Assembly (NCBI GenBank): GCA_038131935.1
Contig: JAYPQH010000030.1
Coordinates: forward strand, 94,302 to 158,301
Direction: 5' to 3'
DNA length: 64,000 nucleotides
Source: Alphaproteobacteria bacterium
GTDB lineage: Bacteria > Pseudomonadota > Alphaproteobacteria > UBA8317
In this document: positions 1 through 64,000 of the stretch, piece after piece
Numbering within the stretch: position 1 is the stretch's first letter
Layout of the letters: the number at the start of each line of letters is the position of its first letter
Translations under genes and position numbers: made by a program
The notes under the pieces: model-generated
What the model was told of the DNA's origin: nothing
The model's input: the letters and a program-made list of their open reading frames with translations, nothing else
Databases searched by the model: none

Positions 1-148
1 GAAGGGGAAGAACAATAAGCGGGGCCAAAAAAGAGACAGCGACCCCATGAAGGCTTAAGTCAAAAGCGTCTTTTGCATTCGGTTTGTTTGCCAAAAAACC
101 AATGGCTCCGCGCAAACCTGCTTGTATAGATGCCCCTATTGCTTGCAT
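1..148 (-). CDS. Conserved membrane protein downstream of dapE (partial, runs off window)
   Basis: ATG overlaps the dapE stop (TGATG). Open frame [49 protein letters not shown], hydrophobic; not in the ORF track. Confidence 0.6.
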   Translation of the reverse strand, partial: MQAIGASIQAGLRGAIGFLANKPNAKDAFDLSLHGVAVSFLAPLIVLPL

Positions 149-1314
149 CACAGACCATAAAAACGCTGTAAAAATTTCAGGTAGACTTGGTGTAGCGTTT
201 CCAAGTCAGCCATCATTACCCGTTCATCAATTTGGTGCATGGTCGCGCCAATAACACCATATTCCATGACCGGACAAATCTCTTTGATGAAGCGACCATC
301 TGAGGTGCCTCCAGTTGTTGAGAGCTCGGGACGACGTCCTGTTACGGCTTCAATAACGTCTTGGAGGCTGTGGGCATGGGTTGTGTCATCCATGACGAAA
401 CTTGTTCCCGAGCAGCTCCATTCAAATGTAACCTGATCTGAGCAACCTGATTGATGAATGAGGTCACGGATATGGGCTTCCAAGGCCCATTCATCATGCG
501 CATCGTTAAACCGAATATTAAACCTTGCACTTGCTTGGGCTGGGATAATGTTGGTGACGGCATTGCCGACATCTATGCTTGTGATTTCCAAATTGCTGGG
601 TTGGAAATGTTCTGTTCCATCGTCCAAATGCCAATTTTTGAGTTTGTGCAGAATGTCGAGTAGTTTGGGAACGGGATTGTCGGCGCGATGAGGGTAGGCG
701 ACATGCCCTTGGGTTCCTTCAACATGAATAACACCATTAAACGAGCCGCGTCTGCCTACTTTGATCATATCGCCCATATGTGATGGGTTGGTAGGCTCTC
801 CAATCAGGCATAAGTCAGGTATCATGTTATGTTCACGTAACCATTCTACCTGCCGGCGGGTTCCATTGATCGCTGCACCTTCTTCATCTCCGGTGATGAT
901 GAGAGACATCTGAACATCTGGATACTGGGTAACAAAGCGCTCGGCAGCAACCACAAATGCCGCAATTGCCCCCTTCATATCTGAGACCCCACGACCGACA
1001 ATCATGCCGTCATCAATATGCATTTGGAATGGATCTGATCGCCACTCATCAAGGGGGCCTGGAGGAACCACATCCGTATGACCAGCAAAAGCCAGATGCG
1101 GTCCTTGCTCACCCCGATGTGCAATCAAATTCATGACCCGCTCTTCTCCCTCGCCAAATGGTAGAAGATGCGTTTGAAACCCACTCTGTTCCAGCCTGTT
1201 GGCCAAAAATGCCAACAGTCCCTCATCTTTTGGGGCCACTGATGGATAGCTAACCAATTCTGCTGTGAGGGCTATCACGGGAGAGAGATGTTGGTCCGTC
1301 ATTTGTTTACTCAA
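148..1314 (-). CDS. dapE: Succinyl-diaminopimelate desuccinylase
   Basis: M20 motifs [39 protein letters not shown]; directly follows dapD. Confidence 0.97.
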
Positions 1315-2141
1315 TCCCTCAACAGCTCATTAATACCTGTTTTGGAACGTGTCTGTGCGTCCACTGTTTTGACAATGACGGCGCAGTAGAGTGATGGACC
1401 TCCACGTGGGTCAGGTAGGCTACCAGGGACCACAACAGAATAGGCTGGTACCTCACCTCGATGAACTGTTCCTGAAGCACGGTCAATAATTTTTGTAGAT
1501 GCACCAAGATAAACGCCCATGGATAATACAGAGCCCTCGCGCACAATCACACCTTCGGCGACCTCTGAACGCGCGCCTACAAAGACGTTATCCTCAATGA
1601 TGACAGGGCCAGCCTGTAAGGGCTCAAGAACCCCGCCTATACCGGCACCACCTGAAATGTGACAATTCTTACCGATTTGCGCACAAGATCCCACCGTCGC
1701 CCAAGTATCAACCATGGTGCCCTCATCAACATAGGCGCCCAAATTTACAAACGATGGCATCAAGACCACGCCTGGTGCGACAAAAGCTGAATGACGAACA
1801 ATGGCCCCGGGTACAGAACGGAAGCCTGCATCTGTAAAGTTTTTGGCATCCCAATGGGAAAACTTTGATGGCACTTTATCCCACCAATTGGCATGTCCAG
1901 GGCCGCCAGAAATCACCTCCATGGGGTTGAGGCGGAATGATAACAACACAGCCATTTTCAGCCATTGATGAACAACCCACTGGCCGTCCTCATTGCGCGA
2001 GGCCACCCTGAGTTGACCATTGTCCAAATAGGTTAGGGCCTCTTTGACCGCATCACGTATTTCTCCTTTGGTGTTGGCATTGACGCTGTCGCGCTGTTCA
2101 AAGGCAGTTTCGATGATGTTCTGCAATGTTTGATGGTCCAT
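1311..2141 (-). CDS. dapD: Tetrahydrodipicolinate N-succinyltransferase
   Basis: WWDKVPSKF, hexapeptide repeats, [10 protein letters not shown]-terminal [10 protein letters not shown]. Confidence 0.98.
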
Positions 2142-2185
2142 GGTCCCGCTCCGTCGATTTGTTTCATTACCTCAATATGGTATCT

Positions 2186-2887
2186 CTATGACGGGAATCC
2201 ATGGCTGGACGCAATGCCTGCGTCAAGTTGTTGAGGTAAATTTTCTAAAATCCATTCCAAATGTTGGCAAAGTGTTGTGGCACATCTATCCCAAGATGGA
2301 TGCATTGTAACCGGTTCCTCACCAATATGAAATGTGCGAAACCCAAATTTTTGAGCCATGTTCAGGTTAGGTATGTTGTCTTCAAACATAGCATGCGCAT
2401 GGGGAGGATAGCCACTTTGCTGCAAAAGATAGTTAAACCCCATGCGATGCGGCTTGGGTTTGTATTGGGTATGTTCAATCCCCACGATATCGTGAAACAA
2501 AGATAGGATGTCCATTTTTTGTAAAATGGTATGGGCATGTTCTAAGGGACCATTGGTAAACACCCATTTCTGTCCTGGAAGTAAGGAAATCAGCTGTTTT
2601 GTCTGAGGGCAGGGTGTAATGGTGGAATAGTCAATATCATGCGCGTAAGCTAAAAAATGTTGTGGGGACAATCCATGGATATGATGCAACCCATGTAACG
2701 TAGCCCCAAAATGCTGCCAGTAATGCCGGCGACGGAGGTTGGCGTCTGTCCAGGGAAGTCCTGTCATCTGCGCAATATAATTGGTCATGCGCTTGTCAAT
2801 TTGTGGGAAAATGTCGGACCTTGCATCATAGATGGTATTGTCTAGGTCGAAGACCCATACATCAATATCCCTAAGCCATGCTGCCAT
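2186..2887 (-). CDS. HAD-family pyrimidine 5'-nucleotidase-like hydrolase
   Basis: WVFDLDNTIY (motif I), FTNG, KP, MFEDNIPNL; usual position between argB and dapD. Confidence 0.9.
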   Translation of the reverse strand: MAAWLRDIDVWVFDLDNTIYDARSDIFPQIDKRMTNYIAQMTGLPWTDANLRRRHYWQHFGATLHGLHHIHGLSPQHFLAYAHDIDYSTITPCPQTKQLISLLPGQKWVFTNGPLEHAHTILQKMDILSLFHDIVGIEHTQYKPKPHRMGFNYLLQQSGYPPHAHAMFEDNIPNLNMAQKFGFRTFHIGEEPVTMHPSWDRCATTLCQHLEWILENLPQQLDAGIASSHGFPS

Positions 2888-3792
2888 CAGCGGTGAACCA
2901 ATGTTCCAGCCCCATGTTCTGTAAACAATTCAAGCAAAACAGCATGTGGAGCTCTACCATCCATAACGACTGCAGCTTCAACACCATGATGCAACGCATT
3001 GATACAGGTCTCCAGTTTGGGGATCATGCCACCTGTTGCGATATTGTTATCAACCAAATGTTGTGCATCGTCTTTGGACATTTTGGGAATAACATCGCCA
3101 TCTGCATTTTTAACCCCGGCAACATCAGTCAACAACAAAAGACGGGTAGCCCCAATGGCTGCGGCGACCGCTCCGGCTGCGGTATCCGCATTGATGTTGT
3201 ATGTCTCACCTTGCTCTCCAAAGCCTACAGGTGCAATTACCGGGATAACATCAGAACCAAAGAAGACTTCTAGGATATCTGGTGTTACCTGAAGGGGTTC
3301 GCCGACGAAACCTAAGTCTATGAAGCGCTCAATATTGCTGTCACTTTCACGTGAGCGTCGCATGAGTTTTTTTGCTCGGATCAAAGAGCCATCTTTCCCT
3401 GAGAGGCCCACCGCTTTACCACCTGCTTTGTTGATGGCGGATACAATCATTTTGTTGATGGAGCCGGCCAAAACCATTTCAACAACTTCTACCATGGCCG
3501 CGTCCGTCACCCGCAATCCATCCACAAAGGTGGATTGAATTTTTAACCGTTCCAACATTTGGGCAATCTGTGGACCACCGCCATGCACCACCACTGGGTC
3601 AATACCCACCTGTTTCATCAAGACGATGTCACGGGCAAATTCCTCAGAACGCTCTCTATTGCCCATGGCATGTCCGCCATATTTGATGACGATACGCTTT
3701 CCTTCATAACGCTGTAGGTAAGGAAGCGCCTGAGATAGCGTGCTGGCGGTAGAAAGCCATTTTGCTGTTTTGGTGTCTGCGCTTGTTGTCAT
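2887..3792 (-). CDS. argB: Acetylglutamate kinase
   Basis: [33 protein letters not shown]. Confidence 0.98.
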
Positions 3793-3809
3793 GGCACGAT
3801 CCTCATCAT

Positions 3810-4430
3810 TTATGATTTTGCAAAGCTATAAAGGACTCCGCGAACAGCGTCCAACCCCTCACCATCTTTCGAGCTCGTGATAATGACGTCAGGATGGCAG
3901 GCAATTAAACCTTTGGTGGCTGCATGTAAATCATCTGCCGCTTTTTTGCGTTCTTTCTGGGTCAGCTTATCGGCTTTGGTTCCAATGAGTTGATAGGATA
4001 CGGCAGCCTCATCAAGCATTTTGGTGATTTCACGGTCATTGGCTTTCATGCCATGACGCAAATCAATCAACACCAGCACCCGTCGTAATTGCTGACGGCC
4101 ACGAAGATATTGGCGTAACAAACGGTTCCATGAGTCAACCAAACTTTTGGGTGCCTCAGCATAGCCATAGCCAGGCATGTCCACGACACTTAATTGTTTC
4201 TCACCTAGAATGAAGAAATTAAGTTGTTGGGTGCGTCCAGGTTGGTTTGATGTACGTGCGACCGTGCTGTCTCCTGCCAAGGCATTAATAAGGCTTGATT
4301 TCCCAACATTAGAGCGTCCAGCAAACGCAACCTCTGGAATCATGGCCAGCGGTAATTGCTGCAAATGGGCAACGCCGCCCAAGAAGTTCCATGGACGGCG
4401 CACAAATTTTGTGGCGGGGCCTGCACTCAT
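3810..4430 (-). CDS. engB: Ribosome biogenesis GTPase EngB/YihA
   Basis: [28 protein letters not shown]. Confidence 0.96.
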
Positions 4431-4442
4431 AACTCAGTGCCC

Positions 4443-6135
4443 TTAGTTGCGGGTCTCCAAGATCCGTCGCGCCACCACGGTTGCTTGGATTTCAGCGGCA
4501 CCTTCAAAAATATTAAGGATGCGTGCGTCGCACAAAACCCGCGAGATTGGATATTCAAGAGCAAAGCCATTACCACCATGTATTTGTAATCCATTATCTG
4601 CACAGGCCCAAGCGACCCGAGCAGCAAGTAATTTTGCCATGCCTGCCTCAAGGTCGCAACGGCGTCCTGCATCTTTTTCCCGCGCAGAAAAATAAGTGAT
4701 TTGTCTTGCAACCATGGTTTCTACAGCCATCATTGCAATCTTTGACCAAATCCGTGGGAACGCCTGCAGTTTGCTGCCGAATTGCGTGCGCTCTTCGGCA
4801 TAGCGTAAGGAGAGATCCATGGCGCACTGCGCCACGCCTACCGCGCGTGCAGCTGTTTGAATGCGTGCGCCTTCAAATGTTGCCATGAGTTGTTTGAAGC
4901 CTTGGCCTTCTACACCGCCCAGGAGATTTTCTTCTGCCACATGAAAATTGTCGAACGACAGTTCATATTCTTTCATGCCACGATAGCCCAACACATGGAT
5001 TTCTCCACCCGTCATACCTTCAGCTGGAAAGGGGTTTGCACAATCACCGCGGGGTTTTTCTCCCATCAACATTGAAAGTCCACGGTACCCTTGTTCGTCA
5101 GGATTGGTGCGTACCAGCATCGTCATCATGTCTGTGCGTGCCGCATGGGTAATCCATGTCTTGTTGCCAAAGACTGCATAACCACCATCAACTTTTTCAG
5201 CGCGGGTTTTTAATGAGGCGAGGTCAGAACCCGTATTGGGTTCAGTAAACACAGCTGTGGGGAGGATTTCGCCTGATGCCAATTTGGGCAACCAGCGTTG
5301 TTTCTGCTCTTCTGTTCCACCACAAAGGATCAATTCACCAGCAATTTCTGTACGGGTGCCCAAAGAACCAACCCCTGATGTAGCCACGTGAAAGTTCTTC
5401 TGAAACAACACACATCGACATCTTGGACAAACCAAGACCACCATATTCTTCAGGTATCGTCAGGCCAAAAACCCCCAATTCTGATAACTCATCAATAACT
5501 TCGATAGGGATCAGTTCATCCTTGAGGTGCCATTCATGAGCATAGGGAGCAACTTTGTCATCAACAAAACGCTGCATTTGGGTGCGGAACATTTCCATGT
5601 CCTCATCAAGCCCAGAGCAACCAAAGATTGAAGCTTGTGGGTTTTCGAGGATCAATTCGGCAATTCGTTGCCTTGTTTGTGTGCTGTTGCCCCGTTGTGC
5701 CAACAGATGGGCAGCTCCTTGTTGAAGGTCGGCAACGTCAGCCTCTGTCAACAACATATCGACTGGGCGTACGATCTCCATTTGCGACATGGGAATACCA
5801 TGGGCGATATGGTTGATGTATTCTCCAAAAGCAGCCTGGGTCAAAAGCTGTTCCAATTCGCCCAAAAGGCCGTCTTGCTGCAGGTTTCGGGCCCATCTGT
5901 CGACCTGTCTCAGCGCTTCCACATAGGTGCCCAACCAAGCAAGCCCATGTGCGGCATACTGTTCCTGGGCAAATTTCTTGCCTGAAATCTTGTCTCCATC
6001 GGCGACAGCCTCTCTGATTACCTGTTTGGCCCGATTTAAATAGTGATCAAGCTGGATCATTGCTTGTCCAGTGGTGGTCAAAAGATCTGGTAATGTGCTG
6101 ACGGAAAAATTGGTTTCAGGCTGCATTAAGGTCAT
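4443..6135 (-). CDS. mcd: Acyl-CoA dehydrogenase, probably methylsuccinyl-CoA dehydrogenase (one frameshift near 5375)
   Basis: ORFs 5335-6135 and 4443-5444 join at ...ELSRGYI|[19 protein letters not shown] motifs [25 protein letters not shown]; long N-terminal extension; adjacent to ccr and ecm. Confidence 0.85.
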
Positions 6136-6284
6136 AAAAACATCCTCGCATGAAGGTTTACGTCTGTTGATGGGCCGCCATGTGCATGTCCATAAGCGGC
6201 ATTTTGGGTCATTTTAAAAATATCGGTTTGGCAGGCATTCCATCATTTAGGTGGAGTACCTGTCAAAGCATCTCTTACAAAATC

Positions 6285-7577
6285 CTAACGCAGCGCGTCA
6301 AAAGCTTCTATGGCGGCCTCCACCGTGCGTAATCCTGGTCTACATGAAGACACCAACACAGCCATGTTCCCTGGTTTATGTTCATTGTTCAGCATTTTTT
6401 CATGAGCCAGTGGAATTTCTTCAAAGCCAAAAACTTCAGACATGCAAGGATCAATCCGACGCTCAATCACCAATTTGTTGGCGGCAGACGCTTGCATAAG
6501 GTTTGCAAAATGCGACCCTTGAATACGCTTTTGACGCATCCAGACAAAACGTGCATCGAAGGTCAAATTAAACCCTGTGGTTCCGGCGCAAAAGACCACC
6601 ATACCGCCACGTTTCGCAACAAAACAGGATACAGGGAATGTTGACTCGCCGGGATGTTCGAAAACCATGTCCACGTCTTGGCCTTTTCCTGTGAAGGCCC
6701 AAATGGCTTTACCAAATCGCCTGACTTCTTTCATGTAATTCGAAAATTCTGGGCCATTCACTGTAGGCAGTTGTCCCCAGCAGTTAAAATCTTTTCGATT
6801 GATGACCCCTTTTGCGCCCAAGCTCATCACGAAGTCACGTTTGCTTTCATCCGAAATAACACCAATCGCATGCGCACCAGCTGCATGGGCCAATTGAATG
6901 GCGAAAGAGCCCAAGCCACCAGATGCGCCCCAAACCAATACATGTTGACCAGGTTGGATAACGTGAGGTGCATGCCCAAATAACATCCGGTAAGCGGTTG
7001 CTAAGGTGAGGGTATAGCAGGCACTTTCTTCCCAGGTCAGGTGGCGCGGTCTTGGCATAAGTTGTTGCGATTGAACGGCGGTGAATTGTGCAAAAGAACC
7101 ATCAGGGGTTTCATACCCCCAGATCGGTTGCGATGGTGAAAACATTGGATCACCACCATTACATTCCTCATCATCCCCATCATCCTGGTTGCAATGAACA
7201 ACCACTTCATCGCCGACTTTCCATCTCGTGACCTTGTCCCCGACCTTCCAAACGATTCCAGATGCATCAGATCCAGCGATATGGAAGGGTGCCTTGTGCA
7301 CATCAAATGGTGAAATAGGCTGCCCCAAGCCTGCCCATATGCCATTATAGTTAACGCCCGCGGCCATCACCAAAACAAGAACTTCATGTGAATCCACCTC
7401 TGGGGTATCCACAACCTCTAGCTGAAATGACTCCTGAGGGCGACCATGCCTCTCTCGTCTTATGGCCCAAGCATACATTGACTTTGGGACATGTCCTAGC
7501 GGGGGAATATCACCAACTTCGTAGAGGTCGCGATATTCATTGTTTGTATTTTCAAGGACGTCATCCATCAGTGCCAT
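6285..7577 (-). CDS. ccrA: Crotonyl-CoA carboxylase/reductase
   Basis: VMAAGVNYNGIW, IWGYETPDGSFAQF, WMRQKRIQGSHFAN. Confidence 0.96.
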   Translation of the reverse strand: MALMDDVLENTNNEYRDLYEVGDIPPLGHVPKSMYAWAIRRERHGRPQESFQLEVVDTPEVDSHEVLVLVMAAGVNYNGIWAGLGQPISPFDVHKAPFHIAGSDASGIVWKVGDKVTRWKVGDEVVVHCNQDDGDDEECNGGDPMFSPSQPIWGYETPDGSFAQFTAVQSQQLMPRPRHLTWEESACYTLTLATAYRMLFGHAPHVIQPGQHVLVWGASGGLGSFAIQLAHAAGAHAIGVISDESKRDFVMSLGAKGVINRKDFNCWGQLPTVNGPEFSNYMKEVRRFGKAIWAFTGKGQDVDMVFEHPGESTFPVSCFVAKRGGMVVFCAGTTGFNLTFDARFVWMRQKRIQGSHFANLMQASAANKLVIERRIDPCMSEVFGFEEIPLAHEKMLNNEHKPGNMAVLVSSCRPGLRTVEAAIEAFDALR

Positions 7578-7739
7578 GATTTTTCTCCATTTTGCTGCGT
7601 TTGCGAAAAGCCACTTCGCTTTCTTGGTTGATCAATTAGTTTTGATTTATCATTTCGTCAATAATAATTTTTATGAAATTTTATTATAAAAATTACTACT
7701 ATACTTTATAAGTATTGCGTGTGGAAAAAAAATAGCTTG

Positions 7740-7767
7740 TGCTATGCAGCATTTTTGTTGCATAGCA
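7740..7767. promoter_or_regulatory. Palindromic operator-like site between divergent ccr and ecm
   Basis: TGCTATGCAGCA-TTTT-TGTTGCATAGCA, an 11/12 inverted repeat made of TGC-N3-GCA half-sites. Confidence 0.5.
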
Positions 7768-7871
7768 TGAGGCAGAAGATCGCATGGTGTGCAAAAAGGT
7801 TTGGTTTTTTGTGAACGCTTGGGCGGTTTTTCATTTTTGGTCATGATGGTTCGTTAAAGGAAAGAGAATGG

Positions 7872-9855
7872 GTGGAGAAAAAGCAGTCGGGCGCACGCCC
7901 TTGGATTATGAGAACCTATGCAGGGCATTCTACTGCAGCGGAATCAAACGCGCTTTACCGAACCAATCTTGCCTAAAGGACAAACTGGGCTTTCCATTGC
8001 GTTCGATTTGCCAACACAAACAGGATATGATGCAGATCACGTTCTGGCACGTGGAGAGGTCGGCAAGGTAGGGGTGCCCATATCTCATATCGGTGATATG
8101 CGGGCTTTGTTTGACCAAATACCATTGGATCAAATGAATACGTCTATGACCATTAATGCCACGGCGGCCTGGTTGCTTGCGCTTTATATTGCGGTGGCAG
8201 AAGAGCAAGGCGTGCCACGAAGTGCCCTTCAAGGGACAACGCAAAACGACATTATTAAAGAATATTTGTCACGTGGAACCTATGTGTTCCACCACAGCCC
8301 AGTTTGCGGCTGATCAATGATATGATTGCCTTCACCTATCAAGAAGTTCCCAAATGGAACCCCATGAATGTATGTTCCTATCATTTGCAAGAAGCAGGCG
8401 CGACGCCAGTTCAAGAACTTGCTTTTGCCCTAGCAACCGCCATAGCTGTGCTTGATAAGGTGCGCGCAGATGGCCAGGTTCCAGAGGCAGATTTCCCAAA
8501 AGTGGTAGGCCGGATTTCATTTTTTGTGAATGCAGGAATCCAATTTATCACAGAAATTTGTAAAATGCGCGCTTTCACCGAGCTCTGGGATGAGATTTGT
8601 CGTGAGCGTTATGGCGTTGAGGAAGAGAAATACAGGCGCTTTCGTTATGGTGTGCAGGTAAATTCTTTAGGCCTTACAGAGCAACAGCCTGAAAACAATG
8701 TGTACCGTATCCTATTGGAAATGTTGGCGGTAACCTTATCAAAGAACGCGCGTGCCCGCGCTGTTCAATTGCCTGCATGGAATGAAGCTTTGGGGCTTCC
8801 CAGGCCCTGGGATCAACAATGGTCTTTGCGCCTCCAGCAAGTTGTCGCTTATGAAACGGATCTATTGCAATATGGTGATATTTTCGATGGCAGCCATGTT
8901 ATCGAGGAAAAGGTGGCTGAGTTAAAGCAAGCAGCTCGTGAAGAATTGGCACAGATAGACGCCATGGGGGGGCCATGGCTGCGGTCGAAAATGCTTACAT
9001 GAAACAACAACTTGTTCGGTCTAATGCAGCACGCGTAGCTGCGATAGAAAGTGGTGAGCAAGTGGTTGTTGGGGTCAATAAATTCCTAAGCTCTGAGCCA
9101 TCACCGTTGACCACAGGTGACGGAGGAATCCTGACCGTTGATCCCGCAGTTGAGGAAGAACAAAAACATTCCCTAGATCACTGGCGTCAGCATCGTGACG
9201 CTCAGGCTGTGCAAGAAGCTTTGCGCCAACTTGAGTCAGATGCACGCGCGGGGCGAAATATTATGCCAGCGTCTATTCAAGCAGCCAAAGCAGGCGTGAC
9301 CACAGGAGAGTGGGGCCAAATGATGCGGGATATTTTTGGGAATATCGTGCGCCCACAGGTGTTGGAACGCATGTTGCGGCCTCAGAAGATGGTGACCTTA
9401 CCCATTTGCAAAAACGTGCCGATGCTCTTGCGGATAAAATGGGCCGACGTGTGAAGTTTTTGGTTGGAAAGCCAGGGCTTGATGGACATTCTAATGGCGC
9501 TGAGCAAATTGCCGTGCGGGCGCGTGATTGTGGTATGGAGGTTGTCTATGAAGGCATTCGTCTTACCCCTGCGCAGATTGTCAATGCAGCTGTCGAGGAA
9601 GCGGTTCATGTGGTAGGGCTGTCGATATTGTCAGGGTCACATATGTCATTGGTGCGTGATATCATGGATCGGATGGCTGATGCAGGCCTTGATGATGTCA
9701 TTCTTATTGTTGGTGGTATCATCCCAGAAGATGATGCCGCGCAAATGCGCGAATGGGGTGTGTCAGGTGTCTACACGCCTAAAGATTTTCGTTTAAACGA
9801 CATCATGCATGATATTTTCACATTGCTCGAAGGTGATGTCGAGGAAGCTGCGTGA
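7872..9855 (+). CDS. ecm: Ethylmalonyl-CoA mutase (MeaA/Ecm), broken by about 4 apparent indels (~7974, ~8291, ~8970, ~9340)
   Basis: GTG start reads ...[21 protein letters not shown], then [38 protein letters not shown] and B12-binding [10 protein letters not shown] across successive frames. Confidence 0.9.
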
Positions 9856-9926
9856 TGAGCTTGGCAAGAGCCTTAATCCTTCTATAAGAACAGTAACTTG
9901 GGCGACCAGTGATAGGGGTATAAGGC

Positions 9927-10133
9927 ATGAGTTCAGCATTATATATTTTGATTCCTCTCATGGTAGCGGTGACCGCTATTATTGTTGCTGTGGGAATTGT
10001 GAGTTACTTCCAAGGTGGGCGTTTTCACGCGAATTGGTCCAACAAATTGATGCGCATGCGTATCGTGGCACAAGCTGTCGCGGTTGTCTTGATCATGGCA
10101 CTTATTTGGATCAATGGCACACCACCTGTGTGA
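9927..10133 (+). CDS. Twin-transmembrane small protein (HIG1-like)
   Basis: Two hydrophobic helices flanking SNKLMRMRIVAQ. Confidence 0.85.
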   Translation: MSSALYILIPLMVAVTAIIVAVGIVSYFQGGRFHANWSNKLMRMRIVAQAVAVVLIMALIWINGTPPV

Positions 10134-10138
10134 AAATA

Positions 10139-11065
10139 TTATAGGGCTTTGACGCGGTCCATCATTGGTTTTGTCTTTTCCATCAATGCTGTTATGGGGC
10201 GCCAGATATCGGTTGTTGATTGCTGCTTTGCGATGATATCTTGTAGTGCTTGTGCCTGATGGCGCTTAGCTAGTCTCTGCGCGTTTTGATCCCGTACCAA
10301 GGCGTGATGGAAATAGTGTGGTGTGGGTAATTGAAGCAATTTTTGTAACAAGACTTGAATGGGGGTTGTGAGAAAGAGGTCCTGTCCTCTGCTCACCAGG
10401 GAAATATTTTGAGCTGCATCGCAGAGGATCACCGCAAGGTGATAGCTTATACCGATATCTTTGCGGGCCAATATCACGTCTCCCAGCGTTCTCTGCATGG
10501 TTGTGCGGCTGATTTGAATGTGACCAGATGGGCCTACAGTTGGTGTCCCCCATTCATAAAAATCCAGATGTTCGTAGTTCATCATGGCCTTGTTTATGTC
10601 CAAACGCCAAGCAGGGGTTTTGCCTGCGGCGCGTAGGTCCTCAACTTGGCTTGCATGAAGATGACGACATGTCCCTGGGTAAACCGATTGTGCTGGATCT
10701 CCTTCTTGAGGTGCTTGAACGGCGGACAAAATATCTTTGCGTGAACAAAAACAAGGATAAAGAAGCCCAAGCTTTTTTAATTGCTCCAGTCCCCATTGTT
10801 GCAGAAAATGGTGTTGAGATTGAATGCGGTAAGGCTTGCCGCTATCCAAGTGAAGCAATTTTAGATCATGTTCGATCGCGGTGTAGAATTCTGGACGTGC
10901 GCGGGTCTGGTCAATATCTTCAATTCTAACATGATAATGTCCATCGTCAGCCAAATACTGAGCAACCCATGCAGAGAACAAATGTCCAAGATGCAGCAGC
11001 CCTGTTGGGCTTGGTGCAAACCGTGTAATCATAGGTTGAGGTGGCGTAATATCGTCCTTGGGCAT
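10139..11065 (-). CDS. gluQ: Glutamyl-Q tRNA(Asp) synthetase
   Basis: TRFAPSPTGLLHLGH, RIEDID, YPCFCSRK, RLAKR; no anticodon-binding domain. Start set at MPKDD. Confidence 0.92.
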   Translation of the reverse strand: MPKDDITPPQPMITRFAPSPTGLLHLGHLFSAWVAQYLADDGHYHVRIEDIDQTRARPEFYTAIEHDLKLLHLDSGKPYRIQSQHHFLQQWGLEQLKKLGLLYPCFCSRKDILSAVQAPQEGDPAQSVYPGTCRHLHASQVEDLRAAGKTPAWRLDINKAMMNYEHLDFYEWGTPTVGPSGHIQISRTTMQRTLGDVILARKDIGISYHLAVILCDAAQNISLVSRGQDLFLTTPIQVLLQKLLQLPTPHYFHHALVRDQNAQRLAKRHQAQALQDIIAKQQSTTDIWRPITALMEKTKPMMDRVKAL

Positions 11066-11077
11066 GAAGAGAGAATA

Positions 11078-11743
11078 ATGGATAGTGAGCATATCAAGCA
11101 AGAACAAGCACTCATGATATCGCAGGAAGATTTTATGCGTGAAGTGGATCTATTATGCGCGTTGGAGCCAAGGTTTCGTGCGGTGCCGGATCAATGGGGG
11201 ATCCCTCCTATTAGGTTAAGGCCGAAGGGGCCTGAAGCATTGGTGCGCATTATATGTGCACAACAACTCTCGAAAAGTTCAGCGGAGGCCATCTCAAAAC
11301 GTGTGTTGGCAAAATGGCCTGAGCTTTCCCTTGCCATCATCGCGCAGGATCCTGAAACCTCTTTGGATGGTCTTGGGTTATCCCGGGCAAAGAAATTGGC
11401 ACTCGGTGACTTGGCAAAGCATATCCTAGACGATCAATTAATGCTGGAGCAGTTGGTGTTTTGGCCTGTGGATAAAGCCATTGCGCATCTAACAAAGATA
11501 AGAGGAATAGGGCCTTGGTCTGCCCAGCTTTATCTTATGTTTTCCTTAAACCATTCTGATATTTTTGCCCCAGGTGATTTGGCGCTACAGCGAGGGGCTG
11601 ATCATTTGTTTGGTTGGTCGACCCCATGTAATGAGGTCTCTCTTGCGGAAATTGCAAAAAGTTGGGCGCCGCATCGATCAGCGGCTGCCCATCTTTTGTG
11701 GCACCATTATGGCCATGCTGTCAGGCCGACGTCTAAGAATTAG
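11078..11743 (+). CDS. DNA-3-methyladenine glycosylase II family (AlkA-like, HhH-GPD)
   Basis: ICAQQLS, GLSRAK, IRGIGPWSA, FAPGDLAL, WAPHRSAAAHLLW. Confidence 0.9.
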   Translation: MDSEHIKQEQALMISQEDFMREVDLLCALEPRFRAVPDQWGIPPIRLRPKGPEALVRIICAQQLSKSSAEAISKRVLAKWPELSLAIIAQDPETSLDGLGLSRAKKLALGDLAKHILDDQLMLEQLVFWPVDKAIAHLTKIRGIGPWSAQLYLMFSLNHSDIFAPGDLALQRGADHLFGWSTPCNEVSLAEIAKSWAPHRSAAAHLLWHHYGHAVRPTSKN

Positions 11744-13487
11744 GTTTTTTCGCCTTGTTCCCAATATGTAATTCTATGGGGACGCCCATCCTCTTCATAA
11801 TCAACGCTTGCTGCAATATTGAGAGTAGGTTGTTGAATGTCCAGTAAATCACCAAGCCCGCCGCGAATGTTCCAAGCATGAATGTGAACACAACCGGCAA
11901 GAAAGCAAAAATTTGTGCTTGTGTGGGGTCGGTGGGGGGTGGGTTAAGTTTTTGCTGCACAAACATCGTCATTCCCATAAGGACAGGCCAAATGCCAATC
12001 ATGAGAAAACCTGGGACGTCATATGGTAGAAGACCAAATAGGTTAAACAAAGTTGTGGGGTCTGGCGCAGACAAATCTTCGATCCAGCCAAAAAATGGTG
12101 CATGACGCATTTCAATGGTGGTGAACAAAACCTTATAAAGAGAAAAAAACACAGGTATTTGTATCAGCATTGGCAAACAGCCAGAGACCGGGTTTACCTT
12201 CTCGCGCTTATATAACTCCATGGTCTCTTGTTGGAGTTTTTGTTTGTCATCTTTGTGGCGCTCACGGATCTTCATCATTTCTGGTGTGAGTGCTTTCATT
12301 CGCGACATGGCTTTGTAGGATGTGTTGGCCAACGGAAAGAAAATGATTTTCACCAGAACAGTCAGTAGAATAATAGCAACACCAAAGTTACCTACCAGCT
12401 TGTTGAGGAAATCCAACACGATAAACATAGGTTTGGTCAAAAAGAAGAACCAACCCCAATCAATGGAAAGATCAAATCGTGAAACGCCCGCATCTGCATA
12501 GCCATCAATAAATTCCACAACTTTGGCACCTGCAAAAAGCCTGTGTTTGTATTGAGCTTTCTCACCGGACCCAAGTTGAACCTCTTGAGCGGTATATTCT
12601 GCTTGATAGGTTTGAACAGCTGCTTTTCTATCTGCCCGCATTTGCATTCTTACAGGCACAGTTTGATCTGGTATCAGCGTGGCCATGAAATATTTATCAG
12701 TGATGCCAACCCATCCACCCGTAGAGGTGAAACTTTGATCACCGTCATCATAAACACTATCGTAAGATACCTCCTGTAAAGTATCTTGGCTCACGCCAAT
12801 AAAGCCCTCATGGGCAATGTAGAAATTTTCTAATTTGGGGAGTCCAACCCGGCGCAATAATCCATAAGGTGCCAGCGTCATGACGGCATCTGATTGGTTG
12901 ATGATCTCATCCTCTAGGGTGATCATATAACTTTCATCAGTAGAAATGGTCCGGTTCACGGTGATCCCGTCTGGCCCAGACCAAGTTAACGTAAGGGGGC
13001 ATTCTGGGGATAGGTCCGGGCAGGTGGAGGTTTTGGTCCATATAGACTGAGAATCAGGTAAGGTCGCTTTTCCCGCTGATAGGCTCCAACCAAAACGCGC
13101 AAAGAAGGGTAGCTCTGAGCCTTTTGGAGACAACAGCACGATATCATCTGAATTCTGATCAAGTTCTTGCCTGTATTGGGTCAGAACAATGTTATCTATG
13201 GCCGATCCCTTTACAGCAATGGAACCTTGGACGAGAGGGCTGCGTAGGTTGATCCGCTCGGATTGCTTCAAAATATCTTCACGTGACAACTTTATCTGGG
13301 CTTGCGTTTCCAAGGCACTTCCTGTGTCTAGTGGAGCAACATTGTCCAATTCTGTTGATGGTGACTGTGTAACAGCCTCAGAAGGAGCCGGCGCAGGTGG
13401 TTGAGGTGGTGGGAAAAGCATTTGCCATCCAATCAACACAACGGCTGAAAGAACAACGGCGATGGCAAGATTTTTGTTGTCACTCAT
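11733..13487 (-). CDS. yidC: Membrane protein insertase YidC
   Basis: Start MSDNKNLAIAVVLS; IDWGWF, GCLPMLIQIPVF, WIEDLSAPDP, GLVIYWTFNN. Confidence 0.97.
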   Translation of the reverse strand: MSDNKNLAIAVVLSAVVLIGWQMLFPPPQPPAPAPSEAVTQSPSTELDNVAPLDTGSALETQAQIKLSREDILKQSERINLRSPLVQGSIAVKGSAIDNIVLTQYRQELDQNSDDIVLLSPKGSELPFFARFGWSLSAGKATLPDSQSIWTKTSTCPDLSPECPLTLTWSGPDGITVNRTISTDESYMITLEDEIINQSDAVMTLAPYGLLRRVGLPKLENFYIAHEGFIGVSQDTLQEVSYDSVYDDGDQSFTSTGGWVGITDKYFMATLIPDQTVPVRMQMRADRKAAVQTYQAEYTAQEVQLGSGEKAQYKHRLFAGAKVVEFIDGYADAGVSRFDLSIDWGWFFFLTKPMFIVLDFLNKLVGNFGVAIILLTVLVKIIFFPLANTSYKAMSRMKALTPEMMKIRERHKDDKQKLQQETMELYKREKVNPVSGCLPMLIQIPVFFSLYKVLFTTIEMRHAPFFGWIEDLSAPDPTTLFNLFGLLPYDVPGFLMIGIWPVLMGMTMFVQQKLNPPPTDPTQAQIFAFLPVVFTFMLGTFAAGLVIYWTFNNLLSILQQALIMKRMGVPIELHIGNKAKKPNS

Positions 13488-13794
13488 ATCGTGAAGACTC
13501 ACTTGTTTGTTTTTGAATAGATGCAGACCTACTAGCCGTCGGAGCCGTAGGGCCGCAAGGGGGTGGTACAGGGTCAAAGGTCCAAGATTTTGTTCGGCCA
13601 AAGGGATGGCAACGCATAAGCCGCCTGCATGTAAGCAAAATGCCACGCCATGGGCCATGATATTCGAGTGCCTCTAGGGCATAAACTGAACATGTCGGTT
13701 GAAATCTACAACGGTTACCAATGAGCGCAGAAAACGTATACCGATAGGCATAAATCAGCATCTTCAATGCTATCACCATGACTTTGTTGATCAT
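13480..13794 (-). CDS. yidD: Membrane protein insertion efficiency factor YidD
   Basis: CRFQPTCSVYA, RCHPFG, FDPVP; lies between rnpA and yidC. Confidence 0.95.
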   Translation of the reverse strand: MINKVMVIALKMLIYAYRYTFSALIGNRCRFQPTCSVYALEALEYHGPWRGILLTCRRLMRCHPFGRTKSWTFDPVPPPCGPTAPTASRSASIQKQTSESSRYE

Positions 13795-14141
13795 GTTGAT
13801 GCCTTCGATATGTCTAGAAATACGTTCTTAATGTCTGTGGCTAGTCGATCAAAGGCGACGTGAAGGACGGCGGGTCTGGCGATCATATTGATGTCTACAT
13901 TCGACTCTATCAACAAATGATGATGAAGCCGCATCGCCTCCCGCAATCTACGCTTGGCACGATTACGGTGAACGGCATTGCCAATTTTTTTACTGGCGGT
14001 CACACCCAAACGACAGGATGTCTGCTGGCCAGCCCTATTGCTATGTCCATACCTACAAACAAAAGCAAAGCGCACTACTTTGCCCGCTTTGTTGAGCCGC
14101 AGGAAATCGCGACGTTTCTTTAATGTTTGGGGAATGGTCAC
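13791..14141 (-). CDS. rnpA: Ribonuclease P protein component
   Basis: LKKRRDF, RLGVTASKKIGNAVHRNRAKRRLRE. Confidence 0.96.
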   Translation of the reverse strand: MTIPQTLKKRRDFLRLNKAGKVVRFAFVCRYGHSNRAGQQTSCRLGVTASKKIGNAVHRNRAKRRLREAMRLHHHLLIESNVDINMIARPAVLHVAFDRLATDIKNVFLDISKAST

Positions 14142-14163
14142 GTCGACTACCCCACGTCAAACT

Positions 14164-14298
14164 TTAGGCAGAGAGGCTTTTACGGCCTAGGTTCCGCTGA
14201 CGCGCAATGATCTTACGACCATTTTTAGTTGCCATTCGGCTACGAAATCCATGCCGACGTTTGCGTACAAGACGGCTAGGTTGAAAAGTACGTTTCAT
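14164..14298 (-). CDS. rpmH: 50S ribosomal protein L34
   Basis: Translated by hand: [44 protein letters not shown]. Confidence 0.97.
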
Positions 14299-14444
14299 TG
14301 TGTTGTCTCCCCATGGCCAAACCCCCGGCGCATCCCGAGGGCGGAGTCCTGGATTACATGTGAAAGGTTGTCCGATAGCGTCCAGTGGCGTTACATGTCA
14401 AGAACAACCGTTCGGTTTGGCTCATCTTTTATGGGAAAATCATC

Positions 14445-14958
14445 ATGGAGAACAAACAAACGAGTCGTGATGGATGGCTTTGTGCTTACACTGCACAGCG
14501 TGGTGAGTTCCTCATGGTTAATGACGCTGAAAAAATTGGCCGTGATATTTACTGCCCTTGGTTTTTTCGTACTATCCGCCATGCACGAAAAGTTCAAACA
14601 GTCCGTAGACCCCTCTTTCCTCGCTATGTATTTGTAAAGGTCAATGAAGATGGCTGGTCCTGGGTGCGTGAAATTCGTGGATTTGAACGATTGATCGGGC
14701 ACACATGCGCCATGGAGGGTGCCAGCGTCATTCTTATCCTATCTTAGACAGTGCGAAGATGCTGAAGGTCAAATTCACTCATTGCAACCTAATTTGGCGC
14801 CCGGCGAAGACGTTTTCGTAACGGAGGGGCCATTCCGAGGTATGTCCGCGAAGGTTGTGCGCATTCCTGATGCGCAAAGGGTGCAGATCTTGATCTCAAT
14901 GTTTGGTCGTGAGCACACCGTTGATGTTGCGGGAATATATCTTCAAAAACAGTCGTGA
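14445..14958 (+). CDS. NusG/RfaH-family transcription elongation factor paralog (frameshift near 14717)
   Basis: NGN domain (IYCP...RPLFPRYVFV) joins a KOW domain (PGEDVFVTEGPFRG...RVQILISMFGRE) across a G-run. Confidence 0.85.
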
Positions 14959-15054
14959 TCATCGAAGCAAATCACCGCGACAATTTAAAACGTCATAATT
15001 CTGTCATGCTGTTATGATGTTTAGTAGTTAAGTGATTCAGATGGTGATTCTTCT

Positions 15055-15623
15055 ATGACAGTTCACATTCAACCACCAAGTCTTGAAGCCAGTCCGGCTT
15101 TGGTTCTTAACGCGGATTTTAGACCGCTATCTTATTTCCCACTTTCGCTTTGGTCTTGGCAGGATGCTGTGAAAGCTGCCTTTTTAGAAAGGGTGAATAT
15201 TGTTTCGGAGTATGATCGCGAAATTTCCTCGCCATCTTTCACGATGAAGCTTCCCTCCGTTGTCTCGTTGAAGGAATATGTGAAGCCAGCGGATACGCCA
15301 GCCTTTACCCGCTTTAATGTCTTTTTACGAGATGGATTTTCTTGCCAATATTGTGGTGCTACTGAAGATCTTACCTTTGACCATCTAGTGCCAAGGTCAA
15401 AAGGGGGAATGACAACGTGGGACAATGTGATTACGGCCTGTTCTCCGTGTAATTTGAGAAAATCTGATCGTTTGGCAGAAGATATCGGTATGTTGCCTCT
15501 CGTCACCGGCCTTTTTCTCCCTCGGTTTTCCATCTTCAGCGGATGGGGCGAAGGTTCCCACCAAACCATCTTCATGAAAGCTGGTTGGACTATCTTTACT
15601 GGGATGCTGAACTGGAAGCCTAA
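15055..15623 (+). CDS. HNH endonuclease (McrA-like; frameshift near 15500)
   Basis: LVLNADFRPLS, RDGFSCQYCG, TFDHLVPRSKGG, ACSPCN; the conserved tail FPPNHLHESWLDYLYWDAELEA* lies in the neighbouring frame. Confidence 0.88.
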
Positions 15624-15775
15624 TATGGTGGATGTTCGTACATTCCTTTTGACGCAAAAAAATTGCTTTACAACTAATATATTGGTACAGATCTTAACCT
15701 AAAGATAGCTTTCGTATTTTACTAAATAGAATTACTATAAGATTATATTTATATATATATTTATGAGAGGCAGCG

Positions 15776-16798
15776 ATGACTGATACGTCAAAACTTGCGC
15801 CAAAAGAGCGTCCATCTATGCCACCTGTTGGCAAACCGTCTGAAGGCATACGTATTGGGTCTGTCACCCTGGCAAGCTTTATTGTTGTGGTGATCGGTTT
15901 GTTCGCCTTTGTTGTTTATGCGATTGATAAAATCGATATGGAGGCAGAGGAGCAATTGTTGCTAGCCACAACGCTTGAGACTGAGGATGGTCAACGAACT
16001 TCCATATCAGAATTTGTGGCCAAAACAATAGGTGAAGCGGAAGCAGAATTATCGGTTCTGCAAGAAAAACAGGCGGCCATTGTTCCCCTAACCCAACAAG
16101 ATGATATTAAGGCCACTGCCGTGGCAAAAGTGCTAGATCTTCAGACGCAAAGCTATTGTACAGCTCTTCATTCCATGCAGTTGGTGAATGATGCCATCAA
16201 ACAGGGAACTGTGGAGGTTGCAAAACGTCCCTGCAATATAGAGACCCTGAGTGCTGCTGAGGTGACATCGAGTTATCAAAGTCTTTCGCTTCCAGATATG
16301 GCACAACTAGCCCAAGATTATCTTGGTGTTTCTCTCGTCAGTGCGTCAACCACAACTGCTGATCCAGGTGTTGAGACGACGAATATTGAGCAACCTAAAT
16401 CTGTTGAATTCGCCACAGAACTTCAACAAGATGCACCTGCTAAGAATGCTGAAGGTCTGAACATCACAGGATCGCTCGAGCAGATTAGAACGCAACTTTA
16501 TGGTGTGGTGACACAGGCCGGAGACGTGATGAGGGGGCTGGTTGCTTCAACAGAGGGCTACGCACAAAACCTAGCGCTTGATATACAACAAACCGTTGCA
16601 TCATGGTGGGGTACATGGGAACGTATGGTAAAGATGGACAGCGGCGTACCTTCAATCAATCAAGACCAAACCAATCAATTGAATGGAAATTCCCTCGGTT
16701 ATATGTTGGATTATTTTGATTCCTGGAAAACTTATATCTTTCAGTTCTCCGGTGCATCCGACGCAAAAGAGGGTAACCTTATAACCAGTTCATCTTAA
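15776..16798 (+). CDS. Hypothetical single-pass membrane protein with helical ectodomain
   Basis: 340-aa ORF, GAGG RBS, one hydrophobic segment near residues 30-50; no recognised motif. Confidence 0.75.
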   Translation: MTDTSKLAPKERPSMPPVGKPSEGIRIGSVTLASFIVVVIGLFAFVVYAIDKIDMEAEEQLLLATTLETEDGQRTSISEFVAKTIGEAEAELSVLQEKQAAIVPLTQQDDIKATAVAKVLDLQTQSYCTALHSMQLVNDAIKQGTVEVAKRPCNIETLSAAEVTSSYQSLSLPDMAQLAQDYLGVSLVSASTTTADPGVETTNIEQPKSVEFATELQQDAPAKNAEGLNITGSLEQIRTQLYGVVTQAGDVMRGLVASTEGYAQNLALDIQQTVASWWGTWERMVKMDSGVPSINQDQTNQLNGNSLGYMLDYFDSWKTYIFQFSGASDAKEGNLITSSS

Positions 16799-17112
16799 TA
16801 TCTTTGCTTTCATTCTTGTCTATTTTTTTAAAAACAGGGGCTGTTTGCATGATAGCCCTCATGGTGATTGTTTTTGTCAGTTGGATTGCTTGATTTAGCA
16901 ACAACAAAATTGTGTTTTGAGGTTTCTGATGTCATTTGGTTTGATGCGTCAAAGCAAATAGGTTGGTTTTTATTTATTGCAAACCCATGTTTTTAAATAA
17001 TAAATAGGGAAAAAATAGAATATAGAATAAGATGATGTAATCATTAATTTAATGAAAATTGATCTCTCCCAAATTTAATGTGAATATGTTAATGATATGC
17101 TCGAAGTCACAA

Positions 17113-17189
17113 GGTCCCGTAGCTCAGCAGGATAGAGCATCAGATTCCTAATCTGAGGGTCACAGGTTCGAATCCTGTCGGGATCACCA
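17113..17189 (+). tRNA. tRNA-Arg(CCT)
   Basis: GGTCCCG acceptor stem, AGCTCAGCAGGATAGAGC D arm, TCAGA-TT CCT AA-TCTGA anticodon arm, GGTTCGAATCC T arm, CCA end. Confidence 0.97.
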
Positions 17190-17262
17190 CTTGCATATAT
17201 GAAAAAACGCAATATTTGTGGTGAAAATTCTTGTGAGAAATTAAATAAAATAACAAAAGTAA

Positions 17263-17985
17263 ATGGTGTTAGGGCGGTATTTTGGGAGAGAAACAATTAC
17301 CAAGATTCATTTTACCCCAGATAATCGAATACTCCCTGAGGAAATAAACCCAAATGATAATGAAAATGTGCTTGTTGTGATTGATATGCAGCGTGATTTT
17401 GTCAAACCGGGAGGCTTTGGGGCGAGCCTTGGGAACGACGTTATCCGTCTGACGGCTATAGTACCGATAGTCCGCCAATTGCTTGTGGGATTTCGAACCG
17501 CAGGTCTTCCTGTTTTTCACACCAGAGAATGCCATGCACCTGACTTATCAGATTGCCCACAAGCCAAACAGATGCGGGGTAATCCCGCACTTAGAATTGG
17601 AGATATTGGCCCGATGGGACGCATTTTGATTGCTGGTGAGCCTGGTGCTGAAATAATACCGGAACTTGCCCAGATACCAGGTGAAATCGTTATTGATAAG
17701 CCTGGAAAAGGAGCATTTTACGCAACGGATTTTGGCGCCATCCTCGAAGAAAGTCGCATGCGTCAATTGGTTTTTGCTGGGGTTACAACCGAGGTATGTG
17801 TTCAGACGACAATGCGAGAAGCAAATGACCGAGGTTACGATTGTTTAGTCGCAACAGATGCAACAGATAGTTATTTTCCAGAGTTCAAAGCCGCTACGAT
17901 TGAAATGATTACTGCTCAATGAGGAATTGTCGGTTGGGCGGCTCCCGTACATGCTATTTTGAGAGCGATTCAAGATGAAACCTAA
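17263..17985 (+). pseudogene. Cysteine hydrolase (isochorismatase family, biuret hydrolase-like) with premature TGA and uncertain N-terminus
   Basis: [27 protein letters not shown] (D-K-C triad). The frame continues past the stop as AQ*GIVGW, matching the family's AQGGIxGW tail. Confidence 0.7.
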
Positions 17986-18307
17986 ATCATTCATAAATCT
18001 TCTTCCAAATAACTGGGATAGATTGCCATTTGAGCCATTTCGAGAGGGAATAGAAATATACAATCTTTGGTCAGGCGGCCCAAATGTGTCGCTGCTACGG
18101 TATGCGCCAGGCGCTTCAGTTCCTCGCCACCGTCATTTGGGATTAGAGACTATAATCGTACTTTCGGGGAGTCAAAGTGATGAGAGGGGACTCTACGCGA
18201 CAGGATGGATTATCTTTAATCCTGCCGGCTTTGAGCATAGCGTTTGGTCGGAAGATGGTTGTACAGTGCTTATCAATTGGGAAAAGCCGGTAAAGTTTCT
18301 AGATTAG
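17975..18307 (+). CDS. ChrR-like cupin protein
   Basis: LLRYAPGASVPRHRHLGLE, LSGSQSDE, HSVWSEDGC. Confidence 0.85.
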   Translation: MKPKSFINLLPNNWDRLPFEPFREGIEIYNLWSGGPNVSLLRYAPGASVPRHRHLGLETIIVLSGSQSDERGLYATGWIIFNPAGFEHSVWSEDGCTVLINWEKPVKFLD

Positions 18308-18949
18308 TTGGTTTTGGTTTATCGTAATTTTTGCTTCGTAATGTGATTGATACGGCAAAGGCTGGAAAAATTAAATGTGATGACATTCAAAAACAGCCGA
18401 CATGTGTTAAGATATCTCCTTGATTACAATGGATTAAGGTTTTGGTCTCGGTTCAATTCTTAGAAGAATGAAGTAGTAGGTTTTCATTTGTTAAGGCCTT
18501 TATTCCAAATACACAATATTTTGGTTTTGGAGAGATAAATGATCTCGTTAAAGAGCATTTGGAAGAAGAAGATCTGTTGTGTGTTGGTCAATGATATAGC
18601 AACAATGAAATTTTAAAATAATCGCTCAGCTGGTTCCGCTCTATTGACCTTTTCGTTTTTTTCAAAAGACACAATTCCTTTTGATGAAGAAGATTTGTCC
18701 TAAGCGTATCTGGTTAAGTAGGGCATTTGTATTCTCAGAGAAGCTAATTGTCCTTTAGTGGTAAAATCTGAAATGTTGGCATGACGCAGGCAAGTCTACT
18801 CACGCTAAATGGTTGAAAGCGCAAGCTAGATCATATTTAGCTAATATTGTAGTTCCTCCAGATAGTTGCGGAGCTTCAACAAATATCTGAGCCAAATCTA
18901 TAGCAAATACTTTGGTCAGTGCGAGGTTTGAGATGTGAGTCGAGGAATG

Positions 18950-19348
18950 CTAGTCTTGGATATCGTTTAATTTTGTATTGAACTTTAATTGGGTAATGAC
19001 GTCCAAATTTTCTTGGCTATACACTGTGAATTTTCCGAATATGGGACACCTATCGAAGTGAAGTACATACTGATTGATTTTAACCTTGGGTCCCAATGAT
19101 TCAGAGGATAGCAAATGCCAATCGTTTAGCTTCCCGCACAATTGATTGATGTTCATGTACTGTTGGATAAGTTCATTTGTTTTCCCTGCTCTTGAGAGAA
19201 GGGAACCATTAAACCAAATGTTAACGGCTCTATCAATGAGTCCTTGCTTTAAAGCAGAAAGACCTTCGTCAATAACTGCTTCAGATCGCGCTAACCCGAA
19301 AGTCATCATTAAAATCGCGGCACCAACGATAACTTGTTTCATGTACAT
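18950..19348 (-). CDS. Hypothetical exported protein
   Basis: Signal-peptide-like N-terminus MKQVIVGAAILMMTFGLARSEA; 132 aa. Confidence 0.65.
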   Translation of the reverse strand: MYMKQVIVGAAILMMTFGLARSEAVIDEGLSALKQGLIDRAVNIWFNGSLLSRAGKTNELIQQYMNINQLCGKLNDWHLLSSESLGPKVKINQYVLHFDRCPIFGKFTVYSQENLDVITQLKFNTKLNDIQD

Positions 19349-19522
19349 GTCCCACTAACAATTAATATTGTATGATAATCCAGGAATGAAGAATTTACAT
19401 CGAAATAAGTCCCCACAATACTATAGTTGATACATAGAACAACTTACTTTATTGTTTCAGGCAACCCGGTCTTTGTCCAGAGCTGTGGTTTTAGAAAATA
19501 GCATAGAACTAGGAGAAAACAG

Positions 19523-20269
19523 TTGTTCAAGAAGCTTGTTCCCGTCACAAAAGATGCGCACAAGGCGTTCAAAATGAAACCGCTTGTTGATTTCAAGTTT
19601 GCAGGAAATGTACATTTAGCCTCTTTGATGGCACATGAGTTTGTTCGTGCAGCGTCAGTTTACCCAATAATCTTTGTTGAAGATGGTTCCGATGGGTTTC
19701 GTCCGGTTGCGTTAATGGGATTGGTACCTGAACAAAATCTCTTCATTGATGATGATGGAAATTGGAATGCCTCATACATACCAGCCATTATTCGTCGATA
19801 CCCATTCGCTCTGGCTAAGTTAGGGGATGGTGATCAGTACACTGTGTGCCTTGATGAAGAAAGCAGTTTATTTGCGAAGAAAGGTGATGGCAAACCGCTG
19901 TTTGATAAAGATGGTGAGCCTACAGTGGTTATAGATAACGTTAAGAAATATTTGACAGAGCTACAGCAAATGGATGTGTTCACAAAAGACTTTTGTAGTT
20001 TTCTGAAAGAACAAAACATGTTCACACTTTTGAACATGCGGGTAGTCGATGATGAGCAGCTAAAAACTATCACCGGTTGTTATGTTGTTAACGAAGAGCG
20101 TTTGAACAACCTATCCGATAAAGCTTTCCTTGATGTAAAACAAAAGAATTTTCTGCCCGCGATTTATGCGCATCTTCTATCTCTATCGCAGGTTGAGCGC
20201 TTGTCTGTGCTTAAACGTGAGAAATTAGCTCAAGCCAGTCTGGCTACAGACAAATCATCTATGCACTGA
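19523..20269 (+). CDS. SapC family protein
   Basis: AGGAG RBS with TTG start; EFVRAASVYPIIF, PVALMGL, YIPAIIRRYPF, YAHLLSL. Confidence 0.9.
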   Translation: MFKKLVPVTKDAHKAFKMKPLVDFKFAGNVHLASLMAHEFVRAASVYPIIFVEDGSDGFRPVALMGLVPEQNLFIDDDGNWNASYIPAIIRRYPFALAKLGDGDQYTVCLDEESSLFAKKGDGKPLFDKDGEPTVVIDNVKKYLTELQQMDVFTKDFCSFLKEQNMFTLLNMRVVDDEQLKTITGCYVVNEERLNNLSDKAFLDVKQKNFLPAIYAHLLSLSQVERLSVLKREKLAQASLATDKSSMH

Positions 20270-20285
20270 ACGTTGAATAAATCAT

Positions 20286-20984
20286 TTAAGAGTGCTGATC
20301 GTATGTTAAAGAGGAGGATTGGCTGCCATTAAGGTAATGGACACTCGAAATGGCGATTGCGTAGAACAGTTGGAGCCATTTACGATCGTTAAGCATAAGA
20401 GCAGATCTGTCGGGTAACCGATTGAGGCAATTTAAATCAACATAAAAGTACTTATTGCGGGCTGTTGTATCTCCAACCGGTTTCAGTAAGCCAACACGTG
20501 ATGCAACAAACCCTAGTTCCTGTGCTTCGCGTAACCCTTTTGCTAACAAACTAAATAAAGCCATAAGGTTTTGGGTTTCTGTGGTGTAATTCCCGTCTTC
20601 AGAAAAAATCGGGAAATATCCAGATTCACAAAAATAGGGAGAATTTTCATCTACAAAGATCTGTGCTTCTTCTTCATTTGAGCCTTTGATCAGAAATGGG
20701 TATATTCTCAGCAAGCTTGGAACTGCACTTAATTTTATAGACCCTTCTTGACAGACCAGTTTGTTCCTCTGATTTGACGCTCCGATAACCACGGTTGGGG
20801 TGAATATGTCCTGCGAGTTTTCATGTCTATGAGTGAATACAATAGGAAAGAAGCCGGATAACGTCCAGATCTCGGATAGCGTAACGTCGATTTCAGAAAT
20901 TTGAAGCGCGAACTTGAAATCTGTGACAGGTGTAAACCGCATATTGCGATGTTTTCTGCTGTTAAGCGGAACGAAGCTAGGCAT
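20286..20984 (-). CDS. Divergent SapC family protein, last gene of the secretion operon
   Basis: VPLNSRKHRNMR, FPIVF, VPSLLRIYPF, LNRLPD...LQLFYAIAIS; overlaps the secA-like stop. Confidence 0.75.
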   Translation of the reverse strand: MPSFVPLNSRKHRNMRFTPVTDFKFALQISEIDVTLSEIWTLSGFFPIVFTHRHENSQDIFTPTVVIGASNQRNKLVCQEGSIKLSAVPSLLRIYPFLIKGSNEEEAQIFVDENSPYFCESGYFPIFSEDGNYTTETQNLMALFSLLAKGLREAQELGFVASRVGLLKPVGDTTARNKYFYVDLNCLNRLPDRSALMLNDRKWLQLFYAIAISSVHYLNGSQSSSLTYDQHS

Positions 20985-22893
20985 CCCTCTTCCTTATTTC
21001 TGCCTTATTGAATGGTAGCGCTCGATGGAGCCAATCCTCATTGTCAAGCAGTTTAAGACGCTGTTTAAAAGAATTTTTCTCAAATCGATTTTGACACAAA
21101 CGGACAATACTTTTCATAATTATGCCTTCGAATTTGGGAAACATTTTCAAAACTGTAGAAAGGATCATCATTTCGAATACTCCCATTTGATTGCGGAAAA
21201 GTGCGTCATCTAGGCTCATTAATTTAAGCACACGGCCTGGGTCCCCTTGGCGCCCGCATCTACCGGTTAATTGACGGTCGATCCTAGATGATTCATTTGG
21301 TTCCGAGACAATCACATGCAGCCCTCCTTTAGACAGCGTTGCTTGATCTAATTTAATATCAACGCCTCGACCAGCCATATTGGTGGCAACGGTGACGCTT
21401 CCTGAAGTCCCTGCTTTTTCAATGAGCTGAGCTTCATTATCGTGATTAATAGCGTTTAAGACATTGTGCTGGATATTTAATTCGTCAAATATTTCCGAGA
21501 CCATCACACTATCTGAGACTGTTTTAACACCAACCAGAACTGCCTTGCCTTCTTGCTGGAGTTTTTTTGTTAAGTTTGCGACAGCAAGTACTTTTTGTTG
21601 TCTTGATTTACAGACAATTGGCTGTTCTTCGATTACTTTTCTCTTCCGGTGTCTTGGTATTTGAAGAACAGGAGTGTCGTAGACATGCCAGAACTCGGTG
21701 AAAGACTCTTTGGCAGTGCCAGTTGTGCAGGCAAGCTTTGGAAAGAGACGGAAAAAATTTTGAAAGGTCATTTGTATAAGAGGAAAGTTTGGATCAGTTA
21801 AGGGAACGCCCTCTTTTGTTTCTATGGCCTGATGCAAGCCACCCGAGAGAGTTCGTTCTGGAGTCAGGCGTCCAGTAAACTCGTCTATTAACACGATCTT
21901 TTCATGCTCTACAACATAGTGCACCCCCTTTTGGAAAAGCCATCGTACTTTCAAAGCTTGCGTTAAAAGGTCAATTACGCGCTCTGGACTCTGCCAGCCA
22001 GCAGGAGGCTTATTGCTTGATTTCGACATCATGGTTTCTGCATCGACAAGTAAAGTGACGGTTTTCCGCCTGTGGTCTAGTTTGAAATCTATTGATTGAC
22101 GGAAATTGCTGCTAGTTTTTGACGCCCAAGTTACTGCCTGATGAAGCCCTGGGATGGGTTTTGGGGCAGATATGATTAAAGGTGTCGTTGATTCATCAAT
22201 TAGCATACTGTCTGCCTCATCCACGATGGCGGAATGAATTCCTTTTTCTAGACAGATTAGGCCATCATTTTTTCCTGTTTGCCTTTTGTGCAATAGGTCT
22301 TTTAAAATATCAGCCAAAAGCGTTTTAGGCGTCACATACACCACAGAACTTTGGTAATTCTCCCGCCGAACTTCTGTGGTTTGTGTTTCCACGCACGCGC
22401 CGACGGTAAGCTGAGCATGCTCAAAAAGAGGGGCCATTTCCTCAGCGTCTCGCTGTGCTAAGTAATCGTTAGCAGTTAAAATATGACACGGCTTGCCGGA
22501 CCACCCCAGAAGGACACTGGCCATACCAACAGTGAGGGTTTTGCCTTCGCCAGTTGCCAACTCAGCCAAATAACCCCGGTGTATCGCAAGAGCCCCCATG
22601 ATTTGCTCTTTGTAGGGTTGTAAACCAAGACTTTTCTGGACCAGTATACATATTAGCGCTACACAATCGATCAGACGACCTTTCGCTGTTAATGGGTCGC
22701 GCCGAATTGCCATACGAAGGGATTCCAGTTCTTGGTTCAATTCATCACTACCACTCAATAGAAGTTGTCCCATAAGGGCTGAGACTTGATTAGCTTCAGT
22801 TTCAAGTTTCTTTAGTTGTCTTTTGCTAGATCTGGTCCTCCCGTATAGTTGGTACACGAATGAATCAAAACCTTTTTTACGTTCAGAATTCAT
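20977..22893 (-). CDS. Short SecA-like DEAD ATPase (accessory SecA paralog)
   Basis: ELATGEGKT, TANDYLAQRD, IVDEADS, LIDEFTGR, GLHQAIETKEG, ATNMAGRGVDI, RIDRQLTGRCGRQGDPG; only 638 aa. Confidence 0.93.
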   Translation of the reverse strand: MNSERKKGFDSFVYQLYGRTRSSKRQLKKLETEANQVSALMGQLLLSGSDELNQELESLRMAIRRDPLTAKGRLIDCVALICILVQKSLGLQPYKEQIMGALAIHRGYLAELATGEGKTLTVGMASVLLGWSGKPCHILTANDYLAQRDAEEMAPLFEHAQLTVGACVETQTTEVRRENYQSSVVYVTPKTLLADILKDLLHKRQTGKNDGLICLEKGIHSAIVDEADSMLIDESTTPLIISAPKPIPGLHQAVTWASKTSSNFRQSIDFKLDHRRKTVTLLVDAETMMSKSSNKPPAGWQSPERVIDLLTQALKVRWLFQKGVHYVVEHEKIVLIDEFTGRLTPERTLSGGLHQAIETKEGVPLTDPNFPLIQMTFQNFFRLFPKLACTTGTAKESFTEFWHVYDTPVLQIPRHRKRKVIEEQPIVCKSRQQKVLAVANLTKKLQQEGKAVLVGVKTVSDSVMVSEIFDELNIQHNVLNAINHDNEAQLIEKAGTSGSVTVATNMAGRGVDIKLDQATLSKGGLHVIVSEPNESSRIDRQLTGRCGRQGDPGRVLKLMSLDDALFRNQMGVFEMMILSTVLKMFPKFEGIIMKSIVRLCQNRFEKNSFKQRLKLLDNEDWLHRALPFNKAEIRKRDA

Positions 22894-22898
22894 TTTCT

Positions 22899-25070
22899 TT
22901 AGATTCTAAAATGCTTTTGAAGATATTGACTTAATGCTCGATGTATTTGTGAGGCCAATGGTTCTGGAGCAAGCTCAACCCTCAGTGTTGCTAAGCCACC
23001 ATGCATCAGTTTCACATTGGTATCGCCTTCATTGAGCATAATTTTCGATTTAATTTGAAAAAAGGGCTCTGTTGCCTTGAGACCCGTCGGATCTGATGGT
23101 TCTACTGCAATTGAGCCGCCGCCTGGAATGCCGAGGGCTGGGGATGGAAGTATGCCATTATCATGTGGAATTATTTCTAGATCAGTTGTGGTGAGTGTCT
23201 CTCTTTCTTGACCATGTAACTTCAATGTTGTTTCTGCAATAAATGATGCGAAAACATACGTCTGAACCTGTGGGATGACTCCTATAAACTCCCAGGTATG
23301 ATCGTGGGTTACAGTTCCAAGTTGCTGGCCCCGAGCGATGAATTCGCCTGGTGATAACCGCGTTTCATGGCTTGTCCAGATTCCACTCTCTGGTGCTTTA
23401 ACCTTGAGTCCTAGAATGTCGTTTTCTATTGTCGTAAGGTATTGATTAACTGAATCCAGTTGTTCATTAATTGGTTCCATTTCGTGTTGATTGTTTACAA
23501 GCGCGTTCTGGAGTCGCTGCTGGAGCTCTTTTTGTTTTGCTTGAGTCGCAGATTTTTGGAAAAAAAGTTCAGGGTTTTCGAGTTGAATAATAATTTGGTT
23601 CGCAACTAATGCAGTCCCGTTGTCTAGGAATTCATCAGAAATATAGCCACTAGTGGTGCTATATACTTTTTGCGTTGACGTAGGTTTTATAATCCCTGAA
23701 ACACGGAAGCTATTGTCTACTGGGATGGCAGTAAGTAGAGCTGTGGATGTGACTAAAATCAAGATACTTATACTAAACACTCTCTTCCGCTGGCCATCTA
23801 GACTGTCATCAAATAGAAAATATTTTATCAATTTTAAAAGCGGTACCACAGCAGTTAATATAATGACTGCAATTGCTATGAGTAAGCCCAGATCGAGATA
23901 CTGATTTGCGATAAAGGCGATTATACCGATCATCAGCGCAATCCAATAAAACATGCTGACAATCCCATAGACTGGAAGGATAATACTCTCGCGAAAGCTT
24001 TGTGCGACTGATTTTGCTCCTCGAACTCCCAAAATATAGCGTTTTGTAAGATATTTTAATTGATTGCGAGACTTCATAAACAAATTAGGTATGTTGAGAA
24101 TATCGACCAAAATATGATAACCGTCGAAACGAAGCAGCGGATTAGCATTGAACAGCACAGTTGATACGCTTGCGGTAAACATAATGTTGTAACAGAAAGA
24201 GTTCAGTAGACCTGGTGCGGTTGCTGACCATATTAATAGGGCTATTGTTGCCACGCCCAATTCAACACCTATGCCAGCTGCAGCAACCAAGAGTCGCTCC
24301 CTCCTGTGTCTGAACCCCCAGCTTGAGCTGGCGTCACAATATGGAATTGGAGTGAATAGGATGAACATCAGACCAATGATGTGAACCTCTCCTCCGAAAT
24401 ATTTGCAGAGCGCTCCATGGCCGATTTCGTGGATAGATTTAGTGACAGCGAATCCCATGTAGAGAAGGAACAGGTTATCGAAATCAAGAATCCCCTGTGA
24501 GGGATCGAAGATTATCTCTTTATTATTTAAAAATGTTATAATGCCTGAAACGATAAGTAGGAGATATAGAAATAATCCGATCGGTCCGAACATGAATTTG
24601 ATAAATGGAAGTGTTTTATTGAATAACCTATCAGGATCCCAGAGAGGGATTTTGATTGACATAAAACCTAGAAAAGTAGATAGCCGTTCTTGTGATTTTT
24701 TACTATTAAAGCGCTCTATGAAACTCTCGGTGTCCGATAATTGATCATAGATTAACATATTGGAAAGATGCAGTTGCGCTAGGATTTGAATTACTTCTTC
24801 CTGTGAGAGAGTAGTGTTTTGATCGCTTTCTACTGTTTTGTACCAAACTTCCTCTATTGTCTGATCAATGGACATTCTGGCTACAAAATTATATGCCTCT
24901 TCGGAGATTTTAAACCATTCACTGTTCATTCCATCGCGCATCACGTACCAAACCCGTGAGTCAAAAAGCTGCCTTTTTACTTGTACACTGGGACGTAACT
25001 CACAACGCAGTGAATATACTCGGTGCCAAGAGGAAGAAAAAGTTTGGGTTGATAAGTCGACCGTGTTCAT
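22899..25070 (-). CDS. Fusion of PqqD/RRE-like N-domain, M50 (site-2) intramembrane metallopeptidase and HlyD-like periplasmic domain
   Basis: HEIGH zinc motif, NANPLLRFDGYHIL (NxxPxxxxDG), multiple TM helices, C-terminal coiled coil plus lipoyl-like halves (KAPESG). Confidence 0.85.
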   Translation of the reverse strand: MNTVDLSTQTFSSSWHRVYSLRCELRPSVQVKRQLFDSRVWYVMRDGMNSEWFKISEEAYNFVARMSIDQTIEEVWYKTVESDQNTTLSQEEVIQILAQLHLSNMLIYDQLSDTESFIERFNSKKSQERLSTFLGFMSIKIPLWDPDRLFNKTLPFIKFMFGPIGLFLYLLLIVSGIITFLNNKEIIFDPSQGILDFDNLFLLYMGFAVTKSIHEIGHGALCKYFGGEVHIIGLMFILFTPIPYCDASSSWGFRHRRERLLVAAAGIGVELGVATIALLIWSATAPGLLNSFCYNIMFTASVSTVLFNANPLLRFDGYHILVDILNIPNLFMKSRNQLKYLTKRYILGVRGAKSVAQSFRESIILPVYGIVSMFYWIALMIGIIAFIANQYLDLGLLIAIAVIILTAVVPLLKLIKYFLFDDSLDGQRKRVFSISILILVTSTALLTAIPVDNSFRVSGIIKPTSTQKVYSTTSGYISDEFLDNGTALVANQIIIQLENPELFFQKSATQAKQKELQQRLQNALVNNQHEMEPINEQLDSVNQYLTTIENDILGLKVKAPESGIWTSHETRLSPGEFIARGQQLGTVTHDHTWEFIGVIPQVQTYVFASFIAETTLKLHGQERETLTTTDLEIIPHDNGILPSPALGIPGGGSIAVEPSDPTGLKATEPFFQIKSKIMLNEGDTNVKLMHGGLATLRVELAPEPLASQIHRALSQYLQKHFRI

Positions 25071-26918
25071 AACCAGAGTAATTTCCGAATAAAATTGATC
25101 GTGCGATATGTCATCGACCAGATAAGCGGCTGCGAACCTGTTTTGATTTTAGCGGTACCTCCCATACCAGGTCGCCACCAACCCTTTTTGTCTGTCTCAA
25201 ATTTACCTTTCGCTACAAAAATATTTGAACCATTTTTTACCTGCGCGATTGGATCGATGCTAGTTAACGTGAATGGAATTCGTTCATCAGGACGCCCAGC
25301 AACCAGTAATTCCCCAGAGAGATCATCGTTTAAGAAATGCATGTCGTTTTGATTGATCTCTAGCTCTAGGTACAGCTCATCTGTATCGGCCAATCGCATA
25401 AGCATATCGCCACGCTTGACCGGTGAGCCTAGTGCTTGTGTTAAGTCTCCCTCAACAACAATCCCGTTACGTGGCGCGCGAATTTGTGCACTCGCCATTC
25501 GAAACCTAACAAGATCTAGCTTCGCCTGAGATTGGGCGAGTTGAGCTCTCGCAATTTGCAATTCTGCAAACTTGCCCGTTGCAAGAGACCTTTCTATTTC
25601 TGTTTGATGACGAGCAGTTTCCGCGACAGCAACTTTCTCTTCCTGGATTAATTCTCGTATATCCATTTCCACGAGTTTATCATCTTTTCGGACTGAGCTA
25701 CCTAATTCAACATATACGTTTGACAGGAAACCATCGAACGGAGCGGGGATTATTATCGCGTGTACAGCGCGAATTGTAGCTTTTGTATCAATACGATGAT
25801 TAGTTTCAACGGCAAAAAGTGTAGAGAAGATAATGAGACCCGCGATGGCAAAGAGTTTAGCGGTAATTTTTCTAGGGCCAAATAACCATGTAGTTAAATT
25901 GATAAGTTTATAAAATAACTGGATAACAAAAGGTCTGCTTGAGTTTAAACTTCTCTCTAGAACTGGTCCTAAGGTAGTGACTAAAAATTCAATTTGTTTT
26001 AACTCATTATCATTTGGGTTATTCCCATTGAACTCAAGGGTTAAAACACCCAAGGTATCTTTTAGACCACGTATCGGTATTGACACTAGACTCTGATTTC
26101 CATGATTTCTGGAAAATATTTTATGCTGGCGATATATATAAAAATCCATTTGTTCAGATGGATAGGTGATGACTAGATCTTGGTCAGCGGATTCTTCCAT
26201 GGCGTTGATTAAATCTTGAGCAAGTGAAGATCGTCGATCAAAATTCGCTGATTGACTTATCGCTTTCAGGCTAATTCTTTTTCGAACGAAAATACCTAAA
26301 CTGACCCGATTTGATACCAGATGTGCGGCTAAGGAATTGCAGAGGAAAAAACAGGATTCTAAGAAACTGTCTTTTGAGCAGAGCTGGTAGACTATTGAAA
26401 TTACTTTGTCATTACTCAACCTCAACGGTTGGTCGGTTAAGCTATCCACTAAAGTTTGGTTTGACTTCCCTCCCAGATCGCGAATTGCGAACTCCATCAT
26501 TGTTCTCTGAGCCGGCTGCATTCCAGAGGTGATACTTTTAATTTCAACCCAGGCCAACACGGTGGATCTTTTCCCAAAGGACCCTTTATCGAGAGGTAGA
26601 ACATGTAATACCCGAGTTTCATCAACCTGTTTGGTTTGCTTGGTGTCTGTTTGATAGGCTAGTTCACAGGTTTCTAGAAGTTCTGATGCATGGGGTAGAT
26701 AGATCAATTTGAGCTTGAGGGTATTTATGATTTGCCTTCCAAGATTGGGTATCTATCGAACGCTCAAGGTGCAAAACAATTTCAGCCATAAAGCACTTGT
26801 GGATGATGCTCAGGAGATGCACTCTAACCTTTTCATTCTCCATGGTTGAGTCGCTGATCAAATTTAGCGAATATATAAGCGAAGTCTCAATATTTTGCAC
26901 TGAGTTGAGATCATTCAT
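25067..26918 (-). CDS. HlyD/MFP family protein with N-terminal GAF-like domain (apparent indel near 26693)
   Basis: ORFs 26664-26933 and 25067-26707 join at a C4 run. GAF-like AMEESADQ...SLVSIPIR...LGVLTLE, one TM helix, then APFDG...IRAPRNG...WRPGMGG. Confidence 0.8.
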
Positions 26919-27744
26919 TTGATGGCGTTTCATTTGTTGGCCTTAACTCGGCCGGAGTTCCTGGGATGATTTTAAAATCAGAATTATCTACCTCTGCAAA
27001 CAGCTTTCTCAGTCCACTCGCCGCATCTACCAGCGGAGATACGTAAGTTATTAAAGCTCTTCTTTCTACTACTTCTCCATGTTGCATTAACCGGAGGATG
27101 GCTTCCTCTGTGGCCATGAAACGATAGTCTTGAGATATAGGGAAGGTACCCACAAAGCGGATTGTGGACACGTCGACAACGTTGACTAGTGTTTCTTGAG
27201 GTTGAATGGTCTCGCCTCTTTCGCCATGCACAAATGTAACGACCCCAGTCACCGGTGAAGTTAGTTGTTTTTGCTCGAAATACTGTTCAGCAAGTTTGTG
27301 ATCAATTTCAGCTAGCCTCTTTGAAGCAATCAACGACTCCAACTGTGCCTTAGCAGCGCTGAGTGCGAGTTCTTCATCTTCGAGTTGCTTGACTGAGATA
27401 CCACCCGTTTCAGCTAAAATCCTTCCCTCAGACACTTGTTTGGCTAGCACATCTATTCTTCCTCTTACCTCTCTTAATTCGGATTGGTCTTTCAAGATGA
27501 TCCACTTTCTTTGACGTTCCAAATTTTCAATTGAGCGATCCAGTTCTAGTAAGACTTCTCCAGCTGTTATCTGATCACCTTCAGTAACAAATATTTTATC
27601 GATAGTCCCTTGCACTGGAAAGCTTAAACTAGCCTGGCTCTTGGGCTCTGTGATACCAATTGCAAGCCCTTCTCCATAAGCAGACGAAATATAACAAAGA
27701 CATAGAAAGGTGGGGAAAATAAGCTTGGGTAGGTAGTGACCCAT
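26911..27744 (-). CDS. Efflux RND-type periplasmic adaptor (MFP)
   Basis: Signal peptide, LSFPVQGTIDKIFVTEGDQI, coiled-coil hairpin, LTSPVTG, SPLVDAASG. Confidence 0.88.
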   Translation of the reverse strand: MGHYLPKLIFPTFLCLCYISSAYGEGLAIGITEPKSQASLSFPVQGTIDKIFVTEGDQITAGEVLLELDRSIENLERQRKWIILKDQSELREVRGRIDVLAKQVSEGRILAETGGISVKQLEDEELALSAAKAQLESLIASKRLAEIDHKLAEQYFEQKQLTSPVTGVVTFVHGERGETIQPQETLVNVVDVSTIRFVGTFPISQDYRFMATEEAILRLMQHGEVVERRALITYVSPLVDAASGLRKLFAEVDNSDFKIIPGTPAELRPTNETPSNE

Positions 27745-27745
27745 G

Positions 27746-29380
27746 TCACTTTTGTCCAAAAATGTTGTTGACCTGCTCACTCAAATCCCCTTGCGCTGAG
27801 TAAAGCTGAATGAAAGCCTTTGCATATTGGGTCGACGCTTCAACTTCATTAATAGTTGCTTCTAAATTTTTCTCCTCAGACTGCAAAACCTCGATTATGT
27901 TTCCTCTGCCTTGCGCTAAACGTAACGAGGCTACTTCGAGTTGTTTTTTTGTTGAGTTAGCAATTTTTCTGGCGTTGAGCCACACTTTCTCTGTCTGAAG
28001 GGCTGTCTTGTGGCCGACTAAAACTTCATTTTCAAGGTTTTGTCGTTGGCCTTGAAGAAGCAACTCTGCTTTACGTTTTTCCAGACTGGCCTTTCTAATC
28101 TTGGCATTGGCACCTTTGTTGGCGCCCAATGGCATCCTGTACTCTATCGATATTCGGCGCTCTGGATGGCCAGCCATGTCGTTAATCCTCAATGCGCTGG
28201 TGGCAGTTCCTGCTTGTTGAGACCATCCGGCATCCAATCGAATATCGAGTGTGTCACGAGCCATATCTGACGCTTGGTCAAGTTGAAGCAGGGCACGTTT
28301 GATCGCAACTTTTTGTGCTTTGATGTCGTAACGAGTGTTGAGGGCTACGGTATATAGTTGTTGCCAATCTGGTATGTGATAGATCTCTGTCGGGAGTATC
28401 GATGGATCAAACTGGATTTTATCCACCGTAAGGTTTCCTTCGGGAGCAAGAAGGATGAGTTCGGTTTTGAACCGTATCAAGTCTCGTTCAGTATTTGATA
28501 TCAGATTCTCCAGCTTATTCAGGTTGATTTCGATATCAATTTCAGACGATCGCGGAAGACGTCCATTTCTGATTAAGGTACTGACCTCCGTTTTGAGTTT
28601 TGTTAAGATGGCTACGCGGGCTTTTAACCTTTCCAAGATTAGTTGGGTTTTTAAGGCATCTATATAAACGATTGCGGCCTGTGTGGTGATCAGGTTCCGT
28701 TGGTCGAGGGTTAAGTGTTCTTGAATTTTAGCTTCCAATTCAGCGATAGCAATATCCATGTTGGTGATTTTGGCTCCTGCACCGCGCATCAGTGGCTGAA
28801 CAATAGATAACCTTAAGTCACTTCGGTACTGATAGTTGTCCATGGTGCCGGCTTTCTGCCTGTTCAAGGATGAATCAATCGAAATCTTCGTGCCGTAGCT
28901 CAACAATTTTGAGACTGTGCCCTTCAAGTCAGTTTGTTTATCAGGATACGGGTCTGGTGATCTTCCTAATAACTGATCTTCAACCGAGAGCGGTGATAGG
29001 GTGTTCCCTGCTGATGATCTTACTGTCAGCTTCGGTTCATAGATCCCAAACTGTTCAATAATATTCTCGCGAGCGACTTCTTCATCAAGCTGCGCCATTA
29101 TGAGTGATCTATTTGAGTTCAGAACCGCATTCAGGAACATTTCAAAGGAGAATGCTTCGGACTTGCCCATAGGTTGACTAGCCAACGAAGGGTTGTGTAG
29201 CCCGAGGCAGAGTGCCAGGGAAAAGTATGTGAACAATTGTCTGTTACAGCCGCAAAATGAACGAGCATTCAAAATAAATGGTCTCAGCCGGCGCCAAAAA
29301 AATAGTTCAACATAGCTTGTTCCTACTTCAACGAAGTTATTGTCGATTCCAAAAAGCAATACTTCAAGGATTTTTCCCAA
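27746..29380 (-). CDS. TolC-family outer membrane channel (true start probably downstream of 29380)
   Basis: Outer-membrane efflux pattern AVLNSNRSL, LSIVQPLMRGAG, ALNTRYDIK, EYRMPLG, IQLYSAQG; signal-like segment ending LAS. Confidence 0.88.
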   Translation of the reverse strand: MGKILEVLLFGIDNNFVEVGTSYVELFFWRRLRPFILNARSFCGCNRQLFTYFSLALCLGLHNPSLASQPMGKSEAFSFEMFLNAVLNSNRSLIMAQLDEEVARENIIEQFGIYEPKLTVRSSAGNTLSPLSVEDQLLGRSPDPYPDKQTDLKGTVSKLLSYGTKISIDSSLNRQKAGTMDNYQYRSDLRLSIVQPLMRGAGAKITNMDIAIAELEAKIQEHLTLDQRNLITTQAAIVYIDALKTQLILERLKARVAILTKLKTEVSTLIRNGRLPRSSEIDIEINLNKLENLISNTERDLIRFKTELILLAPEGNLTVDKIQFDPSILPTEIYHIPDWQQLYTVALNTRYDIKAQKVAIKRALLQLDQASDMARDTLDIRLDAGWSQQAGTATSALRINDMAGHPERRISIEYRMPLGANKGANAKIRKASLEKRKAELLLQGQRQNLENEVLVGHKTALQTEKVWLNARKIANSTKKQLEVASLRLAQGRGNIIEVLQSEEKNLEATINEVEASTQYAKAFIQLYSAQGDLSEQVNNIFGQK

Positions 29381-29439
29381 GAACGCTTTTTTTGACGTGT
29401 GAGCGAGCTACCTTTATTTTTCTTATTTCTGATCGCCAT
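29323..29439 (-). CDS. 38-aa mini-ORF paralogous to the giant protein's N-terminal leader
   Basis: MAIRNKKNKGSSLTRQKKRSWEKSLKYCFLESTITSLK* versus giant MAAKGKKNRRSWLTRQKKRTWENS; preceded by a GAGG RBS. Confidence 0.5.
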   Translation of the reverse strand: MAIRNKKNKGSSLTRQKKRSWEKSLKYCFLESTITSLK

Positions 29440-29753
29440 AAATCCTCGTTAAAAACACCCAATTATCGTATGAATTATCCATGCATTCCTCACACCACTC
29501 GATATTATAAATCCTTCAACAAATAATTCTACCCAACTGCCAATAAATTCCATATATTGGATCAAGGAAAAAAATAAACCAATAAGTTATTGAAATATAA
29601 ATTCTATTTTCGGAGCAGGGCAGGGGTTTTAATTGCTTGTCATCTGAGATCATCAATTACACAGGTGCTCATTAGCTCCACCATCAAACTCATCAATTCG
29701 CTTTGATTTTGGGCAAGATCTTGATCAATTTTTATCGCATAAAGATAAACAGC
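29368..29753 (-). repeat. Left arm of a ~385-bp diverged inverted duplication
   Basis: Reverse complement aligns colinearly with 30509-30890 (ATCTTGCCCAAAATCAAA, TGGAGCTAAT, AGCAATTAAAA, TTATATTTCAAT, TTGATCCAAT, TGGGTAGAATTATTT). Confidence 0.9.
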
Positions 29754-30300
29754 CAGAACGTTAACGACACCGTTACACTTCCCACGATCCATTCTTAAGC
29801 CATGTTTTGCAAAATTTCGGTTAAACCCGTCGCAAATCAAATCGACCTGACTCGGTACATGGGTCATCACCTTTGAAAACGACCTTCTAAATGAGTCAGA
29901 ATTATCGACGACACGAGGTGTTTTGGCAGCTTCATGTCCATCGCCAGCGAGTACCGAGCCAACATCTCAAAAAATTGCACAGGGTCTCGCCGCGGAAATT
30001 GTCGATTTGTAGTGCCAGGCCACGCAGGAAAGAATTTGAGCCAAACTTGTAGCTGCTAAGCAGAAAATCGGGCATCGATTTCCAATTTTTATAGAATGTT
30101 GAAAACCCATATCCAGCTTTCGTGAGAATCGTTCTGATCGTGTAGCGTTTTTCGTCTTTTCCTTCTGCCAACGAATATATTAAAGCGGCTCTCATATGAT
30201 CAGCCGGCGTATGGGAGTGATCTACAGTATCAGACAGAATTTTCTTAAGGCTTTCGTCTACCTTGAATTGCTCGTTTTTGTGAATACTGTCGTTCGACAT
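29640..30300 (-). CDS. TetR-like HTH regulator (two apparent indels, ~29985 and ~29872)
   Basis: YTIRTILTKAGYGFSTFYKNWKS resembles a TetR HTH; it continues through FEMLARYSLAMDMK into ORF 29640-29870. Confidence 0.6.
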
Positions 30301-30508
30301 AGTACATGGATCTCCTTTTATGGCGATAAACAATGGATGAATGGTTACCTGAAAACTTGATCGCAATCCCCACTCTGCCACTGCTATATTCACTGCACGC
30401 AACAAAAAAATAAGAAAGGATCAGCTCAACGAAAAGAATTCAAGGTACAGTGTGTAATTTGAAAAATAACACCCATAAAGCGTAAATTGGTATGGCTGTT
30501 TTAGCAAT

Positions 30509-30890
30509 GCTGTCTATTTTTTACTTGGCAAAGGTGGAATAGCATCTTGCCCAAAATCAAAACGAATTGATCAATATGATGCTGGAGCTAATCAGTCCTT
30601 GTTTGGTTGATAATTTGCCCTATTCAGCAATTAAAAGGTTTGCTGTGCTCCGAGATTATTTATTATATTTCAATTCATTAACGGTATTTTTTTTTGTTTG
30701 ATCCAATTAGCTTTATTCTTTGTTAAATGGGTAGAATTATTTATCGGAGAATTTATACTGCTATGTTGTGGAAAAGATGTGAAAATTGTGTAGCAGTAGT
30801 GCATTAGACGAGAATTGATGGCGGCAAAAGGTAAAAAAAATAGACGTAGCTGGCTTACGCGTCAGAAAAAGCGTACATGGGAGAATTCTC
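30509..30890 (+). repeat. Right arm of the inverted duplication: decayed regulator 3' end, promoter region and first 24 codons of the giant gene
   Basis: Reads YLAKVE*HLAQNQNELINMMLELISPCLVDNL versus regulator YAIKIDQDLAQNQSELMSLMVELMSTCVIDDL. Confidence 0.88.
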
Positions 30891-33800
30891 GAAGTCTGGT
30901 TGACCGCCTAGAAGACAGGATTTTATTGTCGGCCGATCCTCTGCTTCAGGCGGTGCGTATCGCCTCCGATAGCGAGCCAAGCATAATTTTTGTTGATGCG
31001 GAACAACAAGCCACCACCGTTGAGGTTACCAACAGCAATGTTGGATCGATTTCGCTGGATCTTACATCTCTTGGTGATATGGCGAACCAGAATCCATTGC
31101 TAACGCCGATCGATACAGACTTGGTCCGTCTAGACGCAACCATGCTCGCAATCGAGCTTGGTTTGGGCGATGCCAGTTTGACGGACTTGTCGCTCTCTCA
31201 GGAGAGTGATGGCACGCTTAGGCTTGGTGGTGATGGCGTTGTTGATCTGCTGTTCCAAGCACCAACTGAGAGCCTTGTGATACGTGGAGGGTTGGGTCTT
31301 GATTCGATAGAGCTAGAGTCTTTTTCGGTAGCTACTGCGGACATATTTATTGAAGCGGAACATATCAAGGTTGGTGAGGCAGCAGAGATATCGGTAGGCG
31401 GAGCTCTGACTTTGAATGCCATAGCGGGTTTTACTGAACGCCACACCGGATCCTTAGACGCACTTGCACTAGCCTTTGCCGATTCAACTTACAGTTCTTC
31501 AATCGAGGTTGACGGTAAAGTTTCGGTCTCTGGTGGGATGGTATTTGCCGCAGAAACTTCCCTTGCGCTAGATATTGATCATCAAGGCGATATAACGCCA
31601 GCCATACTGCGTCCAGAATTAGTCTCTGTTGCGTACATTGGAGCGAGTGCCGAACTTAATGCTGGTTGGTTGGAGCTGACCTCTGAAACTTCAGCTGATA
31701 TTGAGGTGGATGTTGACGGAGGTCTGGGCGTTATCTCGATAGACCTAAACCAAGTTAGTAGGTCGATGGTTTCAGGTGGTGCTAGCCTTCATCTCCATGA
31801 GAATGAAGGCGGGACAGTTCTTCTTGTCGATTCGTTTGGTCAGACCGGCTTAGATGCGCGATTTGCGCCAATTATCAATGATGGTGACCTGCAGGGATTG
31901 ATGGCCGGCCAGGATAAAACAACAGATACTGCTGGTTTTGATTTGGCTTATGCTGATTTTGCTATCAACAGAGATGTTTCTGCTGTCCTGGGTGATGGTC
32001 TAGACGTTTTGACAATTGGATCTCTAGATCAGCCAATAGCTGGTAGTATTTCAGTTGGTGCCGGCGCTCTAAATCTTGGTGACGCGGGTCTGAGTGTCTC
32101 CATCGATTCAGACATCACTGGATTGCAGTTGCTGACAGTCACCGATCAAGTCTTGGCGGAAATAAGGCGTGCAGAACTTGACGTGTTTGATATTGAGGTC
32201 CTTGCATATGCTGGCTCGTCAGCGGACTCAACGTCCAAGGTGGTTCAAAATCAGATGTATGGTTCTGTAGTTGCTAGAGTTATAGACTCTAGGCTTGGCG
32301 CCTCAAATGACATCTCAATCTTGGCTACAGATAACTCGACTTCCAGCGCGTTATCCTCCGATTTTGTGGCATCGGGTAGTCAATTGAAAGGCCTTGATAT
32401 TGGTATTGCTTACGCAACTAACCTTTGGTCAAGAGATATTTTGGCTCAGATCATCAATTCGGATGTGACCAGCTCCAATCTTTATTTGGAAGCGCAGGCA
32501 CTTGCCATATTAGACGCAGAAGTTGGGTCTCAAATTGTAGCCGAGGTAACGACGGGCGAGTCTGACCCAAGCTTTTCTATGGGGGGGGCGGTTGCCTCGA
32601 ATGAGGTGATGGGCCAGGTCCATGCGACGACGTCCGGTGGCTCTATTAGCGTTAACGGACTCTCTGTCCAAGCTTCCAATCTGATCTCTTTGCATTCCGA
32701 TACCGCCGCGGGTGCGGCATCTGCAGGTGATACCTCGTCTGCATTGGCGTTATCCTTTAATTTAATTGGATACACGATGACCGGAACCGTCGGTATGATT
32801 GCTGATTCAATACTGGGTGTGGATTCAGGGATCAAAGCAATGCCGCTTCATACCCTTGCTGAACTTCTTGATACTGAGGTGACCGTTAGCGGTGATATGA
32901 CGGTCGATGCTCGCAACGCGCTGTCGGTCAATTCATCCATCGACAGCTCGATCATGGCTGAAGTCGATGACCTGAGCGAAGCAATTGCAGTGGGTGCTGC
33001 TGTTGCATTGTCAACCAACCGATATACGAGCTCTTCAGTCACACGGATAATGGGTATATCAACCGGCCAGGCACGGCCATCATTGATCGTTGGTGGCGAT
33101 CTTTCGATTTCAGCGACAGACGAATCTGAGATCCTATCAAGTTCAGATGTTAGCGTGAATTCATTGGGTGGTGGGATTGCAGCAGGTGCGCTTATTTCCA
33201 ATAACCATGTTGATCGAGACGTATTGGTCGACCTATCTAACCGTGACATAGACGTTACTGGAACACTCTCAATGGCTGCACTATCGACCGGTATCCTGCA
33301 GTCGGCTGTAGAAGGTATTATCGAATTACCTGGTGCAATTTCATCGACCGAGCAAGGAGTCGATGATGGTTTAGGTATGAATGCTTTGGTGGCGTCTAAC
33401 ACAATGTTGGGTTCAACCATAGTCCAGTCCGATCAGTCAAATATGAATATCGGCGGTGATTTACTGTTGTCTTCAAAAACTTCAGGTTCAATTGATGCAA
33501 CTAACAGTGCTCTGACGTCGTCCTCGGGTCGTTCGGCCGGAGTAACAACAGCTTTTAATTCTATCGGATGGCAGTCGCAGAGCTTTGGCTCTCATTTGGT
33601 CGATGGACTCCTTGGTTCTAGGCTTGCTGATCAAGATCCGCTCAACACAACTGTTGATCTCGATGCGAGTGACATATCGATCAGCGGTGATCTTAATATC
33701 AAAGTTACACAAGTCCCCGAAATACGTTCGGTCGTTTCCAACGTTGCAGCGTCTGAGGCGAGTGGAGGAATGGGCTTTGTCTTGGCTACAAACAGAATTG

Positions 33801-36800
33801 CAAGGGACGTTGCAGCGGAAGTTCACCAAGGTGTTGATGTTGGCCAAGAAAATACTTCGCTTCAATTGGCTGGCGACATGACTGTCTATGTAAGTGATAC
33901 GTCTGGTGTTTCGGCGGTTCTTGATCTCGCGGCGTCTGGTAGCTTGTCATCTGTAGGTGCATTGGTCGCAAGAAATGATATCCGCGGAACGGTGGACGCA
34001 GTTTTAGGTGGCGTGCGCCTTGATGTTGGTGGCAGTCTTTCAGTTTTGTCTCGAATGGCTGCCACGATAACCGCCAGCGCCACAGGTGATGTAGTGGTAT
34101 CAGAAGATGCAGGGCTTGATAGTTTGGCTGCCAGTGCTCTGATATCGTCAAATACAATCCTGGGTGACTCTACCATTGATCTAAGTGAATCGATCATTGA
34201 GGTTGGTGATGAAACAGAAATACTTGCGTCCCAGATCTCAAAAATATCGGCCAGCAACTCCGCCAACGCGACGGGTTCCCGCGCCGCTTCGGGATTGATT
34301 GCCTTTAATGCGATTGGATGGGATGCTGGCAATTTGTTCGAGCAAGTCGCTACTGGTCTATTTAGCTCCAGCTGGCTTTCAGACAGCCCTGCTTCCGCTC
34401 CACTTGTGTTAGACGGTACTCATATTGTTTCTGGTGGTGGGATAGCCATGGAGGTGAGCTCATCATCAGATATAAGTGCCGACATTAAGGCTGGGGCTAC
34501 AGGCACATCCGGTGCAGCTGCCTCAGTTGTTCTGGCTACCAATTTGGTCAGTTCGAGGGCTCATGTCGCTGGTCGTCGAAGTGACTCAGCAACTCGGAAT
34601 ACAGAACTTATTTCGGGTGAATCCATACAGATTTTTGGTAACGATACATCTTCAATCATAGCCAATGTATCCAGTGATGCATCTTCAGATGGTGGATCGC
34701 TAGCGGTTGGTGGGGTGATCGCGCGAAATGAGATTGTGAGTTCTACTACCCTGGACTTCGACCATGCGAGGCTGGAGGCAGATGGTGATATCGCGATCAT
34801 TGTAAAGTCAGGAGCCGATATTGAATCAAGAGTTTCAGGTGTTGTCGAGGCATCGGTCGGGTCTGAGTCCAACGCTACGTCTCTGGCAATTAACGGTGTC
34901 ATCGCAACCAACGCGGTACAGAATAACGCCGACATAATCTTCAACCAGAGCCTTGCCGATGCGGGCAAATCAGTCACCATGAGCGCCTCTAGCCCATCCC
35001 GTGTGACCGCAAATAATACCGCGATTGTGACCTCGGATGGCCCTGCCGCTGGGGTAACTCTGGCCTTCAACACCATAGGAATGGCGCCGTCAAATATTTT
35101 CGCTACCAGCATCGACATACTATTAGGAGGCGTTCTTGCGAACGAGTCACCAGCTGGCAGCCAAGTCCTTGTAACCGGATCAAACATTAAGGCTGGAGGA
35201 GAGATTGAAGTTGCGGCAGGAGCGAGCCTAGAGGGTCATCAGCTCGGATCATTGGTGTCTTCGACAGTTGCTAACGAGGCAACGGCGGGTGAGGCCGCTG
35301 CAAGCTTTGTTCTAGCGACAAACCTGATCAATAGTAGAAATCGTTCGCTCATATCTGCTGGCAATCCTGACGACCTCGACCCAGCTAATCTGGAAAGTCT
35401 CGTCGATATATCGGCCGCTGGCGGTATATCAGTATCCGCTAGCGATGCCGCGATCATACGTTCTGATATCTCTTTGTCAGCAACCAGTAGTGGGGCTGCG
35501 GCTGTTGGAGGTGTGATCGCGACCAATGACGTAACGGCTGACACGATCGCGACACTTGATCGTATCAACTTGCGAGCCGGCGACACGACGATTGCGTCCC
35601 TCCAAATGGCTGCTATTGATGCGACCGTTAAGGGAGAAACCGTTTCAATCGATGACTCTGGTGCTGACGGGTTGGCGGTGAATGGTCTAATCGCATCAAA
35701 TGCTGTGAGGGGAGACACATCCGCACAGATTAGTGGTGGAGAGTTTCTTGTTGTCGGAGACCTCTTGGTAGACTCGAGGAACCGTGGATCGATTAGCTCC
35801 TCTAATGAAGCGACGATGGTATCTGGTTCGGGAGCGGTTGGTGCGACGCTGGCGTTTAATTCTGTCGGCTACGAGAAGCAAAACATTTTATCAAAGACCC
35901 TAGACGCAATTGTCGGTGGTGATCTCGGTGTGGAGTTGCCTTCTCAGTCAGATGCTCGAGTGACTGAAGTGAGTTTAGATGTGTTGGGTGATGTCTCAGT
36001 GGTCAGTCTGGCTGAGGGTACGATCTCGGCGATGACTACAAATGCGGCATCGAACCAGGGCTCTGGTACCACGGCAAGCATGGTGCTGGCTACAAATGCG
36101 GTCGTTGTAGAGACCGATGCGATCATTGAGGACTCAGGCCCAGTCAAGGATTCTGACGCGATTCGGGTCGGTGGCGATCTCCACGTAGCGGCCTCCAGTG
36201 CCTCGACCGTTCTGGCCGACGTGCTGGTCTCTGCGTCAGCCATAACCGATGCATCGTCGCTAGGGTCGGATTATGAAGCTGACTTCCTGTCTAGTGATGG
36301 AGAGCAAACACTGCAACTGGGCAATGTCGTCCATCTGACTCGACCATGAGGCCGGTGGGGACGCTGACTCACTGTACCTTATATGGGTCCAAGCCATGAG
36401 ACGATCGACCTTACCGTCACGGACTTCTCTGACGATGGCTTGTGGTACAAGGTGATTCCACCACAAGGCAAGGTTGCGGAATTAATTGCCAGCTTGGAGT
36501 CGGCCCAGATGCCGTACTTCGAGAAGTCCCTGTCCATCAGCGACCTGACGATCGCGGGTCAAACGTTTGATGTCGGCCTTGGGGCGGGGCTCGGCTGGCG
36601 CGACGTGGGGTTCCTTGATTTCTTGGCAGGTAATGCCGATCCGGTTACCTCAGAGATCTCGAAAACTGAGACGGGCCTGCACATTATCACCCCATCTTTG
36701 AACGTCGGCGGGCGCGAATTAGTTGGTCCCGAGTTGAACCTGGATATCGACCTTCCTAATCCGAAGTTACCCTATACGGTGTTTGAGGAGGAGCTGGGAT

Positions 36801-39800
36801 CCATTGAGCATGGCGGTCAGGTCTACTCGTGGGGTATCCGTGGCTTTGCGGGTTGGGAGGACACCACTCTACTCGAGATGATTAACGTCGACGCTCTGTT
36901 AGATGGAGACGTGAATCCGATCCCACCCGATATAGGCTTCGAGTTCTTCGTCGATGAATTTGTCATCGACGATCTCAGAATAATCCCGCCCGAGGTTCGG
37001 ATTACGCCCCCAGAAATTTGGTTAACGTTGTTCGGGAAACCGTTGAAACTGGCCTACGGCGACGAGATTGTGGTCACCGCCCCGAGTGAGCTGGACGACT
37101 ATATCGATGCTGATGCGGACCCGCTAGCGCTCACGATCCCTGAACTGAACCTCGACCAGCTGCTGTCTCCCACCAAGGTTGCCCAGTACCCGTCAGACTA
37201 CTGGAAAGACGCGCTGACCATCGATGTGCGTAACCCTGAGCTTCCGTACTTTGAGACGTTCCTTGCTGCCGGCTCCTTTGAAATTGACGGGCGAGACTGG
37301 GATATCGGTTTAGATGTATCAGTTGGTTGGGAGAACCAACGACTGTTCGACATGCTAGCTGGTGATTTACCCGTGAGTGGGATCGAGTTTGGACAGACGG
37401 GTTTTGTCCTACAGTCTCCAGGGATCGATGTTGCGGGATTTAGTCTGGCAGGGCCAGCGCTTGGAATTGATCTGGTGCTGCCCGACCTGGATTTGCCTTT
37501 TTACAGCTTCAGTGACGTAGTTGCGGAGTTTGAGATACCGGGGACCGGCGGAGAAACCGTCGGACTTGGCATTAACGCGGAGCTTGGTTGGAAAGACGCC
37601 ACTCTTATGGATCTGGTTGATGTTGGTGCCTGGATCGAGGGTAGCTTCGAGTCGGCCGAGCCCGTCTATGATTATTCCTTTTTCCTTGAGTACACCGACG
37701 ATAACGGTTCCACGGTGGGTGCGGTTCCCGATGTCATCTCTTTGGCCCTGCCCCAGGCTAGGGCCTCGGTGTTTGGCAAGAATGTCTTGTTTGGTGTCGG
37801 TAGCGGGCCTGTCGAAATCTCTCTGACGGACGTCTTGGGTGACGATTTTGGTGGCCTGATCGACGCGTCGATGGACCCGATTGAGATTGTCGCGCCATCG
37901 ATCGATTTGAATAGCCTGGTCGACCTTGATCCCAGGACATATCAGCCGGATGGGAGTGAGATTCTGATCAACGTCCTCGATACGTCGTCGTTCGAGAGCG
38001 CATTTTTCGAGTTGATAAAGGTAGTACCTGGAAACTACGGGTTCACTGACTCGCCCCTGGTTGCGGCGATTGACGTGCTGGCGGATGAGCTGATTCCGTT
38101 CTCGCTAACTAGCTTCTCGATAGACGACCTGATGCCGACTGAGGCATACGAAAAGATCAAGTGGTTTGTCGACGAGGGTGCTGAGACTGTTGATCTAACG
38201 ATCCCCAGTCAGGTCTATGATATTCCGGGCATCGGGCTCTTCTTAAGCAACCCAATACTCCCTAATATTGAACAAAGTCTGGACGCGACGACGATCGAGT
38301 TGGCCGGAGAAATGTGGGATATCGGCCTGTCCGCGTCCCTCGGTTGGCAGGGCGCGCGACTGATAGATGTGTTGGCTGGCGAGGCGCCGGCGTCTGGTCT
38401 CAGCGCCCTCGATACTGGTTTCGGAATCCAGTTCCAGCCAGAGGGAATAAACCTAGCCGGCTTCAACCTTCAGGCGCCCTCGTTGCAGGTTGACCTCAGA
38501 CTGCCCGACCCGGATCTCCCATTTATCGAGTTCGACCAGACCATCGCCGAGATCGATATTCCCGCGAGCAACGGGGCAAAGATCGGGGTAGGCGCGTCCG
38601 CGAGAATCGGGTGGGAGGATACCTCTTTGCTCAACTTGATCGACCTGGACGCGCTACTGAACGGTGAGTTCTCAGCAGTTGCGCCCGAGTTCGAGATAGA
38701 CCTGCGGCTCGAGTACACAGACAGCGAGGGTATGGGATCCAGCTTCCTCCCGGGTGAGATACATTTGGCCTTGCCCGACGTGAAGCTCGAGTTGATGGAT
38801 AAAACGCTGCTCCTTGGGTTCGGGTCGAGGCCGATCGAGTTCGAGACCAGCCGCCTAGGCATCAGCTCGGGCTTTATCGATGAGTCACTCGAGCCTTTGC
38901 TGATCGACCTCCCGACCCTCGACCTCAACCGACTGATTGACCCGACAGCAGATCTTTCTTTGTTGACCGACCTGAGCGACCAGACGTTTTACTACCAAGT
39001 CCAAGGGTCTGAGATTGAAGTAGACGTAACCGATCTGGATAGCTTAGAGGCTGGCTTCAGGCGACTGATCCAAGTTCTACCATCCGAGTTTTCGATCACG
39101 AACCCGACAGCGACCGGCGAGTTATTGGGTCTCGCGATTGATACGGAATTACCGCTACTTGAATTATCCGGCAGCCTGCAGGGCTCGGGGCTCATTGATT
39201 TCAACCTGTCGAGCTTCGGTCTGGAGGACGTACTGACGTCCGATATATTCGAGTGGGTCCAGCCGCTGATCGATCCGGAGGCGAGCCCTGTCACAGTTAA
39301 TATCCCCGACTTTGATTTTGGCACCCTAGGGTCACCGATCCCTGTGCTCGACCAATTTTTGGAGCAGATCGAGTTTTTACCATCCGAGCTGCGTGTCTAC
39401 GACCCGTCACTGATCGCCCAGGTCACCTTCGAGCTGTCAGAGCTGCTCTCAGAGCAGCCCGGCATGAGTCTAGTCACGAGCGTCTTACCTTTACCGACGA
39501 GCTTTGACAGCACGATTGATCAGGAGGTTTCGGTTTCAGGGTTAGTCAGTGACGCACTTAGTCGGCTCGGTATCGACTATCTCCGGTTTGGTTCGGATGA
39601 GACGGGTACCTACATGGCATTCAATGTCATCGACGTGTTACCGGAGTCGGTCGCGGATATCCTGGGTATATTTGTTGATCTCGATGACCCAGAGATACGA
39701 TCATTTGAGATCCCAAGCTTTAGTTTCGGGACCATCGACATTAACGCGCTTATCGGTGGCGACCGTTCGTCAGCGAGCACACAGGCCGCGTCTTCAAGCC

Positions 39801-42800
39801 AAACTCAAACAGTTACCACGACAACAACGGAACAGACCACCGAGGCACCTGTCAATGAAGACTGGGTTGCCCTCGACAGCGTAACCAACGCGCGGAGCGG
39901 TCAGTCTGAGATACAAAAGCTAACGCTCGACACGAAGGATGTTGACTTTTCTACCGGATCGATTGGAGCCAGCCTGGGCTTGGGCCGCATGATCACCGAC
40001 CCGATTGAGATTTTGGAGTTAGGTGAGTCGAGGGACGCGATCCAGGCCGTAAGTCTGCTCAGCGCCTACGACCTTGTCGGGCACTCAGTCCCGGCGAGCT
40101 CTTACGAGCTGACCCTGTCGCATGGAAGGCAGCCGGTCGGCAGCAACGAGAAGTTCCGTTTTTACTTTGAGGGTGATCCAGACGTTCAGTCGAAGACAGC
40201 TCGATTCTTGTCGACACAGACGTCCCGGCAGCCCGATGAAGTTGTGACCGCTCTCGCGGATTTGCTGGGAATCCAGGGTACAGCAGAGCGTGTCTCACGT
40301 GGCGTATATACCCTGGGCGGGATCACTGCCGCCTACACATCGAATGCTCCCGCAAACAATCAGCGGATCTCTATTACCTTCTCGGATACCTTGGCTGAAC
40401 GCCTGGACGGGGTTGGTGAGCTAAAGGTCACGATGATTACCCCGGGATCGAACCTGAGGCCGTCACTGGAAGCCCTGGATGGTAGCGACCTGCCGCCGGC
40501 GACGTTCGCATACAGTGTGAGCTTGGGAGGCCAAAAGACCAAGGCGGACTTTATCGCGCCATCGTCTCGAAGCCTAGCCGATATCGAAACCGCGACAGAA
40601 TCTAACCGAGCCAGTCTCGAGAAGGCGCTGGAGGACCTGGTCGGCTCAGGGAACGTGTCGGTAGGCACTGACTACGGCTCAGAAGACGCGTGGCTATTCG
40701 TGGTGACATTCCAGGGGCAGCTCGCCGGGCAGCAAGTCGGGTTGGTGTCGGTTGAGGCGTCCGGGGCAGCCGATGGTTCGTTGTTGGTCGACAGCGCACA
40801 CCTGGTTGAAGGCCGTCGGGCCACAGACGCCACGATGCAGGCTGCGCTTATCGAGGCAGGTCTAAACGACGCATTCGGAGGCACCGTGGCGCGTGTCGAT
40901 GTGTCGGACAACAGCGCTGTCGACGCGGTTGTGTACGAGATCCGCTATACCGATCAGCTCGGTGACCTTGACCTACCTCAGATCCGTAACACCAGCCCAG
41001 TCGATGGCCTGGTCGTAACCGTAGACACGGAAGTCAACGGCAGCGCCGCGAGCGGACCTCGATTCGTGCTGGACCAGGCATCTGTCGAGGATGCCTCTAG
41101 CTTTGACGTTAGGGTGTCAGTCAATGGTGCCCAGTACATCGCGAGCGCTCTTGATTCTGATATTTCTGCTGACGCGCTGGCGTCCGCGATCAAGGGCTCG
41201 GAGTACCTGTGGGTGACAGAGCTCGAGACGGGCGAAATGATCGAGGAGATATTTAGGTTTTCCGACCTAGGCCTCGATCCGTTAGTCACCCAGGCATCGA
41301 GTGCCGACGGGGGTCAGGGCTATATCATCACGTTCGCCGGCGACGTCTCGAACTACCCGCTGGACGGGATCGAGATCCGGCTCAGCGGTTCGGTACCAGA
41401 GCAGTCAGACCCGGCTAGTCAGTCACCAGATAGGGACGCATCGGCGGTCGGCGGCATCGTCGCCAGGAATGACATCAGAAGCACTTCCGTCTCAGGTATC
41501 CTGAATTCTTCTGTCTCCGCGTCGGGAATCTCGATCTCTTCTACCGACAACGGAATAGTAAGAGCCACCCTCGACGCTACCGCAGAGGCCGCCGGGTCCG
41601 AGGGTGATGGGATGGCAGTCGGTGGCATAATTTCGGCAAATATCGTGCAGGGTGGCGCGTCAGCGGTTATCGAAAACAGCCGGGTAACATCGCAGGGTGA
41701 TGTGTCGATCAACAGCATCAACAGCGCCCACATCGACGCCACCAATAACAGTGCCGTGACCGCTGGCGAGACGTCCGTCGGCGCGACTCTCGCGTTCAAT
41801 ACCGTCGGATACGAGGCCTCGAATATCTTGGCGCAGGCCGCTGATGCACTCGCAGGCGCTGGCTTCGCGGTGAAGAATCCGAACCACACGATTGCCCGGA
41901 TAGTCGGCTCCGAGATCACCGCGTCTGGTGGCCTCGTCGTTGACGCACGCTCTGAGGCATATATCCGGGCGAATGTAGATAATGAAGCAGTCTCTTCTGC
42001 CGCCGCCGCTGAGGGTAAGTCGAAGGGCGGGGTCTCGGCCGGTTTCGTGCTGTCCAGTAACTTCATTGCGGGCGATACAAGAGCATTAGTCGACAATGAT
42101 GGAAATACATTATCTGCCGGGCTTCCTGGTCTAACCGTTTCCGCGGTCGATGATGCGGCGATCGACTCACAAATCAACCTTACCTCGGCGGTCGAGGCCG
42201 GAGGGTTGGGACTGGGCGATGCCGCCAGATCGATCATGGATTATATCGGCATTACCTACACCGATCATTCGGGTATCCAACGCCTCAAGGTCGGCGACAG
42301 GGTCAGGTTAGGTTCAGCAGAGTACGGCGAGCTGGATAGTCCGACAGAGATCCAGACCGGCGAACGGGTCACGCTCCAAACAAACATCGGGAACGGTGCC
42401 GCGGGTCAGACTTATGAATATCTTGGTCAAGACCTGCTGACGAACGCCAGATTTGCCGAGCAGGACTTCTCTGATACCTCACTGTGGAGACGGCTGCTCG
42501 GTGACCCCGGAATGGTCTACGTTTATACCGGACCTGGTGAGGCACTGGACCTATCACAGACTGATTACACCGATACGTCACGCTGGACCGCCCTAGACCT
42601 TCAGGGATTTGTCGAACTGGGGCTGGACGTACTCGATTCGATCGGTGCCGAAGATGGCTCAACCGCGGTGGGCGGACTAATCACGAGGAACAGCCTCGAT
42701 GGGTTTACCTCGGCCAAAGTCTTAAATTCAGATATCGTTAGTCAGGGTGATGTGGTTGTCGAAGCCACGCGGTCGGGTCGCGTAGTCGCGGCTGATAACA

Positions 42801-45800
42801 GCGACGTATCGGCTGGCGGCACAGGCCTTGGGCTTGTTGTGGCTACTAATAACCTTCTTGGGGGGACGTGGTCTGAACTAGCAGGCAGCAGTGTATCAAC
42901 TGTCGTCGCCGGCGCTTCGGGGGGTGATCTTAGGGTTCGGTCCGTTAACGATGCCCTGATCAGCGCGACGGTGGCGAGTAAGGTAAAGGCCAAGACATCG
43001 GTCGGGATCACCCTCGCGTTCAACAGTATCGGGTACTTAAACACGAACCTACTCGACGACCTCGCCGCCTTGGTGACCCGTGCCGACAATGTCGAGCCGG
43101 GACAGGCGTTCGCAACAGAGTCGTGGGTCAGCGATAGCTCTCTCAACCTGTCTGGCAGCCTTGTCTTGAATTCGGACTCGGCTGCGACCATCGATGCGGT
43201 CATCAAATCATCGGCGCTTTCGGTCGACGTGGACAAGGACAAATCGAACAAGTCCGCGATCTCCATCGCCCCGGTGGCTGCGCTGAACCGGATAGCCTCG
43301 ACCACGGTCTCGCAACTGGCCGGGAGCCACGACCTGACTGTAGGCGGAGACCTCACGATCGACGGCACCAACCGGTCGCGGATACAGGCCGAGGTCAGCG
43401 CGTCCTCAATAGCTCTGTCAGCGGGTAAGACTGGCTCCAAGTCGGTGTCTATCGGTATCAGCCTAAGCCGCAACGAGATCGACTCGTTGACTGACGCCGG
43501 GATAACCGGCGAACCCGGGAACCGACCAATAATTTCTATTCTTGACGGCGCGCTTTCAATCCACACAACTAGGGAGGCGTCTATCGTCGCCAACGGCAGC
43601 GCGTCCTCAGTAGCGGTATCGGCCAGCCCCAAGGGAGGGCCGTCGGTTGGGGGCGGTGGTACGCTTGCTCTCAACCGTATCTCCGGAACCAGCGACGCTG
43701 GCATCGATGACGCTGTGGTCGAACTGCTCGGTACGGCCGATGTCGGACATCTCACTGTCCGCTCTGACGACCAATCAAAGATCGACGCGCAACTCAGGAC
43801 AACGGCCGTGTCGGTATCGGCAGGGAAGTCGGGTAAGGCTGTCGCGTTAGGTTTTTCTGCTGCGCGAAACATCATTGGAGCTGGTCCACAATCTGATCTG
43901 GCTTTCGATCTCCGATCGAGTGATTACGGCTCTGAAAATCGACTGAGTGCCTTGTCAACTGGAACTCGTGTTCTGGCCGATACCGGCCTCTTATCAGGCG
44001 CGGTTTTCGAGTACATCGGCCCCTACGTTGAACCAAAATCCGACGACGAGGACGGCGAAGACGGACTCGACCTGACCACTGTTGACTTCCACGACGCCGA
44101 CCGCTGGCGCGAATTGACCTACCTCGCGACCGATTCAAATGCGCGGGTTGTTGTGGCTGACAGTGAGCTGACCGCTCCTGGTGATGTGGTGTTCGATTCC
44201 ACATCGTCTGCCCAGATTAACGCCCGCGTCCAGTCGCTATCTGCGGCGGTCGGGGCAGGGGCGGGCGGCTCCGGGCTCTCTGCCAGCGCGGCCGGTGTCC
44301 TGGCACACAATCTCATCACCAGCGGCAGCGAGGTTCGAGTGTTGGGAGCCGGGTCGTCGATGGTAGACGCAGCGACCATCGCGATATCCTCTGACAACGC
44401 TGCGTCTATCGATGCTGTCGCGGGAGCCGCCGCGCTGGGTGCGTCGCTGGGTGTTGGCGGGACCGGCGCGTCGGTCGCGGTGGGTCTCTCTATCGCACTC
44501 AACGAGATCGACTCGGATTCGCTCGCTATTGTTGAAGGCGTCGATTTACGAGCCTCGTCGGGTGACTTGACGGTCGAGGCTAAGGCCTCAGGTATCCCAG
44601 TACTCGAGGATCTAACGTGGGACGAGATGGTCGCAGCGGGGCTTGACGCGTCCGCACTGGATGCGCTTGCGAAGCCGGCGGATTTAATCGATTTGATGAG
44701 CAACGATGGTCGAGAGTGGGACTTCCTCGAGACAGATGGGGTCGTTCAAATCGAAGACGGTATGAAGGTCCTGAGGGCCAACGGCGATATCTATGAGTAC
44801 GATGACGACGATGGGCCGATCAATCTTAGCGCGACAGATTTCTCAGACGGCTCTCTGTGGGATATCGTTGATCGGCCCACCATCGACCTCGAGAATGGGT
44901 ACCGGGTCCGGGTCGACCTGGAGCATTCTAGTGGAGGGCTCGCGGGCCGCGTATACCGCTTTGTAGGGCCTGAGGAGGACGACGTAGAGCTCTCCTCCGA
45001 GAACTACGCTGACGGCAGTCGCTGGGTCCTTGACGATGAGTACGCTGATCCGGCGGATGAACGGCGCCTGGTTGAGGTATTGGCCGGGGCCGGGCTCGAG
45101 ATCCCGAGGGCCGAGAGTATCCTACCATCGGCTACCTACAGCAGCGACTACGATAATCACTGGGACTTCACAAACGAAGACGGAGAACAGGACATCGAGG
45201 ACGGTGATCTTATCGGTGACACCGTCAGCGGCTCTATTTACCGATACACGGGCCCGGACGAAAATGAGTTCGATCTAGGCGACGCTGATTTCAGTGACAG
45301 CGATCTGTGGGAGGAGGTAATTGTCCGCGCTGATCATGTCGTTACCGACCCGTTCCGTTCTGTCACAACCGGTGATCTGCTTGTCGCCTCTCCAGGGGGC
45401 TACATCGGTGTTTTTGAGTTCCTCGGCACGACCTCCCGAATGAACCTCGCGTCGGTCGACTACGGAGACACGAGCAACTGGGCCAGTGTTTCTTGGCACG
45501 ACGGACGTCTCGGGCGAGACCTGTCGATCGAGACCGATGACGTCCTTCTGGTGGCTGGAGACAATGGTCAGATCGAGGCCCACCAATATAAAGGCACTTC
45601 CTCCGACATTGTGTGGTCACAGGTCGACCTCTCGGATGGGTCTCAGTGGCAGCAGCGGTCGGTGCACCTGGTTCCTAATGGCTCCGATAGCGAAGTCACC
45701 ACAGGGCAAGTGGTTCAGATCACGATGGACGGTGGAACCCGCATGCTGCGCTACCTCGGTGAGACGGCCGTTGTGTCGCTTGCCACCCAGGACTACACCG

Positions 45801-48800
45801 ATACCTCGCTCTGGGAGTCGTTTGACGGCGGGACCCAGCTAACAAAGGGCGACACGGTTTCTCTGGCGGAGGACCACTCAGCCGGTGGTTTGGCGGGTCT
45901 GACCTACGAATATATCGGTCGCAACTATGACCGCATGGACCTCAGCAACACCGACTTCGGCGACACCAACTCTTGGTCGCTGGTTGTTCCAAAGCTGACC
46001 GTCGGCGTCATCGAGTCTGGCCGCCGTTGGTCGGTAACCGATGCAGACGGCACCGGCTACACGATCAGCGTACAGGAAGGCCGGCTATCGGTTCAGCAAA
46101 ATAGTATTAACTCGACCGCGGTCGCGGCCTCGGCTGCGATAGGCCTGTCTGTCGGCGGTTCGGGTCTGGCACTGAGTGGTGCGGGTGCGGTGGCCACAAA
46201 TAAGATTAGTAGCTCGGTCGACGCCTTAGTGGTGGACGCTGTTGTCGAAACTTCACAAGATCTGTCAGTCCTCGCTCTATCAAACCAGTCTATCGCCAGC
46301 ACGATCGTATCCGCCTCGGCGGCGCTGGCGGCCAGCGCCGGTGGAGCGGGTCTTGGTGCATCGATTGGCGTGTCTATCGCGAGGAACTATATCGGCACCG
46401 ATACCTTCCAGCTGTCTGACCAGGCAGGCTCTGCAACGATCCGAGCGATGATCGTAAATGGTGACATGAATGCGGCTGGGGAGATCTTTGTCGGGGCGTA
46501 TTCGCAGCAAACGATCCACGCCAATGTCGTCGCCGTATCGGCGGCGATCGCCGCCAGTAGCGGATTCGGTGGCGCCGCGAGCGGCTCGGGCTCGGTTGCA
46601 GAGAACGCGATCGCGACCCAGATTCACGCCGGGCTCTCCGGCTCGGTTGGAGCACTCCAGCCACCGAGTGGCTTGATGGTAGACGCAGCCGACGACAGCC
46701 GCATCACGGCAAATGTCTCTGCGGCGTCACTCGCCGCCGCAGTCTCTGGAGGCACCGGGGTCGCCCTCTCTGTTGGGGTCTCTCTCGCCAGGAATATGAT
46801 TGGTACCTCGCTCGAGTCGGTAGTCTCGGACTCGGACCTCGAGGTCGCTGGCGATATTACCATCAGTGCCCGGAGCGAGGCTGTTATCAACGCGAGGGCG
46901 TCCGCGGCCTCGGTCGCCGCCGCTCTTTCGGCAGGGACAGGAATCGGGATCAGCGGGGCGGGCGCCAGCGCGATGAACATCATCGTCGCACGGAGTGTCT
47001 CAGATATCGTAAGGTCCGGGGTAGTCTTGGCCGGTAACTTGGCGGTCGAATCGCTCGCGAAGGGCGTAATCGACGCACGTATTATCTCCGCCTCTTTGGG
47101 CGCCGGCGCCGGTGCTGGGGTCGGGGTCGGTGCGTCCGTCGGGGTCTCTATCGCCAGGAACTACCTCGGTTACAACCCATACAGCGGTGTCCCTGAGGAC
47201 GCTGATTTCGTCTACGGTATCGACCAACCGGCTAGGATCACGGCAGGCCAGACAGTATACCTCCCAAGCGGTTCGGGTACCCGTGCAGGCGAGCTATATC
47301 GCTACATCGGGGAAGAGGAGTTGACCCCGGAAGATAAGGACGACGATGACGTACTCGACGATCTGCTACAGACCCAGGACTACGACGACAAAGACCTGTG
47401 GGAACAGATAGTCGTCGAGCAGGATAACCTGGTCGCTGCCCGGATCCGTTCGACCGACATTGTCGCCGGAGTAGCCAACGATGCCTCAGGGGGCATGGTT
47501 ATGGTCGACGCAACCAATACTCAGATTATTGTGTCTGAGGTGACCTCGGGTTCGGCCGCCGCGTCCGTCGGTGGAAGCGTCGGGGCGGCCCTGAGTGGAG
47601 CCGGCGGATCGTCCACGAACCGGATCGGTACACAGACCATGGCCCTGATCGACGGCGTCGTCGATGATCTGATCGACGCCACCGGTGACGTAAACATCTC
47701 TGCCCTCGATCAGTCCGCCATCGTGACCCAGGTCGAGGCGCTGTCGGTCGCCGCCGCGTTCGGAGGGATCGCGGGCGCGCTTGCCGTTGGGGTGGCACGT
47801 GCGGACAGCCTCATCGGCTCCGAGGTGGTCGCGCAGCTCGACCAAGCGGGTATCGCTGCCGAGGGCAGCATCTCGATAACCTCGGAGGACCAGTCAACCA
47901 TACTGACGGACGCCTCCGCGACCGCGGTCGCTATCGCGGGCGGCAAGATCAGTCTCGCGTTCGCGGGCGGCGGCGCGTCCTCGTTGGCGACCATCGAGAC
48001 CGGAGTATTCGCTGGCTCTACAGGTGGCACCGACCTGGCTCTTCTGGTCGGTCTTGAGGGCGTAGAGATCTCGGCGGTCAGTGCCAGTACGGTCGATAAT
48101 GATGCCGGTGCGGCGGCCGCGAGCTTTGGTTTAATTGGAGCCGCGGCGGCCGGTACGGTCGCAGAGACAACCCTGGCCGGACAGACCACAGCGATGGTCG
48201 ACAAGAGCCGGGTCAGGACAGGCGACAGCGGTAGAATCGCGATACTCGCGGATGGCTCGCAGACGGCGGACAACTATGTCGCGACTTTCTCGGTCTCGTC
48301 CGGTGGGGCTCTCGGGTCGTCGGCCGTCACCTCAAATAACTTCTCGACCGTATTCGCGGCGATCGGTGACCAATCTCAGATACGCGGGGGCGAAGTCCTG
48401 GTCAACGCGGTCGGTAACGACAGCCTATACGCTGACTCTGTGGCCGCTAGCGGTGGCCTCTTCGTGGGTATCGCCGGCGCCGAGGCGGTGATGAATGTAT
48501 TCAGCGATGTCGGGGTCGCCGTCGGTGAGTCTGTCGACATTCAGGCTGGACGCGTCGAGCTTTACTCGAGTAAACGACAGGGATTCGATACCCGGTCATC
48601 TAACGTCGCCGTGGGCGCGGTGTCGGGGACCGGTGCCAGTGTGGTTAACGTCGTGTCCGGGCTGTCCGAGGTGTCGGTGGGTAGTGGTACCACTATCCGT
48701 GCGGGTGACGTGTTTGTCAGGGCGGAGAGCGACGCGGACAAGACCCGGTTCGGCCGTCTCGGTACCAACCTTGAGTCGGGGACAGCTGGTATTGCCTCGT

Positions 48801-51800
48801 TGTCGAAGCTCGCCGCAGAGTCAAGCTTCGGTCTTTACGGCGACGGCTACGGTTCCAATGTCGATATCGGAGACGGTGTCACGATAGAGGTCTCCTCGGA
48901 GTCCGGGCTAGCCGGAGGAGTCCTGCGGATTGAGACCGAGAACATCGCAGAGCTTTACGACAAGTCGGCCGTTGAAGGAGTCTCGGCGGTCGGGATCAGT
49001 CTCGCCGAGGCGTCCCAGACAGGAGCGCTACGCTCGACGATCAGTGTCGGCAGTGGGGCCTCGCTCAGGAACCTGTCCGGTGACGTGACTCTATCGACCC
49101 GGACCGAGCTTGATAACATAGCCAGCGCGACGGTTGAGACCGCGAGTCTTATCGCGGGGGCCAACTCGAAGGCTTACTCGACGTTTGTGTCTGATAACAG
49201 CATCAGACTCGACAATGCCGAGGTAGTTGGACGTGACGTCCTAATCATGAGTGGCCGCGGAATGATGGGCGGTTTCGACAAGATGCTCGGTCACCACGAC
49301 TCACGCGCGATGGCTAATCTGTCTGTGTTCGGTCTCGGTGCCGCGCTGCCGTTGGAGCAGGTATCTCTCACCGAGTTCAACGATATCGTGATCGATGGAT
49401 CCAGTACCGTTAAGGCGGTCCGGAGTATCGATCTTCTTGCTGACTCGAGCCAGAACCAGGCCCGCAAGGACGGCTCACAGGTGGTCTTGCCCGTACCTGT
49501 TGTCGTCGACGTCCTCGGTGATCCGGTCCTGGTCGAGAATCACCGAGTCTTGTTGTCAGACGACGCGGTCATCGAGGCAGGAATCAACTACGCGACATCG
49601 TTCGTTATAGAGCCCTACTACCTCGGTGGCGCGATTAACCTAACCGGAACCGCCGAGGCAGACCGCGAGGCGAGACTCCTTGAGGTCATGACCAGTCCGG
49701 ACGGGGTCGCGCTCTCTGACGCGGAAAAAACCGCCCTAGGTCTCAACATCGACGTCGAGTTCGAGTACCAGGCGCTGGTGCTTGACTCGATAGCGCCCGG
49801 AATCTCCGGGGGCGCGATAGTCGAGCTAGTCGGCAGCGACTACGGGCGCGGCGAGTCCGGCGAGTACTACCGGTTCAACGGTGGGCGGGAGAGCTACGAG
49901 GCCCTGACCTTAGAAACAGAAGACTACACGGACACTCTCCGTTGGACCAAGATCAGCCCCCACATCGATCTGGGCGCAACCACCGAGGGTATAGTCACGA
50001 CCCAGTCCGGCGATCTCCTAAGGGCCCGTGACGGACGCTGGTTTGAGAGGGTCGGTCCGACTGCGGAGGTCGACACCGGGTCCCTGACGCTTGATACCGA
50101 GAACGGATGGGCGGAGCTCGAGTACATGACCTCAGACGCGGGCCGCCGGATGGCCGCGGATATCTCCAACGACTTCTACGTCATCAAACCGGCAGATGTC
50201 GCCATGCCGTCGCTGATCTACGAGAACCTGACCTCCGGTCTGGTCGCCGACAGGCTCGCGGTCCAGGACTGGATCACGAACCACTCCGGTAACACAGAGC
50301 TGGTAGCGCGATACACAGAGCTCCTGACTCAGATCGACCGGCAGCTGGAGAACCTCGGGCTCGCTGAGAGGCAGTTCACCGACTCGGGTGACGAGGTTGT
50401 CGTCATCACCAAGAGCGTGGAACGGTTTGTCCTTGATCTACCCACCATCGAGGCGTCGGCGGGTCTTGTGTTTGTGTCGGCTGATGAGCTGTCTCGGGCC
50501 GAGTTCGAGGCCGTCACCGCGGACGGCAGGGTGGTCGCGCATGGCAGCCCAGAGATACAGATCCTGAACCGGACGCCGATCAGTATGCGGGTGAACGATG
50601 TCGGTATCACCGGAGCCGACAGGGTGATCCCGATCGACGGCGAGCTCAGGACGCTTGCCGCGGGGGCGGCATACTTCAACGGTGACACGGTCGGCGCCGC
50701 CAACTCGGTCAGCTCGGGCCAGATCACTGTGAGACAGGACGGGTATCCGTCCCAGGTCTATGGAGACCAGGGTGCGCTTGGGGCGCTGGTCGGCACCCTA
50801 GACGGTCCGATCGATCTCAACGTTGAGGGCCGTCTTGTCAACGAAGACGGCGCGATCACGGTCGCCAACCTCGACGGCAGCGTTAACGTCACCGGTGAGC
50901 TGAGGGCTTCGACCCTGAACCTGTCTGCGACGGGCGACTTTAACCTCCAGAACGACAACTGGTTCCACACCGGCGGTGACCCGAGGCAGATGCTGGGCGA
51001 TACGCTGGTTGCTGCGCTTCGTGGGGAGGTCTACCGAGCGGATGGGTCCTACTCTGAGACAACCGCGGCCGAGGGCAGCGCTCTCGCTGACCAGGTGGCT
51101 GGGCTGATGGGCTCCGACGCGGTCGGCAGAAAATCGGGCGGCGGCGAGATCGTTACCCTCGGCGCCGTGGACATCAACGCCCGGTTTGTGAACATCAACG
51201 GGTTGATCCAGTCCGGGGTCGACACGTACGAGATCTTCATCGACGAGACGTTTGACCCGACCGAGTCCGGTAACCTGACCGATAGTGAGGGACAACCGCT
51301 GGATGGTGTCAGTTTTGGCCCCACCGGTTACCAGTCGGTCGGCGCGTTCTTCGACAAGGCTAGCGGGCAGATCGTGATCGACGACATCAGCCCGACCGCT
51401 GGGCGGATCAGTATCTCTGGTGCCATTCTCAGCACCGGCGGCGGGGAGCTTCGAGTCGCCAGCGGTTACGCGGACGTTAATCTCGTCAACCGCTCACGGT
51501 TCGGGCTCGCTGTCGGTGAAATCGATAACTCCGAGAACCGTGTCGGTCGTGTAACTCTGCACGATACCCAGACCCTCAAAAGAGAAGAGATCGTGTTTGA
51601 GGATGGGGTCGCCACCCGGACGGTCCAGCAGGGCGTGGTGGACGATTCCCCGATCCTCGGGGTTGAGCCCCAGATCACAGCCGTCAGGACCACGGGTGGA
51701 AGCTCACCCGCCGGGGAAGAGGTCTCGAACCTCCTCGACGGCGATCCAGCGACCAAGTACCTCAACTACGATGGGCCTGGTAGCGGGATCATCCTCGACA

Positions 51801-54800
51801 TGGCGGCCCCGGTCGCGCTGAATTCTGTCACCGTGACCCGTGAGGATCTGTTCGATGCCGACACCGCCGGCTGGGATCCCGCAACCTTCTCGGTCTACGG
51901 TTCCGACGCCATGGCGCCCGGGTCAGATGACCCGTCGTGGGTCAAGATCGGGGAGGGTCAGTGGTCGCTCGACGACCTCCCATCAGCCAGCTCACGGGCG
52001 GAGTTCGACAACGAGACGAGCTACCTGACCTACAAGCTGGTGTTCGATGAGACCAAGCAAGACCTCCGTGGTCTGGATCTGTCGGCCGTCTCAGCTCTCG
52101 CTACCGAGCTGGGCTACCCTGATCTGTCTGAGCCGGAGCTGATTACTCTCGCGGAGTTACTACTGGAGCGTGACAATTACATCCACATCGCTGACCTGTC
52201 TGTTGACGTCGCTCGGAACAACTCGGTGTCCTACACAACAGTCGACGCACTGGCTCTCGAGCAGCCGGCGGACCAGCAATTGACGTTTGAACCCACCGAC
52301 GGCCAGTACTATGTCTGGGTCGAGGGACAGGAATCGACCACCAAGACCATCAAGACCTATGTGACACGCGAGGCGGGTCTGTTCATTAAGTTTGATGCGC
52401 TCGCTCGGGATCGGGTTGAACCAGATCAGGTCGATGGTCCGGTGTTGCTAGACGACGCTCCTCTTCTGGAGTCAGAGTTCATCGCGATCGCCGATGAGCT
52501 CGGTATTGCGGGTGAGCCGGTGTTCAATCTCGAGTTTTATGCAAACACGGTGACGGACGTGATACGGGGTAACCCGGTCGTGATCAAGGACACATGGTTT
52601 GTTACCGAGACCGAGGTCAAAGATACCTACGTCGAGGGCCGGAAAGATTTCTACACCTACGCACTGAGGGCTGATCTGCCGGTCCTGATCGCGACCGACT
52701 ACGTCGCCGACCAGCCGGAGATCAAGATTGAGACACCGGCCGGCCTCAGTCTGAGCGGTGATATTACCCTTGGGATTGCGAACCCCGATGCGGTATTGGC
52801 CCCTGGAGAGGTGTTCAGGCCGATTGCGTTCGACGCGACGGCGATTGAGATCGCCGACGACGTCATGTTTACGGGAGCGGTACCCGACCTCAGCGTCACG
52901 GGTGACGTGGTGATCACGCTGCGCGATATCGATCCGAGGAGCCTGATCAACATACTCGCGACCGGTGACGTCACGATTTTGTCCCCCAAAAATCCTGCGG
53001 TGGACGACCTGACTGGTGGCGGCGCGTTGAGGGTTGGTCAGATCGTGACCGGACAGATAGACGATACCGGTCTACCCACCGGGGGCGACTTCGGGGACGT
53101 GGTAATCGACAGCTATTATGGCATCCAGCAGGCGCCAGGTGGTAACTCACGGATCATCGCCGGCACGGTCGAGTTATACGCTGACCGCGGCAACGTCGAC
53201 GTGACCGTCGATACCGCGGCCGACGGAACCGGGGGGGTCGTTGCACAGGCTTCGGGTAACATATCCATCACCGAGGCCCGTGGTGACCTTCTCTTGATAT
53301 CTCCGGACGGCGACAGTCCGTCGATCTCGACCTCAACGGATGTGTACCTAACGACGCTCGACGGGTCCGTGATTGACGCGATCGAAGAGCGCCCCGCTGG
53401 CCGGGTCAGCAGGGAGCTGGAGGCGGCTCTACTGCCGCACTCGGTCGTCGACGCGGGTACTGTCACGGAGCGGGTCAATGTAAGGGCCCGGAACCTGACC
53501 ATTCAGAGCGACGCGGACGTCGGGACGGTGCTCGGTCTGACAACGATCGAGAGCCCGTTCGGTGGCCGGTCACTGTCCGACACTGAGCTCCAGGTGATGT
53601 CTCTTGCGACCGCTGACGATATCGCTGCGACCCATTACCGTCAGTATGAGTACCTTGGGCCAACGGCGACCTACGACCTCAGTGTTGAGGGAATGTTTGG
53701 TAACTCTGGACTTTGGCGTGCTGTGTCGGCGTCGGCGTCGGATCTCTCAACCGAGGATGGCATGTCTGAGGTGATCACTGGTCAGATCGTCGAGGATAGG
53801 CGCGATCTGGTCAGCGTCACGCTGCGTACACGTGACGCTGTCGATATTGACTTGTCCGGTAGTCTGGCGGTGTCGGCTGCTGGTCACGCCGCGCTGACCT
53901 CTACCGGTTCCCTGTTGGTCGAGACTGGTCAGAAGGCTGTCCAGGGCGTCACGGTCTCCGGAGACCTTTACCTCGGCTCGGGGCAAGACATCACTGTGAA
54001 TACCTCAGAAACATCATCGCACGCGCTGGTGAGCGGCGGCTCGATGTCTTTGCGTGCGGCGGGTGATATCGCCGGTGCGTTTGTAACGGGTGCCTACGAG
54101 GCCCTCACCGTAGGGGCGGCAGGTTCGTTTTACGCGACCGCGGGCGGCGATGCCTACCTCGCGGCGCTCTCTGGCGATCTCACCGTGGGTCGCATAGAGG
54201 CGGCTGGGCTGGTCTCGGTATCCGTGTCAGGCGGACAGATCCTCGACAGCGTCGCTACCGGGGACACGGGTCGGAGCCGTCTGGTGGGCACAGAGCTCTG
54301 GCTCGCATTGAGTGACGCTACCGGATCGGTCGGGTCCTCCGCCAGCCCGCTGGTGATCGATACGGAACGGCTAAGATTAGAGGTATCCCAGGCCGGGATC
54401 GCACAAGACGTGGTGATCGAAAACGGTGGCGACCTGATCCTCGATGCACTGGAAAGCGACAAACTTGGCCTGATCAAGCTCGGGGCATTGGGTGACCTGA
54501 CCTTTGCGGCCGACTCGGTCATGACCACAGGTAACGGGCGCCTGGTCCTCGACGCGTTATCCGGCGACCTGATCCTGTCCGGTGACTTGAACGTAGGACG
54601 CTCGGATCTTGAGCTGAACGCGACCGGCGACTTGGTCCAAAAATCTGGCTCGACGGTCCGATCCTCAGATGGACTCGTGTCGGTTGTCACGGGCTCTGGT
54701 TTTACGCAGGCCGCGGGTGCAGAGATCCTCACCACCGGGCTCGACAGTGAAATCGACCTCGACATTGGTAGCGGTGTGGTGCTGGCCCGGGCTGTCGCCG

Positions 54801-57800
54801 ACACGATCAAAATCAACGCAAGGTCTGGAGACATCTCGTCCACCCTAGGCTCGTCCGGTGTCGTGATCGACGCCGAGGGAACCTTGAGCCTATCGGCTAC
54901 CGGTTCGGTCGGTACCACGGGCCTATCTGGGGGCGCGCTTAACCTGGCCGCGGGCTTGCTCGATATCGACACAGGCTCGGACGTCTCGGTACGTGGCCAC
55001 GGAGACCTGGTGGTCGGCTCGTTTGTGCTCTCCGGCCAGGACGTCTCAGTTTCTGTAACAACCCAAGCATCGGATACAAAGGACGGCGACCTGGGTCTGT
55101 CAGCGGATATCGCTCTTGGCCAGACTGCGGCGGTTTATCTAGGCGCGGCAGGTGACCTTTTTGTGACGTCGTCACGCTCGGTTGATTTGGGGGATGGGGT
55201 CGCCACACTCGACGCGGGCGGCATGATCGTCCTGGGCGACGCCTCCTCCATCACCGCCGCCGATGACCTCTCTCTTGAGGCTGTGGGGACATCACGATGG
55301 GTGCCGGTAGCCTCGTCGAGACCACAGGGGACGTTCTGTCGGTCTCGACAGAGGGAACACTCTTGGTAGAGCGCTTACGTGCCAACACGATCTCTGGGAC
55401 GGTCCTCGTCAGTGCAATCGGGGATGTGTCCGTACGGGCGTTATCTGTCGGTGGGTCACACGTGACTGCTGACCAACTGGTGATCAGCAGTCGCGACGGA
55501 TCAATAGGCTCATCCGTCGGATTAAGTGGGATGATCTACCTGAACGCCGACGTAAACTCTTTGGTAGGGTCCGCCGACACTGGGCTCGCAATTCGTGCGA
55601 CCGGAGACCTCGAGATCACCGCGCAGCCGCCTCTGGGCCATGACATGGTGAGCGCAGGAGGTCTCATTGGCCGTTCTATGTCCGCGGGGTATCTTGGTTT
55701 GTCGACCTCTTCCGGAGACTTGTACCTCGACGTGTTGGGGGCCCTGACGGTTGCATCTAGTTCCGCCAACGGCGACGGGTTCGGGATCCATTCGGCCCGC
55801 GACCTGACCGTCACAATCTCCGGTGACCTCTCGCTGGGCGCCGGTATCGGGGCCGCGGACCGACTGACTGTTAATGTCGGTGGGTCGGTGACCGCGGCCG
55901 GAGGACCGGGGCTCGAGGCCATTATAAAAATCGCGAAGGGCACCACCGAGCTGCCGGCTGCTGACGATATGACCTGGACCATGATGGCCGGGCAGGATCT
56001 CACCCTCGACGTAGACGGCGCCGTGCCCGGTCTGTCGGTCGCGGCAGACACCCTGACCGTCTCGGTAGATCAGGGCGACCTAGCGCTAGCCGTCTCCGGG
56101 TTCTTTGACTATGGCGGGGATGTCGAGCTGACCAGCGTCGTTGCTAGCGACGGTGACGTGGCGGTCATGGCACGTGGGTCGGTGTTAATAGTCGACGTAC
56201 GCGCCAAAAATTTGGGCGAGGTCGGTATTGTTTCGGTGGATGGTGACGCGACCATCTCTAGCCAGTCGTCGGTCGCGTCGGTGGGTACGGTCGCGTTGGC
56301 GGGCCTCGCGGTGCGTGCCGCGGACACGGTCCGTGGGACGTCGGGGATATCGACCGCCAGCGCACGGACGGTCTACTACGGAGGGCCAGCGTCTCCGTCT
56401 GTCGGCCGACGGCGCAACCGACTCGCTCAACCCGGGCGCCTCGGGCTACGCGGGGACGGTCAGCTTCGTCAGCGACGGAGTCATCGAGGTCGACGAGGAC
56501 CTCAGCGCGGCCGGTGTGGTTGTCACCGAGCCGGCGCCTCTTCCGAGCTCACTTTATTACTATAGTAAGTGGGATGCAGCTTACGCTGTCAGGTTTGGTG
56601 GTTCGTCTCCTGACGGCGAGGATGTCACCAATCTGATCGACGGGACAAAGTTCTCGAAGTACCTGAACTTTGGGGGGCGTGATACCGGTGTCTACCTCGA
56701 CTACGGCTCGCCGGTGGTCAAGAACGTCGCCGAGTTCGTCAGCGCGAACGATGCACCCCACCGTGATCCCTATAATTTTAAAATCTACGGGACCAATCAG
56801 CTGGGTAGTCTTTTTGGTTTACCTAATTACGCCACAGCGAGCTGGACCCTACTCGATAGTTCGGTCCGGACCAACCTGCCTACGGCCAGAGAGACGGTCG
56901 CCCCGCTGGCCGAGTTCGAGAACCAGACCGCCTACCGCTACTATAAGGTGGTGTTCACGGGGCTCCGTGGGGGTGGGTCCGATGACTACGTCCAGCTCGC
57001 GGAGCTGACCCTCGCGACCAAGCCGACCCCAACCACGACCATCGACACGAGCTTCAGCTTCGAGCTCGACGCGGGGGTCGGGATCGACTGGCAGACCCAG
57101 CAGACCACGATGGACAACGTCGTCACCACCTCGGACGACCTCGCGGTAACCGTACCCATCTCGGGTGGGGTCTACCAGGGCGACTTGGTGATCGACGACA
57201 GTTGGCTGGCCGCCAACCTACCGGGGGGTGGCTCGGTCGCGGCGACCGGCACGATCTTCCTCGACCAGGTTGACCCATCGTCGTATGTAACATTGGACGT
57301 TACCGCAGCTGGCCTGATCGGTGACGCCCAGAACCTCACGCTGACCGGCTCAATCACAGGCGATGTCAGCCTGTCGTCCTCGGGGTCTTTCGGGATCGGC
57401 GACCTGACAGCGGGCGGTAACCTCAGAGCCGACGCCCAGCTAGGGCTGTCGGTCCGTGGCGAGATCGACGTCTCCGGATGGTCACACCTTGCTACCGGCG
57501 GAGATTTATCGTTCGAAAACGGTGCCGTCGTCGCTACCTCGTCGCTGTCGCTTGACGTTACGGGAGACGTTGCGACCACCGCCAACGCCGGTACCGTGGA
57601 CCTGGGGGACACCGGTGCGATCTCCGGACACGTGGGCGGCGATGCGTATCTGCAGGAACGTTCGGGAGACCTCCGTCTTGGTCGGTTGTCGGCCACCGGT
57701 GACATGGCAATCACCTCAGCTACAGGCGACCTGGTCGGGCTACAGACGGGCCCCGGGGCCACACTCCGGTCCGGTGGTACCCTGACGCTGGCAACCCCCA

Positions 57801-60800
57801 GCGGCTCGGTTTTGGATGATGACGGCGGTCCGCTCGAGACTATCCAGTCGACTCTTTCGTTCGATGTGTCGGGTGACGTCGATATCAGGAGCACCGGCAC
57901 TGTCCGGCTCTCCACGTCCAGCGCGGGTGGACTGGTTGATATCTTCTCGACAGGCGTTCTCCGAGTCGATGGACAGATGGACTCGAACGCCAATATGTCG
58001 TTGACCAGCTGGGGCGACCTGTCCACCGCCGCCGTGGTTACCTCGGTCAGCGGCCGTGTGGACCTCGCTAGCCTCGGTGGTGATGTGTCCGCGATCGGTG
58101 ACGTCGTGTCTCGTGGGGACGGGGCTCGACGGTACCGTGAGCCTCTACTCGGCCGGTAACCTCACGGCCACTGATGTTGCTGGCGGTGACGGTGGCGGGA
58201 TCATTGTCGAGAGTGTGTCCGGATCGGTGGCCCAGGCATCAGACAGCGTGTGGTCGGGCGACACGATCGTGATCGAATCAGACGGCTCGGTAGGGACTGA
58301 CTCGGCCCCCGTCACGATCCTCTCAGACACATTAGCTATCGAGTCGATGACCGATGTCTGGGTGACCTCAGCGGAATCATTCTCTGTCGGATACGAGACA
58401 CTTTCTGGCCGAAACCTATCAGGAATAACGTCGGTTTCCGGTGGCGACGTGAGCCTGTCCGTGACCGGTCCCGGTGGTATCCTGGAGGTCGATACCGAGA
58501 TCAGGACCAACGGTACGGGCGCCGTCAACCTCTCGGCTGACGGTTCGCTCGGTGTCGTTAGGCTGGGCGGACAGGTTGTTGGCTCGGGCGGTGACTTCTA
58601 CGTTAACGCGGGCGGCTCGGTCCAGGTAGTGTCCGACGGTTCGACAGCATTAGGTGACCGGGTTAGGTTCTCGGGCCGGTCGGTCTACGAGGCCAGCTCT
58701 GGGATCCGGTTTGTGGCCGTGGACGGTTCAGACACGGGCGGTTTCTTGTCGAGCTACCTCAGTGACGGGATCATCAGCGTAGTCGGCGATCAGACTTTAC
58801 TCGACGGCCAGGGTCTGATCCTGTCGGTTAACTCGGTAGACTCGTATGGCGGGCTGGAGGTTGATGGCTCACTGACACTCGCGGGCTCGAGCGAGCTCGT
58901 GCTCGAGGTCGATCCGGACTTAGACCTCAGGGGCCAGACGCTTGACCTGATCAGTGCGGGCTCCGTGACCGGAAGTTTCGGTTCAGCCCGTGGCCTGTTT
59001 GGCTATGGTGACCTGTCAGAATTCTTGAGGCTCGAGACGGTCGACGGGGTCGGAACTGACCGGGTTACTGTCAGCGAGTCCGACCGTCCGGTCGCCGACA
59101 CTCTTAAGATCACCCCGCACAACGACTCGGACGCTGACAGCCTCGGGATGCTATTTAACCCGGACTACTTCGGTGAGGGGCAGAGCTACGTGGTGGGTAT
59201 GACGCTCGGTGCGGCCGACTTCTTCACCGTCGACGGAGACTTCGTGCTGTCCCAAGACACCGCCGACGCTGCGACCACCCGGGCCGATGGATCTGTCGGT
59301 ACCGGCCTAGTCGACGCTCATCGCTGGCTGATCGGGGGCACCGGGCTTGACGGGTTCGTGGGCCTAAACGGGCCCTACCGTCTGGACACCGACCACGACG
59401 GCGACCTGGCCGACGAGTCAACCAACAGCTCCGCGGTGGGTCTCGAGCTGCAAGATATCGACGTCGGTCTGGCCATCTACCTAGATAGGACCAGTACCGA
59501 CGGGTACCTGGCCGTCTCTGCGTCGACCTCGACCGCGTCAGACGTGGGGGTCCCGGTGTTTGACGTCACGGTCAACGACCTGAACGTCAACCTCAACCTA
59601 TCGACCAGCGGTTCGTCGGTCCTCGATCTTGCTGGCGACGCCGCGCTCACGGTCCCTATTGACGCCACCGGTGCTACCACAACACTCGACTTTGATGGCC
59701 AGCGGGGCACGCTCGTGCAGGCGGCCGGAGACATCGACGTCCGGGTCGACGAGCTGATGACTGTGTCTGGCTCGGTCGCGTTCGAGCGATCCACACGCGA
59801 TCTAACGTTGGCTAACGGGTCTACGACCCGTGCCGACATGCTCAGCTTTGGTGGTGACGGCCTCGATGCACAGCTGGGCGCTGGCTCGGTCGGCCTCACC
59901 GTCTCAGATCTCGCGTTCGGTGCGGCTGTGTTTAGCTCTCAGTCACCCGACCTGGGTGACGCCCGCTGGGCGTCCCTGACAGCGACCGCCGGCGGTGTCA
60001 CTCCGTCGGCTGTTGGGTCGGCGTCGGTCGGTGCGAGCGACCTGTCGGTCGAGGTGAACATGGTCCACGGCCTACCTTCAGGTATCGCGGGAGACCGGAT
60101 GGTGATCGACTACAGTCCGGACGCAACCGGTGCAATCGATATCCTCACCGGTCCCGACTCGTCTGCGTCTATCGACTTCGATGGCTCGCTTGGGCAGCTC
60201 TTGAAGGCAAGCGGATCAATGTCGATCAAGGTCGGAGACTTCCTCGAACTCAGTGGCTCGCTCGGTTTCGAGCGGAGCCTCCAGACGGTGTTAGTCGACG
60301 GCCAGTCCGTGACCACCGAGATGATCAGCGTCGGGGGCGCCGACCTCGAGGGTTTCGTGGGCATCGGCCCGTACCGGATAGATCTCGACAGCGACGGACG
60401 GGTGGATCAAGACGAGATCAACCCAGACGCGCGCGGCTTCGTGGTCAGTGGCGTCAGTTTCGGGATGGGGACCTTCTCTGACCAGAACTCCGACCGCCAG
60501 TGGACCGCGGCCCATGCCGAGGCCGGTACGGTGGGCGGCATGCTTGGGATACCTGAAGACGTCAGCCTCGACATCTTTGACCTCGGGGTCGGGCTCAACC
60601 TGGCTGCCGCGGACGGATCAGTGATCGATTTCTACGAGATCAACGGGGACCTGAACACGCAGTCGCTGGATATTCTGGCCGGCACCGGCCAGACCGTCTC
60701 GCTGGACTTTGACGGCCAGCGTGGTGAGCTCAGGCGCGCGACCGTCGGGGCGCAGTTATCGGTCGGCGACTTCTTCCATGTGGGTGGCCAGATGGCGGTC

Positions 60801-63800
60801 GAGACCTCCGCGGTAGAAGTCTTACTCGCCGATGGCTCGGCTACGACAACTGACCTGCTGACGATCGGTGGTAGCGGGCTCAACGCGTTCGTGGGTGCCG
60901 GTGGACCGTACCGCTCGGATACTAACGGTGACGGTGTAATCGACCTCGACGACGCGATCAACCCAGACGCGACCGGACTCTCAGCGACCGGTGTCGAGTT
61001 CGGGTTGGGTCTGTTTGACGAGCCGGGCGCCAACGGCCGGTCGTGGACCGCGCTGGTCGCCAACGCGGCCGAGGTCTCCATGGTCGGGACCGAGGGCGTC
61101 ACGGCAGTGGCTAGGGCCGTGTCTGTCGAGCTGAGCAACGCAACAGACGGCCAAGGAACACGTTTGTCAGATAGCTTGGTCCTCGACCTCGCGTCGCTGC
61201 CCGGGGGAGGTCTCGCGATCGCGACCGGTCTGAGTACACAGGTGACGCTGTCCACCGAGGGCTCTAAGGGACAGCTGGCGAGGGCCTCGGGGGACTTCAG
61301 TGTGTCCGTGTCGGGCGTCGCCGAGATCCACGGGACGCTGGCGTTTGAGCAGTCCAGGGGATTCGTGAGTCTGGCCAACGGCTCTACCGTCGAGGTCACG
61401 CAGCTGACCGTCGGTGGCGACGCGCTCAGCGTGTTTGCGGGCGTTGGCGGTCCCTACTTTATCGATACTAACGGTGACGGGATAGTGTCTGCCACTGAGA
61501 CCGACCGTAACACCAACTCGGTCGGATTCGCGGTCGACAACGCCTCCCTGAGGATGGGTATATTCAGCGCGGACCGCGGCGCGGTGAGGGGTATGGATGG
61601 CGCACGCTGGCTCGGCCTCGATCTTTCCGCGACCGCGGTTGGTTTCGTGGGCACCGACTCCGTGACCGCCAGCGCATCAGACCTGTCTCTCCAGATCAAT
61701 CAGGTGCTCGGCGATACGTTTGGGATCGACCGAGACCGTTACGTGATCGACTTCGAGTCGCTCCCAGTGGACGTCGAGACGGGCTCGAGGATCGAGACTC
61801 TTGACGTGACCGGTGGCCTCGGAGAGATGATCAGTGCCACCGCTCAGCTAGAGATAGCGGTCGGTGGCTTCGCGTATCTCAGTGGCGGGTTTGGGTTTGG
61901 CTGGGGCCGTCGCCGGCTCGCGACAAGTGACGGTAACACTCATGAGCACGATGTCCTCGAGGTCGGCGCCAGCGGCGTGGTCGGCTTCGCGGGCATCAAC
62001 GGCGGTCAGTTGGTCGACACTGATGGTGATGGTGACATCGACTCGGATGACACCGTCAATCAGAACAGCGCAGGCGTAAGTATGTCGGGCGTGGATCTCG
62101 GGATGGTTTTTGCTGCCGACCGGAGTACCGGGTCGCAGCGGTTCGCGCTGGACGCCGATGTTGGCTCAGTGAGTCTCGTCGGTTTGTCTGACCTGACGGC
62201 CCAGATCGACACCGCGAGTCTGGCGCTCAACTTAGCCGGCTCTGATGGTGCGGTGCTTGACCTGTCCGGCGGGCTTGAGGTTGCGACCGGTCCAGACTCC
62301 TCGAGGACCCTGTCGCTTGACGGCGACACCGGTGAATTAATGGCCGTGAACGCCAACGTCGCCCTCGGCCTCGGTGGCGGGGTCTCGTTCTCTGGGGGAA
62401 TCAGCCTCGAGAAGTCGGCGGGTGAAGTGACACTTGCCAGCGGGGATGCCCAGATCGCGACAGACAGGCTCCTGATTGGTGGGGCCGACCTGACCGGTTC
62501 GGTTGGCGAACCCGGTGGCCTTGGTCTCGAATTCTCCGGTGTTGACTTGGCTCTGGCGGTGTTTGACGCGGTCGATGGTCAGCGGACGGCGTCTGGTGTG
62601 TCACTCGATACCCTCCAGTGGTACGCGGCGAGTGCCTCGGTCGGTGGGGCCTCGTTCCGTGGAGTAGAAGACCTCACTCTGGGTATCGATTCGCTCGCGG
62701 TCAGCGTCAACCAGGTCAATGGATCAATCGGGGCAGTCGACCCTGATGATCTCGTGATTGACTTCGCGGCGTCACCACTGACGGTGACACTGTCGTCTGA
62801 GACGTCCCGCGTGATTGATATGCCCGGCGCAGACGGTCGCCAGGTCTCCATCGCAGGAACCGTCGATCTCGCAATCGGGGACACCATAGCGCTGAGCGGC
62901 GACATGGCGTTCGCGATGTCCCGGGGCGACCTGAAGGTTTCGGGCGGCAACGATGGGTCGGTTGATGCCAGCCTGATACACGTCTCGGGCGCAGACATCG
63001 CTGCCAGATACATGTCGGCGGGGCCTGATAGTCTCGGTGTAGACCTCCAGGGGCTTGGTTTTGACCTGGTCATCGCGTCTGACCGCGGAAGTAGTGACCG
63101 TTGGCTCGGTCTCTCGGCGGTCGCGTCGAGCGCGTCATTAGTAGGCTTACAAGACACTGGGCTCGCGCTTGCTGGGGAAAACCTGGCGCTTGCGGTCAAC
63201 ATGGGTCTGGGTCAAACCGATAGTGTGATCGACTGGGCGACAACCGGAGCGGTTGGTGCATCGGGCGTCATGCTCGGTATGAACGATTATCGCCTCGCGT
63301 TGTCGGGCTCGGTTGCGATTGCGATGGATCAGGCGAGCCTCTCGGGACAGGTACTGGTGGAGGTTCATCGTGGCGATGTCACCGTCGGAGGTGTCTCGGT
63401 CGCGACCACAGGTCTCATGATCGGTGCGGATGATCTTAGTGGCTCGGTCTCCGGGGTCGAGGTTCAAGGTCTCGAGGCAGGCCTTGTCTTAGTCCGAGCC
63501 GACACTGGCTCGGATACAGACAGCCGCGGCTGGCTATCCATGCGTGCGTCCGCTGATACCGTCTCGCTAGACTCCGAGGCACTCGGTCTGCCTGACCTCC
63601 TCGACGCGACCGCGACCAATCTCCGCTTCGGTATCAACACTGGGTTTGGCCAGTACCACGGGGAGACCAATCGGTCTGTCCTAGACCTTGCGGGTGACCG
63701 TGCGATCTCAGTTAGCTCTCAGGTCGACGGTTCTGGTGCCAGCACGGTTTTGGATTTTGACGGTGCGGACGGTGTCCAAGTCTCGATCGATTTCGACGGC

Positions 63801-64000
63801 GAGATCGCTGTCGGTACGGTACTTGCGATACAGGGCAGCTTCGGGATCCAGAGGGTCGGTAACCGCCAGGTGTTCCTCAAGGACGCGGAGCAGCACGTGA
63901 CGATGGCCGCGACCACGATCGTAGCGACTGGCGTCTCAGGCCGAGCTGGCTTAAACGTTGATGATACGGGAAGCTTCCAGGGACTCAGCCTGTCTGATGG
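30818..64000 (+). CDS. Giant LEPR-XLL-leader repeat protein (putative adhesin or surface protein), >11,000 aa, incomplete at window end
   Basis: LEDRILLSAD leader motif. ORFs 30815-36349, 36383-55369, 55297-56565 and 56228-58159, plus an unlisted frame from ~58121 that is in the same phase at the window end, join by small indels with repeat continuity. Composition is Gly/Ser/Ala/Asp/Val-rich, beta-solenoid-like. Confidence 0.88.

Follow-up and report, generated by a model that had tools for sequence, protein, structure and literature searches.

A candidate export apparatus built around a wingless SecA paralog and an M50-MFP fusion, beside an interrupted giant gene with a LEPR-type leader

By what route might a giant protein with a basic N-terminal leader leave the cell, when the neighbouring operon encodes a TolC-family outer-membrane factor and three MFPs but no ABC transporter? 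The window that raises this question is the whole 64,000-nucleotide stretch of alphaproteobacterial DNA analysed here (Table 1). ORF coordinates and family matches confirm the first-pass annotation of six minus-strand genes facing away from a giant gene. The ORFs encode TolC, an MFP, a GAF-family/MFP protein, a PqqD-like/M50/MFP fusion, a SecA paralog and SapC; they overlap (by 8, 4 and 35 nt) or abut (one gap of 5 nt and one of 203 nt) and are divergent from the giant LEPR-8K gene. ABC, RND and MFS families were not found in the six operon proteins, as had been claimed, nor in the 10 left-flank ORFs scanned. Hydropathy and family scans also bear out that the operon has a single polytopic membrane protein, the M50 fusion, and a single ATPase-family protein, the SecA paralog.

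The system was first taken to be undescribed, which is not the case. The gene set was found computationally by Kamneva, Poudel and Ward in 2015, and their paper already proposes SecA as the ATPase and M50 as the membrane component (PMC4452313). It also reports low or no expression of most locus genes in M. extorquens AM1 (PMC4452313), which weakens the case for a dedicated exporter. Two findings are new in the present analysis: contig C8 carries a second cassette, and the promoter/leader region is duplicated, in inverted orientation, before tolC. We give an even chance to the reading, drawn from sequence, that the six-gene operon is a dedicated envelope-spanning apparatus for N-terminal-leader export and maturation of the neighbouring giant. 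In place of the usual ABC pump it would appear to use a shortened SecA as motor, together with a membrane protease.

Table 1. Features of the locus (window coordinates; strand. for the repeat arms)
Feature	Coordinates	Strand	Remarks
SapC paralog 1 (248 aa)	19523..20269	+	Pfam SapC E 5.9e-67; convergent on operon
SapC paralog 2 (232 aa)	20286..20984	-	Pfam SapC E 4.8e-34; last gene of operon
Short SecA paralog (638 aa)	20977..22893	-	SecA_DEAD 3.3e-75, SecA_PP_bind, P-loop_SecA
PqqD-like N-domain/M50 metalloprotease/MFP fusion (723 aa)	22899..25070	-	daptide-type HExxH intramembrane protease
GAF-family N-domain/one transmembrane helix/MFP (546 aa)	25067..26707	-	HlyD_D23 + HlyD_3
Short MFP (289 aa)	26911..27780	-	RND_mfp, HlyD_D23, Biotin_lipoyl
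TolC-family outer-membrane factor	27746..29380	-	OEP E 4.6e-16; type_I_sec_TolC 6.8e-15, below cut-off
38-codon upstream ORF	29323..29439	-	diverged copy of first codons of giant, within inverted repeat
Inverted-repeat arm A	29369..29719	.	promoter, 5' UTR and leader copy before tolC; ATCAA-N6-TTGAT at 29692-29707
Small TetR/AcrR-like regulator candidate (122 aa)	29935..30300	-	between repeat arms
Inverted-repeat arm B	30544..30888	.	promoter, 5' UTR and first codons of giant; ATCAA-N6-TTGAT at 30556-30571
Giant piece 1 (about 1843 aa)	30815/30818..36349	+	native codon composition; LEPR-XLL motif at about 30899-30961
Two in-frame TGA codons	about 36347-36364	+	at codon-composition switch
Giant piece 2 (6328 aa)	36383..55369	+	GC3 0.53-0.76
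Giant piece 3 (422 aa, frame-shifted)	55297..56565	+	ORF call
Giant piece 4 (643 aa, frame-shifted)	56228..58159	+	ORF call, colinear with homologue
Giant piece 5 (at least 1981 aa)	58056..64000	+	runs off contig end

The giant protein is acidic and nearly cysteine-free. Its leader has a basic N-terminus followed by LEDRILLSADPLL and matches NCBIfam LEPR-8K above its cut-off of 17, scoring 24.3 bits here and 29.8 bits in the genome search, confirming the LEPR-XLL-type leader described earlier. The leader core is charged and not hydrophobic, and thus is no Sec signal peptide. What had been called a single gene of more than 33 kb proved to be five ORF pieces rather than one frame, yet all five are colinear with one 16,090-aa homologue (in G003), piece 5 aligning to its residues 8006-11410. 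No Pfam domain was found in piece 2. The window ends where the contig ends, and the C-terminus of the giant falls outside the available sequence.

Third-position GC rises from 0.37-0.55 in piece 1 to 0.66-0.76 exactly at the first break, and the GC-rich tract (GC at least 0.55), which reaches the contig end, is the only sustained one in the 2.48-Mb assembly. Because it is broken at five places and switches composition, the giant gene may be non-functional or partly mis-assembled, which counts against the dedicated-exporter reading. We consider it possible, if somewhat improbable, that a single functional substrate gene is lacking here, and that the pieces are instead a pseudogene in decay or a contig end of chimeric origin, in the latter form a native 5.5-kb gene joined to some 27.6 kb of DNA from a relative richer in GC. 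Against decay, the housekeeping secA and three ABC genes of the assembly are likewise split by frame-shifts, which indicates indel errors. The pieces flanking the first break map to contiguous positions in four intact homologues (L019, L025, L021 and G003); together with the colinearity of the pieces, this means that a natural gene or homologous recombination fits equally well as a mis-join. The TGA pair at the composition switch would mark a recombination junction or else a join made in assembly.

The candidate motor, the SecA paralog, retains the DEAD motor, the preprotein cross-linking domain, NBD2 and the long scaffold helix, and lacks the wing domain, the two-helix finger and the C-terminal tail. 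This follows from its alignment to B. subtilis SecA residues 15-608, from an AF2 model (pLDDT 91.4) whose chain ends after helix 586-625, and from a search for SecA_SW, which had no match in the paralog and was found in the genome only in the housekeeping secA on contig C18. The motifs of the predicted ATPase are intact; GEGKT and DEAD are invariant across 63 paralog sequences, 62 of which are 638-662 aa long. Canonical SecA uses the two-helix finger at SecY, and the genome search returned one SecY only. The missing wing and finger and the single SecY favour a dedicated exporter. The model nevertheless superposes best on SecY-bound SecA structures (Foldseek TMq 0.79-0.81 to 5eul and 6itc, 0.81 for 6itc), and SecA2 proteins match the paralog at E 1e-94. 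These likenesses, with the retained motor, clamp and scaffold helix, speak for a two-step route in which a SecA2-like accessory SecA feeds the giant to the housekeeping SecYEG, M50 cleaves the leader at the membrane and MFP-TolC does no more than carry the periplasmic intermediate across the outer membrane. LEPR-linked M50-MFP trios in genomes with only the housekeeping SecA would also fit, if any SecA can serve. We judge this route unlikely, given the loss of the finger and wing of canonical SecA, a leader core unlike a Sec signal peptide and a genome with no second SecY.

Among 80 related loci from many phyla (of 589; denominators vary by gene), core synteny is conserved: the GAF-MFP is present in 69/69, the SecA paralog in 62/64, the MFP in 61/65 and TolC in 54/55, and L040 and L071, the loci counted as lacking SecA, hold a paralog match after all, in a longer stop-to-stop frame. 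The co-occurrence foreseen for short SecA, M50-HlyD fusion and TolC stands; SapC is present in 22/80. The leader motif heads 17 of the 36 large ORFs whose N-terminus lies inside the fetched locus (one, at L077, doubtful), at a chance that rough arithmetic puts well under 1% per protein. Leader-headed giant ORFs adjoin the cassette, in three gene arrangements, in 16-17 loci that belong to Pseudomonadota, Verrucomicrobiota, Desulfobacterota and other groups. In 300 same-class genomes, picked without regard to the cassette, an M50-MFP fusion match occurs in 3/5 LEPR-8K-positive versus 11/295 LEPR-negative genomes. Both the motif count and this association favour the dedicated-exporter reading. 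In the class sample, all five LEPR-8K-positive genomes have one SecA_DEAD gene each (G143 gave fragments only). In one of them (G193, 98% complete) the LEPR protein directly adjoins GAF-MFP, M50-MFP and MFP genes and the SecA paralog is absent; the paralog is thus not required by every LEPR-linked system. Two others (G065 and G168) have no M50-MFP match at E ≤ 1e-40 and no cassette genes near the LEPR gene. Both observations weaken the reading.

ABC genes are scarce near these loci. No ABC-like gene lies within 10 kb in 77/80, and none encoding an ABC exporter was found within 60 kb on the downstream side of any of three intact giants (6576, 16,090 and 7142 aa). To this extent the claim that no cognate ABC is conserved survives; the exceptions are L047, with two ABC genes directly upstream of tolC, and L066 and L079, with an ABC-like ORF 2-5 kb downstream. 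Of five cassette genomes, three lack an ABC_membrane gene on the cassette contig and the other two have the nearest at about 12 kb and about 400 kb; in G004, LssB lies about 12 kb upstream of the cassette. A type I secretion ABC exceeds the curated cut-off in one of the five, and in G001, G002 and G005 no HlyB, LssB or PrtD-type ABC exceeds it (best 300-411 bits against cut-offs of 510-726). This scarcity favours a dedicated exporter, as do the few cysteines of the giant (6 in 11,218 residues, against a genome background of 1.1%, and 0 in the 1844 aa of piece 1; 1, 11 and 2 in the three intact relatives, respectively), the mutually unlike C-termini of intact giants and the rarity of GGxGxD (3 occurrences in the 11,218 residues).

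Every genome checked has several ABC exporters, however, and in the present one contig C33 encodes LssD, OEP fragments and a canonical LssB-type ABC that could act in trans. The proposed replacement of an ABC by SecA and M50 is accordingly supported by the ABC-free locus, intact motifs and adjacent giants, and weakened by this system and by the ABC genes near L047, L066, L079 and G004. That the real pump is such an ABC encoded elsewhere, with SecA confined to a cytosolic role (as holdase, unfoldase or targeting factor) and the M50 fusion to that of a leader peptidase, seems to us quite unlikely: OEP fragments and candidate substrates of its own lie beside the C33 system, and the cassette has its own TolC and three adaptors. 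A published Vibrio LEPR-XLL protein with a C-terminal RTX domain (PMC10868602) indicates classical type I secretion for some LEPR-XLL members and likewise weakens the dedicated-exporter reading.

The M50 fusion matches NCBIfam daptide_HExxH at 1.1e-51 over residues 25-409 and has at least five strongly hydrophobic segments in the hydropathy scan. Its site (H214, E215, H218, N308, P311, D316; HExxH and N..P....D) is invariant in 80 sequences. An AF2 model (pLDDT 85.1) gives the N-domain, residues 23-108, the order beta-beta-beta-alpha-alpha-alpha. PqqD is matched in 29/59 homologous N-domains (every other family in at most 3), and GAF in 27/31 homologues of the GAF-family/MFP protein; both labels were assigned via homologues, since the window's own domains fall below Pfam thresholds. 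The C-terminal part of the M50 fusion matches MexA and MacA, while its M50 part is similar to the daptide and YydH/LiaK families of RiPP leader peptidases. Domain content, conserved synteny, invariant SecA and M50 motifs, PqqD-like homologues and a daptide leader-protease match that begins at residue 25 all favour dedicated export. M50 proteases are not known to act as protein-conducting channels, which weakens it. That the cassette serves another cargo (say, an efflux substrate or a small peptide with a leader) and has no more than an island in common with giant adhesin genes is very improbable: the RiPP-like M50 part and PqqD-like N-domain, a 38-codon leader-like ORF before tolC and the lack of a large ORF outside the cassette in 20 of the 60 loci flanked by 3 kb or more would fit, but the same motif heads adjacent giants across several phyla and all three arrangements, the 38-codon ORF lacks the LE.R.LL core, and the search of the window's operon turned up neither a radical-SAM enzyme nor any other that modifies peptides.

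For the dedicated exporter, we infer the following physical steps. On the cytoplasmic side, the PqqD-like domain of the M50/MFP fusion would be the most likely to recognise the basic leader with its LE(D/P)RxLLSADPLL core. The wingless SecA paralog would then drive the unfolded chain N-terminus first, possibly during translation. Passage of the inner membrane, the weakest step of the model, would be via an assembly of the M50 membrane domain with the three adaptors' anchors, and the M50 site would remove the leader. In the manner of tripartite systems, the three MFPs would dock by their alpha-hairpins on the operon's TolC, and the chain would exit the cell. The cytoplasmic GAF-family domain and SapC may be accessory or regulatory.

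Among the adaptors, the GAF-family/MFP protein has its transmembrane segment at residues 281-299 (hydropathy scan), the short MFP reaches 96 bits for RND_mfp (cut-off 94.9), and HlyD_D23 and HlyD_3 are both matched in two operon proteins. Translation of tolC probably begins at an internal TTG close to 29274, immediately ahead of a signal-peptide-like stretch.

The region between operon and giant contains an inverted repeat whose arms are 74-82% complementary (mean column identity of the alignment 82%), each with an ATCAA-N6-TTGAT palindrome (2 in the window, 0 expected). The 38-codon ORF shares 16/24 residues with the giant N-terminus, and its LEPR-like motif has decayed. Since a region of about 350 nt is copied before each, and the copies flank a small TetR-like gene, the cassette operon and the giant substrate gene are probably co-regulated. 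Pfam gave no match for the 122-aa regulator candidate, which is a lead only (Atlas feature score 0.94; 26/30 matches in TetR_N clusters). This inverted duplication, and the second cassette by a giant on contig C8, favour the dedicated exporter.

That second cassette is divergent and lies behind the tail of another giant gene. SapC paralog 1 is nearer to its SapC (364 bits, phmmer) than to SapC paralog 2 of the operon (57 bits); the latter has no hydrophobic segment in the hydropathy scan and is predicted to be soluble.

The minus-strand operon beside the giant gene is, on about even confidence, a dedicated export and maturation machine for the leader-bearing giant protein. The first-pass annotation described it as six overlapping or abutting genes, which family assignments by Pfam and NCBIfam bear out (table), and as carrying no ABC transporter gene; none of the HlyB, PrtD or LssB type was found in the operon or in the flanks examined. 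Those observations were largely right, and the interpretation put on them is reasonable and supported in part. Membrane-fusion proteins (MFP) and a TolC-family outer-membrane factor are both present in the cassette, and the SecY family is absent from its six proteins. By a hydropathy scan, the M50 fusion has five or more strongly hydrophobic segments and the GAF-family protein a single one; SapC has none, and the lone weak segment of the SecA paralog lies barely above threshold.

Coordinates of the features discussed (window positions unless another contig or locus is named)
Feature	Position	Strand	Description
yidC	11733-13658		small ORFs alongside
HNH endonuclease gene	15055-15702		left edge of low-GC tract
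Low-GC tract	16000-30000		GC 0.40-0.43; contains the cassette
Second SapC gene	19523-20269	+	converges on operon
SapC	20286-20984	-	assigned by Pfam/NCBIfam
SecA paralog, 638 aa	20977-22893	-	DEAD motor, preprotein cross-linking domain, second nucleotide-binding domain
M50 fusion, 723 aa	22899-25070	-	daptide-type HExxH intramembrane protease, residues 25-409, E 1.1e-51
MFP with long N-terminal extension, 546 aa	25067-26707	-	
MFP, 289 aa	26911-27780	-	
TolC-family protein	27746-29380	-	
38-codon ORF	29323-29439	-	decayed copy of giant gene start
Inverted-repeat arm A	29369-29719		tolC side
Palindrome, arm A	29692-29707		ATCAA-N6-TTGAT
122-codon gene	29935-30300	-	between the arms
Inverted-repeat arm B	30544-30888		giant-gene side
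Palindrome, arm B	30556-30571		ATCAA-N6-TTGAT
Giant gene	start 30818	+	LEPR-XLL-type leader
First break of giant gene	~35800-36400		third-position GC jump
Second cassette (L012)	contig C8, 1-15273		
ABC exporter gene	contig C18, 61519-63302		split into two frames
Housekeeping secA	contig C18, 160206-162997		split into two frames
Type I secretion set (L105)	contig C33, ~7750-17693		
Adaptor and M50 trio of G193 with LEPR-motif protein (L113)	contig C36, 3-7321		no SecA paralog
ABC-like genes of L047	1406-5211		two genes directly upstream of tolC, same strand

The giant protein begins with a basic stretch followed by LEDRILLSADPLL. Residues 29-49 score 24.3 bits against the LEPR-8K model (29.8 bits in the genome search), above its curated cut-off of 17, and the basic N-terminal leader noted from the sequence is thereby placed in the LEPR-XLL domain family (NCBIfam NF012209). 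The gene was also described as a single frame of more than 33 kb. A giant gene is indeed there, but not as one open frame: more than 11,000 codons are spread over five pieces. No Pfam domain was found in these >11,000 residues at E <= 0.001. The protein is rich in G, S, A and D, with 6 Cys and three RTX-type GGxGxD occurrences in 11,218 residues.

At the first break two in-frame TGA codons stand about 15 codons from each other, and exactly there third-position GC jumps from 0.37-0.55 to 0.66-0.76. The GC-rich 26-28 kb of the giant gene is the only long tract of this kind in the assembly. All five pieces align in order along one protein of 16,090 aa from another cassette genome (G003), and in four intact homologues the sequences flanking the first break fall on adjoining residues; the architecture is therefore that of one ancestral gene. 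The switch in composition marks either a natural recombinant gene body or an assembly join between two related organisms, that is, a chimeric contig end. A search for a near-identical relative spanning the 36.35-kb junction, among proteins of up to 2500 aa, returned the window's own 1843-aa call as its sole close match. That the substrate gene of the window is broken or chimeric is a separate caveat, one that we take seriously without holding it to be probable.

The cassette itself is widespread. A pattern scan covering a single genome for each species gave at least 589 relatives of the M50 fusion, of which the best 80 were examined with up to 10 kb of flank. These 80 loci come from Burkholderiales, Methylococcaceae, Magnetococcales, Desulfobacterota, Verrucomicrobiota, Chlorobiaceae, Nitrospirota, Omnitrophota, Kiritimatiellia and others, freshwater, sediment and magnetotactic lineages being frequent carriers of the cassette. 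Where a locus had enough DNA on the relevant side to be counted, the M50 fusion was accompanied by the GAF-family adaptor (69/69), the SecA paralog (62/64), the short MFP (61/65) and TolC (54/55); SapC was found at 22 of the 80 loci. In the two loci that missed SecA (L040 and L071) the SecA-paralog match lies in a longer stop-to-stop frame. The M50 motifs HExxH and N..P....D are invariant in all 80 sequences, GEGKT and DEAD are invariant across the SecA paralog homologues, and 62 of 63 SecA paralog sequences are 638-662 aa long.

In Pfam terms the SecA paralog matches SecA_DEAD, PP_bind and P-loop_SecA with no SecA_SW; within the window genome SecA_SW occurs only in the housekeeping secA. Superposed on SecA structures, its AlphaFold2 model (pLDDT 91.4) reaches TMq 0.81, SecA2 structures being among the close matches. 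The aligned span corresponds to residues 15-608 of B. subtilis SecA, the chain stops 12 residues past the long scaffold helix, and both alignment and model place the two-helix finger region among the missing parts. These data bear on a two-step route in which the giant would first cross the inner membrane through SecYEG. The genome has one SecY, encoded on a different contig (C17), with which a protein retaining the motor and the preprotein cross-linking domain might still work; a paralog without the finger, in an operon without SecY, may point away from such a partnership, and we consider this route unlikely.

The model of the M50 fusion (pLDDT 85.1) has three parts: an N-domain, a helical membrane core and an MFP with an alpha-hairpin, the last forming the C-terminal third of the protein. 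The protease scores 17.5 bits against Pfam M50 (cut-off 27.2) and 176 bits against NCBIfam daptide_HExxH, below the equivalog cut-off of 300. In the model the N-domain is a three-stranded sheet with three helices, in the winged-helix topology of PqqD-like elements. PqqD was matched in 29 of 59 homologous N-domains (best E 3.9e-5), no other family in more than three, and 27 of 31 second-adaptor homologues matched GAF; the window's own PqqD-like and GAF domains fall below threshold and are assigned via these homologues. Sequence searches of the PDB with the N-domain and with SapC gave nothing meaningful. A complex of the N-domain (residues 1-140; 80 aligned rows) and the leader (residues 1-60; 16 aligned rows) was predicted without controls; the scores were 0.01 and 0.00, the mark being 0.32, and the result counts neither way.

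A PqqD-like domain fused to an HExxH intramembrane protease resembles the leader machinery of RiPPs (daptide protease NF041824, YydH/LiaK NF058609 and the peptidase-containing ABC exporters), and by analogy suggests leader binding followed by export-coupled cleavage. The cassette differs in that its presumed substrate is thousands of residues long rather than a peptide, and its protease is fused to an MFP and scores below the equivalog cut-off.

Could an ABC transporter act on the giant from elsewhere? An ABC gene conserved at homologous loci was looked for, and an ABC-like ORF lay within the fetched DNA (up to 10 kb) at only three of 80 (L047, L066 and L079); L047 is the only one in which two such genes sit immediately upstream of tolC, in the same orientation. 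Nor was an ABC exporter found in the 60 kb downstream of three intact giant genes of relatives. Among five cassette genomes, three have no ABC_membrane gene on the cassette contig, the nearest lies about 12 kb and about 400 kb away in the other two, and in only one does an ABC of the HlyB, LssB or PrtD type exceed the curated cut-off. The window genome does hold a canonical type I set on contig C33, with OEP fragments, LssD and an LssB-type ABC whose two parts, separated by a frame shift, score 331 + 333 bits (cut-off 693), and this set could in principle serve giant export in trans. It is followed by large ORFs with 5'-nucleotidase C-terminal and choice-of-anchor I domains, running off the contig, that are candidate substrates of its own. 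With cassettes so rarely accompanied by an ABC gene, we regard action in trans as quite unlikely.

The link between cassette and leader rests on adjacency and on co-occurrence. An ORF of at least 800 aa was present at 40 of the 60 loci having at least 3 kb outside the cassette, and the motif LE.R.LL falls within the first 260 residues of 17 of the 36 large ORFs whose N-terminus lies in the fetched DNA (L077 being doubtful). At several further loci a large ORF ends just before tolC and starts beyond the fetched DNA. Aligned leaders consist of a basic stretch and a core, ..LE.LE(D/P)R.LLSADPLL, some 25-32 residues from the start. Three intact giants of 6576, 16,090 and 7142 aa have 1, 11 and 2 Cys, respectively; their C-termini and the giant tail on contig C8 are unalike. 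We also took 300 genomes of the window's class, chosen irrespective of the cassette. LEPR-8K scored above cut-off in five of them, and an M50-MFP fusion matched in three of these five versus 11 of the 295 LEPR-negative genomes (hypergeometric ~8e-4, for genomes of different families that are not fully independent). Against the link, two of the LEPR-positive genomes have no cassette component near the LEPR gene. That the cassette carries some cargo other than the giant protein is very unlikely in view of the adjacency.

The LEPR-positive genomes of the class sample also speak against the main reading, since each has a single SecA_DEAD gene (in G143 as fragments only). One of them, G193 (98% complete), encodes a GAF-MFP, an M50-MFP and an MFP followed directly by a LEPR-motif protein, and its genome has no SecA paralog; its M50-MFP is 28% identical to that of the window. 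The trio of adaptors and M50 fusion is therefore the more general partner of the LEPR leader, and other energy sources must exist. The window genome's order includes only one other genome, which gave no match, and the best M50-MFP match among the 300 class-sample genomes has 28% identity; close relatives therefore provide no comparative information.

A second, divergent cassette of the window genome occupies contig C8, where a giant-gene tail is followed by SapC, TolC, MFP, GAF-MFP (split), M50-MFP and SecA paralog. Its proteins are 32-34% identical to those of the window, lower than the window's identity to cassettes of other phyla, so the two are not recent duplicates. Further giant-gene fragments fill contigs C43 and C53. 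Pfam gave a sole, weak match in one piece of the C8 tail (Fil_haemagg_2, E 1.2e-5). This tail is unlikely to be the missing end of the window's giant gene, its GC being 0.46 against 0.63 in the last 6 kb of the window's contig.

The system had been put forward as undescribed, which is not the case. [quoted passage not shown] These authors proposed the SecA-like protein as the ATPase and the M50 protein as a possible membrane component, an idea that also lies at the centre of the first-pass annotation's inference. They described horizontal spread over Proteobacteria, Verrucomicrobia, Planctomycetes, Nitrospirae and Chlorobi, and named META1p2399-2402 of Methylobacterium extorquens AM1 among the genes concerned. 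The window matches this locus in its SecA_DEAD protein without SecA_SW, in its three HlyD-domain proteins, one M50-like and one GAF-bearing (GAF via homologues), and in an operon with an OEP and without an ABC gene. The main text of the 2015 paper names no substrate, and the words SapC and giant do not occur there; the present analysis adds the link to LEPR-XLL giants, the PqqD-like domain, the occurrence of two cassettes in one genome and the duplicated upstream region. In a full-text literature search the 2015 paper and one self-citation were the only publications found on the cassette, and just two papers mentioned LEPR-XLL, each in passing. A Vibrio LEPR-XLL protein is reported to have a C-terminal RTX domain (PMC10868602), which counts against the main reading. 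The system is thus of a computationally described, experimentally untouched kind.

Two preprints describe related arrangements. West-Roberts et al. (bioRxiv 10.1101/2023.11.21.568195) report wingless SecA_DEAD domains inside giant proteins of Omnitrophota and Actinobacteriota and propose that they aid export. As there, a SecA motor and preprotein-binding domain without scaffold and wing is tied to giant proteins in the window; unlike there, where SecA lies within the giant itself and neighbours are type II secretion-like, it is a separate 638-aa protein in a TolC/MFP operon. In Chlorobium chlorochromatii, sapC and a tolC-like gene flank the giants Cag_663 and Cag_665, described as having no known export signal (bioRxiv 10.64898/2026.03.19.712371), so that SapC and a TolC-like gene stand beside giant proteins as they do here. 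That preprint proposes a SapC/TolC/HlyD route with the C-terminus first, also cites sapCDEF of Campylobacter fetus, and mentions one secA (Cag_1676), suggested to be recently acquired, without linking it to the giant genes.

Among characterised machines, type I secretion (HlyB/HlyD/TolC) shares the tripartite logic of MFP and TolC, and LapBCE and SiiCDF are type I systems for giant adhesins. Type I giant-adhesin and RTX substrates are, like the giant protein, very large, acidic, nearly Cys-free and repeat-rich, and must travel unfolded. The differences are that the window locus (i) lacks an ABC transporter; (ii) has three distinct adaptors in place of one; (iii) has a SecA-type motor; (iv) is paired with a conserved N-terminal leader, where type I substrates carry an uncleaved C-terminal signal, often with RTX repeats; and (v) faces a giant with almost no RTX nonapeptides. 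The SecA2 systems of Gram-positive bacteria and mycobacteria likewise dedicate a second SecA to a few unusual substrates. The window paralog, in contrast, ends after the scaffold helix and goes together with MFP and TolC proteins of diderm bacteria; with no SecY family in its operon and a single SecY in the genome, it has no SecY2 or Asp partner.

Between tolC and the giant gene the sequence is duplicated in inverted orientation. A stretch of about 350 nt that leads into the giant gene and takes in its first ~24 codons recurs before tolC at 74-82% identity, and the tolC-side copy keeps a 38-codon ORF in which 16 of 24 N-terminal residues are those of the giant; this ORF has a frame shift and its LEPR-like core has decayed. 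The palindrome ATCAA-N6-TTGAT stands at the inner end of each arm, twice in the window against none expected. A protein atlas groups the 122-codon gene between the arms with short TetR/AcrR regulators (score 0.94), a placement that is only a lead. From sequence, then, the palindromes are candidate operators and this gene a candidate regulator for both operons, and we infer that apparatus and substrate are co-regulated. Rfam gave a chance-level match alone within 29200-31000 (E 0.2), a sigma-70 scan found 6 sites against 5.4 expected, and a two-sequence consensus fold of the duplicated upstream region was not informative.

The content of the cassette, its synteny, its intact motifs and its adjacency to giant genes are direct observations, from which each physical step of export is inferred. 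The PqqD-like/M50/MFP fusion would bind the leader and later cleave it, the wingless SecA paralog would push the chain N-terminus first, and the three adaptors with TolC would form the conduit. M50 proteases are not known to form channels, which makes passage across the inner membrane the weakest step. Joined together, these elements might constitute a distinct and widespread secretion class in which the fusion reads the LEPR-XLL leader, the wingless SecA replaces the ABC motor, and chains of 6,000-16,000 residues are threaded N-terminus first, possibly cotranslationally, through a hetero-oligomeric adaptor ring and TolC without SecYEG; here, two inverted regulatory copies around a TetR-like gene would drive both apparatus and substrate. 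We offer this combined reading tentatively, as possible rather than probable.

Little is understood of how bacteria bring proteins of at least 10,000 residues through two membranes. In classical type I secretion the signal that is read is C-terminal, and the whole chain must therefore be finished before export starts. Were export keyed to an N-terminal leader and driven by a SecA-type motor, it could proceed during synthesis, and this would be a mechanistically new way to energise a TolC conduit. The cassette is also a candidate reader for the unexplained LEPR-XLL motif. The window's own value is more modest, as one more instance of the cassette; what it adds is a pair of divergent cassettes within one small genome, the duplication of a regulatory region and a substrate gene that is possibly mosaic.

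The window is the final 64 kb of a 158-kb contig (C30) in an assembly of 2.48 Mb, 67 contigs and ~90% completeness. It ends where that contig ends, and the C-terminus of the giant falls past this point. Besides the housekeeping secA, three ABC exporter genes (on C1, C18 and C33) are each split into two frames, and these splits suggest that indel errors are frequent in the assembly. Housekeeping genes of ordinary kinds, among them those for an M20 peptidase, a DapD-like protein, an amino-acid kinase, an acyl-CoA dehydrogenase and YidC, occupy the left 15 kb of the window at a GC of 0.46-0.50. From ~15 kb GC drops and an HNH endonuclease gene is followed by the cassette, a composition that would fit an acquired island. 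The sign of the GC skew switches near 8 kb, with yidC and its accompanying small ORFs nearby, and positions 1-15000 may represent the replication origin region.

Follow-up and report, generated by a model that had tools for sequence, protein, structure and literature searches.

SecA is normally inseparable from SecY, and the canonical protein uses its wing domain, two-helix finger and C-tail for SecY and SecB. The 64-kb stretch of DNA analysed here (the window) encodes a SecA paralog that ends before these parts, with no sec gene beside it and in an operon of TolC- and HlyD-type genes. What does such a protein drive? A sequence-only reading of the window had proposed a minimal polypeptide-translocating motor repurposed for a non-SecY channel, and not a decayed gene. 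The features discussed below are collected in Table 1.

Table 1. Features of the window, with positions counted from its first nucleotide.
Feature	Position	Strand	Basis or remarks
Second, convergent SapC-family gene, 248 aa	19523..20269	+	Pfam SapC, E 5.9e-67
SapC-family gene, 232 aa	20286..20984	-	Pfam SapC, E 4.8e-34
Short SecA paralog, 638 aa	20977..22893	-	ATG start; NBD1, PPXD, NBD2, start of scaffold helix
C-terminal helical tail of short SecA, residues 564-625	21019..21204	-	AF2 model; B. subtilis SecA alignment
Preprotein cross-linking domain of short SecA, residues 255-358	21820..22131	-	Pfam SecA_PP_bind, E 4.8e-20
RRE / site-2-protease / MFP fusion (M50::HlyD), 723 aa (predicted domains)	22899..25070	-	Pfam, NCBIfam, model matches
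Long MFP, 546 aa: cytoplasmic N-domain, one TM segment, HlyD	25067..26707	-	
Short HlyD-type MFP, 289 aa	26911..27780	-	RND_mfp 96 bits, cut-off 94.9
TolC-like outer membrane factor, 544 aa from leftmost start	27746..29380	-	Pfam OEP, E 4.6e-16
1844-aa ORF, N-terminal part of giant candidate cargo	30815..36349	+ (divergent)	NF012209
6328-aa ORF	36383..55369	+	same frame as 1844-aa ORF, 33 nt past its stop; LktA_tand_53 repeats

The motor part of the short SecA is intact. Pfam places SecA_DEAD at residues 21–402 (E 3.3e-75) and P-loop_SecA at residues 423–516 (E 6.5e-41), and the diagnostic motifs are all present: Walker A GEGKT (115–119), DEAD (225–228), TGTA (391–394), TNMAGRG (504–510) and GRCGRQGDPG (544–553). 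The ATPase motif residues are invariant across 32 aligned family members. The stretch YVVEHEKIVLIDEFTGR, which the sequence-only reading had quoted as resembling the preprotein cross-linking region, corresponds to residues 326–342, and both domain matches and motif positions agree with that reading. It had also placed the C-terminus about 90 residues past RQGDPG, at a clean stop coupled to sapC; we counted 85 residues, and the TAG overlaps the ATG of the downstream SapC gene by 8 nt.

The part of SecA that engages SecY is missing, as had been claimed. Neither SecA_SW (PF07516) nor SEC-C matched the protein in Pfam. Residues 23–624 align to residues 15–608 of the 783-residue B. subtilis SecA (phmmer, E 1.2e-108; ~35% identity), and since the alignment stops at residue 608, at least the last 175 SecA residues have no counterpart. 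These comprise the wing/scaffold domain, the two-helix finger and the C-terminal tail, with about 40 residues of the scaffold helix kept. In the AF2 model (pLDDT 88.3, pTM 0.85), a single long helix (586–625) following NBD2 corresponds to the first part of that scaffold helix, and residues 628–638 are disordered. The best superpositions of the model were with SecA from substrate-engaged SecA–SecY complexes (6itc_A, TMq 0.84, rmsd 3.3 over 617 columns; 5eul_A, 0.82; 3dl8_A, 0.82), compared with 0.69–0.71 for free SecA structures. The boundaries are also nearly those of E. coli SecA-N68 (PDB 5k9t; TMt 0.67, 576-residue target), an engineered C-terminal truncation whose ATPase is deregulated because the inhibitory C-domain is gone. 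SecA-N68 is, however, a laboratory fragment, whereas the short SecA is a natural protein.

The missing C-terminus is not encoded elsewhere in the window: tblastn with the C-terminal regions of ten canonical SecAs (that of the same genome and nine others) returned nothing below E 0.1 in any frame, the best match (E 0.14) lying within the M50 gene. The shortened form is shared by relatives. The best 120 homologs are all 547–692 aa long, lack SecA_SW and score at least 409 bits; the 120 listed proteins longer than 1117 aa all carry SecA_SW, score at most 370 bits and include no longer or fused form of the short clade, which is weak evidence on that point. In 48 complete relatives the tail past the RQGDPG-like motif measures 66–93 aa (median 81), so that homologs do end at the same point. 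In a tree of short and canonical SecAs, one branch with SH-aLRT 100 parts the 37 short from the 27 canonical rows, and the homologs thus do not group with housekeeping SecA. A full-length SecA with SecA_SW is encoded elsewhere in the same genome (contig C18), and canonical SecA is also present in all ten other system-bearing genomes that were checked. A second full copy of the operon lies on another contig of this genome, its short SecA being 37% identical to the first.

These observations bear on the possibility that the gene is a functionless secA duplicate in decay or an assembly artefact. No canonical SecA is as short as this protein, and the assembly has frame problems elsewhere, with the housekeeping secA and the giant ORFs split. 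Such an origin is nevertheless effectively refuted by a length and end point kept in more than 100 relatives from many phyla, invariant motifs, two divergent copies each in a complete operon, a confident model and the empty search for a C-terminus in the window. Conserved length, invariant motifs, a clade of its own and the coexisting canonical SecA likewise uphold the earlier statement that the gene is not decayed, and its identity as an intact, naturally shortened paralog is well supported. Its distribution is patchy at close range: a second strong SecA_DEAD gene was found in none of 40 relatives (one of the same genus, at 84% completeness, and 39 of the same class), so the short SecA is not vertically conserved among the relatives searched. 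We found no experiment on any family member in the literature. Parts of the operon, such as 21610–22233 and 22430–23080, the latter spanning the SecA/fusion junction, are matched at 95–99% by contigs from RNA libraries (four runs, two studies); as such contigs may hold DNA and are no proof of transcription, we did not count them as evidence of expression.

The fusion gene stops 5 nt ahead of the short SecA start. The TolC-like protein passes the Pfam OEP cut-off and scores 55 against a cut-off of 225 for TIGR01844, and the GAF-like N-domain of the long MFP is weak in this copy. No ABC domain was found in the 11 ORFs between 18950 and 30405, and the operon encodes no polytopic inner-membrane protein other than the fusion. 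SapC is present in 14 of 80 related loci; a search of solved structures at E up to 1 gave no relative, and NCBIfam drew a blank. Three small ORFs (26664–26933, 29640–29870 and 29932–30405) have no family match and no counterpart in the 80 loci, and may not be genes. These 80 loci, from many phyla, were gathered by an M50::HlyD alignment search; 54 have a TolC-like gene, 69 a long MFP and 56 a short MFP. In 70 of them the sequence runs on for at least 2100 bp beyond the fusion gene; there we scored SecA-like ORFs on the same strand within 600 bp, and the short SecA lies directly 3' of the M50::HlyD gene in 67. One of the other three has a SecA-like ORF elsewhere in the cluster and two have none. 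This gene context, a short SecA directly behind the fusion gene in 67 of 70 loci and within a TolC/HlyD operon, is what points to repurposing for a non-SecY channel.

Could the protein instead serve SecY after all? Like canonical SecA, it has NBD1 and NBD2 with their ATPase motifs and the PPXD (PF01043) clamp, together with the start of the scaffold helix, and its model superposes at TMq up to 0.84. Unlike canonical SecA of the SecYEG system, it has no PF07516 region with its two-helix finger, no wing domain, no C-terminal linker and no zinc finger, and it stays below the whole-protein cut-offs of the NCBIfam equivalog models TIGR00963 / PRK12904 (473.4 vs 800, 468.6 vs 814 and 480.6 vs 862). 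Gram-positive and mycobacterial SecA2 proteins are likewise second, specialised SecA paralogs for particular, often very large, surface proteins; they keep the scaffold and two-helix finger and use SecY or SecY2, whereas the partners of the short SecA are TolC/HlyD-type proteins. A SecA2-like accessory ATPase working on housekeeping SecYEG could bring special clients (the adaptors, TolC or the giant protein) to the periplasm, and the intact PPXD and NBDs, the likeness of the model to SecY-bound SecA and the trimming seen in known SecA2s (M. tuberculosis SecA2 4uaq, 705-residue target, TMq 0.66) agree with this, as does the sister position of the short clade to actinobacterial SecA2 in the tree as described by Kamneva 2015 (PMC4452313). 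We nonetheless consider such a role improbable. The short SecA falls below the cut-offs of all four SecA2 models (TIGR03714, TIGR04221, TIGR04397 and NF012136), with 312–429 bits against 725–1100 (412 vs 930, 329 vs 725, 429 vs 1085 and 312 vs 1100), and everything past the first ~40 scaffold-helix residues is missing. Its gene keeps its place behind the M50::HlyD gene in 67 of 70 loci, the leader of the candidate cargo is charged and is no hydrophobic signal peptide, and the hosts are diderm, with neither SecY2 nor Asp genes in the operon.

Three parts are predicted in the fusion protein: an RRE domain that binds leaders, a site-2 protease and an adaptor of the membrane-fusion type. In its model (pLDDT 79.9), residues 21–108 match RRE domains whose structures were determined with leader peptides (6jx3_B, Z 9.2, 84 of 85 residues; 5v1u_A, Z 8.8; PqqD 5sxy, Z 8.6), with 83–89 residues aligned to chains of 84–94 residues at Z 8.6–9.2. 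The predicted fold of ~85 residues has a three-stranded sheet (29–36, 39–46, 52–56) and a three-helix winged helix (57–65, 72–82, 90–102), as in RRE domains, and residues 8–112 lie nearest to PqqD clusters (0.94) in the ESM Atlas; no Pfam family, PqqD (PF05402) included, matched residues 1–160 at E up to 0.01. Residues 138–393 match site-2 proteases (RseP 7w6z, Z 10.4; SpoIVFB 8vjl, Z 9.7; Z 9.1–10.4 overall, M. jannaschii S2P included). An HExxH motif and a downstream Asp-containing motif, NPLLRFDGY, are set within TM helices, and both are invariant in 18 sequences (H214, E215, H218, N310, P311 and D316). The Pfam M50 score is sub-threshold (17.5 vs 27.2), as are the NCBIfam matches to daptide_HExxH (176 bits vs a cut-off of 300) and RiPP_HExxH_LiaK. 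Residues 450–713 match MFPs with Z 10.6–14.4.

To what extent the short SecA might dock on this protein was approached by complex prediction. With fusion residues 1–360 the ipSAE was 0.38 (runs 0.36–0.43), for a verdict of weak support, and the best of three controls reached 0.01. At least 90% of the contacts are common to the runs, and the partner pLDDT is 66. Of 157 solved complexes, 116 attain the mark used, as do 2 of 215 mismatched pairs; with a score of 0.60 or under it is attained by no more than 18 of these solved complexes and by both mismatches. The earlier proposal of a non-SecY channel is thus in keeping with the gene context, and draws weak support from this prediction.

Some variants of the apparatus do without the short SecA. 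Loci L075 and L117 have no SecA-like ORF within 10 kb, and genomes G045 and G060 carry OEP-HlyD-HlyD-M50::HlyD clusters without an ATPase gene. Genome G188, one of only three among 401 class genomes (with G000 and G324) whose fusion is orthologous at more than 460 bits, has that fusion (466 bits) beside a LEPR-XLL ORF and a single SecA_DEAD gene, at 98% completeness. The motor is therefore not universally required, and where the short SecA is present it may supplement another source of energy, as an extra motor or a targeting factor. It might even be a cytosolic holdase, unfoldase or targeting factor, perhaps at the ribosome, that hands a giant protein to the RRE–protease–adaptor complex, with translocation driven otherwise, for example by the proton-motive force or by folding outside the cell. 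The retained clamp, the lack of a two-helix finger and the SecA-less apparatus beside LEPR-XLL genes would suit this role. ATPase motifs invariant across the family argue instead for a working motor, and tight translational coupling to a membrane component, like the weakly supported docking, fits a membrane-associated subunit; we therefore regard the holdase role as unlikely.

A candidate for the cargo lies next to the operon. The divergent 1844-aa ORF, which begins 410 bp away from the operon, has near its N-terminus a LEPR-XLL motif (residues 29–49; nt 30899–30961) that scores 24.3 bits against the NF012209 cut-off of 17 (29.8 bits in a genome scan) and is the single match above cut-off in the 2.48-Mb genome. 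The ORF has no Pfam match and is Cys-free and Lys-poor, and its leader is charged, without the character of a hydrophobic signal peptide. The 6328-aa ORF is probably its continuation, giving a giant, acidic, Cys-free, repetitive protein with its C-terminus beyond the window end. A large ORF with an above-cut-off NF012209 match adjoins the system in 17 of the 80 loci; the other 70 of the 87 large N-termini tested gave no match, and a LEPR-XLL gene falls inside the fetched flanks in 17–19 of 80 loci only. All ten system-bearing genomes checked have one to three LEPR-XLL matches, with open frames of up to 18,012 aa, and in a class sample of 401 genomes LEPR-XLL occurs in 10 of 31 with an M50::HlyD relative vs 4 of 370 without (odds ratio 44, Fisher p 1e-9, for genomes that are not phylogenetically independent). 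None of 14 control genomes has LEPR-XLL above cut-off. A 2026 preprint describes giant proteins of Chlorobium chlorochromatii that begin with an LEPRxLL motif region, have sapC and tolC as flanking genes and share their expression with a 'secA' gained by acquisition, and it states that the Chlorochromatium symbiosis proteins of 20,000–36,000 aa have no known transport signals. Giant proteins with an N-terminal LEPR-XLL motif are thus the likely cargo.

We hypothesize, with a probability of about 0.6, that the short SecA is the dedicated, SecY-independent ATPase of a tripartite envelope-spanning exporter. Its parts would be the TolC-like factor, two HlyD-type adaptors (one short, the other with a cytoplasmic GAF-like domain) and the inner-membrane fusion. 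From the observed domain content, conservation, operon architecture and LEPR-XLL co-occurrence and from the predicted folds, we infer binding partners, transport direction, leader cleavage and ATP dependence. The RRE domain would recognise the N-terminal LEPR-XLL leader of the giant, Cys-free, repeat-rich protein encoded next door, and the unfolded chain would be held in the PPXD/NBD2 clamp of the short SecA. Docked on the fusion protein from the cytoplasm instead of on SecY, the short SecA would drive the chain with ATP, its N-terminus leading, into the adaptor/TolC duct, and the site-2 protease domain of the fusion would remove the leader. Several points count against this model: the absent two-helix finger, with which canonical SecA presumably pushes the chain; the SecA-less variants; a complex score in the weak range; the few flanking LEPR-XLL genes; and an RRE assignment that comes from a predicted model and a feature search. 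We also know of no site-2 protease that acts as a protein conduit.

Known export systems share some of these parts. The type I systems that secrete giant adhesins (HlyBD-TolC; LapA and SiiE types) likewise combine a HlyD-type MFP with a TolC-type outer membrane factor and have giant, acidic, Cys-free, repetitive cargo encoded nearby. They differ in that the operon here has no ABC transporter gene and three different MFP paralogs, and in that their signal is C-terminal or RTX, whereas the candidate cargo carries LEPR-XLL at its N-terminus. The Campylobacter fetus sapCDEF locus for S-layer secretion, from which the Pfam SapC name derives, also has a SapC-family gene beside type I-like secretion genes; the sap system has an ABC transporter. 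The predicted RRE fold joined to a protease and an exporter recalls leader-dependent export of RiPPs and bacteriocins, with its RRE/PqqD domains, peptidase-containing ABC transporters and the intramembrane HExxH proteases of daptide and YydH/LiaK systems. Here, in contrast, the candidate substrate has thousands of residues and is no peptide, the motor is a SecA paralog instead of an ABC domain, and the curated cut-offs are missed. A bolder version, to which we give somewhat less than even odds, makes the short SecA the motor of an unnamed leader-guided secretion route for giant proteins, akin to a bacteriocin-type exporter enlarged a thousand-fold. In such a route the chain would be threaded possibly during translation, through a hetero-oligomeric adaptor/TolC duct, and its leader cut in the membrane.

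The idea of a non-SecY channel is not new. In a computational study, Kamneva, Poudel and Ward (PLoS One 2015; PMC4452313) defined 'secondary SecA_DEAD proteins' with HlyD, M50-like and OEP genes as neighbours, and independently reached the idea of an ATPase with an M50 pore; the inference drawn from the window is essentially their hypothesis. The short SecA agrees with their family in these traits: SecA_DEAD without SecA_SW, a canonical SecA in the same genome, neighbours with weak Peptidase_M50+HlyD, GAF+HlyD, HlyD/biotin-lipoyl and sometimes OEP domains, a patchy, HGT-like distribution and a clade apart from the canonical SecAs of the hosts. That paper reports no cargo, RRE domain, SapC or SecA-less variants. 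In the operon here, by contrast, the last gene is a SapC gene under translational coupling, and a giant LEPR-XLL gene lies opposite.

A widespread, conserved SecA that lacks the parts for engaging SecY and is found in the company of TolC/HlyD-type genes implies that export across two membranes can be energised in another manner. What our analysis adds is a link between the apparatus and LEPR-XLL proteins, some of which rank among the largest known from bacteria, and thereby a concrete, testable candidate substrate and signal; further additions are the predicted RRE/protease/adaptor make-up of the fusion and the existence of SecA-less variants. The family was published in 2015 with no substrate attached to it. 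Non-pathogenic carriers are in culture, for example Pseudomaricurvus alkylphenolicus KCTC 32386 (locus L091), Thiomicrospira microaerophila ASL8-2 (locus L118) and, according to PMC4452313, Methylobacterium extorquens AM1, which makes knock-outs and reporters fused to the leader feasible. From the predicted leader-binding and protease domains one can see how the LEPR-XLL signal may be read and removed. If true, such a secretion route would explain how the LEPR-XLL giants of many phyla, the Chlorochromatium symbiosis proteins included, leave the cell.

The short SecA encoded in the window retains all the motor motifs described by the sequence-only reading (Table), and the residues at these positions do not vary across 32 aligned family members. 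The preprotein cross-linking region, from which that reading quoted a segment, is recognized by Pfam; the same scan returned no match to the wing/scaffold domain PF07516 or to SEC-C. Against solved structures, residues 23–624 align with residues 15–608 of the 783-residue B. subtilis SecA chain (E 1.2e-108), in agreement with the proposed absence of the SecA C-terminal third. The protein ends 85 residues past RQGDPG, where about 90 had been estimated, and its TAG stop overlaps the ATG of a SapC-family ORF by 8 nt, the coupling to sapC reported before. The C-terminal parts of ten canonical SecAs, searched by tblastn against all frames of the window, gave no match below E 0.1. Every particular of the earlier observation on this gene was confirmed. 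An AlphaFold2 model computed from a 32-sequence alignment is confident (pLDDT 88.3, pTM 0.85) and shows, past NBD2, two short helices, a long helix (586–625) and a disordered tip; the C-terminus is thereby predicted to be only the beginning of the SecA scaffold helix.

Table. Coordinates of the operon, the candidate cargo and the domains of the short SecA, with the structural matches of the predicted model of its partner, the fusion
Feature	Position	Strand	Details
TolC-like protein (OMF)	27746–29380	−	
Short HlyD-type adaptor	26911–27780	−	
Long adaptor	25067–26707	−	280-residue cytoplasmic N-domain, one TM segment
M50-like::HlyD fusion	22899–25070	−	723 aa
Short SecA	20977–22893	−	ATG start, 638 aa
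Second SapC	19523–20269		Convergent to operon
1844-aa ORF	30815–36349		Divergent from operon, 410 bp from its first ORF
LEPR-XLL domain (NF012209)	1844-aa ORF, residues 29–49		NCBIfam, 24.3 bits, cut-off 17
SecA_DEAD	Short SecA 21–402		Pfam, E 3.3e-75
Preprotein cross-linking domain	Short SecA 255–358		Pfam, E 4.8e-20
SecA P-loop domain	Short SecA 423–516		Pfam, E 6.5e-41
GEGKT	Short SecA 115–119		
DEAD	Short SecA 225–228		
YVVEHEKIVLIDEFTGR	Short SecA 326–342		Segment quoted earlier
TGTA	Short SecA 391–394		
TNMAGRG	Short SecA 504–510		
GRCGRQGDPG	Short SecA 544–553		
RiPP recognition elements solved with leader peptides; PqqD; TigE	Fusion 21–108		6jx3_B Z 9.2 (84/85 residues); 5v1u_A Z 8.8; 5sxy Z 8.6; 8vpo Z 8.9
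Site-2 proteases	Fusion 138–393		RseP 7w6z Z 10.4; SpoIVFB 8vjl Z 9.7; M. jannaschii S2P 3b4r Z 9.1
Membrane-fusion proteins incl. MexA, EmrA, MacA, HlyD	Fusion 450–713		Z 10.6–14.4

The truncated length is a property of the family. Among 7,908 homologs with E ≤ 1e-20, the best 120 are 547–692 aa long (35–97% identity, at least 409 bits), and PF07516 occurs in none of these 120. Above 1117 aa, each of the 120 matching proteins listed is a canonical SecA that carries PF07516 and scores at most 370 bits. An RQGDPG-like motif can be recognised in 48 complete relatives, which extend 66–93 aa beyond it (median 81); the homologs thus end at a similar point, in support of the earlier view that this is not a decayed gene, and we regard a dead remnant as excluded. 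The comparison with canonical SecA by phylogeny gave the same division. Our maximum-likelihood tree (IQ-TREE quick search, LG+G4, 629 columns) held 37 short SecAs (every second of the 68 complete ones from related loci, i.e. 34, one extra paralog and the two host-genome copies) and 27 canonical ones (15 of 29 from relatives, 11 from ten system-bearing genomes and one from the host); a single branch with SH-aLRT 100 parts the two sets. One canonical row (L030) comes from a genome (G040) flagged as unpublished, and no result hinges on it. The short SecAs of loci L154 and L104 group on the branch nearest the canonical SecAs (SH-aLRT 98), which suggests an early-diverging second subfamily.

The host genome carries three SecA genes: the window copy, a second short copy on contig C8 (657 aa, 37% identity to the first) and a canonical copy with SecA_SW on contig C18. 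The two short copies sit in separate well-supported subclades (SH-aLRT 100 and 99) and therefore do not stem from a recent duplication. No second strong SecA_DEAD gene was found in 40 relatives (a congener with 84% completeness and 39 further members of the class), which fits horizontal acquisition of the short SecA. The housekeeping secA on C18 (L007 4225–7001) is split into ORFs of 156 and 779 aa, which share about 30 nt; the match contains one TAA, and the split resembles a single-base frame break. The assembly is 90% complete in 67 contigs, and an assembly error is the probable cause. Elsewhere, G409 (Magnetococcales; L154 and L157) and G401 have two short SecA paralogs each. The short SecA of L040, from an Akkermansia muciniphila MAG, clusters with Comamonadaceae (SH-aLRT 99) in a SapC-type layout as in Burkholderiales, reflecting either a mis-binned contig or a recent locus transfer. 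A 1727-aa open frame in a relative genome (G008:C9:3996–4583) matches SecA_DEAD partially (108.5 bits, profile positions 30–213) and is a different SecA-derived architecture.

From upstream to downstream, the operon comprises the OMF, the short adaptor, the long adaptor, the fusion, the short SecA and SapC, with short overlaps or spacers; on C8 the order is SapC, OEP, HlyD, long HlyD, M50::HlyD and short SecA. The N-domain of the long adaptor is a GAF domain in relatives and a weak match in the window copy. A search with an alignment of 18 fusion proteins against one genome per prokaryotic species yielded at least 594 fusion relatives among at least 599 candidate stretches, and the best 80 loci were kept. 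These come from Verrucomicrobiota, Beta- and Gammaproteobacteria, Thermodesulfobacteriota, Magnetococcales, Chlorobiaceae, Fibrobacterota, Elusimicrobiota, Methylomirabilota, Campylobacterota, Phycisphaerae and others. Of these loci, 70 include 2100 bp or more beyond the downstream end of the fusion gene. In 67 of the 70, a SecA-like ORF starts on the same strand within 600 bp of that gene; one locus (L049) has the ORF elsewhere in the cluster, and none lies inside the flank in two (L075, L117). A long adaptor accompanies 69 of the 80 loci, a short adaptor 56, a TolC-like gene 54 and SapC 14; all seven SapC-bearing loci sampled in the tree fall within the two subclades holding the host copies. 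A few kb from the window operon lie an HNH endonuclease gene (15055–15702) and yidC (11733–13658). Upstream of the C8 operon (C8 1–6273; L135, L006 40–2274) are ORFs of 249, 378, 378+ and 744 aa, one with a weak hemagglutinin-repeat match (PF13332, 26 bits); none matched LEPR-XLL, and they may represent pieces of a cargo on this short contig.

The AlphaFold2 model of the fusion (pLDDT 79.9, pTM 0.56), compared with 48,161 PDB representatives, resolves into three parts (Table). Its N-domain is predicted to be a RiPP recognition element (RRE). PqqD clusters also rank first for residues 8–112 in an ESM Atlas feature search (0.94, 206/256 features); Pfam does not detect PqqD in residues 1–160, so the assignment is structural and predicted. 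The HExxH (H214, E215, H218) and NPLLRFDGY (N310, P311, D316) motifs are invariant in 18 fusion proteins, and the protease site is therefore under selection. Similarity to RiPP-type intramembrane HExxH proteases is sub-threshold (daptide_HExxH, 176 bits against an NCBIfam cut-off of 300).

Divergent from the operon, the 1844-aa ORF is followed in the same frame, 33 nt past its stop, by an ORF of 6328 aa and by further long ORFs to the window end. These giant ORFs match no Pfam family, are Cys-free, Lys-poor and rich in G/A/S/D/V/L, and carry LktA_tand_53 repeats (NCBIfam) further along. The G+C content changes sharply from 40–43% in the operon (16001–30000) to 55–64% in the giant ORFs (30001–64000), although the two seem to form one functional unit; together with the HNH gene, this shift may mark an island boundary. 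At the 1844-/6328-aa junction (36300–36420), separated by one stop codon and 33 nt, RNA-library contigs from close relatives show small indels, so the split may not be conserved. Downstream, long ORFs overlap in different frames (55297–56565, 56228–58159 and 58056 onward), and the whole may be a single gene exceeding 11,000 codons, interrupted by assembly errors or real frame changes.

The 1844-aa ORF is the sole NF012209 match above cut-off in the host genome (29.8 bits), and 14 control genomes gave none. By pattern, 19 of the best 80 loci have a motif-bearing large ORF; NF012209 scores above cut-off in 17, the other 70 of the 87 large N-termini tested giving no match. In 14 of these LEPR-XLL-bearing loci the large gene follows the short SecA immediately and on its strand. 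All ten system-bearing genomes checked contain one to three matches (19–36 bits), in open frames of up to 18,012 aa. Across a class sample of 401 genomes, NF012209 (above cut-off) occurs in 14 and fusion relatives (E ≤ 1e-20) in 31, with co-occurrence in 10 of the 31 versus 4 of the 370 without the fusion (odds ratio 44; Fisher p 1e-9, overstated because related genomes are not independent). An orthologous fusion is present in three genomes (G000, the host; G188; G324), which also give the three highest LEPR scores, on the contigs that carry the fusion. The leaders have in common a basic N-terminus and, after it, a conserved (F/V)E.LE.R.LLSA(D/E)P-like core. The LEPR-XLL giant protein is thus a likely cargo of the apparatus. 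We found no paper making this link in the literature searched. According to a 2026 preprint, Chlorochromatium symbiosis proteins of 36,806 and 20,647 aa bear an N-terminal LEPRxLL motif, are flanked by sapC and tolC and are co-expressed with an acquired "secA" (10.64898/2026.03.19.712371).

We propose a three-step export scheme, to which we assign a probability of roughly 60%. The RRE domain of the fusion would bind the LEPR-XLL leader; the short SecA would dock on the cytoplasmic face of the fusion, clamp the unfolded chain and feed it N-terminus first into a duct formed by three adaptor paralogs and the TolC-like protein; the site-2 protease would then cut off the leader. The short SecA model fits best on SecA from substrate-engaged SecA–SecY complexes (TMq 0.80–0.84; free SecA 0.69–0.71), a conformation that, being predicted, is not strong evidence. 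Complex prediction with fusion residues 1–360 gave an ipSAE of 0.38 (runs 0.36, 0.38, 0.43; best of three controls 0.01), with at least 90% contact agreement between runs and a partner pLDDT of 66. Among 157 solved complexes 116 attained the mark for such predictions, as did 2 of the 215 mismatches; at ipSAE ≤ 0.60 only 18 solved complexes and both mismatches did so; docking on this region is weakly supported.

A SecA2-like role through SecYEG appears improbable: the SecY-engaging parts are missing, the leader is non-hydrophobic and the gene is fixed beside that of the fusion. Two points of background count against our own scheme or its parts. The two-helix finger, usually credited with pushing the chain, is absent from the short SecA; as to the pore, protein conduction is not known for site-2 proteases. 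Also counter to the export scheme, a GAF-adaptor, a short adaptor and a LEPR-XLL ORF accompany the orthologous fusion of G188, yet this 98%-complete genome has one SecA_DEAD gene only; in G045 and G060 the OEP-HlyD-HlyD-fusion clusters include no ATPase gene. In view of such variants, the short SecA may act as a supplementary motor or as a factor for targeting or holding, an unlikely reading overall but a better one than the SecYEG route; alternatively, housekeeping SecA may serve these variants.

The finding is real and was read correctly, and its kind is known from a 2015 bioinformatic paper. That paper describes "secondary SecA_DEAD domain proteins" with HlyD, weak Peptidase_M50, GAF-HlyD and sometimes OEP neighbours, and proposes the SecA_DEAD protein as an ATPase replacing an ABC transporter, with the M50-like protein as a possible inner-membrane pore (Kamneva, Poudel & Ward, PLoS One 2015; PMC4452313). 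The inference of a motor repurposed for a non-SecY channel is the 2015 proposal. The literature searched contained no later experiments on these proteins, and the one citing paper found concerns an unrelated matter. The short SecA gene is a further member of this kind, in a SapC-linked subclade. Added here are the architecture predicted for the fusion (RRE, site-2 protease, adaptor), the LEPR-XLL giant protein as candidate cargo, and the SecA-less variants of the apparatus; these three additions make an orphan module a testable secretion pathway.

Follow-up and report, generated by a model that had tools for sequence, protein, structure and literature searches.

The window analyzed here is the whole 64,000-nucleotide stretch of an alphaproteobacterial contig, and it carries a gene cassette on its minus strand, facing away from a very large gene on the plus strand (Table 1). 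The cassette is ordered TolC / HlyD / GAF-like HlyD / RRE-M50-HlyD / SecA-like, and the fourth of these genes, which encodes a fusion of three dissimilar parts, is the subject of this analysis.

Table 1. Genes, domains and motifs at the locus (positions are those of the window; residue numbers are those of the encoded protein).
Feature	Position	Strand	Basis or remark
Second SapC gene	19523..20269	+	Pfam SapC
SapC-family protein, final gene of the operon	20286..20984	-	Pfam SapC
SecA-like ATPase, 638 aa	20977..22893	-	Pfam and NCBIfam; immediately downstream of the fusion gene
Fusion gene: RRE, M50-like HExxH intramembrane protease, membrane-fusion (HlyD-type) protein	22899..25070	-	ORF, ATG start, 723 aa
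Periplasmic membrane-fusion-protein domain, C-terminal, residues 451-723	22902..23720	-	Foldseek
M50/site-2-protease-like multi-helix core, residues ~140-450	23721..24653	-	NF041824, NF058609, helices, hydrophobic segments
NANPLLRFDG, residues 308-317 (N308-G317)	24120..24149	-	Sequence read directly
HEIGH zinc-binding/catalytic motif, residues 214-218 (H214/E215/H218)	24417..24431	-	Sequence read directly
N-terminal PqqD/RRE-like winged-helix domain, residues ~12-110	24741..25037	-	AF2, hhalign, VIA
HlyD-type adaptor with weak GAF-like N-terminal part, 546 aa	25067..26707	-	Pfam HlyD_D23, HlyD_3
Second HlyD-type adaptor, 289 aa	26911..27780	-	TIGR01730, 96 bits, over cut-off
TolC-family outer-membrane factor	27746..29380	-	Pfam OEP, E 4.6e-16; TIGR01844
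Leader of the giant protein, residues 1-41: basic N-region, then SLVDRLEDRILLSAD	30818..30940	+	Translation
Giant LEPR-XLL gene, presumed substrate	30818..63998	+	Five frame pieces; runs off contig

The SecA-like ATPase contains the SecA_DEAD, preprotein cross-linking and NBD2 domains and lacks the C-terminal third of SecA; the housekeeping SecA is encoded by a separate gene on another contig (C18). The GAF-like part of the larger HlyD adaptor matched GAF_2 at E 0.007, under the cut-off, and this gene has probably lost its start through a frame break. Its homologs in 80 related loci are usually ~620 aa long. No ABC transporter domain was present in the window ORFs scanned, so the locus does not correspond to a classical type I secretion system, and no inner-membrane channel for an exporter of the kind proposed below was identified.

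Across those 80 loci a SecA-like gene was found in 70, in each case next to the fusion gene, and a large HlyD adaptor, a small HlyD adaptor and a TolC gene were found in 72, 43 and 22, respectively. The contig ends first in four of the 10 loci where the SecA-like gene is absent, and a different adaptor lies downstream in four others (L057, L069, L074 and L075). The cassette occurs in Pseudomonadota, Verrucomicrobiota, Planctomycetota, Desulfobacterota, Nitrospirota and Spirochaetota. Its carriers include cultured strains of Marinobacter, Cellvibrio, Amphritea and Pseudomaricurvus, and PMC4452313 names Methylobacterium extorquens AM1. A conserved locus of this type has been described by Kamneva, Poudel & Ward 2015 (PLoS One, PMC4452313). 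As presented there, this ‘secondary SecA_DEAD’ locus, of a role called ‘completely unknown’, comprises SecA_DEAD, a weakly matching Peptidase_M50 protein with HlyD, GAF-HlyD, HlyD/biotin-lipoyl and sometimes OEP/TolC, and is found in Proteobacteria, Verrucomicrobia, Planctomycetes, Nitrospirae and Chlorobi. The same paper proposes the M50-like protein as an inner-membrane pore and reports no ABC transporter in these loci. The window contains the SecA_DEAD, M50-HlyD, GAF-HlyD and HlyD/biotin-lipoyl genes, and to judge from the description in PMC4452313 the cassette is the same locus type; the text consulted names no substrate, leader or PqqD/RRE domain, and neither ‘PqqD’ nor ‘giant’ occurs in it.

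An earlier note, made from the sequence alone, had described the 723-aa protein as an RRE-like N-terminal domain joined to an HExxH protease core and an HlyD-like C-terminal domain. We confirmed all three parts and found every sequence string that the note had quoted. The AF2 model of the whole protein (pLDDT 82) contains approximately seven long helices at residues 163–448, followed by a beta/coiled-coil domain. More than 1,818 homologs of the whole protein, ~720 aa in length, were recovered, and the N-terminal domain profile alone (E ≤ 1e-3) defines a family of 1,959 clusters at 50% identity, in which the domain almost always occupies residues ~5–110 of proteins of ~715–730 aa. Judged by these sequence comparisons, the three-part pattern is not a product of chance, given the size of the family and the fixed position of the N-terminal domain.

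The N-terminal domain, folded over about residues 23–108, was modeled from 62 aligned N-domains (pLDDT 89, pTM 0.81). Its model contains strands at residues 29–36 (VQVKRQLF), 39–46 (VWYVMRD) and 52–56 (WFKIS), followed by helices at residues 57–65, 72–82 and 90–102 (QEEVIQILAQLHL); the three-strand, three-helix pattern that had been read from the first ~110 residues is thus present, together with an additional short strand at residues 23–25 (overall topology b-b-b-b-a1-a2-a3). A three-stranded sheet followed by three helices, in a winged helix-turn-helix arrangement, is the fold of the PqqD/RRE family. The note had suggested an HHpred search of this region, and a comparable profile-profile comparison by hhalign, of the N-domain alignment with an alignment of 30 PF05402 PqqD proteins, matched the two with a probability of 95.5% (E 1.5e-8) over 85 columns, placing query residues 13–102 on positions 2–88 of the 91-position template.

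Structural comparison with VIA gave Z 8.9 for two lasso B1 RREs (6jx3_B, with 84 of 85 residues aligned, and 5v1u_A), 8.6 for TigE, 8.1 for PqqD (5sxy), 7.8 for ThcOx and 7.5 for PbtF, with lower values for MccB (7.2), LynD (6.6) and NisB (5.5); Z values of 8–9 lie in the range that the tool rates as common. Solved RRE-bearing RiPP proteins, as judged by their entry titles, account for at least 15 of the top 23 representatives and are aligned on their RREs. Winged helices that are not RREs score equally well (Rv2067c, Z 9.2; NovN, 8.6; PKMT2, 8.3). PqqD (3g2b) was the sole, weak match of the N-domain profile among PDB sequences (E 0.2), and PqqD clusters made up 18 of 30 matches in the ESM Atlas (best score 0.94), including the top three named clusters.

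Searches with single models were silent. A Pfam search of the N-terminal domain at E ≤ 10 returned chance rows and no PqqD match, PF05402 had no match in the window's own genome at E ≤ 1e-5, and the daptide model NF041824 did not match the N-terminal domain alone at E ≤ 1, with nothing otherwise relevant in NCBIfam. Similarly, phmmer comparison of the full 723 aa with PDB sequences produced chance-level rows only (E 0.7–1.2), and a Foldseek search of the N-domain model against the PDB retrieved nothing up to E 0.001, with TruD ranked first at 1.3e-2, although the weak matches are dominated by RRE proteins. Although the single-HMM searches are silent, the fold and the profile-profile match support assignment of the N-terminal domain as PqqD/RRE-like. 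It would share its topology and groove with the PF05402 family, but its fusion partner here is a protease-adaptor and not a RiPP tailoring enzyme.

The protein matched NF041824, the daptide intramembrane metalloprotease model, which aligned residues 25–409 with positions 3–364 of its 379-position profile (E 1.1e-51, 176.1 bits, a score that does not reach the equivalog cut-off of 300). Residues 122–409 alone matched at E 1.8e-49, and the core supplies 168.9 of the 176.1 bits. The YydH/LiaK model NF058609 also matched the core (E 1.1e-9). Pfam Peptidase_M50 (PF02163) matched at 17.5 bits, under its gathering threshold of 27.2, and a PF02163 match is precomputed for many homologs of the protein. 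Both the HExxH motif and the NPxxxxDG-type motif of M50/site-2 proteases are present: H214, E215, H218 and D316 are invariant in 60 aligned sequences from several phyla, as are N308, N310, P311, L312 and R314 of the NANPLLRFDG segment, and D316 is likely the third metal ligand. By sequence match, no curated family stands closer to the core than the daptide RRE-intramembrane peptidase.

The C-terminal domain is modeled with the lipoyl, coiled-coil hairpin and beta-barrel elements of a membrane-fusion protein, and a Foldseek search of the whole model retrieved MexA, AcrA, MacA and EmrA at E 4e-11 to 1e-8 (for example MexA 1vf7, 3.7e-11, and MacA 3fpp, 2.8e-10, over ~270–300 columns). TIGR01730 scored 17–19 bits against this domain, far under its cut-off of 94.9, and TIGR03794 was weak as well.

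The presumed substrate is the divergent gene. The earlier note had spoken of an 11,000-aa protein; a giant gene is indeed present, but the assembly contains no single open frame, and the gene consists of five stop-to-stop pieces of 1849, 6333, 428, 655 and 1998+ aa that reach the contig end. A size of 11,000 aa presupposes reading through four frame breaks. Contigs of four other runs carry indels that close two of these, at ~36.35 kb and ~55.28 kb; the other two lie at about 56.2–56.6 kb and 58.0–58.2 kb. No Pfam family matched any of the five pieces at E ≤ 1e-3. The proposed leader, RSLVDRLEDRILLSAD, is the N-terminus of the ORF that starts at 30818, and in a 200-aa N-terminal fragment starting at the ATG its residues 28–48 matched NF012209 (LEPR-XLL, ‘LEPR-8K’), a curated NCBIfam model of 24 positions, at 27.5 bits (cut-off 17). 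A six-frame search of the genome found a single LEPR-XLL match, at 29.8 bits, and it lies beside the cassette. Among 20 leaders, L31, E32 and R34 are invariant, and conservation extends to S38-A39-D40 with no obvious cleavage motif. In the searchable literature the LEPR-XLL name occurs in two papers, once in each.

A 38-aa ORF upstream of the TolC gene resembles the N-terminus of the giant protein and lacks the invariant LExR motif. A −1 shift at an in-frame A_AAA_AAG might have given the TolC-like protein a LEPR-XLL leader of its own, but the LExR that is invariant among leaders is absent from the joined frame. We therefore rejected it as a substrate signal and regard it as a duplication ahead of the TolC gene.

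Leader and cassette occur together well beyond this genome. Leader-motif ORFs were found in 20 of the 80 related loci, 18 of them convincing, and LEPR-XLL genes directly adjoin the cassette in many phyla. In a sample of 201 genomes of the class, the fusion was present in 16 and LEPR-XLL in six, all of them among those 16 (6/16 versus 0/185 of the other genomes; Fisher p 9e-8, with related genomes that are not independent), which leaves 10 fusion-bearing genomes without a LEPR-XLL match. Of 25 further cassette genomes, 23 contained LEPR-XLL proteins, often in open frames of 4,610–12,587 aa, and two had no match.

We then co-folded residues 1–450 of the fusion protein with a 55-aa leader, a check of the kind that the earlier note had proposed. 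Three runs gave ipSAE values of 0.65, 0.63 and 0.65, and the best of three controls gave 0.01; the ipSAE mark of the leader co-fold is one that 116 of 157 solved complexes attain, as do two of 215 mismatched pairs. At least 78% of contacts are common to the three runs, and the partner pLDDT is low (54–58). On the leader, the predicted interface covers residues 24–41, RSLVDRLEDRILLSADP. On the RRE it covers residues 50–56 and 92–103, the canonical beta3/alpha3 groove, and on the protease it includes H214, E215, H218, 307–308, 310 and 313–316. The residue pairs of lowest predicted error are 53:30, 52:31, 54:29 and 55:28 at RRE beta3, and 247:34, 319:34, 246:35 and 245:36 at the protease. Leader residues 27–31 are predicted to lie on RRE strand beta3, with LEDRILL over the protease site.

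Conserved positions of the fusion protein are enriched at the predicted interface (26 of 55, versus 47 of 395); the RRE side taken separately, with 3 of 16 positions conserved at ≥90% versus 9 of 88 elsewhere, adds no support. The agreement of the co-fold may reflect memory of solved RRE-leader complexes. The suggestion that the giant's leader is read in a RiPP-like manner, with LEDRILLS as the recognized segment, gains in silico support from the hhalign match, the predicted complex, the LEPR-XLL match, the co-occurrence and the kinship of the protease core with the daptide peptidase.

We believe that these observations are best accommodated, and with reasonable probability, if the 723-aa protein is the inner-membrane part that recognizes substrates in a two-membrane export system devoted to giant ‘LEPR-XLL’ proteins. 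Its cytoplasmic PqqD/RRE-like domain would capture the N-terminal leader of the giant, with leader residues ~27–31 joining RRE beta3 as an added strand and packing on helix alpha3. The L-E-x-R-x-L-L segment would thereby enter the HExxH/NPxxxxD active site of the M50-type metalloprotease, which would remove or clip the leader within the membrane. The C-terminal membrane-fusion domain, the two HlyD-type adaptors and the TolC-like channel would together span the periplasm, and the SecA-like ATPase would act as the motor, replacing an ABC transporter. We infer leader binding, proteolysis and its site, and export, as well as a topology with the RRE inside and the adaptor outside; the role of the SecA-like protein as motor, and the presence of an inner-membrane channel, are likewise presumed. 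More tentatively, and with a chance that we place slightly short of even, the cassette as a whole may represent a distinct, ABC-independent two-membrane pathway in which the RRE reads LEPR-XLL, the protease cuts and the SecA paralog drives transport via the adaptors and TolC.

Several other explanations must be weighed against this one. The RRE might bind the LEPR-XLL leader without any removal of that leader by the M50 core, which could instead dock or gate the substrate, contribute to a channel, or restrict its cutting to quality control or the freeing of stalled substrates; the exported protein would then retain its leader or be anchored by it. The pore proposed for the M50-like protein by Kamneva et al. 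2015 (in the account given in PMC4452313) would fit such a role, the scissile bond is not readable from the co-fold, and conservation of the leader through S38-A39-D40 offers no obvious cleavage motif. However, invariance of H214, E215, H218 and D316 in sequences from several phyla would be unexpected in a non-catalytic scaffold, and the homologous daptide enzyme is described in its preprint (bioRxiv 10.1101/2023.03.08.531785) as a leader peptidase; we consider a core that leaves the leader in place unlikely. We give still less credence to the idea that the target of the RRE-protease is something other than the giant, for instance a small peptide, a regulator or an anti-sigma-like protein, and that the giant is exported independently. 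Its relatives DapP and YydH/LiaK do process short peptides, the 38-aa ORF ahead of the TolC gene resembles the N-terminus of the giant, and 10 of 16 fusion-bearing genomes have no LEPR-XLL match. Against this, LEPR-XLL is limited to fusion-bearing genomes in the class sample and recurs in nearly all of the further cassette genomes, its genes adjoin the cassette in many phyla, the predicted leader complex passes its controls, and the 38-aa ORF is without the invariant LExR.

Similarly improbable, in our estimation, is that the N-terminal domain is a generic winged helix (for dimerization, nucleic-acid binding or regulation) with a likeness to RREs at the level of fold only. The VIA scores of Rv2067c, NovN and PKMT2, the weak Foldseek E-values, the silence of the Pfam PqqD HMM and the lack of special conservation on the RRE side of the interface are all in keeping with it. 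The hhalign match to PqqD nevertheless extends across the whole domain, PqqD is the sole PDB profile match and supplies the top named Atlas clusters, the architecture is like that of the daptide RRE-peptidase, and the co-fold places the leader in the canonical groove.

The preferred reading, of an RRE-guided exporter, has a counterpart in the daptide enzyme DapP/MpaP, in which an RRE is N-terminally fused to a leader-removing site-2 protease (Ren et al., bioRxiv 10.1101/2023.03.08.531785). As that preprint describes the enzyme, the two share an N-terminal RRE, an HExxH intramembrane protease with a homologous core, and leader-guided processing at the membrane. DapP differs in its length of ~380 positions and in having no membrane-fusion domain, and according to the preprint it acts on short RiPP precursors whose leader is of the ELExMEAP type, in contrast to the giant protein presumed to be the substrate here. 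None of the daptide tailoring genes (aminotransferase, methyltransferase, decarboxylase) was found among the window ORFs scanned, and the neighbors are secretion genes. We rejected a daptide or other RiPP cluster at this locus, given that the neighborhood has no tailoring enzymes, that the score falls short of the equivalog cut-off and that the host is Gram-negative with TolC. Our verdict is that an RRE-intramembrane-protease type known from daptides appears at this locus to have become a component of the export machinery for giant proteins.

PCATs (C39) of type I secretion systems recognize and cut a double-glycine leader at the inner-membrane component, with exit via an adaptor and TolC; they combine a cysteine protease domain with an ABC ATPase/channel, and their cargo consists of bacteriocins and microcins. 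The cassette would follow the same leader-cutting logic with other parts, namely RRE, zinc intramembrane protease and SecA-like ATPase. The openly searchable literature yielded no description of an RRE or leader link for this cassette: the 2015 paper was the only one found to treat SecA_DEAD with HlyD, none was listed with both PqqD and HlyD, and the 2021 Chem Rev review offered nothing relevant on M50 or SecA in the text searched.

On this reading, the locus type of 2015 would gain a targeting signal with its receptor domain, a testable order of events and a class of substrates, the giant LEPR-XLL proteins, some of them >10,000 aa; the cassette may also account for the exit of some of the largest proteins of bacteria, which lack Sec signal peptides. 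Until now, an RRE has been taken to signal a peptide natural-product pathway. If an RRE here recognizes the leader of a giant secreted protein, the fold would have a broader role, with a natural-product recognition module serving as targeting receptor in a new secretion system, and RRE-based genome mining should then treat ~1,100 to 2,000 clusters (50% identity) as false RiPP leads. The leader and cassette together could also serve as an export tool for very large passengers.

The SapC gene that closes the operon and the second SapC gene, on the plus strand, matched Pfam SapC with E-values of 4.8e-34 and 5.9e-67.

The fusion gene encodes a protein in which every string quoted in the earlier note was found, with HEIGH at residues 214–218 and NANPLLRFDG at 308–317. 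The protein belongs to a large, uniform family: over 1,818 homologues received scores, almost all of them about 715–730 residues long and with identities down to 37% among the 120 listed. When the profile of the N-terminal domain alone was searched exhaustively, 1,959 clusters (50% identity) matched at E ≤ 1e-3, of which 1,139 passed E ≤ 1e-10. The domain nearly always occupied residues ~5–110 of the matching proteins, the shorter of which are probably contig fragments.

An AlphaFold2 model of the N-terminal domain, based on 62 aligned domains (alignment A2, residues 10–113), reached a pLDDT of 89 and a pTM of 0.81. It contains the three-strand, three-helix pattern previously read from the sequence, together with an additional strand (strands 23–25, the additional one, 29–36, 39–46 and 52–56; helices 57–65, 72–82 and 90–102). 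Profile-profile comparison (hhalign) of A2 with A6, an alignment of 30 proteins from this bacterial class that carry a PF05402 match, gave a probability of 95.5% and an E-value of 1.5e-8 over 85 columns (query 13–102, template 2–88 of 91), bearing out the PqqD fold that had been proposed. The sole match of the domain profile among all PDB sequences was PqqD 3g2b (E 0.2; domain residues 13–98 against 12–94 of 95). The best three named clusters in the ESM Atlas, with a score of 0.94, were all PqqD, and the PqqD cluster set took 18 of 30 matches. Among 48,161 representatives compared using VIA-align, the top ranks were stand-alone or embedded RREs (lasso B1 6jx3_B, Z 8.9 with 84 of 85 residues aligned; TbiB1 5v1u_A, 8.9; TigE, 8.6; PqqD 5sxy, 8.1; ThcOx, 7.8; PbtF RRE, 7.5; MccB, 7.2; MibB, 6.9; LynD, 6.6; CteB and TbtB, 6.0; MadB, 5.7; PqqD 3g2b and NisB, 5.5; SuiB, 5.2), with non-RRE winged helices on par (Rv2067c, 9.2; NovN, 8.6). 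The Pfam PqqD HMM did not detect the domain, Foldseek gave no E-value better than 1.3e-2, and the daptide model NF041824 did not match the domain tested alone. We consider the RRE fold established and homology to PqqD likely.

Residues 25–409 match NF041824 (NCBIfam 'daptide biosynthesis intramembrane metalloprotease') with an E-value of 1.1e-51; the fusion protein scores 176 bits, short of the equivalog cut-off of 300, and the protease core alone (residues 122–409) 168.9 bits. NF058609 (YydH/LiaK epipeptide protease) was also matched (E 6e-9). The protease is probably active, since H214, E215, H218, N310, P311 and D316 do not vary across 60 sequences drawn from several phyla. The C-terminal 270 residues resemble MexA, AcrA, MacA and EmrA (Foldseek, E 4e-11 to 1e-8), in agreement with the HlyD-like domain described earlier. 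Seven long helices lie between residues 163 and 448 of the whole-protein model, an odd number that would leave the RRE cytoplasmic and the adaptor domain periplasmic.

Features of the fusion-gene locus and of split genes in the window
Feature	Coordinates	Strand	Remarks
Acyl-CoA dehydrogenase	4443-6135	-	split over two ORFs
Methylmalonyl-CoA mutase	7918-9855	+	split over four overlapping ORFs
SapC family	19523-20269	+	tail-to-tail with operon SapC
SapC	20286-20984	-	operon member, at operon end
SecA-like ATPase	20977-22893	-	operon member; SecA_DEAD, preprotein cross-linking domain, NBD2; without C-terminal third of SecA
Fusion gene	22899-25070	-	operon gene 4; one ORF, ATG start, 723 aa
HlyD with weak GAF-like N-part	25067-26707	-	operon member; 546 aa
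89-aa ORF	26664-26933	-	overlaps start of GAF-like HlyD gene
HlyD	26911-27780	-	operon member
TolC-like	27746-29380	-	operon member
Duplication, copy 1	29323-29439	-	region just upstream of TolC-like ORF
157-aa ORF	29932-30405	-	between operon and giant gene
Duplication, copy 2	30780-30900	+	ribosome-binding region and first ~27 codons of giant gene
Giant gene	30818-63998	+	>11,000 codons
Giant-gene break 1	36338-36379		in-frame TGAs at 36347 and 36365
Giant-gene break 2	55279-55366
Giant-gene break 3	56192-56562
Giant-gene break 4	58005-58156

The genes of the operon overlap or abut. Among 80 related loci from many phyla, the fusion gene was accompanied by a SecA-like gene in 70, a large HlyD in 72, a small HlyD in 43, TolC in 22 and SapC in 6. 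Four of the ten loci that lack the SecA-like gene stop at the fusion gene, and four others (L057, L069, L074 and L075, from Marinobacter, Cellvibrio, Amphritea and a gammaproteobacterial MAG) carry a different adaptor in its place. In this variant the fusion gene is followed by an HlyD-like ORF of 357–505 aa (282 aa in L069) and then by a LEPR-XLL protein whose leader reads IEALEPRxLFSAD, with no SecA-like gene within 10 kb. The housekeeping SecA of the window's genome lies on another contig (C18). A second, paralogous cassette (contig C8:6343-15273) comprises SapC, TolC-like, two HlyD, RRE-M50-HlyD (33% identical) and SecA-like (37% identical) genes; ahead of it are fragments of a further large, repetitive protein that begins outside the 17.8-kb contig.

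The divergent giant gene begins with MAAKGKKNRRSWLTRQKKRTWENSRSLVDRLEDRILLSADP; K and R take up 10 of the 25 N-terminal positions of its product, which has no Sec-type hydrophobic core there. This leader scores 27.5 bits (cut-off 17) against the NCBIfam 'LEPR-XLL domain' model NF012209; the match is unique in the 2.48-Mb genome (89.9% complete), and the motif occurs once in the window. A large ORF with the same N-terminal motif adjoins the cassette in 20 of the 80 loci (18 convincing, one a 60-aa chance ORF, one doubtful). L31, E32 and R34 are invariant in the 20 aligned leaders, and E29, L36, S38 and A39 are at least 90% conserved. Within a fixed set of 201 class-level genomes, 16 carried the fusion protein (E ≤ 1e-30) and 6 carried LEPR-XLL, each of the 6 belonging to those 16 (6/16 with the fusion protein versus 0/185 without; Fisher p 9e-8, related genomes not being independent); the other 10 fusion-bearing genomes gave no LEPR-XLL match. 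Of 25 further cassette genomes, chosen because no leader was seen within ±10 kb, 23 had a LEPR-XLL match above cut-off, in many cases within open frames 4,610–12,587 aa long, and two had none. When the length of the giant is taken into account, the match adjoins the cassette in several (G202, G204, G205 and G206).

Fusion residues 1–450 (alignment A4, 60 rows) were co-folded with the 55-residue leader (A3, 20 rows), as the earlier note had suggested, giving ipSAE values of 0.65, 0.63 and 0.65 versus 0.01 for the best of three controls (two unrelated partners, one unrelated receptor). Of 157 solved complexes, 116 attain the mark applied, as do 2 of 215 mismatched pairs. At least 78% of contacts recur across the three runs, with partner pLDDT of at least 54. 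Leader residues 24–41 are predicted to contact β3 and α3 of the RRE (43, 50–56, 58–59, 92–103) and the core (207–218, the HEIGH helix; 242–251; 303–316, NPLLRFD; 319; 328–332; 353–357). The surest pairs run V28–L31 along β3 (55:28, 54:29, 53:30, 52:31) and R34–L36 on strand 244–248. Position 54, K here and R in at least 90% of the family, faces the conserved E29. Conserved positions are enriched in the predicted interface (26/55 versus 47/395), an enrichment that stems from the active site; the RRE side is not enriched (3/16 versus 9/88). Because solved RRE–leader complexes exist, the pass may partly reflect likeness to them. The model supports the putative binding of the leader by the fusion protein.

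The folds, motifs, synteny and co-occurrence are shown here, together with a co-fold that passes its controls; leader binding, proteolysis and its position, the membrane topology, the motor and the channel are inferred. The RRE would read the leader in the cytoplasm, the L-E-x-R-x-L-L segment would be positioned over the M50 active site and cleaved there, and the SecA paralogue would drive the chain through an adaptor/TolC conduit that includes the fusion protein's own C-terminal domain. We hold this whole mechanism with moderate confidence.

The cassette is the locus of Kamneva, Poudel and Ward (PLoS One 2015, PMC4452313), who suggested that it encodes a type-I-like system powered by the secondary SecA_DEAD protein as its ATPase, with the M50-like protein possibly forming the pore, and called its biological role 'completely unknown'; 'PqqD' and 'giant' are absent from the text of that article. 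The SecA_DEAD/HlyD locus, the LEPR-XLL model name and the RRE-M50 architecture (peptidases of daptide clusters) are already known, the LEPR-XLL name occurring a single time in each of two papers of the literature searched. In the openly searchable literature we found no report of an RRE on the M50-HlyD protein, of LEPR-XLL giants as its cognate partners or of a predicted docking of their leader by the RRE. It is a fair possibility, at a little under even odds, that the whole cassette merits the name of a separate secretion pathway.

The giant gene had been read as encoding an 11,000-aa protein. In the assembly its frame ends after 1,843 aa, and three further frame changes precede the contig end. 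Contigs from other runs (three DNA and one RNA, from at most three samples and studies) span all 30 bins of 36300–56299, and all four runs have two insertions, one of 2 nt and one of 1 nt, at ~36338–36379 and a third, of 1 nt, at 55281–55284. With these applied by script, the frame stays open for 8,184 aa and then for at least 8,583 aa, so that the first two breaks are bridged. The breaks look like assembly indel errors because other genes in the window are split too; the split mutase and dehydrogenase suggest frequent errors of this kind rather than pseudogenes. The RNA-library run by itself has contigs over all 30 bins, a weak hint that the giant gene is transcribed. Since no Pfam family matched the gene at E ≤ 1e-3, its product is a 'dark' protein.

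Homologues of the GAF-like HlyD gene encode ~620 aa, so its N-terminus is probably truncated by a frame error. SapC lies with a 'unique TolC' between two giant proteins of Chlorobium chlorochromatii in a 2026 preprint (bioRxiv 10.64898/2026.03.19.712371), and may routinely assist giant-protein export. The 157-aa ORF, which matched no family in Pfam or NCBIfam, might be a local regulator. The two copies of the ~100-nt duplication are ~78% identical; the one before the TolC-like ORF forms a 38-aa ORF (MAIRNKKNKGSSLTRQKKRSWEKS...) that lacks the LExR motif and carries an in-frame A_AAA_AAG heptamer, at which a −1 shift would link it to the TolC frame. The duplication could reflect translational control common to both genes, or be a remnant or the product of an indel error.

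Follow-up and report, generated by a model that had tools for sequence, protein, structure and literature searches.

On the forward strand of the window, the 64,000-nucleotide stretch of alphaproteobacterial DNA analysed here, five open reading frames tile positions 30815-63998, and the question is whether they are five genes or the fragments of one. Taken together they form a single coding region, which is about 11,060 codons long and continues past the contig end; the count from the ATG at 30818 to 63998 is 11,060 codons. The ORFs at 30815-36349 (1844 aa) and 36383-55369 (6328 aa) are in the same frame, as the preliminary description had it, because both starts equal 2 mod 3. The last ORF, 58056-63998, has no stop before the window end, and the window end is also the contig end, so the earlier view that the gene is unfinished at position 64000 holds and its 3' end is missing. 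An open frame of 6328 codons is far beyond chance in any composition. Further support for coding came from homologues, from a confident fold and from the substitutions seen in relatives. In the frame of piece D a hand tally of 36 substitutions, drawn from 40 listed of 413 differences from near-identical strains, placed 20 in the third, 13 in the first and 3 in the second codon position. The features of the locus are collected in Table 1.

Table 1. Pieces of the giant gene, the junctions between them and the neighbouring genes, in window positions.
Feature	Position	Strand	Remarks
Piece A	30815..36343	+	frame 2; TTG 30815, ATG 30818; LEPR-XLL leader, then beta-solenoid repeats (predicted)
Junction 1	36344..36382	+	about 13 codons sensible only in the next frame (LDHEAGGDADSLYL); one base gained and one lost at the bounds
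Piece B	36383..55284	+	frame 2
Junction 2	55281..55288	+	compared with relatives the window lacks one base, in or beside a GGGG run; 4 of 4 runs carry an additional G at 55281-55284
Piece C	55285..56384	+	frame 1
Junction 3	56382..56386	+	window has one base extra relative to relatives, in GGAGGGCC; base at 56382 or 56386 absent in 3 of 3 covering runs (run X1 has no contig across)
Piece D	56385..58115	+	frame 2
Junction 4	58115..58118	+	window has one base extra relative to relatives, in a GGGG run; base at 58115 missing in 4 of 4 runs
Piece E	58116..63998	+	frame 0; open up to the window end
TolC-family outer-membrane factor	27746..29380	-	divergently transcribed from the giant gene
Two HlyD-type membrane-fusion proteins	26911-27780 and 25067-26707	-	
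723-aa membrane protein	22899..25070	-	HExxH (M50-like) protease domain fused to an HlyD-like part
Short SecA paralogue, 638 aa	20977..22893	-	canonical secA elsewhere, on contig C18

All four junctions are single-base frame slips, with five indels in total. The preliminary description had read the stretch between the first two ORFs in the next frame and found that it completes a repeat; the module does recur inside the 6328-aa ORF, at residues ~2847 (EHSSGGLAGRVYRFVG) and ~3164 (DHSAGGLAGLTYEYIG). Junction 1 is read through in frame by six more distant relatives, namely L002/P0002, P0006, P0009, P0011, P0012 and P0018. The metagenome contig L002, all 6,894 bases of which are open, is collinear with window positions 33437-40267 across the junction (46% identity over 2,310 columns), and its in-frame text there, ALDHEGGGDTDALYRYMGP, fits the two compensating indels that had been proposed. 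The other five have ...DHEAGG..IYRYMG... in a single frame, and P0012 and P0018 cross the junction starting at LEPR-type N-termini of their own. Junctions 2-4, which lie where the preliminary description had placed the later joins, were compared with Logan contigs of near-identical strains, in four runs from four independent studies. In their other letters some of the bridging contigs were near-identical to the window, with differences at 5 of 197 positions at junction 2, 6 of 226 at junction 3 and 2 of 248 at junction 4. The relatives' frame is thus uninterrupted at all four junctions, which bears out the proposal that the five pieces are one gene. An in-frame ATG, GTG or TTG does lie near the 5' end of each piece, as would be found if the pieces were separate genes with their own starts. 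However, a single protein module spans junction 1, and the ORFs of C and D overlap by 338 bases and those of D and E by 104 bases, in different frames. Joining of the pieces by programmed ribosomal frameshifting is opposed by the relatives, in which no junction needs a shift, so that there is no conserved recoding site. We regard both of these readings as extremely improbable. The five ORF pieces belong to a single gene with a minimum of 11,060 codons, and its breaks at the junctions are most likely sequencing or assembly errors and not biology.

The quality of the assembly bears on the nature of the breaks. In the same assembly rpoC lies in four frame pieces with three slips at C17:49.8-54.0 kb, the canonical secA is split by one slip at C18:160.2-162.2 kb, methylmalonyl-CoA mutase occupies at least three frames and acyl-CoA dehydrogenase two. 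rpoB is intact, so the assembly indels are patchy rather than everywhere. Given the slips in these other genes, the breaks in the giant gene are best read as assembly errors as well, and sequencing or assembly error is likely behind its stops, whose reality the preliminary description had left open. The indels might instead be real and specific to this strain, the giant gene being a recently inactivated pseudogene that suffered slippage at G runs while other strains kept it intact. The window sequence is the only direct record of the strain, short homopolymers are natural slippage sites, and the relatives differ from the window exactly at the indel sites, as real mutation would give. Against this, the essential genes rpoC and canonical secA have the same type of lesion, which cannot be real in a viable cell. 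It is also unlikely that a gene free of other decay took five independent hits, and every piece, C, D and E included, has kept a GC3 (G+C at third codon positions) far above GC2 in its proper frame. Recent inactivation is therefore improbable in our judgement. On the preferred reading, the giant gene owes its division into five ORF pieces to five single-base indels in or close to short homopolymer runs. These indels most likely arose as errors in the assembly consensus and would be absent from the gene in the living organism. It follows that the locus should be annotated as one gene of at least 33 kb instead of five, and that pseudogene calls in this assembly, in which rpoC and secA are broken too, are untrustworthy before polishing.

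Junction 1 also coincides with a step in codon composition. GC3 was 0.38-0.57 in the 3 kb before the junction and 0.51-0.76 in the 3 kb after, with neighbouring 300-base bins at 0.54 and then 0.71. Pieces B-E have GC3 of 0.68-0.73 against 0.407 +/- 0.055 for the genome (996 ORFs of at least 300 aa). At junction 1 GC3 climbs to a level that exceeds the genome mean by over 5 SD. Because of this step, the contig could be chimeric at junction 1, or the gene a true recombinant mosaic, with piece A from the 45% G+C host and B-E from a homologous giant gene of a G+C-richer organism. In keeping with such a join, the two indels of junction 1 lie exactly at the step, GC3 in L002 is flat (0.50-0.62) over the same point, and identity between the window and L002 goes from 46.5% in the 700 aa before the junction to 64% in the 200 aa after, a rise that other pairs lack. 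Nevertheless, the order of A then B is ancestral, being found in one frame in six relatives; the GC3 rise begins inside A and continues through B; and identity to L002 is back to 50% for B's initial 1,295 aa. Small G+C-rich islands occur elsewhere in the genome, so foreign DNA is not unusual in it. We consider a chimera or mosaic unlikely, and even in a chimera the one-gene conclusion would hold for each parent.

When all pieces were searched by tblastn in the 67 contigs, no continuation of the gene appeared; the only matches, to other repeat-protein fragments with genome-like G+C (on C43, C53, C52, C5, C8, C24 and C32), had 20-25% identity. The G+C-rich 3' end of contig C3 was considered as the continuation and rejected, having no long ORF. 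In a same-genus genome (84% complete), neither the junction-1 DNA nor piece A nor the beginning of piece B had a match; since that genome is incomplete, the absence is uninformative. A word-index search of proteins of 3,480-11,074 aa returned the window's own protein only, and with a shorter query there was no match among proteins of 2,976-5,000 aa. Of the 13 proteins that an exhaustive search yielded, one was the B-piece protein of the window itself (P0003, 6,286 aa) and the other 12 were fragments of 238-1,733 aa. A profile search of genome contigs with the B-start alignment gave no relatives, and no homologue of the A-type repeats turned up at E <= 1e-10 in a sample of 300 other alphaproteobacterial genomes.

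The N-terminus of the giant protein has an LEPR-XLL leader (NF012209), with a score of 24.3 bits (cut-off 17, E 1.6e-5) at residues 29-49 of piece A, ~30899-30961, with the motif LEDRILLSADPLL. Piece A has a super-repeat of ~250-260 aa. AlphaFold2 modelled its residues 901-1420 (520 aa) with pLDDT 88.6 and pTM 0.88, with strands ~20 residues long. VIA-align matched the model to HxuA (Z 14.5, rmsd 2.8, 179 aligned), EtpA (Z 14.4, rmsd 2.3, 195 aligned), CsgA (Z 14.9), FHA (Z 12.7) and Vag8 (Z 12.5), matches that span ~180-250 of the 520 residues, repeat folds easily giving middling Z. Foldseek found no match to this model in the PDB at E <= 0.001. The A-type repeats are thus predicted to be a right-handed beta-solenoid like those of the FHA and EtpA adhesins, confidently so for the one 520-aa segment modelled. 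Piece B begins with ~1,100 aa of all-beta modules, followed by a linker and small-domain region and then by solenoid repeats interleaved with LktA_tand_53-type modules; LktA_tand_53 (NF012206) matched ten stretches in the first 4,000 aa, with 130.6 bits against a cut-off of 50. The model of piece B residues 1-500 (pLDDT 58.9) was too poor for a fold search. Pfam assigned no family in any of the six pieces searched, 11,060 aa in all (piece A at E <= 0.01), and on nine sub-segments gave only sub-threshold hints, to F5/8 type C (E 0.15) and to EF-hand_5 (1.6e-4) and TraK_N (1e-4), the last two below their family cut-offs. Nearly the whole giant protein is therefore invisible to Pfam, and its function has to rest on fold, leader and neighbours. 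A hydropathy scan of the protein gave no convincing membrane helix. We propose that window positions 30815-63998 are the 5' part of one gene from an uncultured alphaproteobacterium of marine or estuarine origin. The gene product would be a giant, secreted, non-membrane repeat protein in which a short N-terminal LEPR-XLL leader is followed by long beta-solenoid fibre segments broken by all-beta modules and LktA_tand_53-type repeats. Once exported, it may act as a surface or extracellular fibre, probably adhesin-like.

Upstream of the giant gene lies a conserved cassette for a TolC-family factor, two HlyD-type proteins and an M50-HlyD fusion, here with a short SecA paralogue; the whole is likely to be its export and processing machinery. 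The 723-aa M50-HlyD protein has at least six hydrophobic segments, and its homologues match Peptidase_M50 and HlyD_3. The cassette occurs twice in the genome, each copy beside a large repeat-protein gene, and 20 genomes out of a sample of 300 other alphaproteobacteria have the M50-HlyD gene. Four of the seven M50-HlyD neighbourhoods fetched had TolC and HlyD genes and a protein with an LEPR-like N-terminal motif, these proteins being 2,345-3,083 aa long or cut by the contig; only one of the four N-termini scanned formally passed NF012209. Complex prediction for the protease domain with the first 70 residues pointed weakly to an interaction, with a median score of 0.55 (best of three controls, 0.00), agreement between runs in at least 53% of contacts and partner pLDDT of at least 47; among the calibration cases, 116 of 157 solved complexes reached the mark, as did 2 of 215 mismatches, but no more than 18 of the former, together with both of the latter, passed with scores of 0.60 or below. 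We tentatively suggest, as a possibility well short of an even chance, that the LEPR-XLL leader serves an export route not described until now, in which the inner-membrane M50 HExxH-HlyD fusion would recognise and perhaps clip the leader, the two HlyD proteins and the TolC channel would carry the protein out with no ABC transporter, and the dedicated short SecA paralogue would in this genome be the motor. We found no description of the cassette among the literature matches listed, judged mostly by title and abstract, and the matches listed for 'LEPR-XLL' had passing mentions only. The explanation as a whole, i.e., one giant secreted-fibre gene, breaks that are assembly errors and a neighbouring cassette that is the likely export and processing machinery, is in our view very probably correct.

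Several known systems resemble this locus in part. Type 1-secreted giant RTX adhesins are of the LapA, SiiE and MpIBP type. With them the locus shares a giant repetitive non-membrane protein beside TolC-family and HlyD-family genes. Unlike theirs, the export signal is apparently N-terminal; Pfam detected neither RTX nor any other repeat in the available 11,060 aa, the C-terminus lying beyond the contig end, and, unlike type 1 systems, the ORFs scanned at 15776-30405 include no ABC transporter although membrane-fusion and TolC proteins are present. The likeness to two-partner-secretion adhesins (FHA, HxuA, EtpA) and to autotransporter passengers is one of predicted beta-solenoid fold only, and the ~20-residue strands set the giant protein apart from them: Pfam found neither the TPS (haemagglutination activity) domain nor an autotransporter barrel, the N-terminus being the LEPR-XLL leader, and there was no TpsB-type partner among the annotated neighbours on the upstream side, the downstream side lying beyond the contig. 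With LEPR-XLL proteins (NF012209, short name LEPR-8K) the locus shares an above-cut-off leader and a very large repetitive protein behind it. NCBI names the relatives LEPR-XLL domain-containing or beta strand repeat-containing protein; those with the LEPR-XLL name come from MAGs of Magnetococcales, Rhodobacteraceae and Ca. Magnetomorum, and P0018 has a leader nearly identical to that of the giant protein. What sets the giant protein apart is its length, at least 11,060 aa and unfinished, and its host, a deep-branching alphaproteobacterium. Since size and leader are of an annotated kind, it is a new representative and not a new kind. The LktA_tand_53 repeats ('tandem repeat-containing filamentous protein'), which are tandem repeats of 53 residues, are common to the giant protein and P0012. 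A passage of a 2026 preprint reports tandem repeats like those of LktA from secreted leukotoxins and from a giant protein of Chlorochromatium. Only the repeat type is shared; nothing points to a toxin here, and the giant protein comes from a marine bacterium of the environment.

The preliminary description had called the protein exceptionally large. At least 11,060 aa is large, but the LEPR-8K label, and proteins of at least 10,000 aa described as frequent in several phyla in the survey of West-Roberts et al. (2023, bioRxiv 10.1101/2023.11.21.568195), temper the 'exceptionally'. A link to a SecA DEAD-type ATPase is made in that survey as well, and the present protein falls within its 'large' class (> 10,000 aa). 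The Omnitrophota-type giants described there, of at least 30,000 aa and with many transmembrane regions, have the SecA DEAD domain inside the protein. Here the hydropathy scan showed no convincing membrane helix, Pfam found no SecA domain within the protein, and the SecA paralogue is encoded by its own gene next door.

In sum, a LEPR-XLL protein of more than 11,000 aa is now seen in a deep-branching marine alphaproteobacterium, in a class whose sampled members are otherwise without its repeat type. The sharp codon-composition mosaic within a single gene may be worth more than the gene's size. The same may be true of the cassette of TolC, HlyD and M50-HlyD genes that recurs next to LEPR-type giants and would open the unexplained LEPR-XLL leader to testing.

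The preliminary description had read five plus-strand ORFs (pieces A to E) as parts of one gene, and both the observation and the interpretation stand, given the intact frames of relatives at the junctions. Counted from its ATG at 30818 up to position 63998, the gene has 11,060 codons. Pieces A and B lie in one frame, as described, and piece E is open to the end of the window, which is also the end of the contig (G000:C30:94302-158301).

Positions of the giant gene and other features (in the window, or on contigs, C, of the source assembly, G000)
Feature	Position	Strand	Remarks
ORF 1 (piece A)	30815-36349	+	1844 aa
ORF 2 (piece B)	36383-55369	+	6328 aa; same frame as ORF 1
ORF 3 (piece C)	55297-56565	+	422 aa; frame 1
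ORF 4 (piece D)	56228-58159	+	643 aa; frame 2
ORF 5 (piece E)	58056-63998	+	1981 aa; frame 0; no stop
acyl-CoA dehydrogenase	4443-6135	-	two frames: 5335-6135, 4443-5444
methylmalonyl-CoA mutase	7918-10144	+	overlapping ORFs, at least three frames: 8304-8999, 8975-9451, 9310-9852
rnpA-yidD-yidC cluster	11733-14141	-	ordinary; frames intact
Paralogous ORFs	19523-20269; 20286-20984	+; -	no family match; 26% identity to each other; third copy in C8 cassette
Cassette	20977-29380	-	beside large repeat-protein gene
Paralogous cassette	C8:6352-15270	+	beside large repeat-protein gene
rpoC	C17:49802-50959, 50884-51159, 51093-53300, 53252-53998		four frame pieces
Canonical secA	C18:160239-162166		split into two frames
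G+C-rich ORFs	C25:4512-6581; C18:114104-115189	+; +	in small G+C-rich islands
Repeat-protein fragments	C43:3-10996; C53:3-4307	-; -	others on C52 and C5

The gap between the 1844- and 6328-residue ORFs (junction 1) reads LDHEAGGDADSLYL in the next frame. This text had been said to complete a repeat found later, and the module at junction 1, …G.xVxL..DHxxGGxxGxxYxYxG….DLSxxDFSDxxxW, does recur intact at residues ~2847 and 3164 of the 6328-residue ORF. A relative on the metagenome contig L002, collinear with window 33437-40267 (46% identity, 2,310 columns), has an uninterrupted frame across 6,894 bases, with ALDHEGGGDTDALYRYMGPDG at junction 1 versus T-RP*GRWGR*LTVP in the window's own frame. 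Exhaustive and word-index protein searches found five more relatives that cross the junction in a single frame (P0006, P0009, P0011, P0012 and P0018), and P0012 (from a Planctomycetota MAG) and P0018 (from a Magnetococcales MAG) do so starting from their own LEPR-type N-termini. Because all six are in one frame here, the two stops are accounted for by the gain of one base and the loss of another ~40 nt away, which bears out the compensating indels proposed earlier.

For junctions 2-4, a search of public data gave 20 runs, belonging to 13 studies (estuary, seawater, marine, biofilm, mangrove and pond), that contain 27-38% of the sampled words of segment 55000-58400; for four runs, each of a different study, the contigs were aligned on this segment. 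All four runs have one G more than the window at 55281-55284 and one base fewer at 58115; at 56382 or 56386, one base fewer was seen in all three runs with a bridging contig, the fourth, X1, having no contig there. These changes are exactly those needed by the frame order 2, 1, 2, 0, and they put the later joins where the preliminary description had placed them. Near-identical bridging contigs had 5 differing letters of 197 at junction 2, 6 of 226 at junction 3 and 2 of 248 at junction 4. In piece D's frame, 36 substitutions tallied by hand among the 40 of 413 differences listed fell at third (20), first (13) and second (3) codon positions, the pattern of a translated gene. At 56546-56573, single bases gained in the relatives' contigs are matched by single bases lost at a distance of 3-10 bases, so that the frame is restored after a few codons, reflecting either local divergence or another compensating error pair in the window.

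That the giant gene is a strain-specific pseudogene with real frameshifts is improbable, since the same assembly also breaks genes that a living cell cannot lose, rpoC and canonical secA being in pieces. Together with the relatives' intact frames at the junctions, this makes consensus error at short homopolymers the economical reading of the breaks. The methylmalonyl-CoA mutase ORFs, which match Pfam profile positions 181-396, then 399-512, then a B12-binding domain, show the same indel problem, and the break in the acyl-CoA dehydrogenase falls in the N-terminal domain, whose two parts match profile positions 2-75 and 74-113. The indels are patchy, as rpoB, adjoining rpoC, is intact.

Piece A has GC3 values of 0.42-0.51, pieces B-E values of 0.63-0.79, and the step between them, 0.54 to 0.71, falls right on junction 1 (300-base bins; window 36083-36682). 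GC3 stays at 0.6-0.8 through 36383-63998, the remaining 27.6 kb, which exceeds the mean of the genome's ORFs by more than 5 SD (996 ORFs of at least 300 aa; 0.407 +/- 0.055; 99th percentile 0.558). Pieces B-E, at 0.68-0.73, rank among the genome's most extreme, and in a genome scan all 5-kb windows above 0.55 G+C lay within the giant gene. Only two other ORFs of at least 300 aa, those tabulated on C25 and C18, have GC3 above 0.70. Given the step, which L002 lacks, its GC3 being flat there, either a donor richer in G+C supplied a replacement for 27 kb or more of the 3' part, or two homologous genes were joined in a chimeric contig; the one-gene reading holds under both. The step merits follow-up.

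Pfam gave no family in any piece, with sub-threshold hints alone in sub-segments. NCBIfam gave two, and the gene belongs to both protein kinds: residues 29-49 match the LEPR-XLL domain with 24.3 bits (cut-off 17), and ten stretches of piece B match the LktA_tand_53 repeats with 130.6 bits (cut-off 50). In piece A, AFNxIGW motifs mark a super-repeat of ~250-260 aa; this repeat type comes back in piece B past ~1,690 aa of all-beta modules of another kind. The AlphaFold2 model of piece A residues 901-1420 (6-row alignment; pLDDT 88.6, pTM 0.88) shows rungs of ~20-residue strands. Foldseek found no significant match to it in the PDB; an independent structure search put beta-solenoids on top, namely CsgA (Z 14.9), HxuA (Z 14.5, rmsd 2.8, 179 aligned), EtpA (Z 14.4, rmsd 2.3, 195 aligned) and FHA (Z 12.7), followed by pectate lyases and tailspikes. 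A hydropathy scan of all pieces gave no convincing membrane helix. We infer that the product would act as a leader-bearing, non-membrane, adhesin-like fibre. Its likeness to TPS adhesins is confined to the fold, and that to type 1 RTX adhesins to the TolC and HlyD neighbours of its gene. By the size classes of West-Roberts et al. 2023 (bioRxiv 10.1101/2023.11.21.568195) the gene is 'large', not 'giant', and it lacks the membrane regions and internal SecA domain that the giants described there have.

The organism's rpoB is 73-76% identical to those of diverse Alphaproteobacteria. Of its sampled relatives, one genome is of the same genus and the others share the class only. Among 300 other sampled alphaproteobacterial genomes, the A-type repeats had no homologue at E <= 1e-10. 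Named relatives are scattered (Methylococcaceae, Magnetococcales, Planctomycetota, Rhodobacteraceae, Ca. Magnetomorum), most being partial according to NCBI. The start of piece B had just 13 matches in 1.84 billion representatives: one is the protein of piece B itself (6,286 aa), the others are fragments of 238-1,733 aa; none of the relatives found gives the full length. The same assembly holds more large repeat-protein fragments of genome-like G+C, with 20-25% identity to the giant gene's repeats; that on C43 (at least 3,600 aa, three frame pieces) runs off its contig.

Upstream of the giant gene, on the opposite strand, are five genes: a TolC-family gene, two HlyD-type genes, one for a 723-aa protein and one for a 638-aa SecA paralogue. 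The 723-aa protein combines an intramembrane protease domain of the HExxH type, which resembles NF041824 (E 1.1e-51) but scores below that family's cut-off, with an HlyD-like tail and has at least six hydrophobic segments. A second set on C8, located downstream of a further repeat protein that is broken, has matching content: a putative TolC-family gene (a 546-aa ORF at the corresponding position), two HlyD, an M50-type HExxH protease-HlyD fusion, a short SecA paralogue and, as in the window, a 232-aa ORF without known family. The M50-HlyD and SecA paralogue genes are 33-37% identical between sets, and no ABC transporter was found among the ORFs scanned. In complex prediction, the protease domain with the giant protein's first 70 residues had a median score of 0.55 (best control 0.00); contact agreement between runs was at least 53% and partner pLDDT at least 47. 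Calibration of the tool shows that passes at 0.60 or under are wrong more often than not, except where the pairing was likely beforehand. Support for a pairing of the domain with the N-terminus is weak, a lead rather than a result.

M50-HlyD homologues occur in 20 of the 300 genomes. In four of seven neighbourhoods, picked for long contigs, the gene lies beside HlyD genes and a protein with a LEPR-like N-terminal motif (2,345, 2,623 and 3,083 aa, and at least 813 aa in one cut by a contig end), three of the four also having a TolC-family gene; one of four N-termini scanned passed NF012209. Of the remaining neighbourhoods, one includes a protein of at least 1,814 aa next to the gene, and two lack such a neighbour. 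The SecA paralogue was seen in the source assembly only; in other Alphaproteobacteria, it is the core minus SecA that is again found next to large LEPR-like proteins. The TolC/HlyD/M50-HlyD cassette is worth following up.
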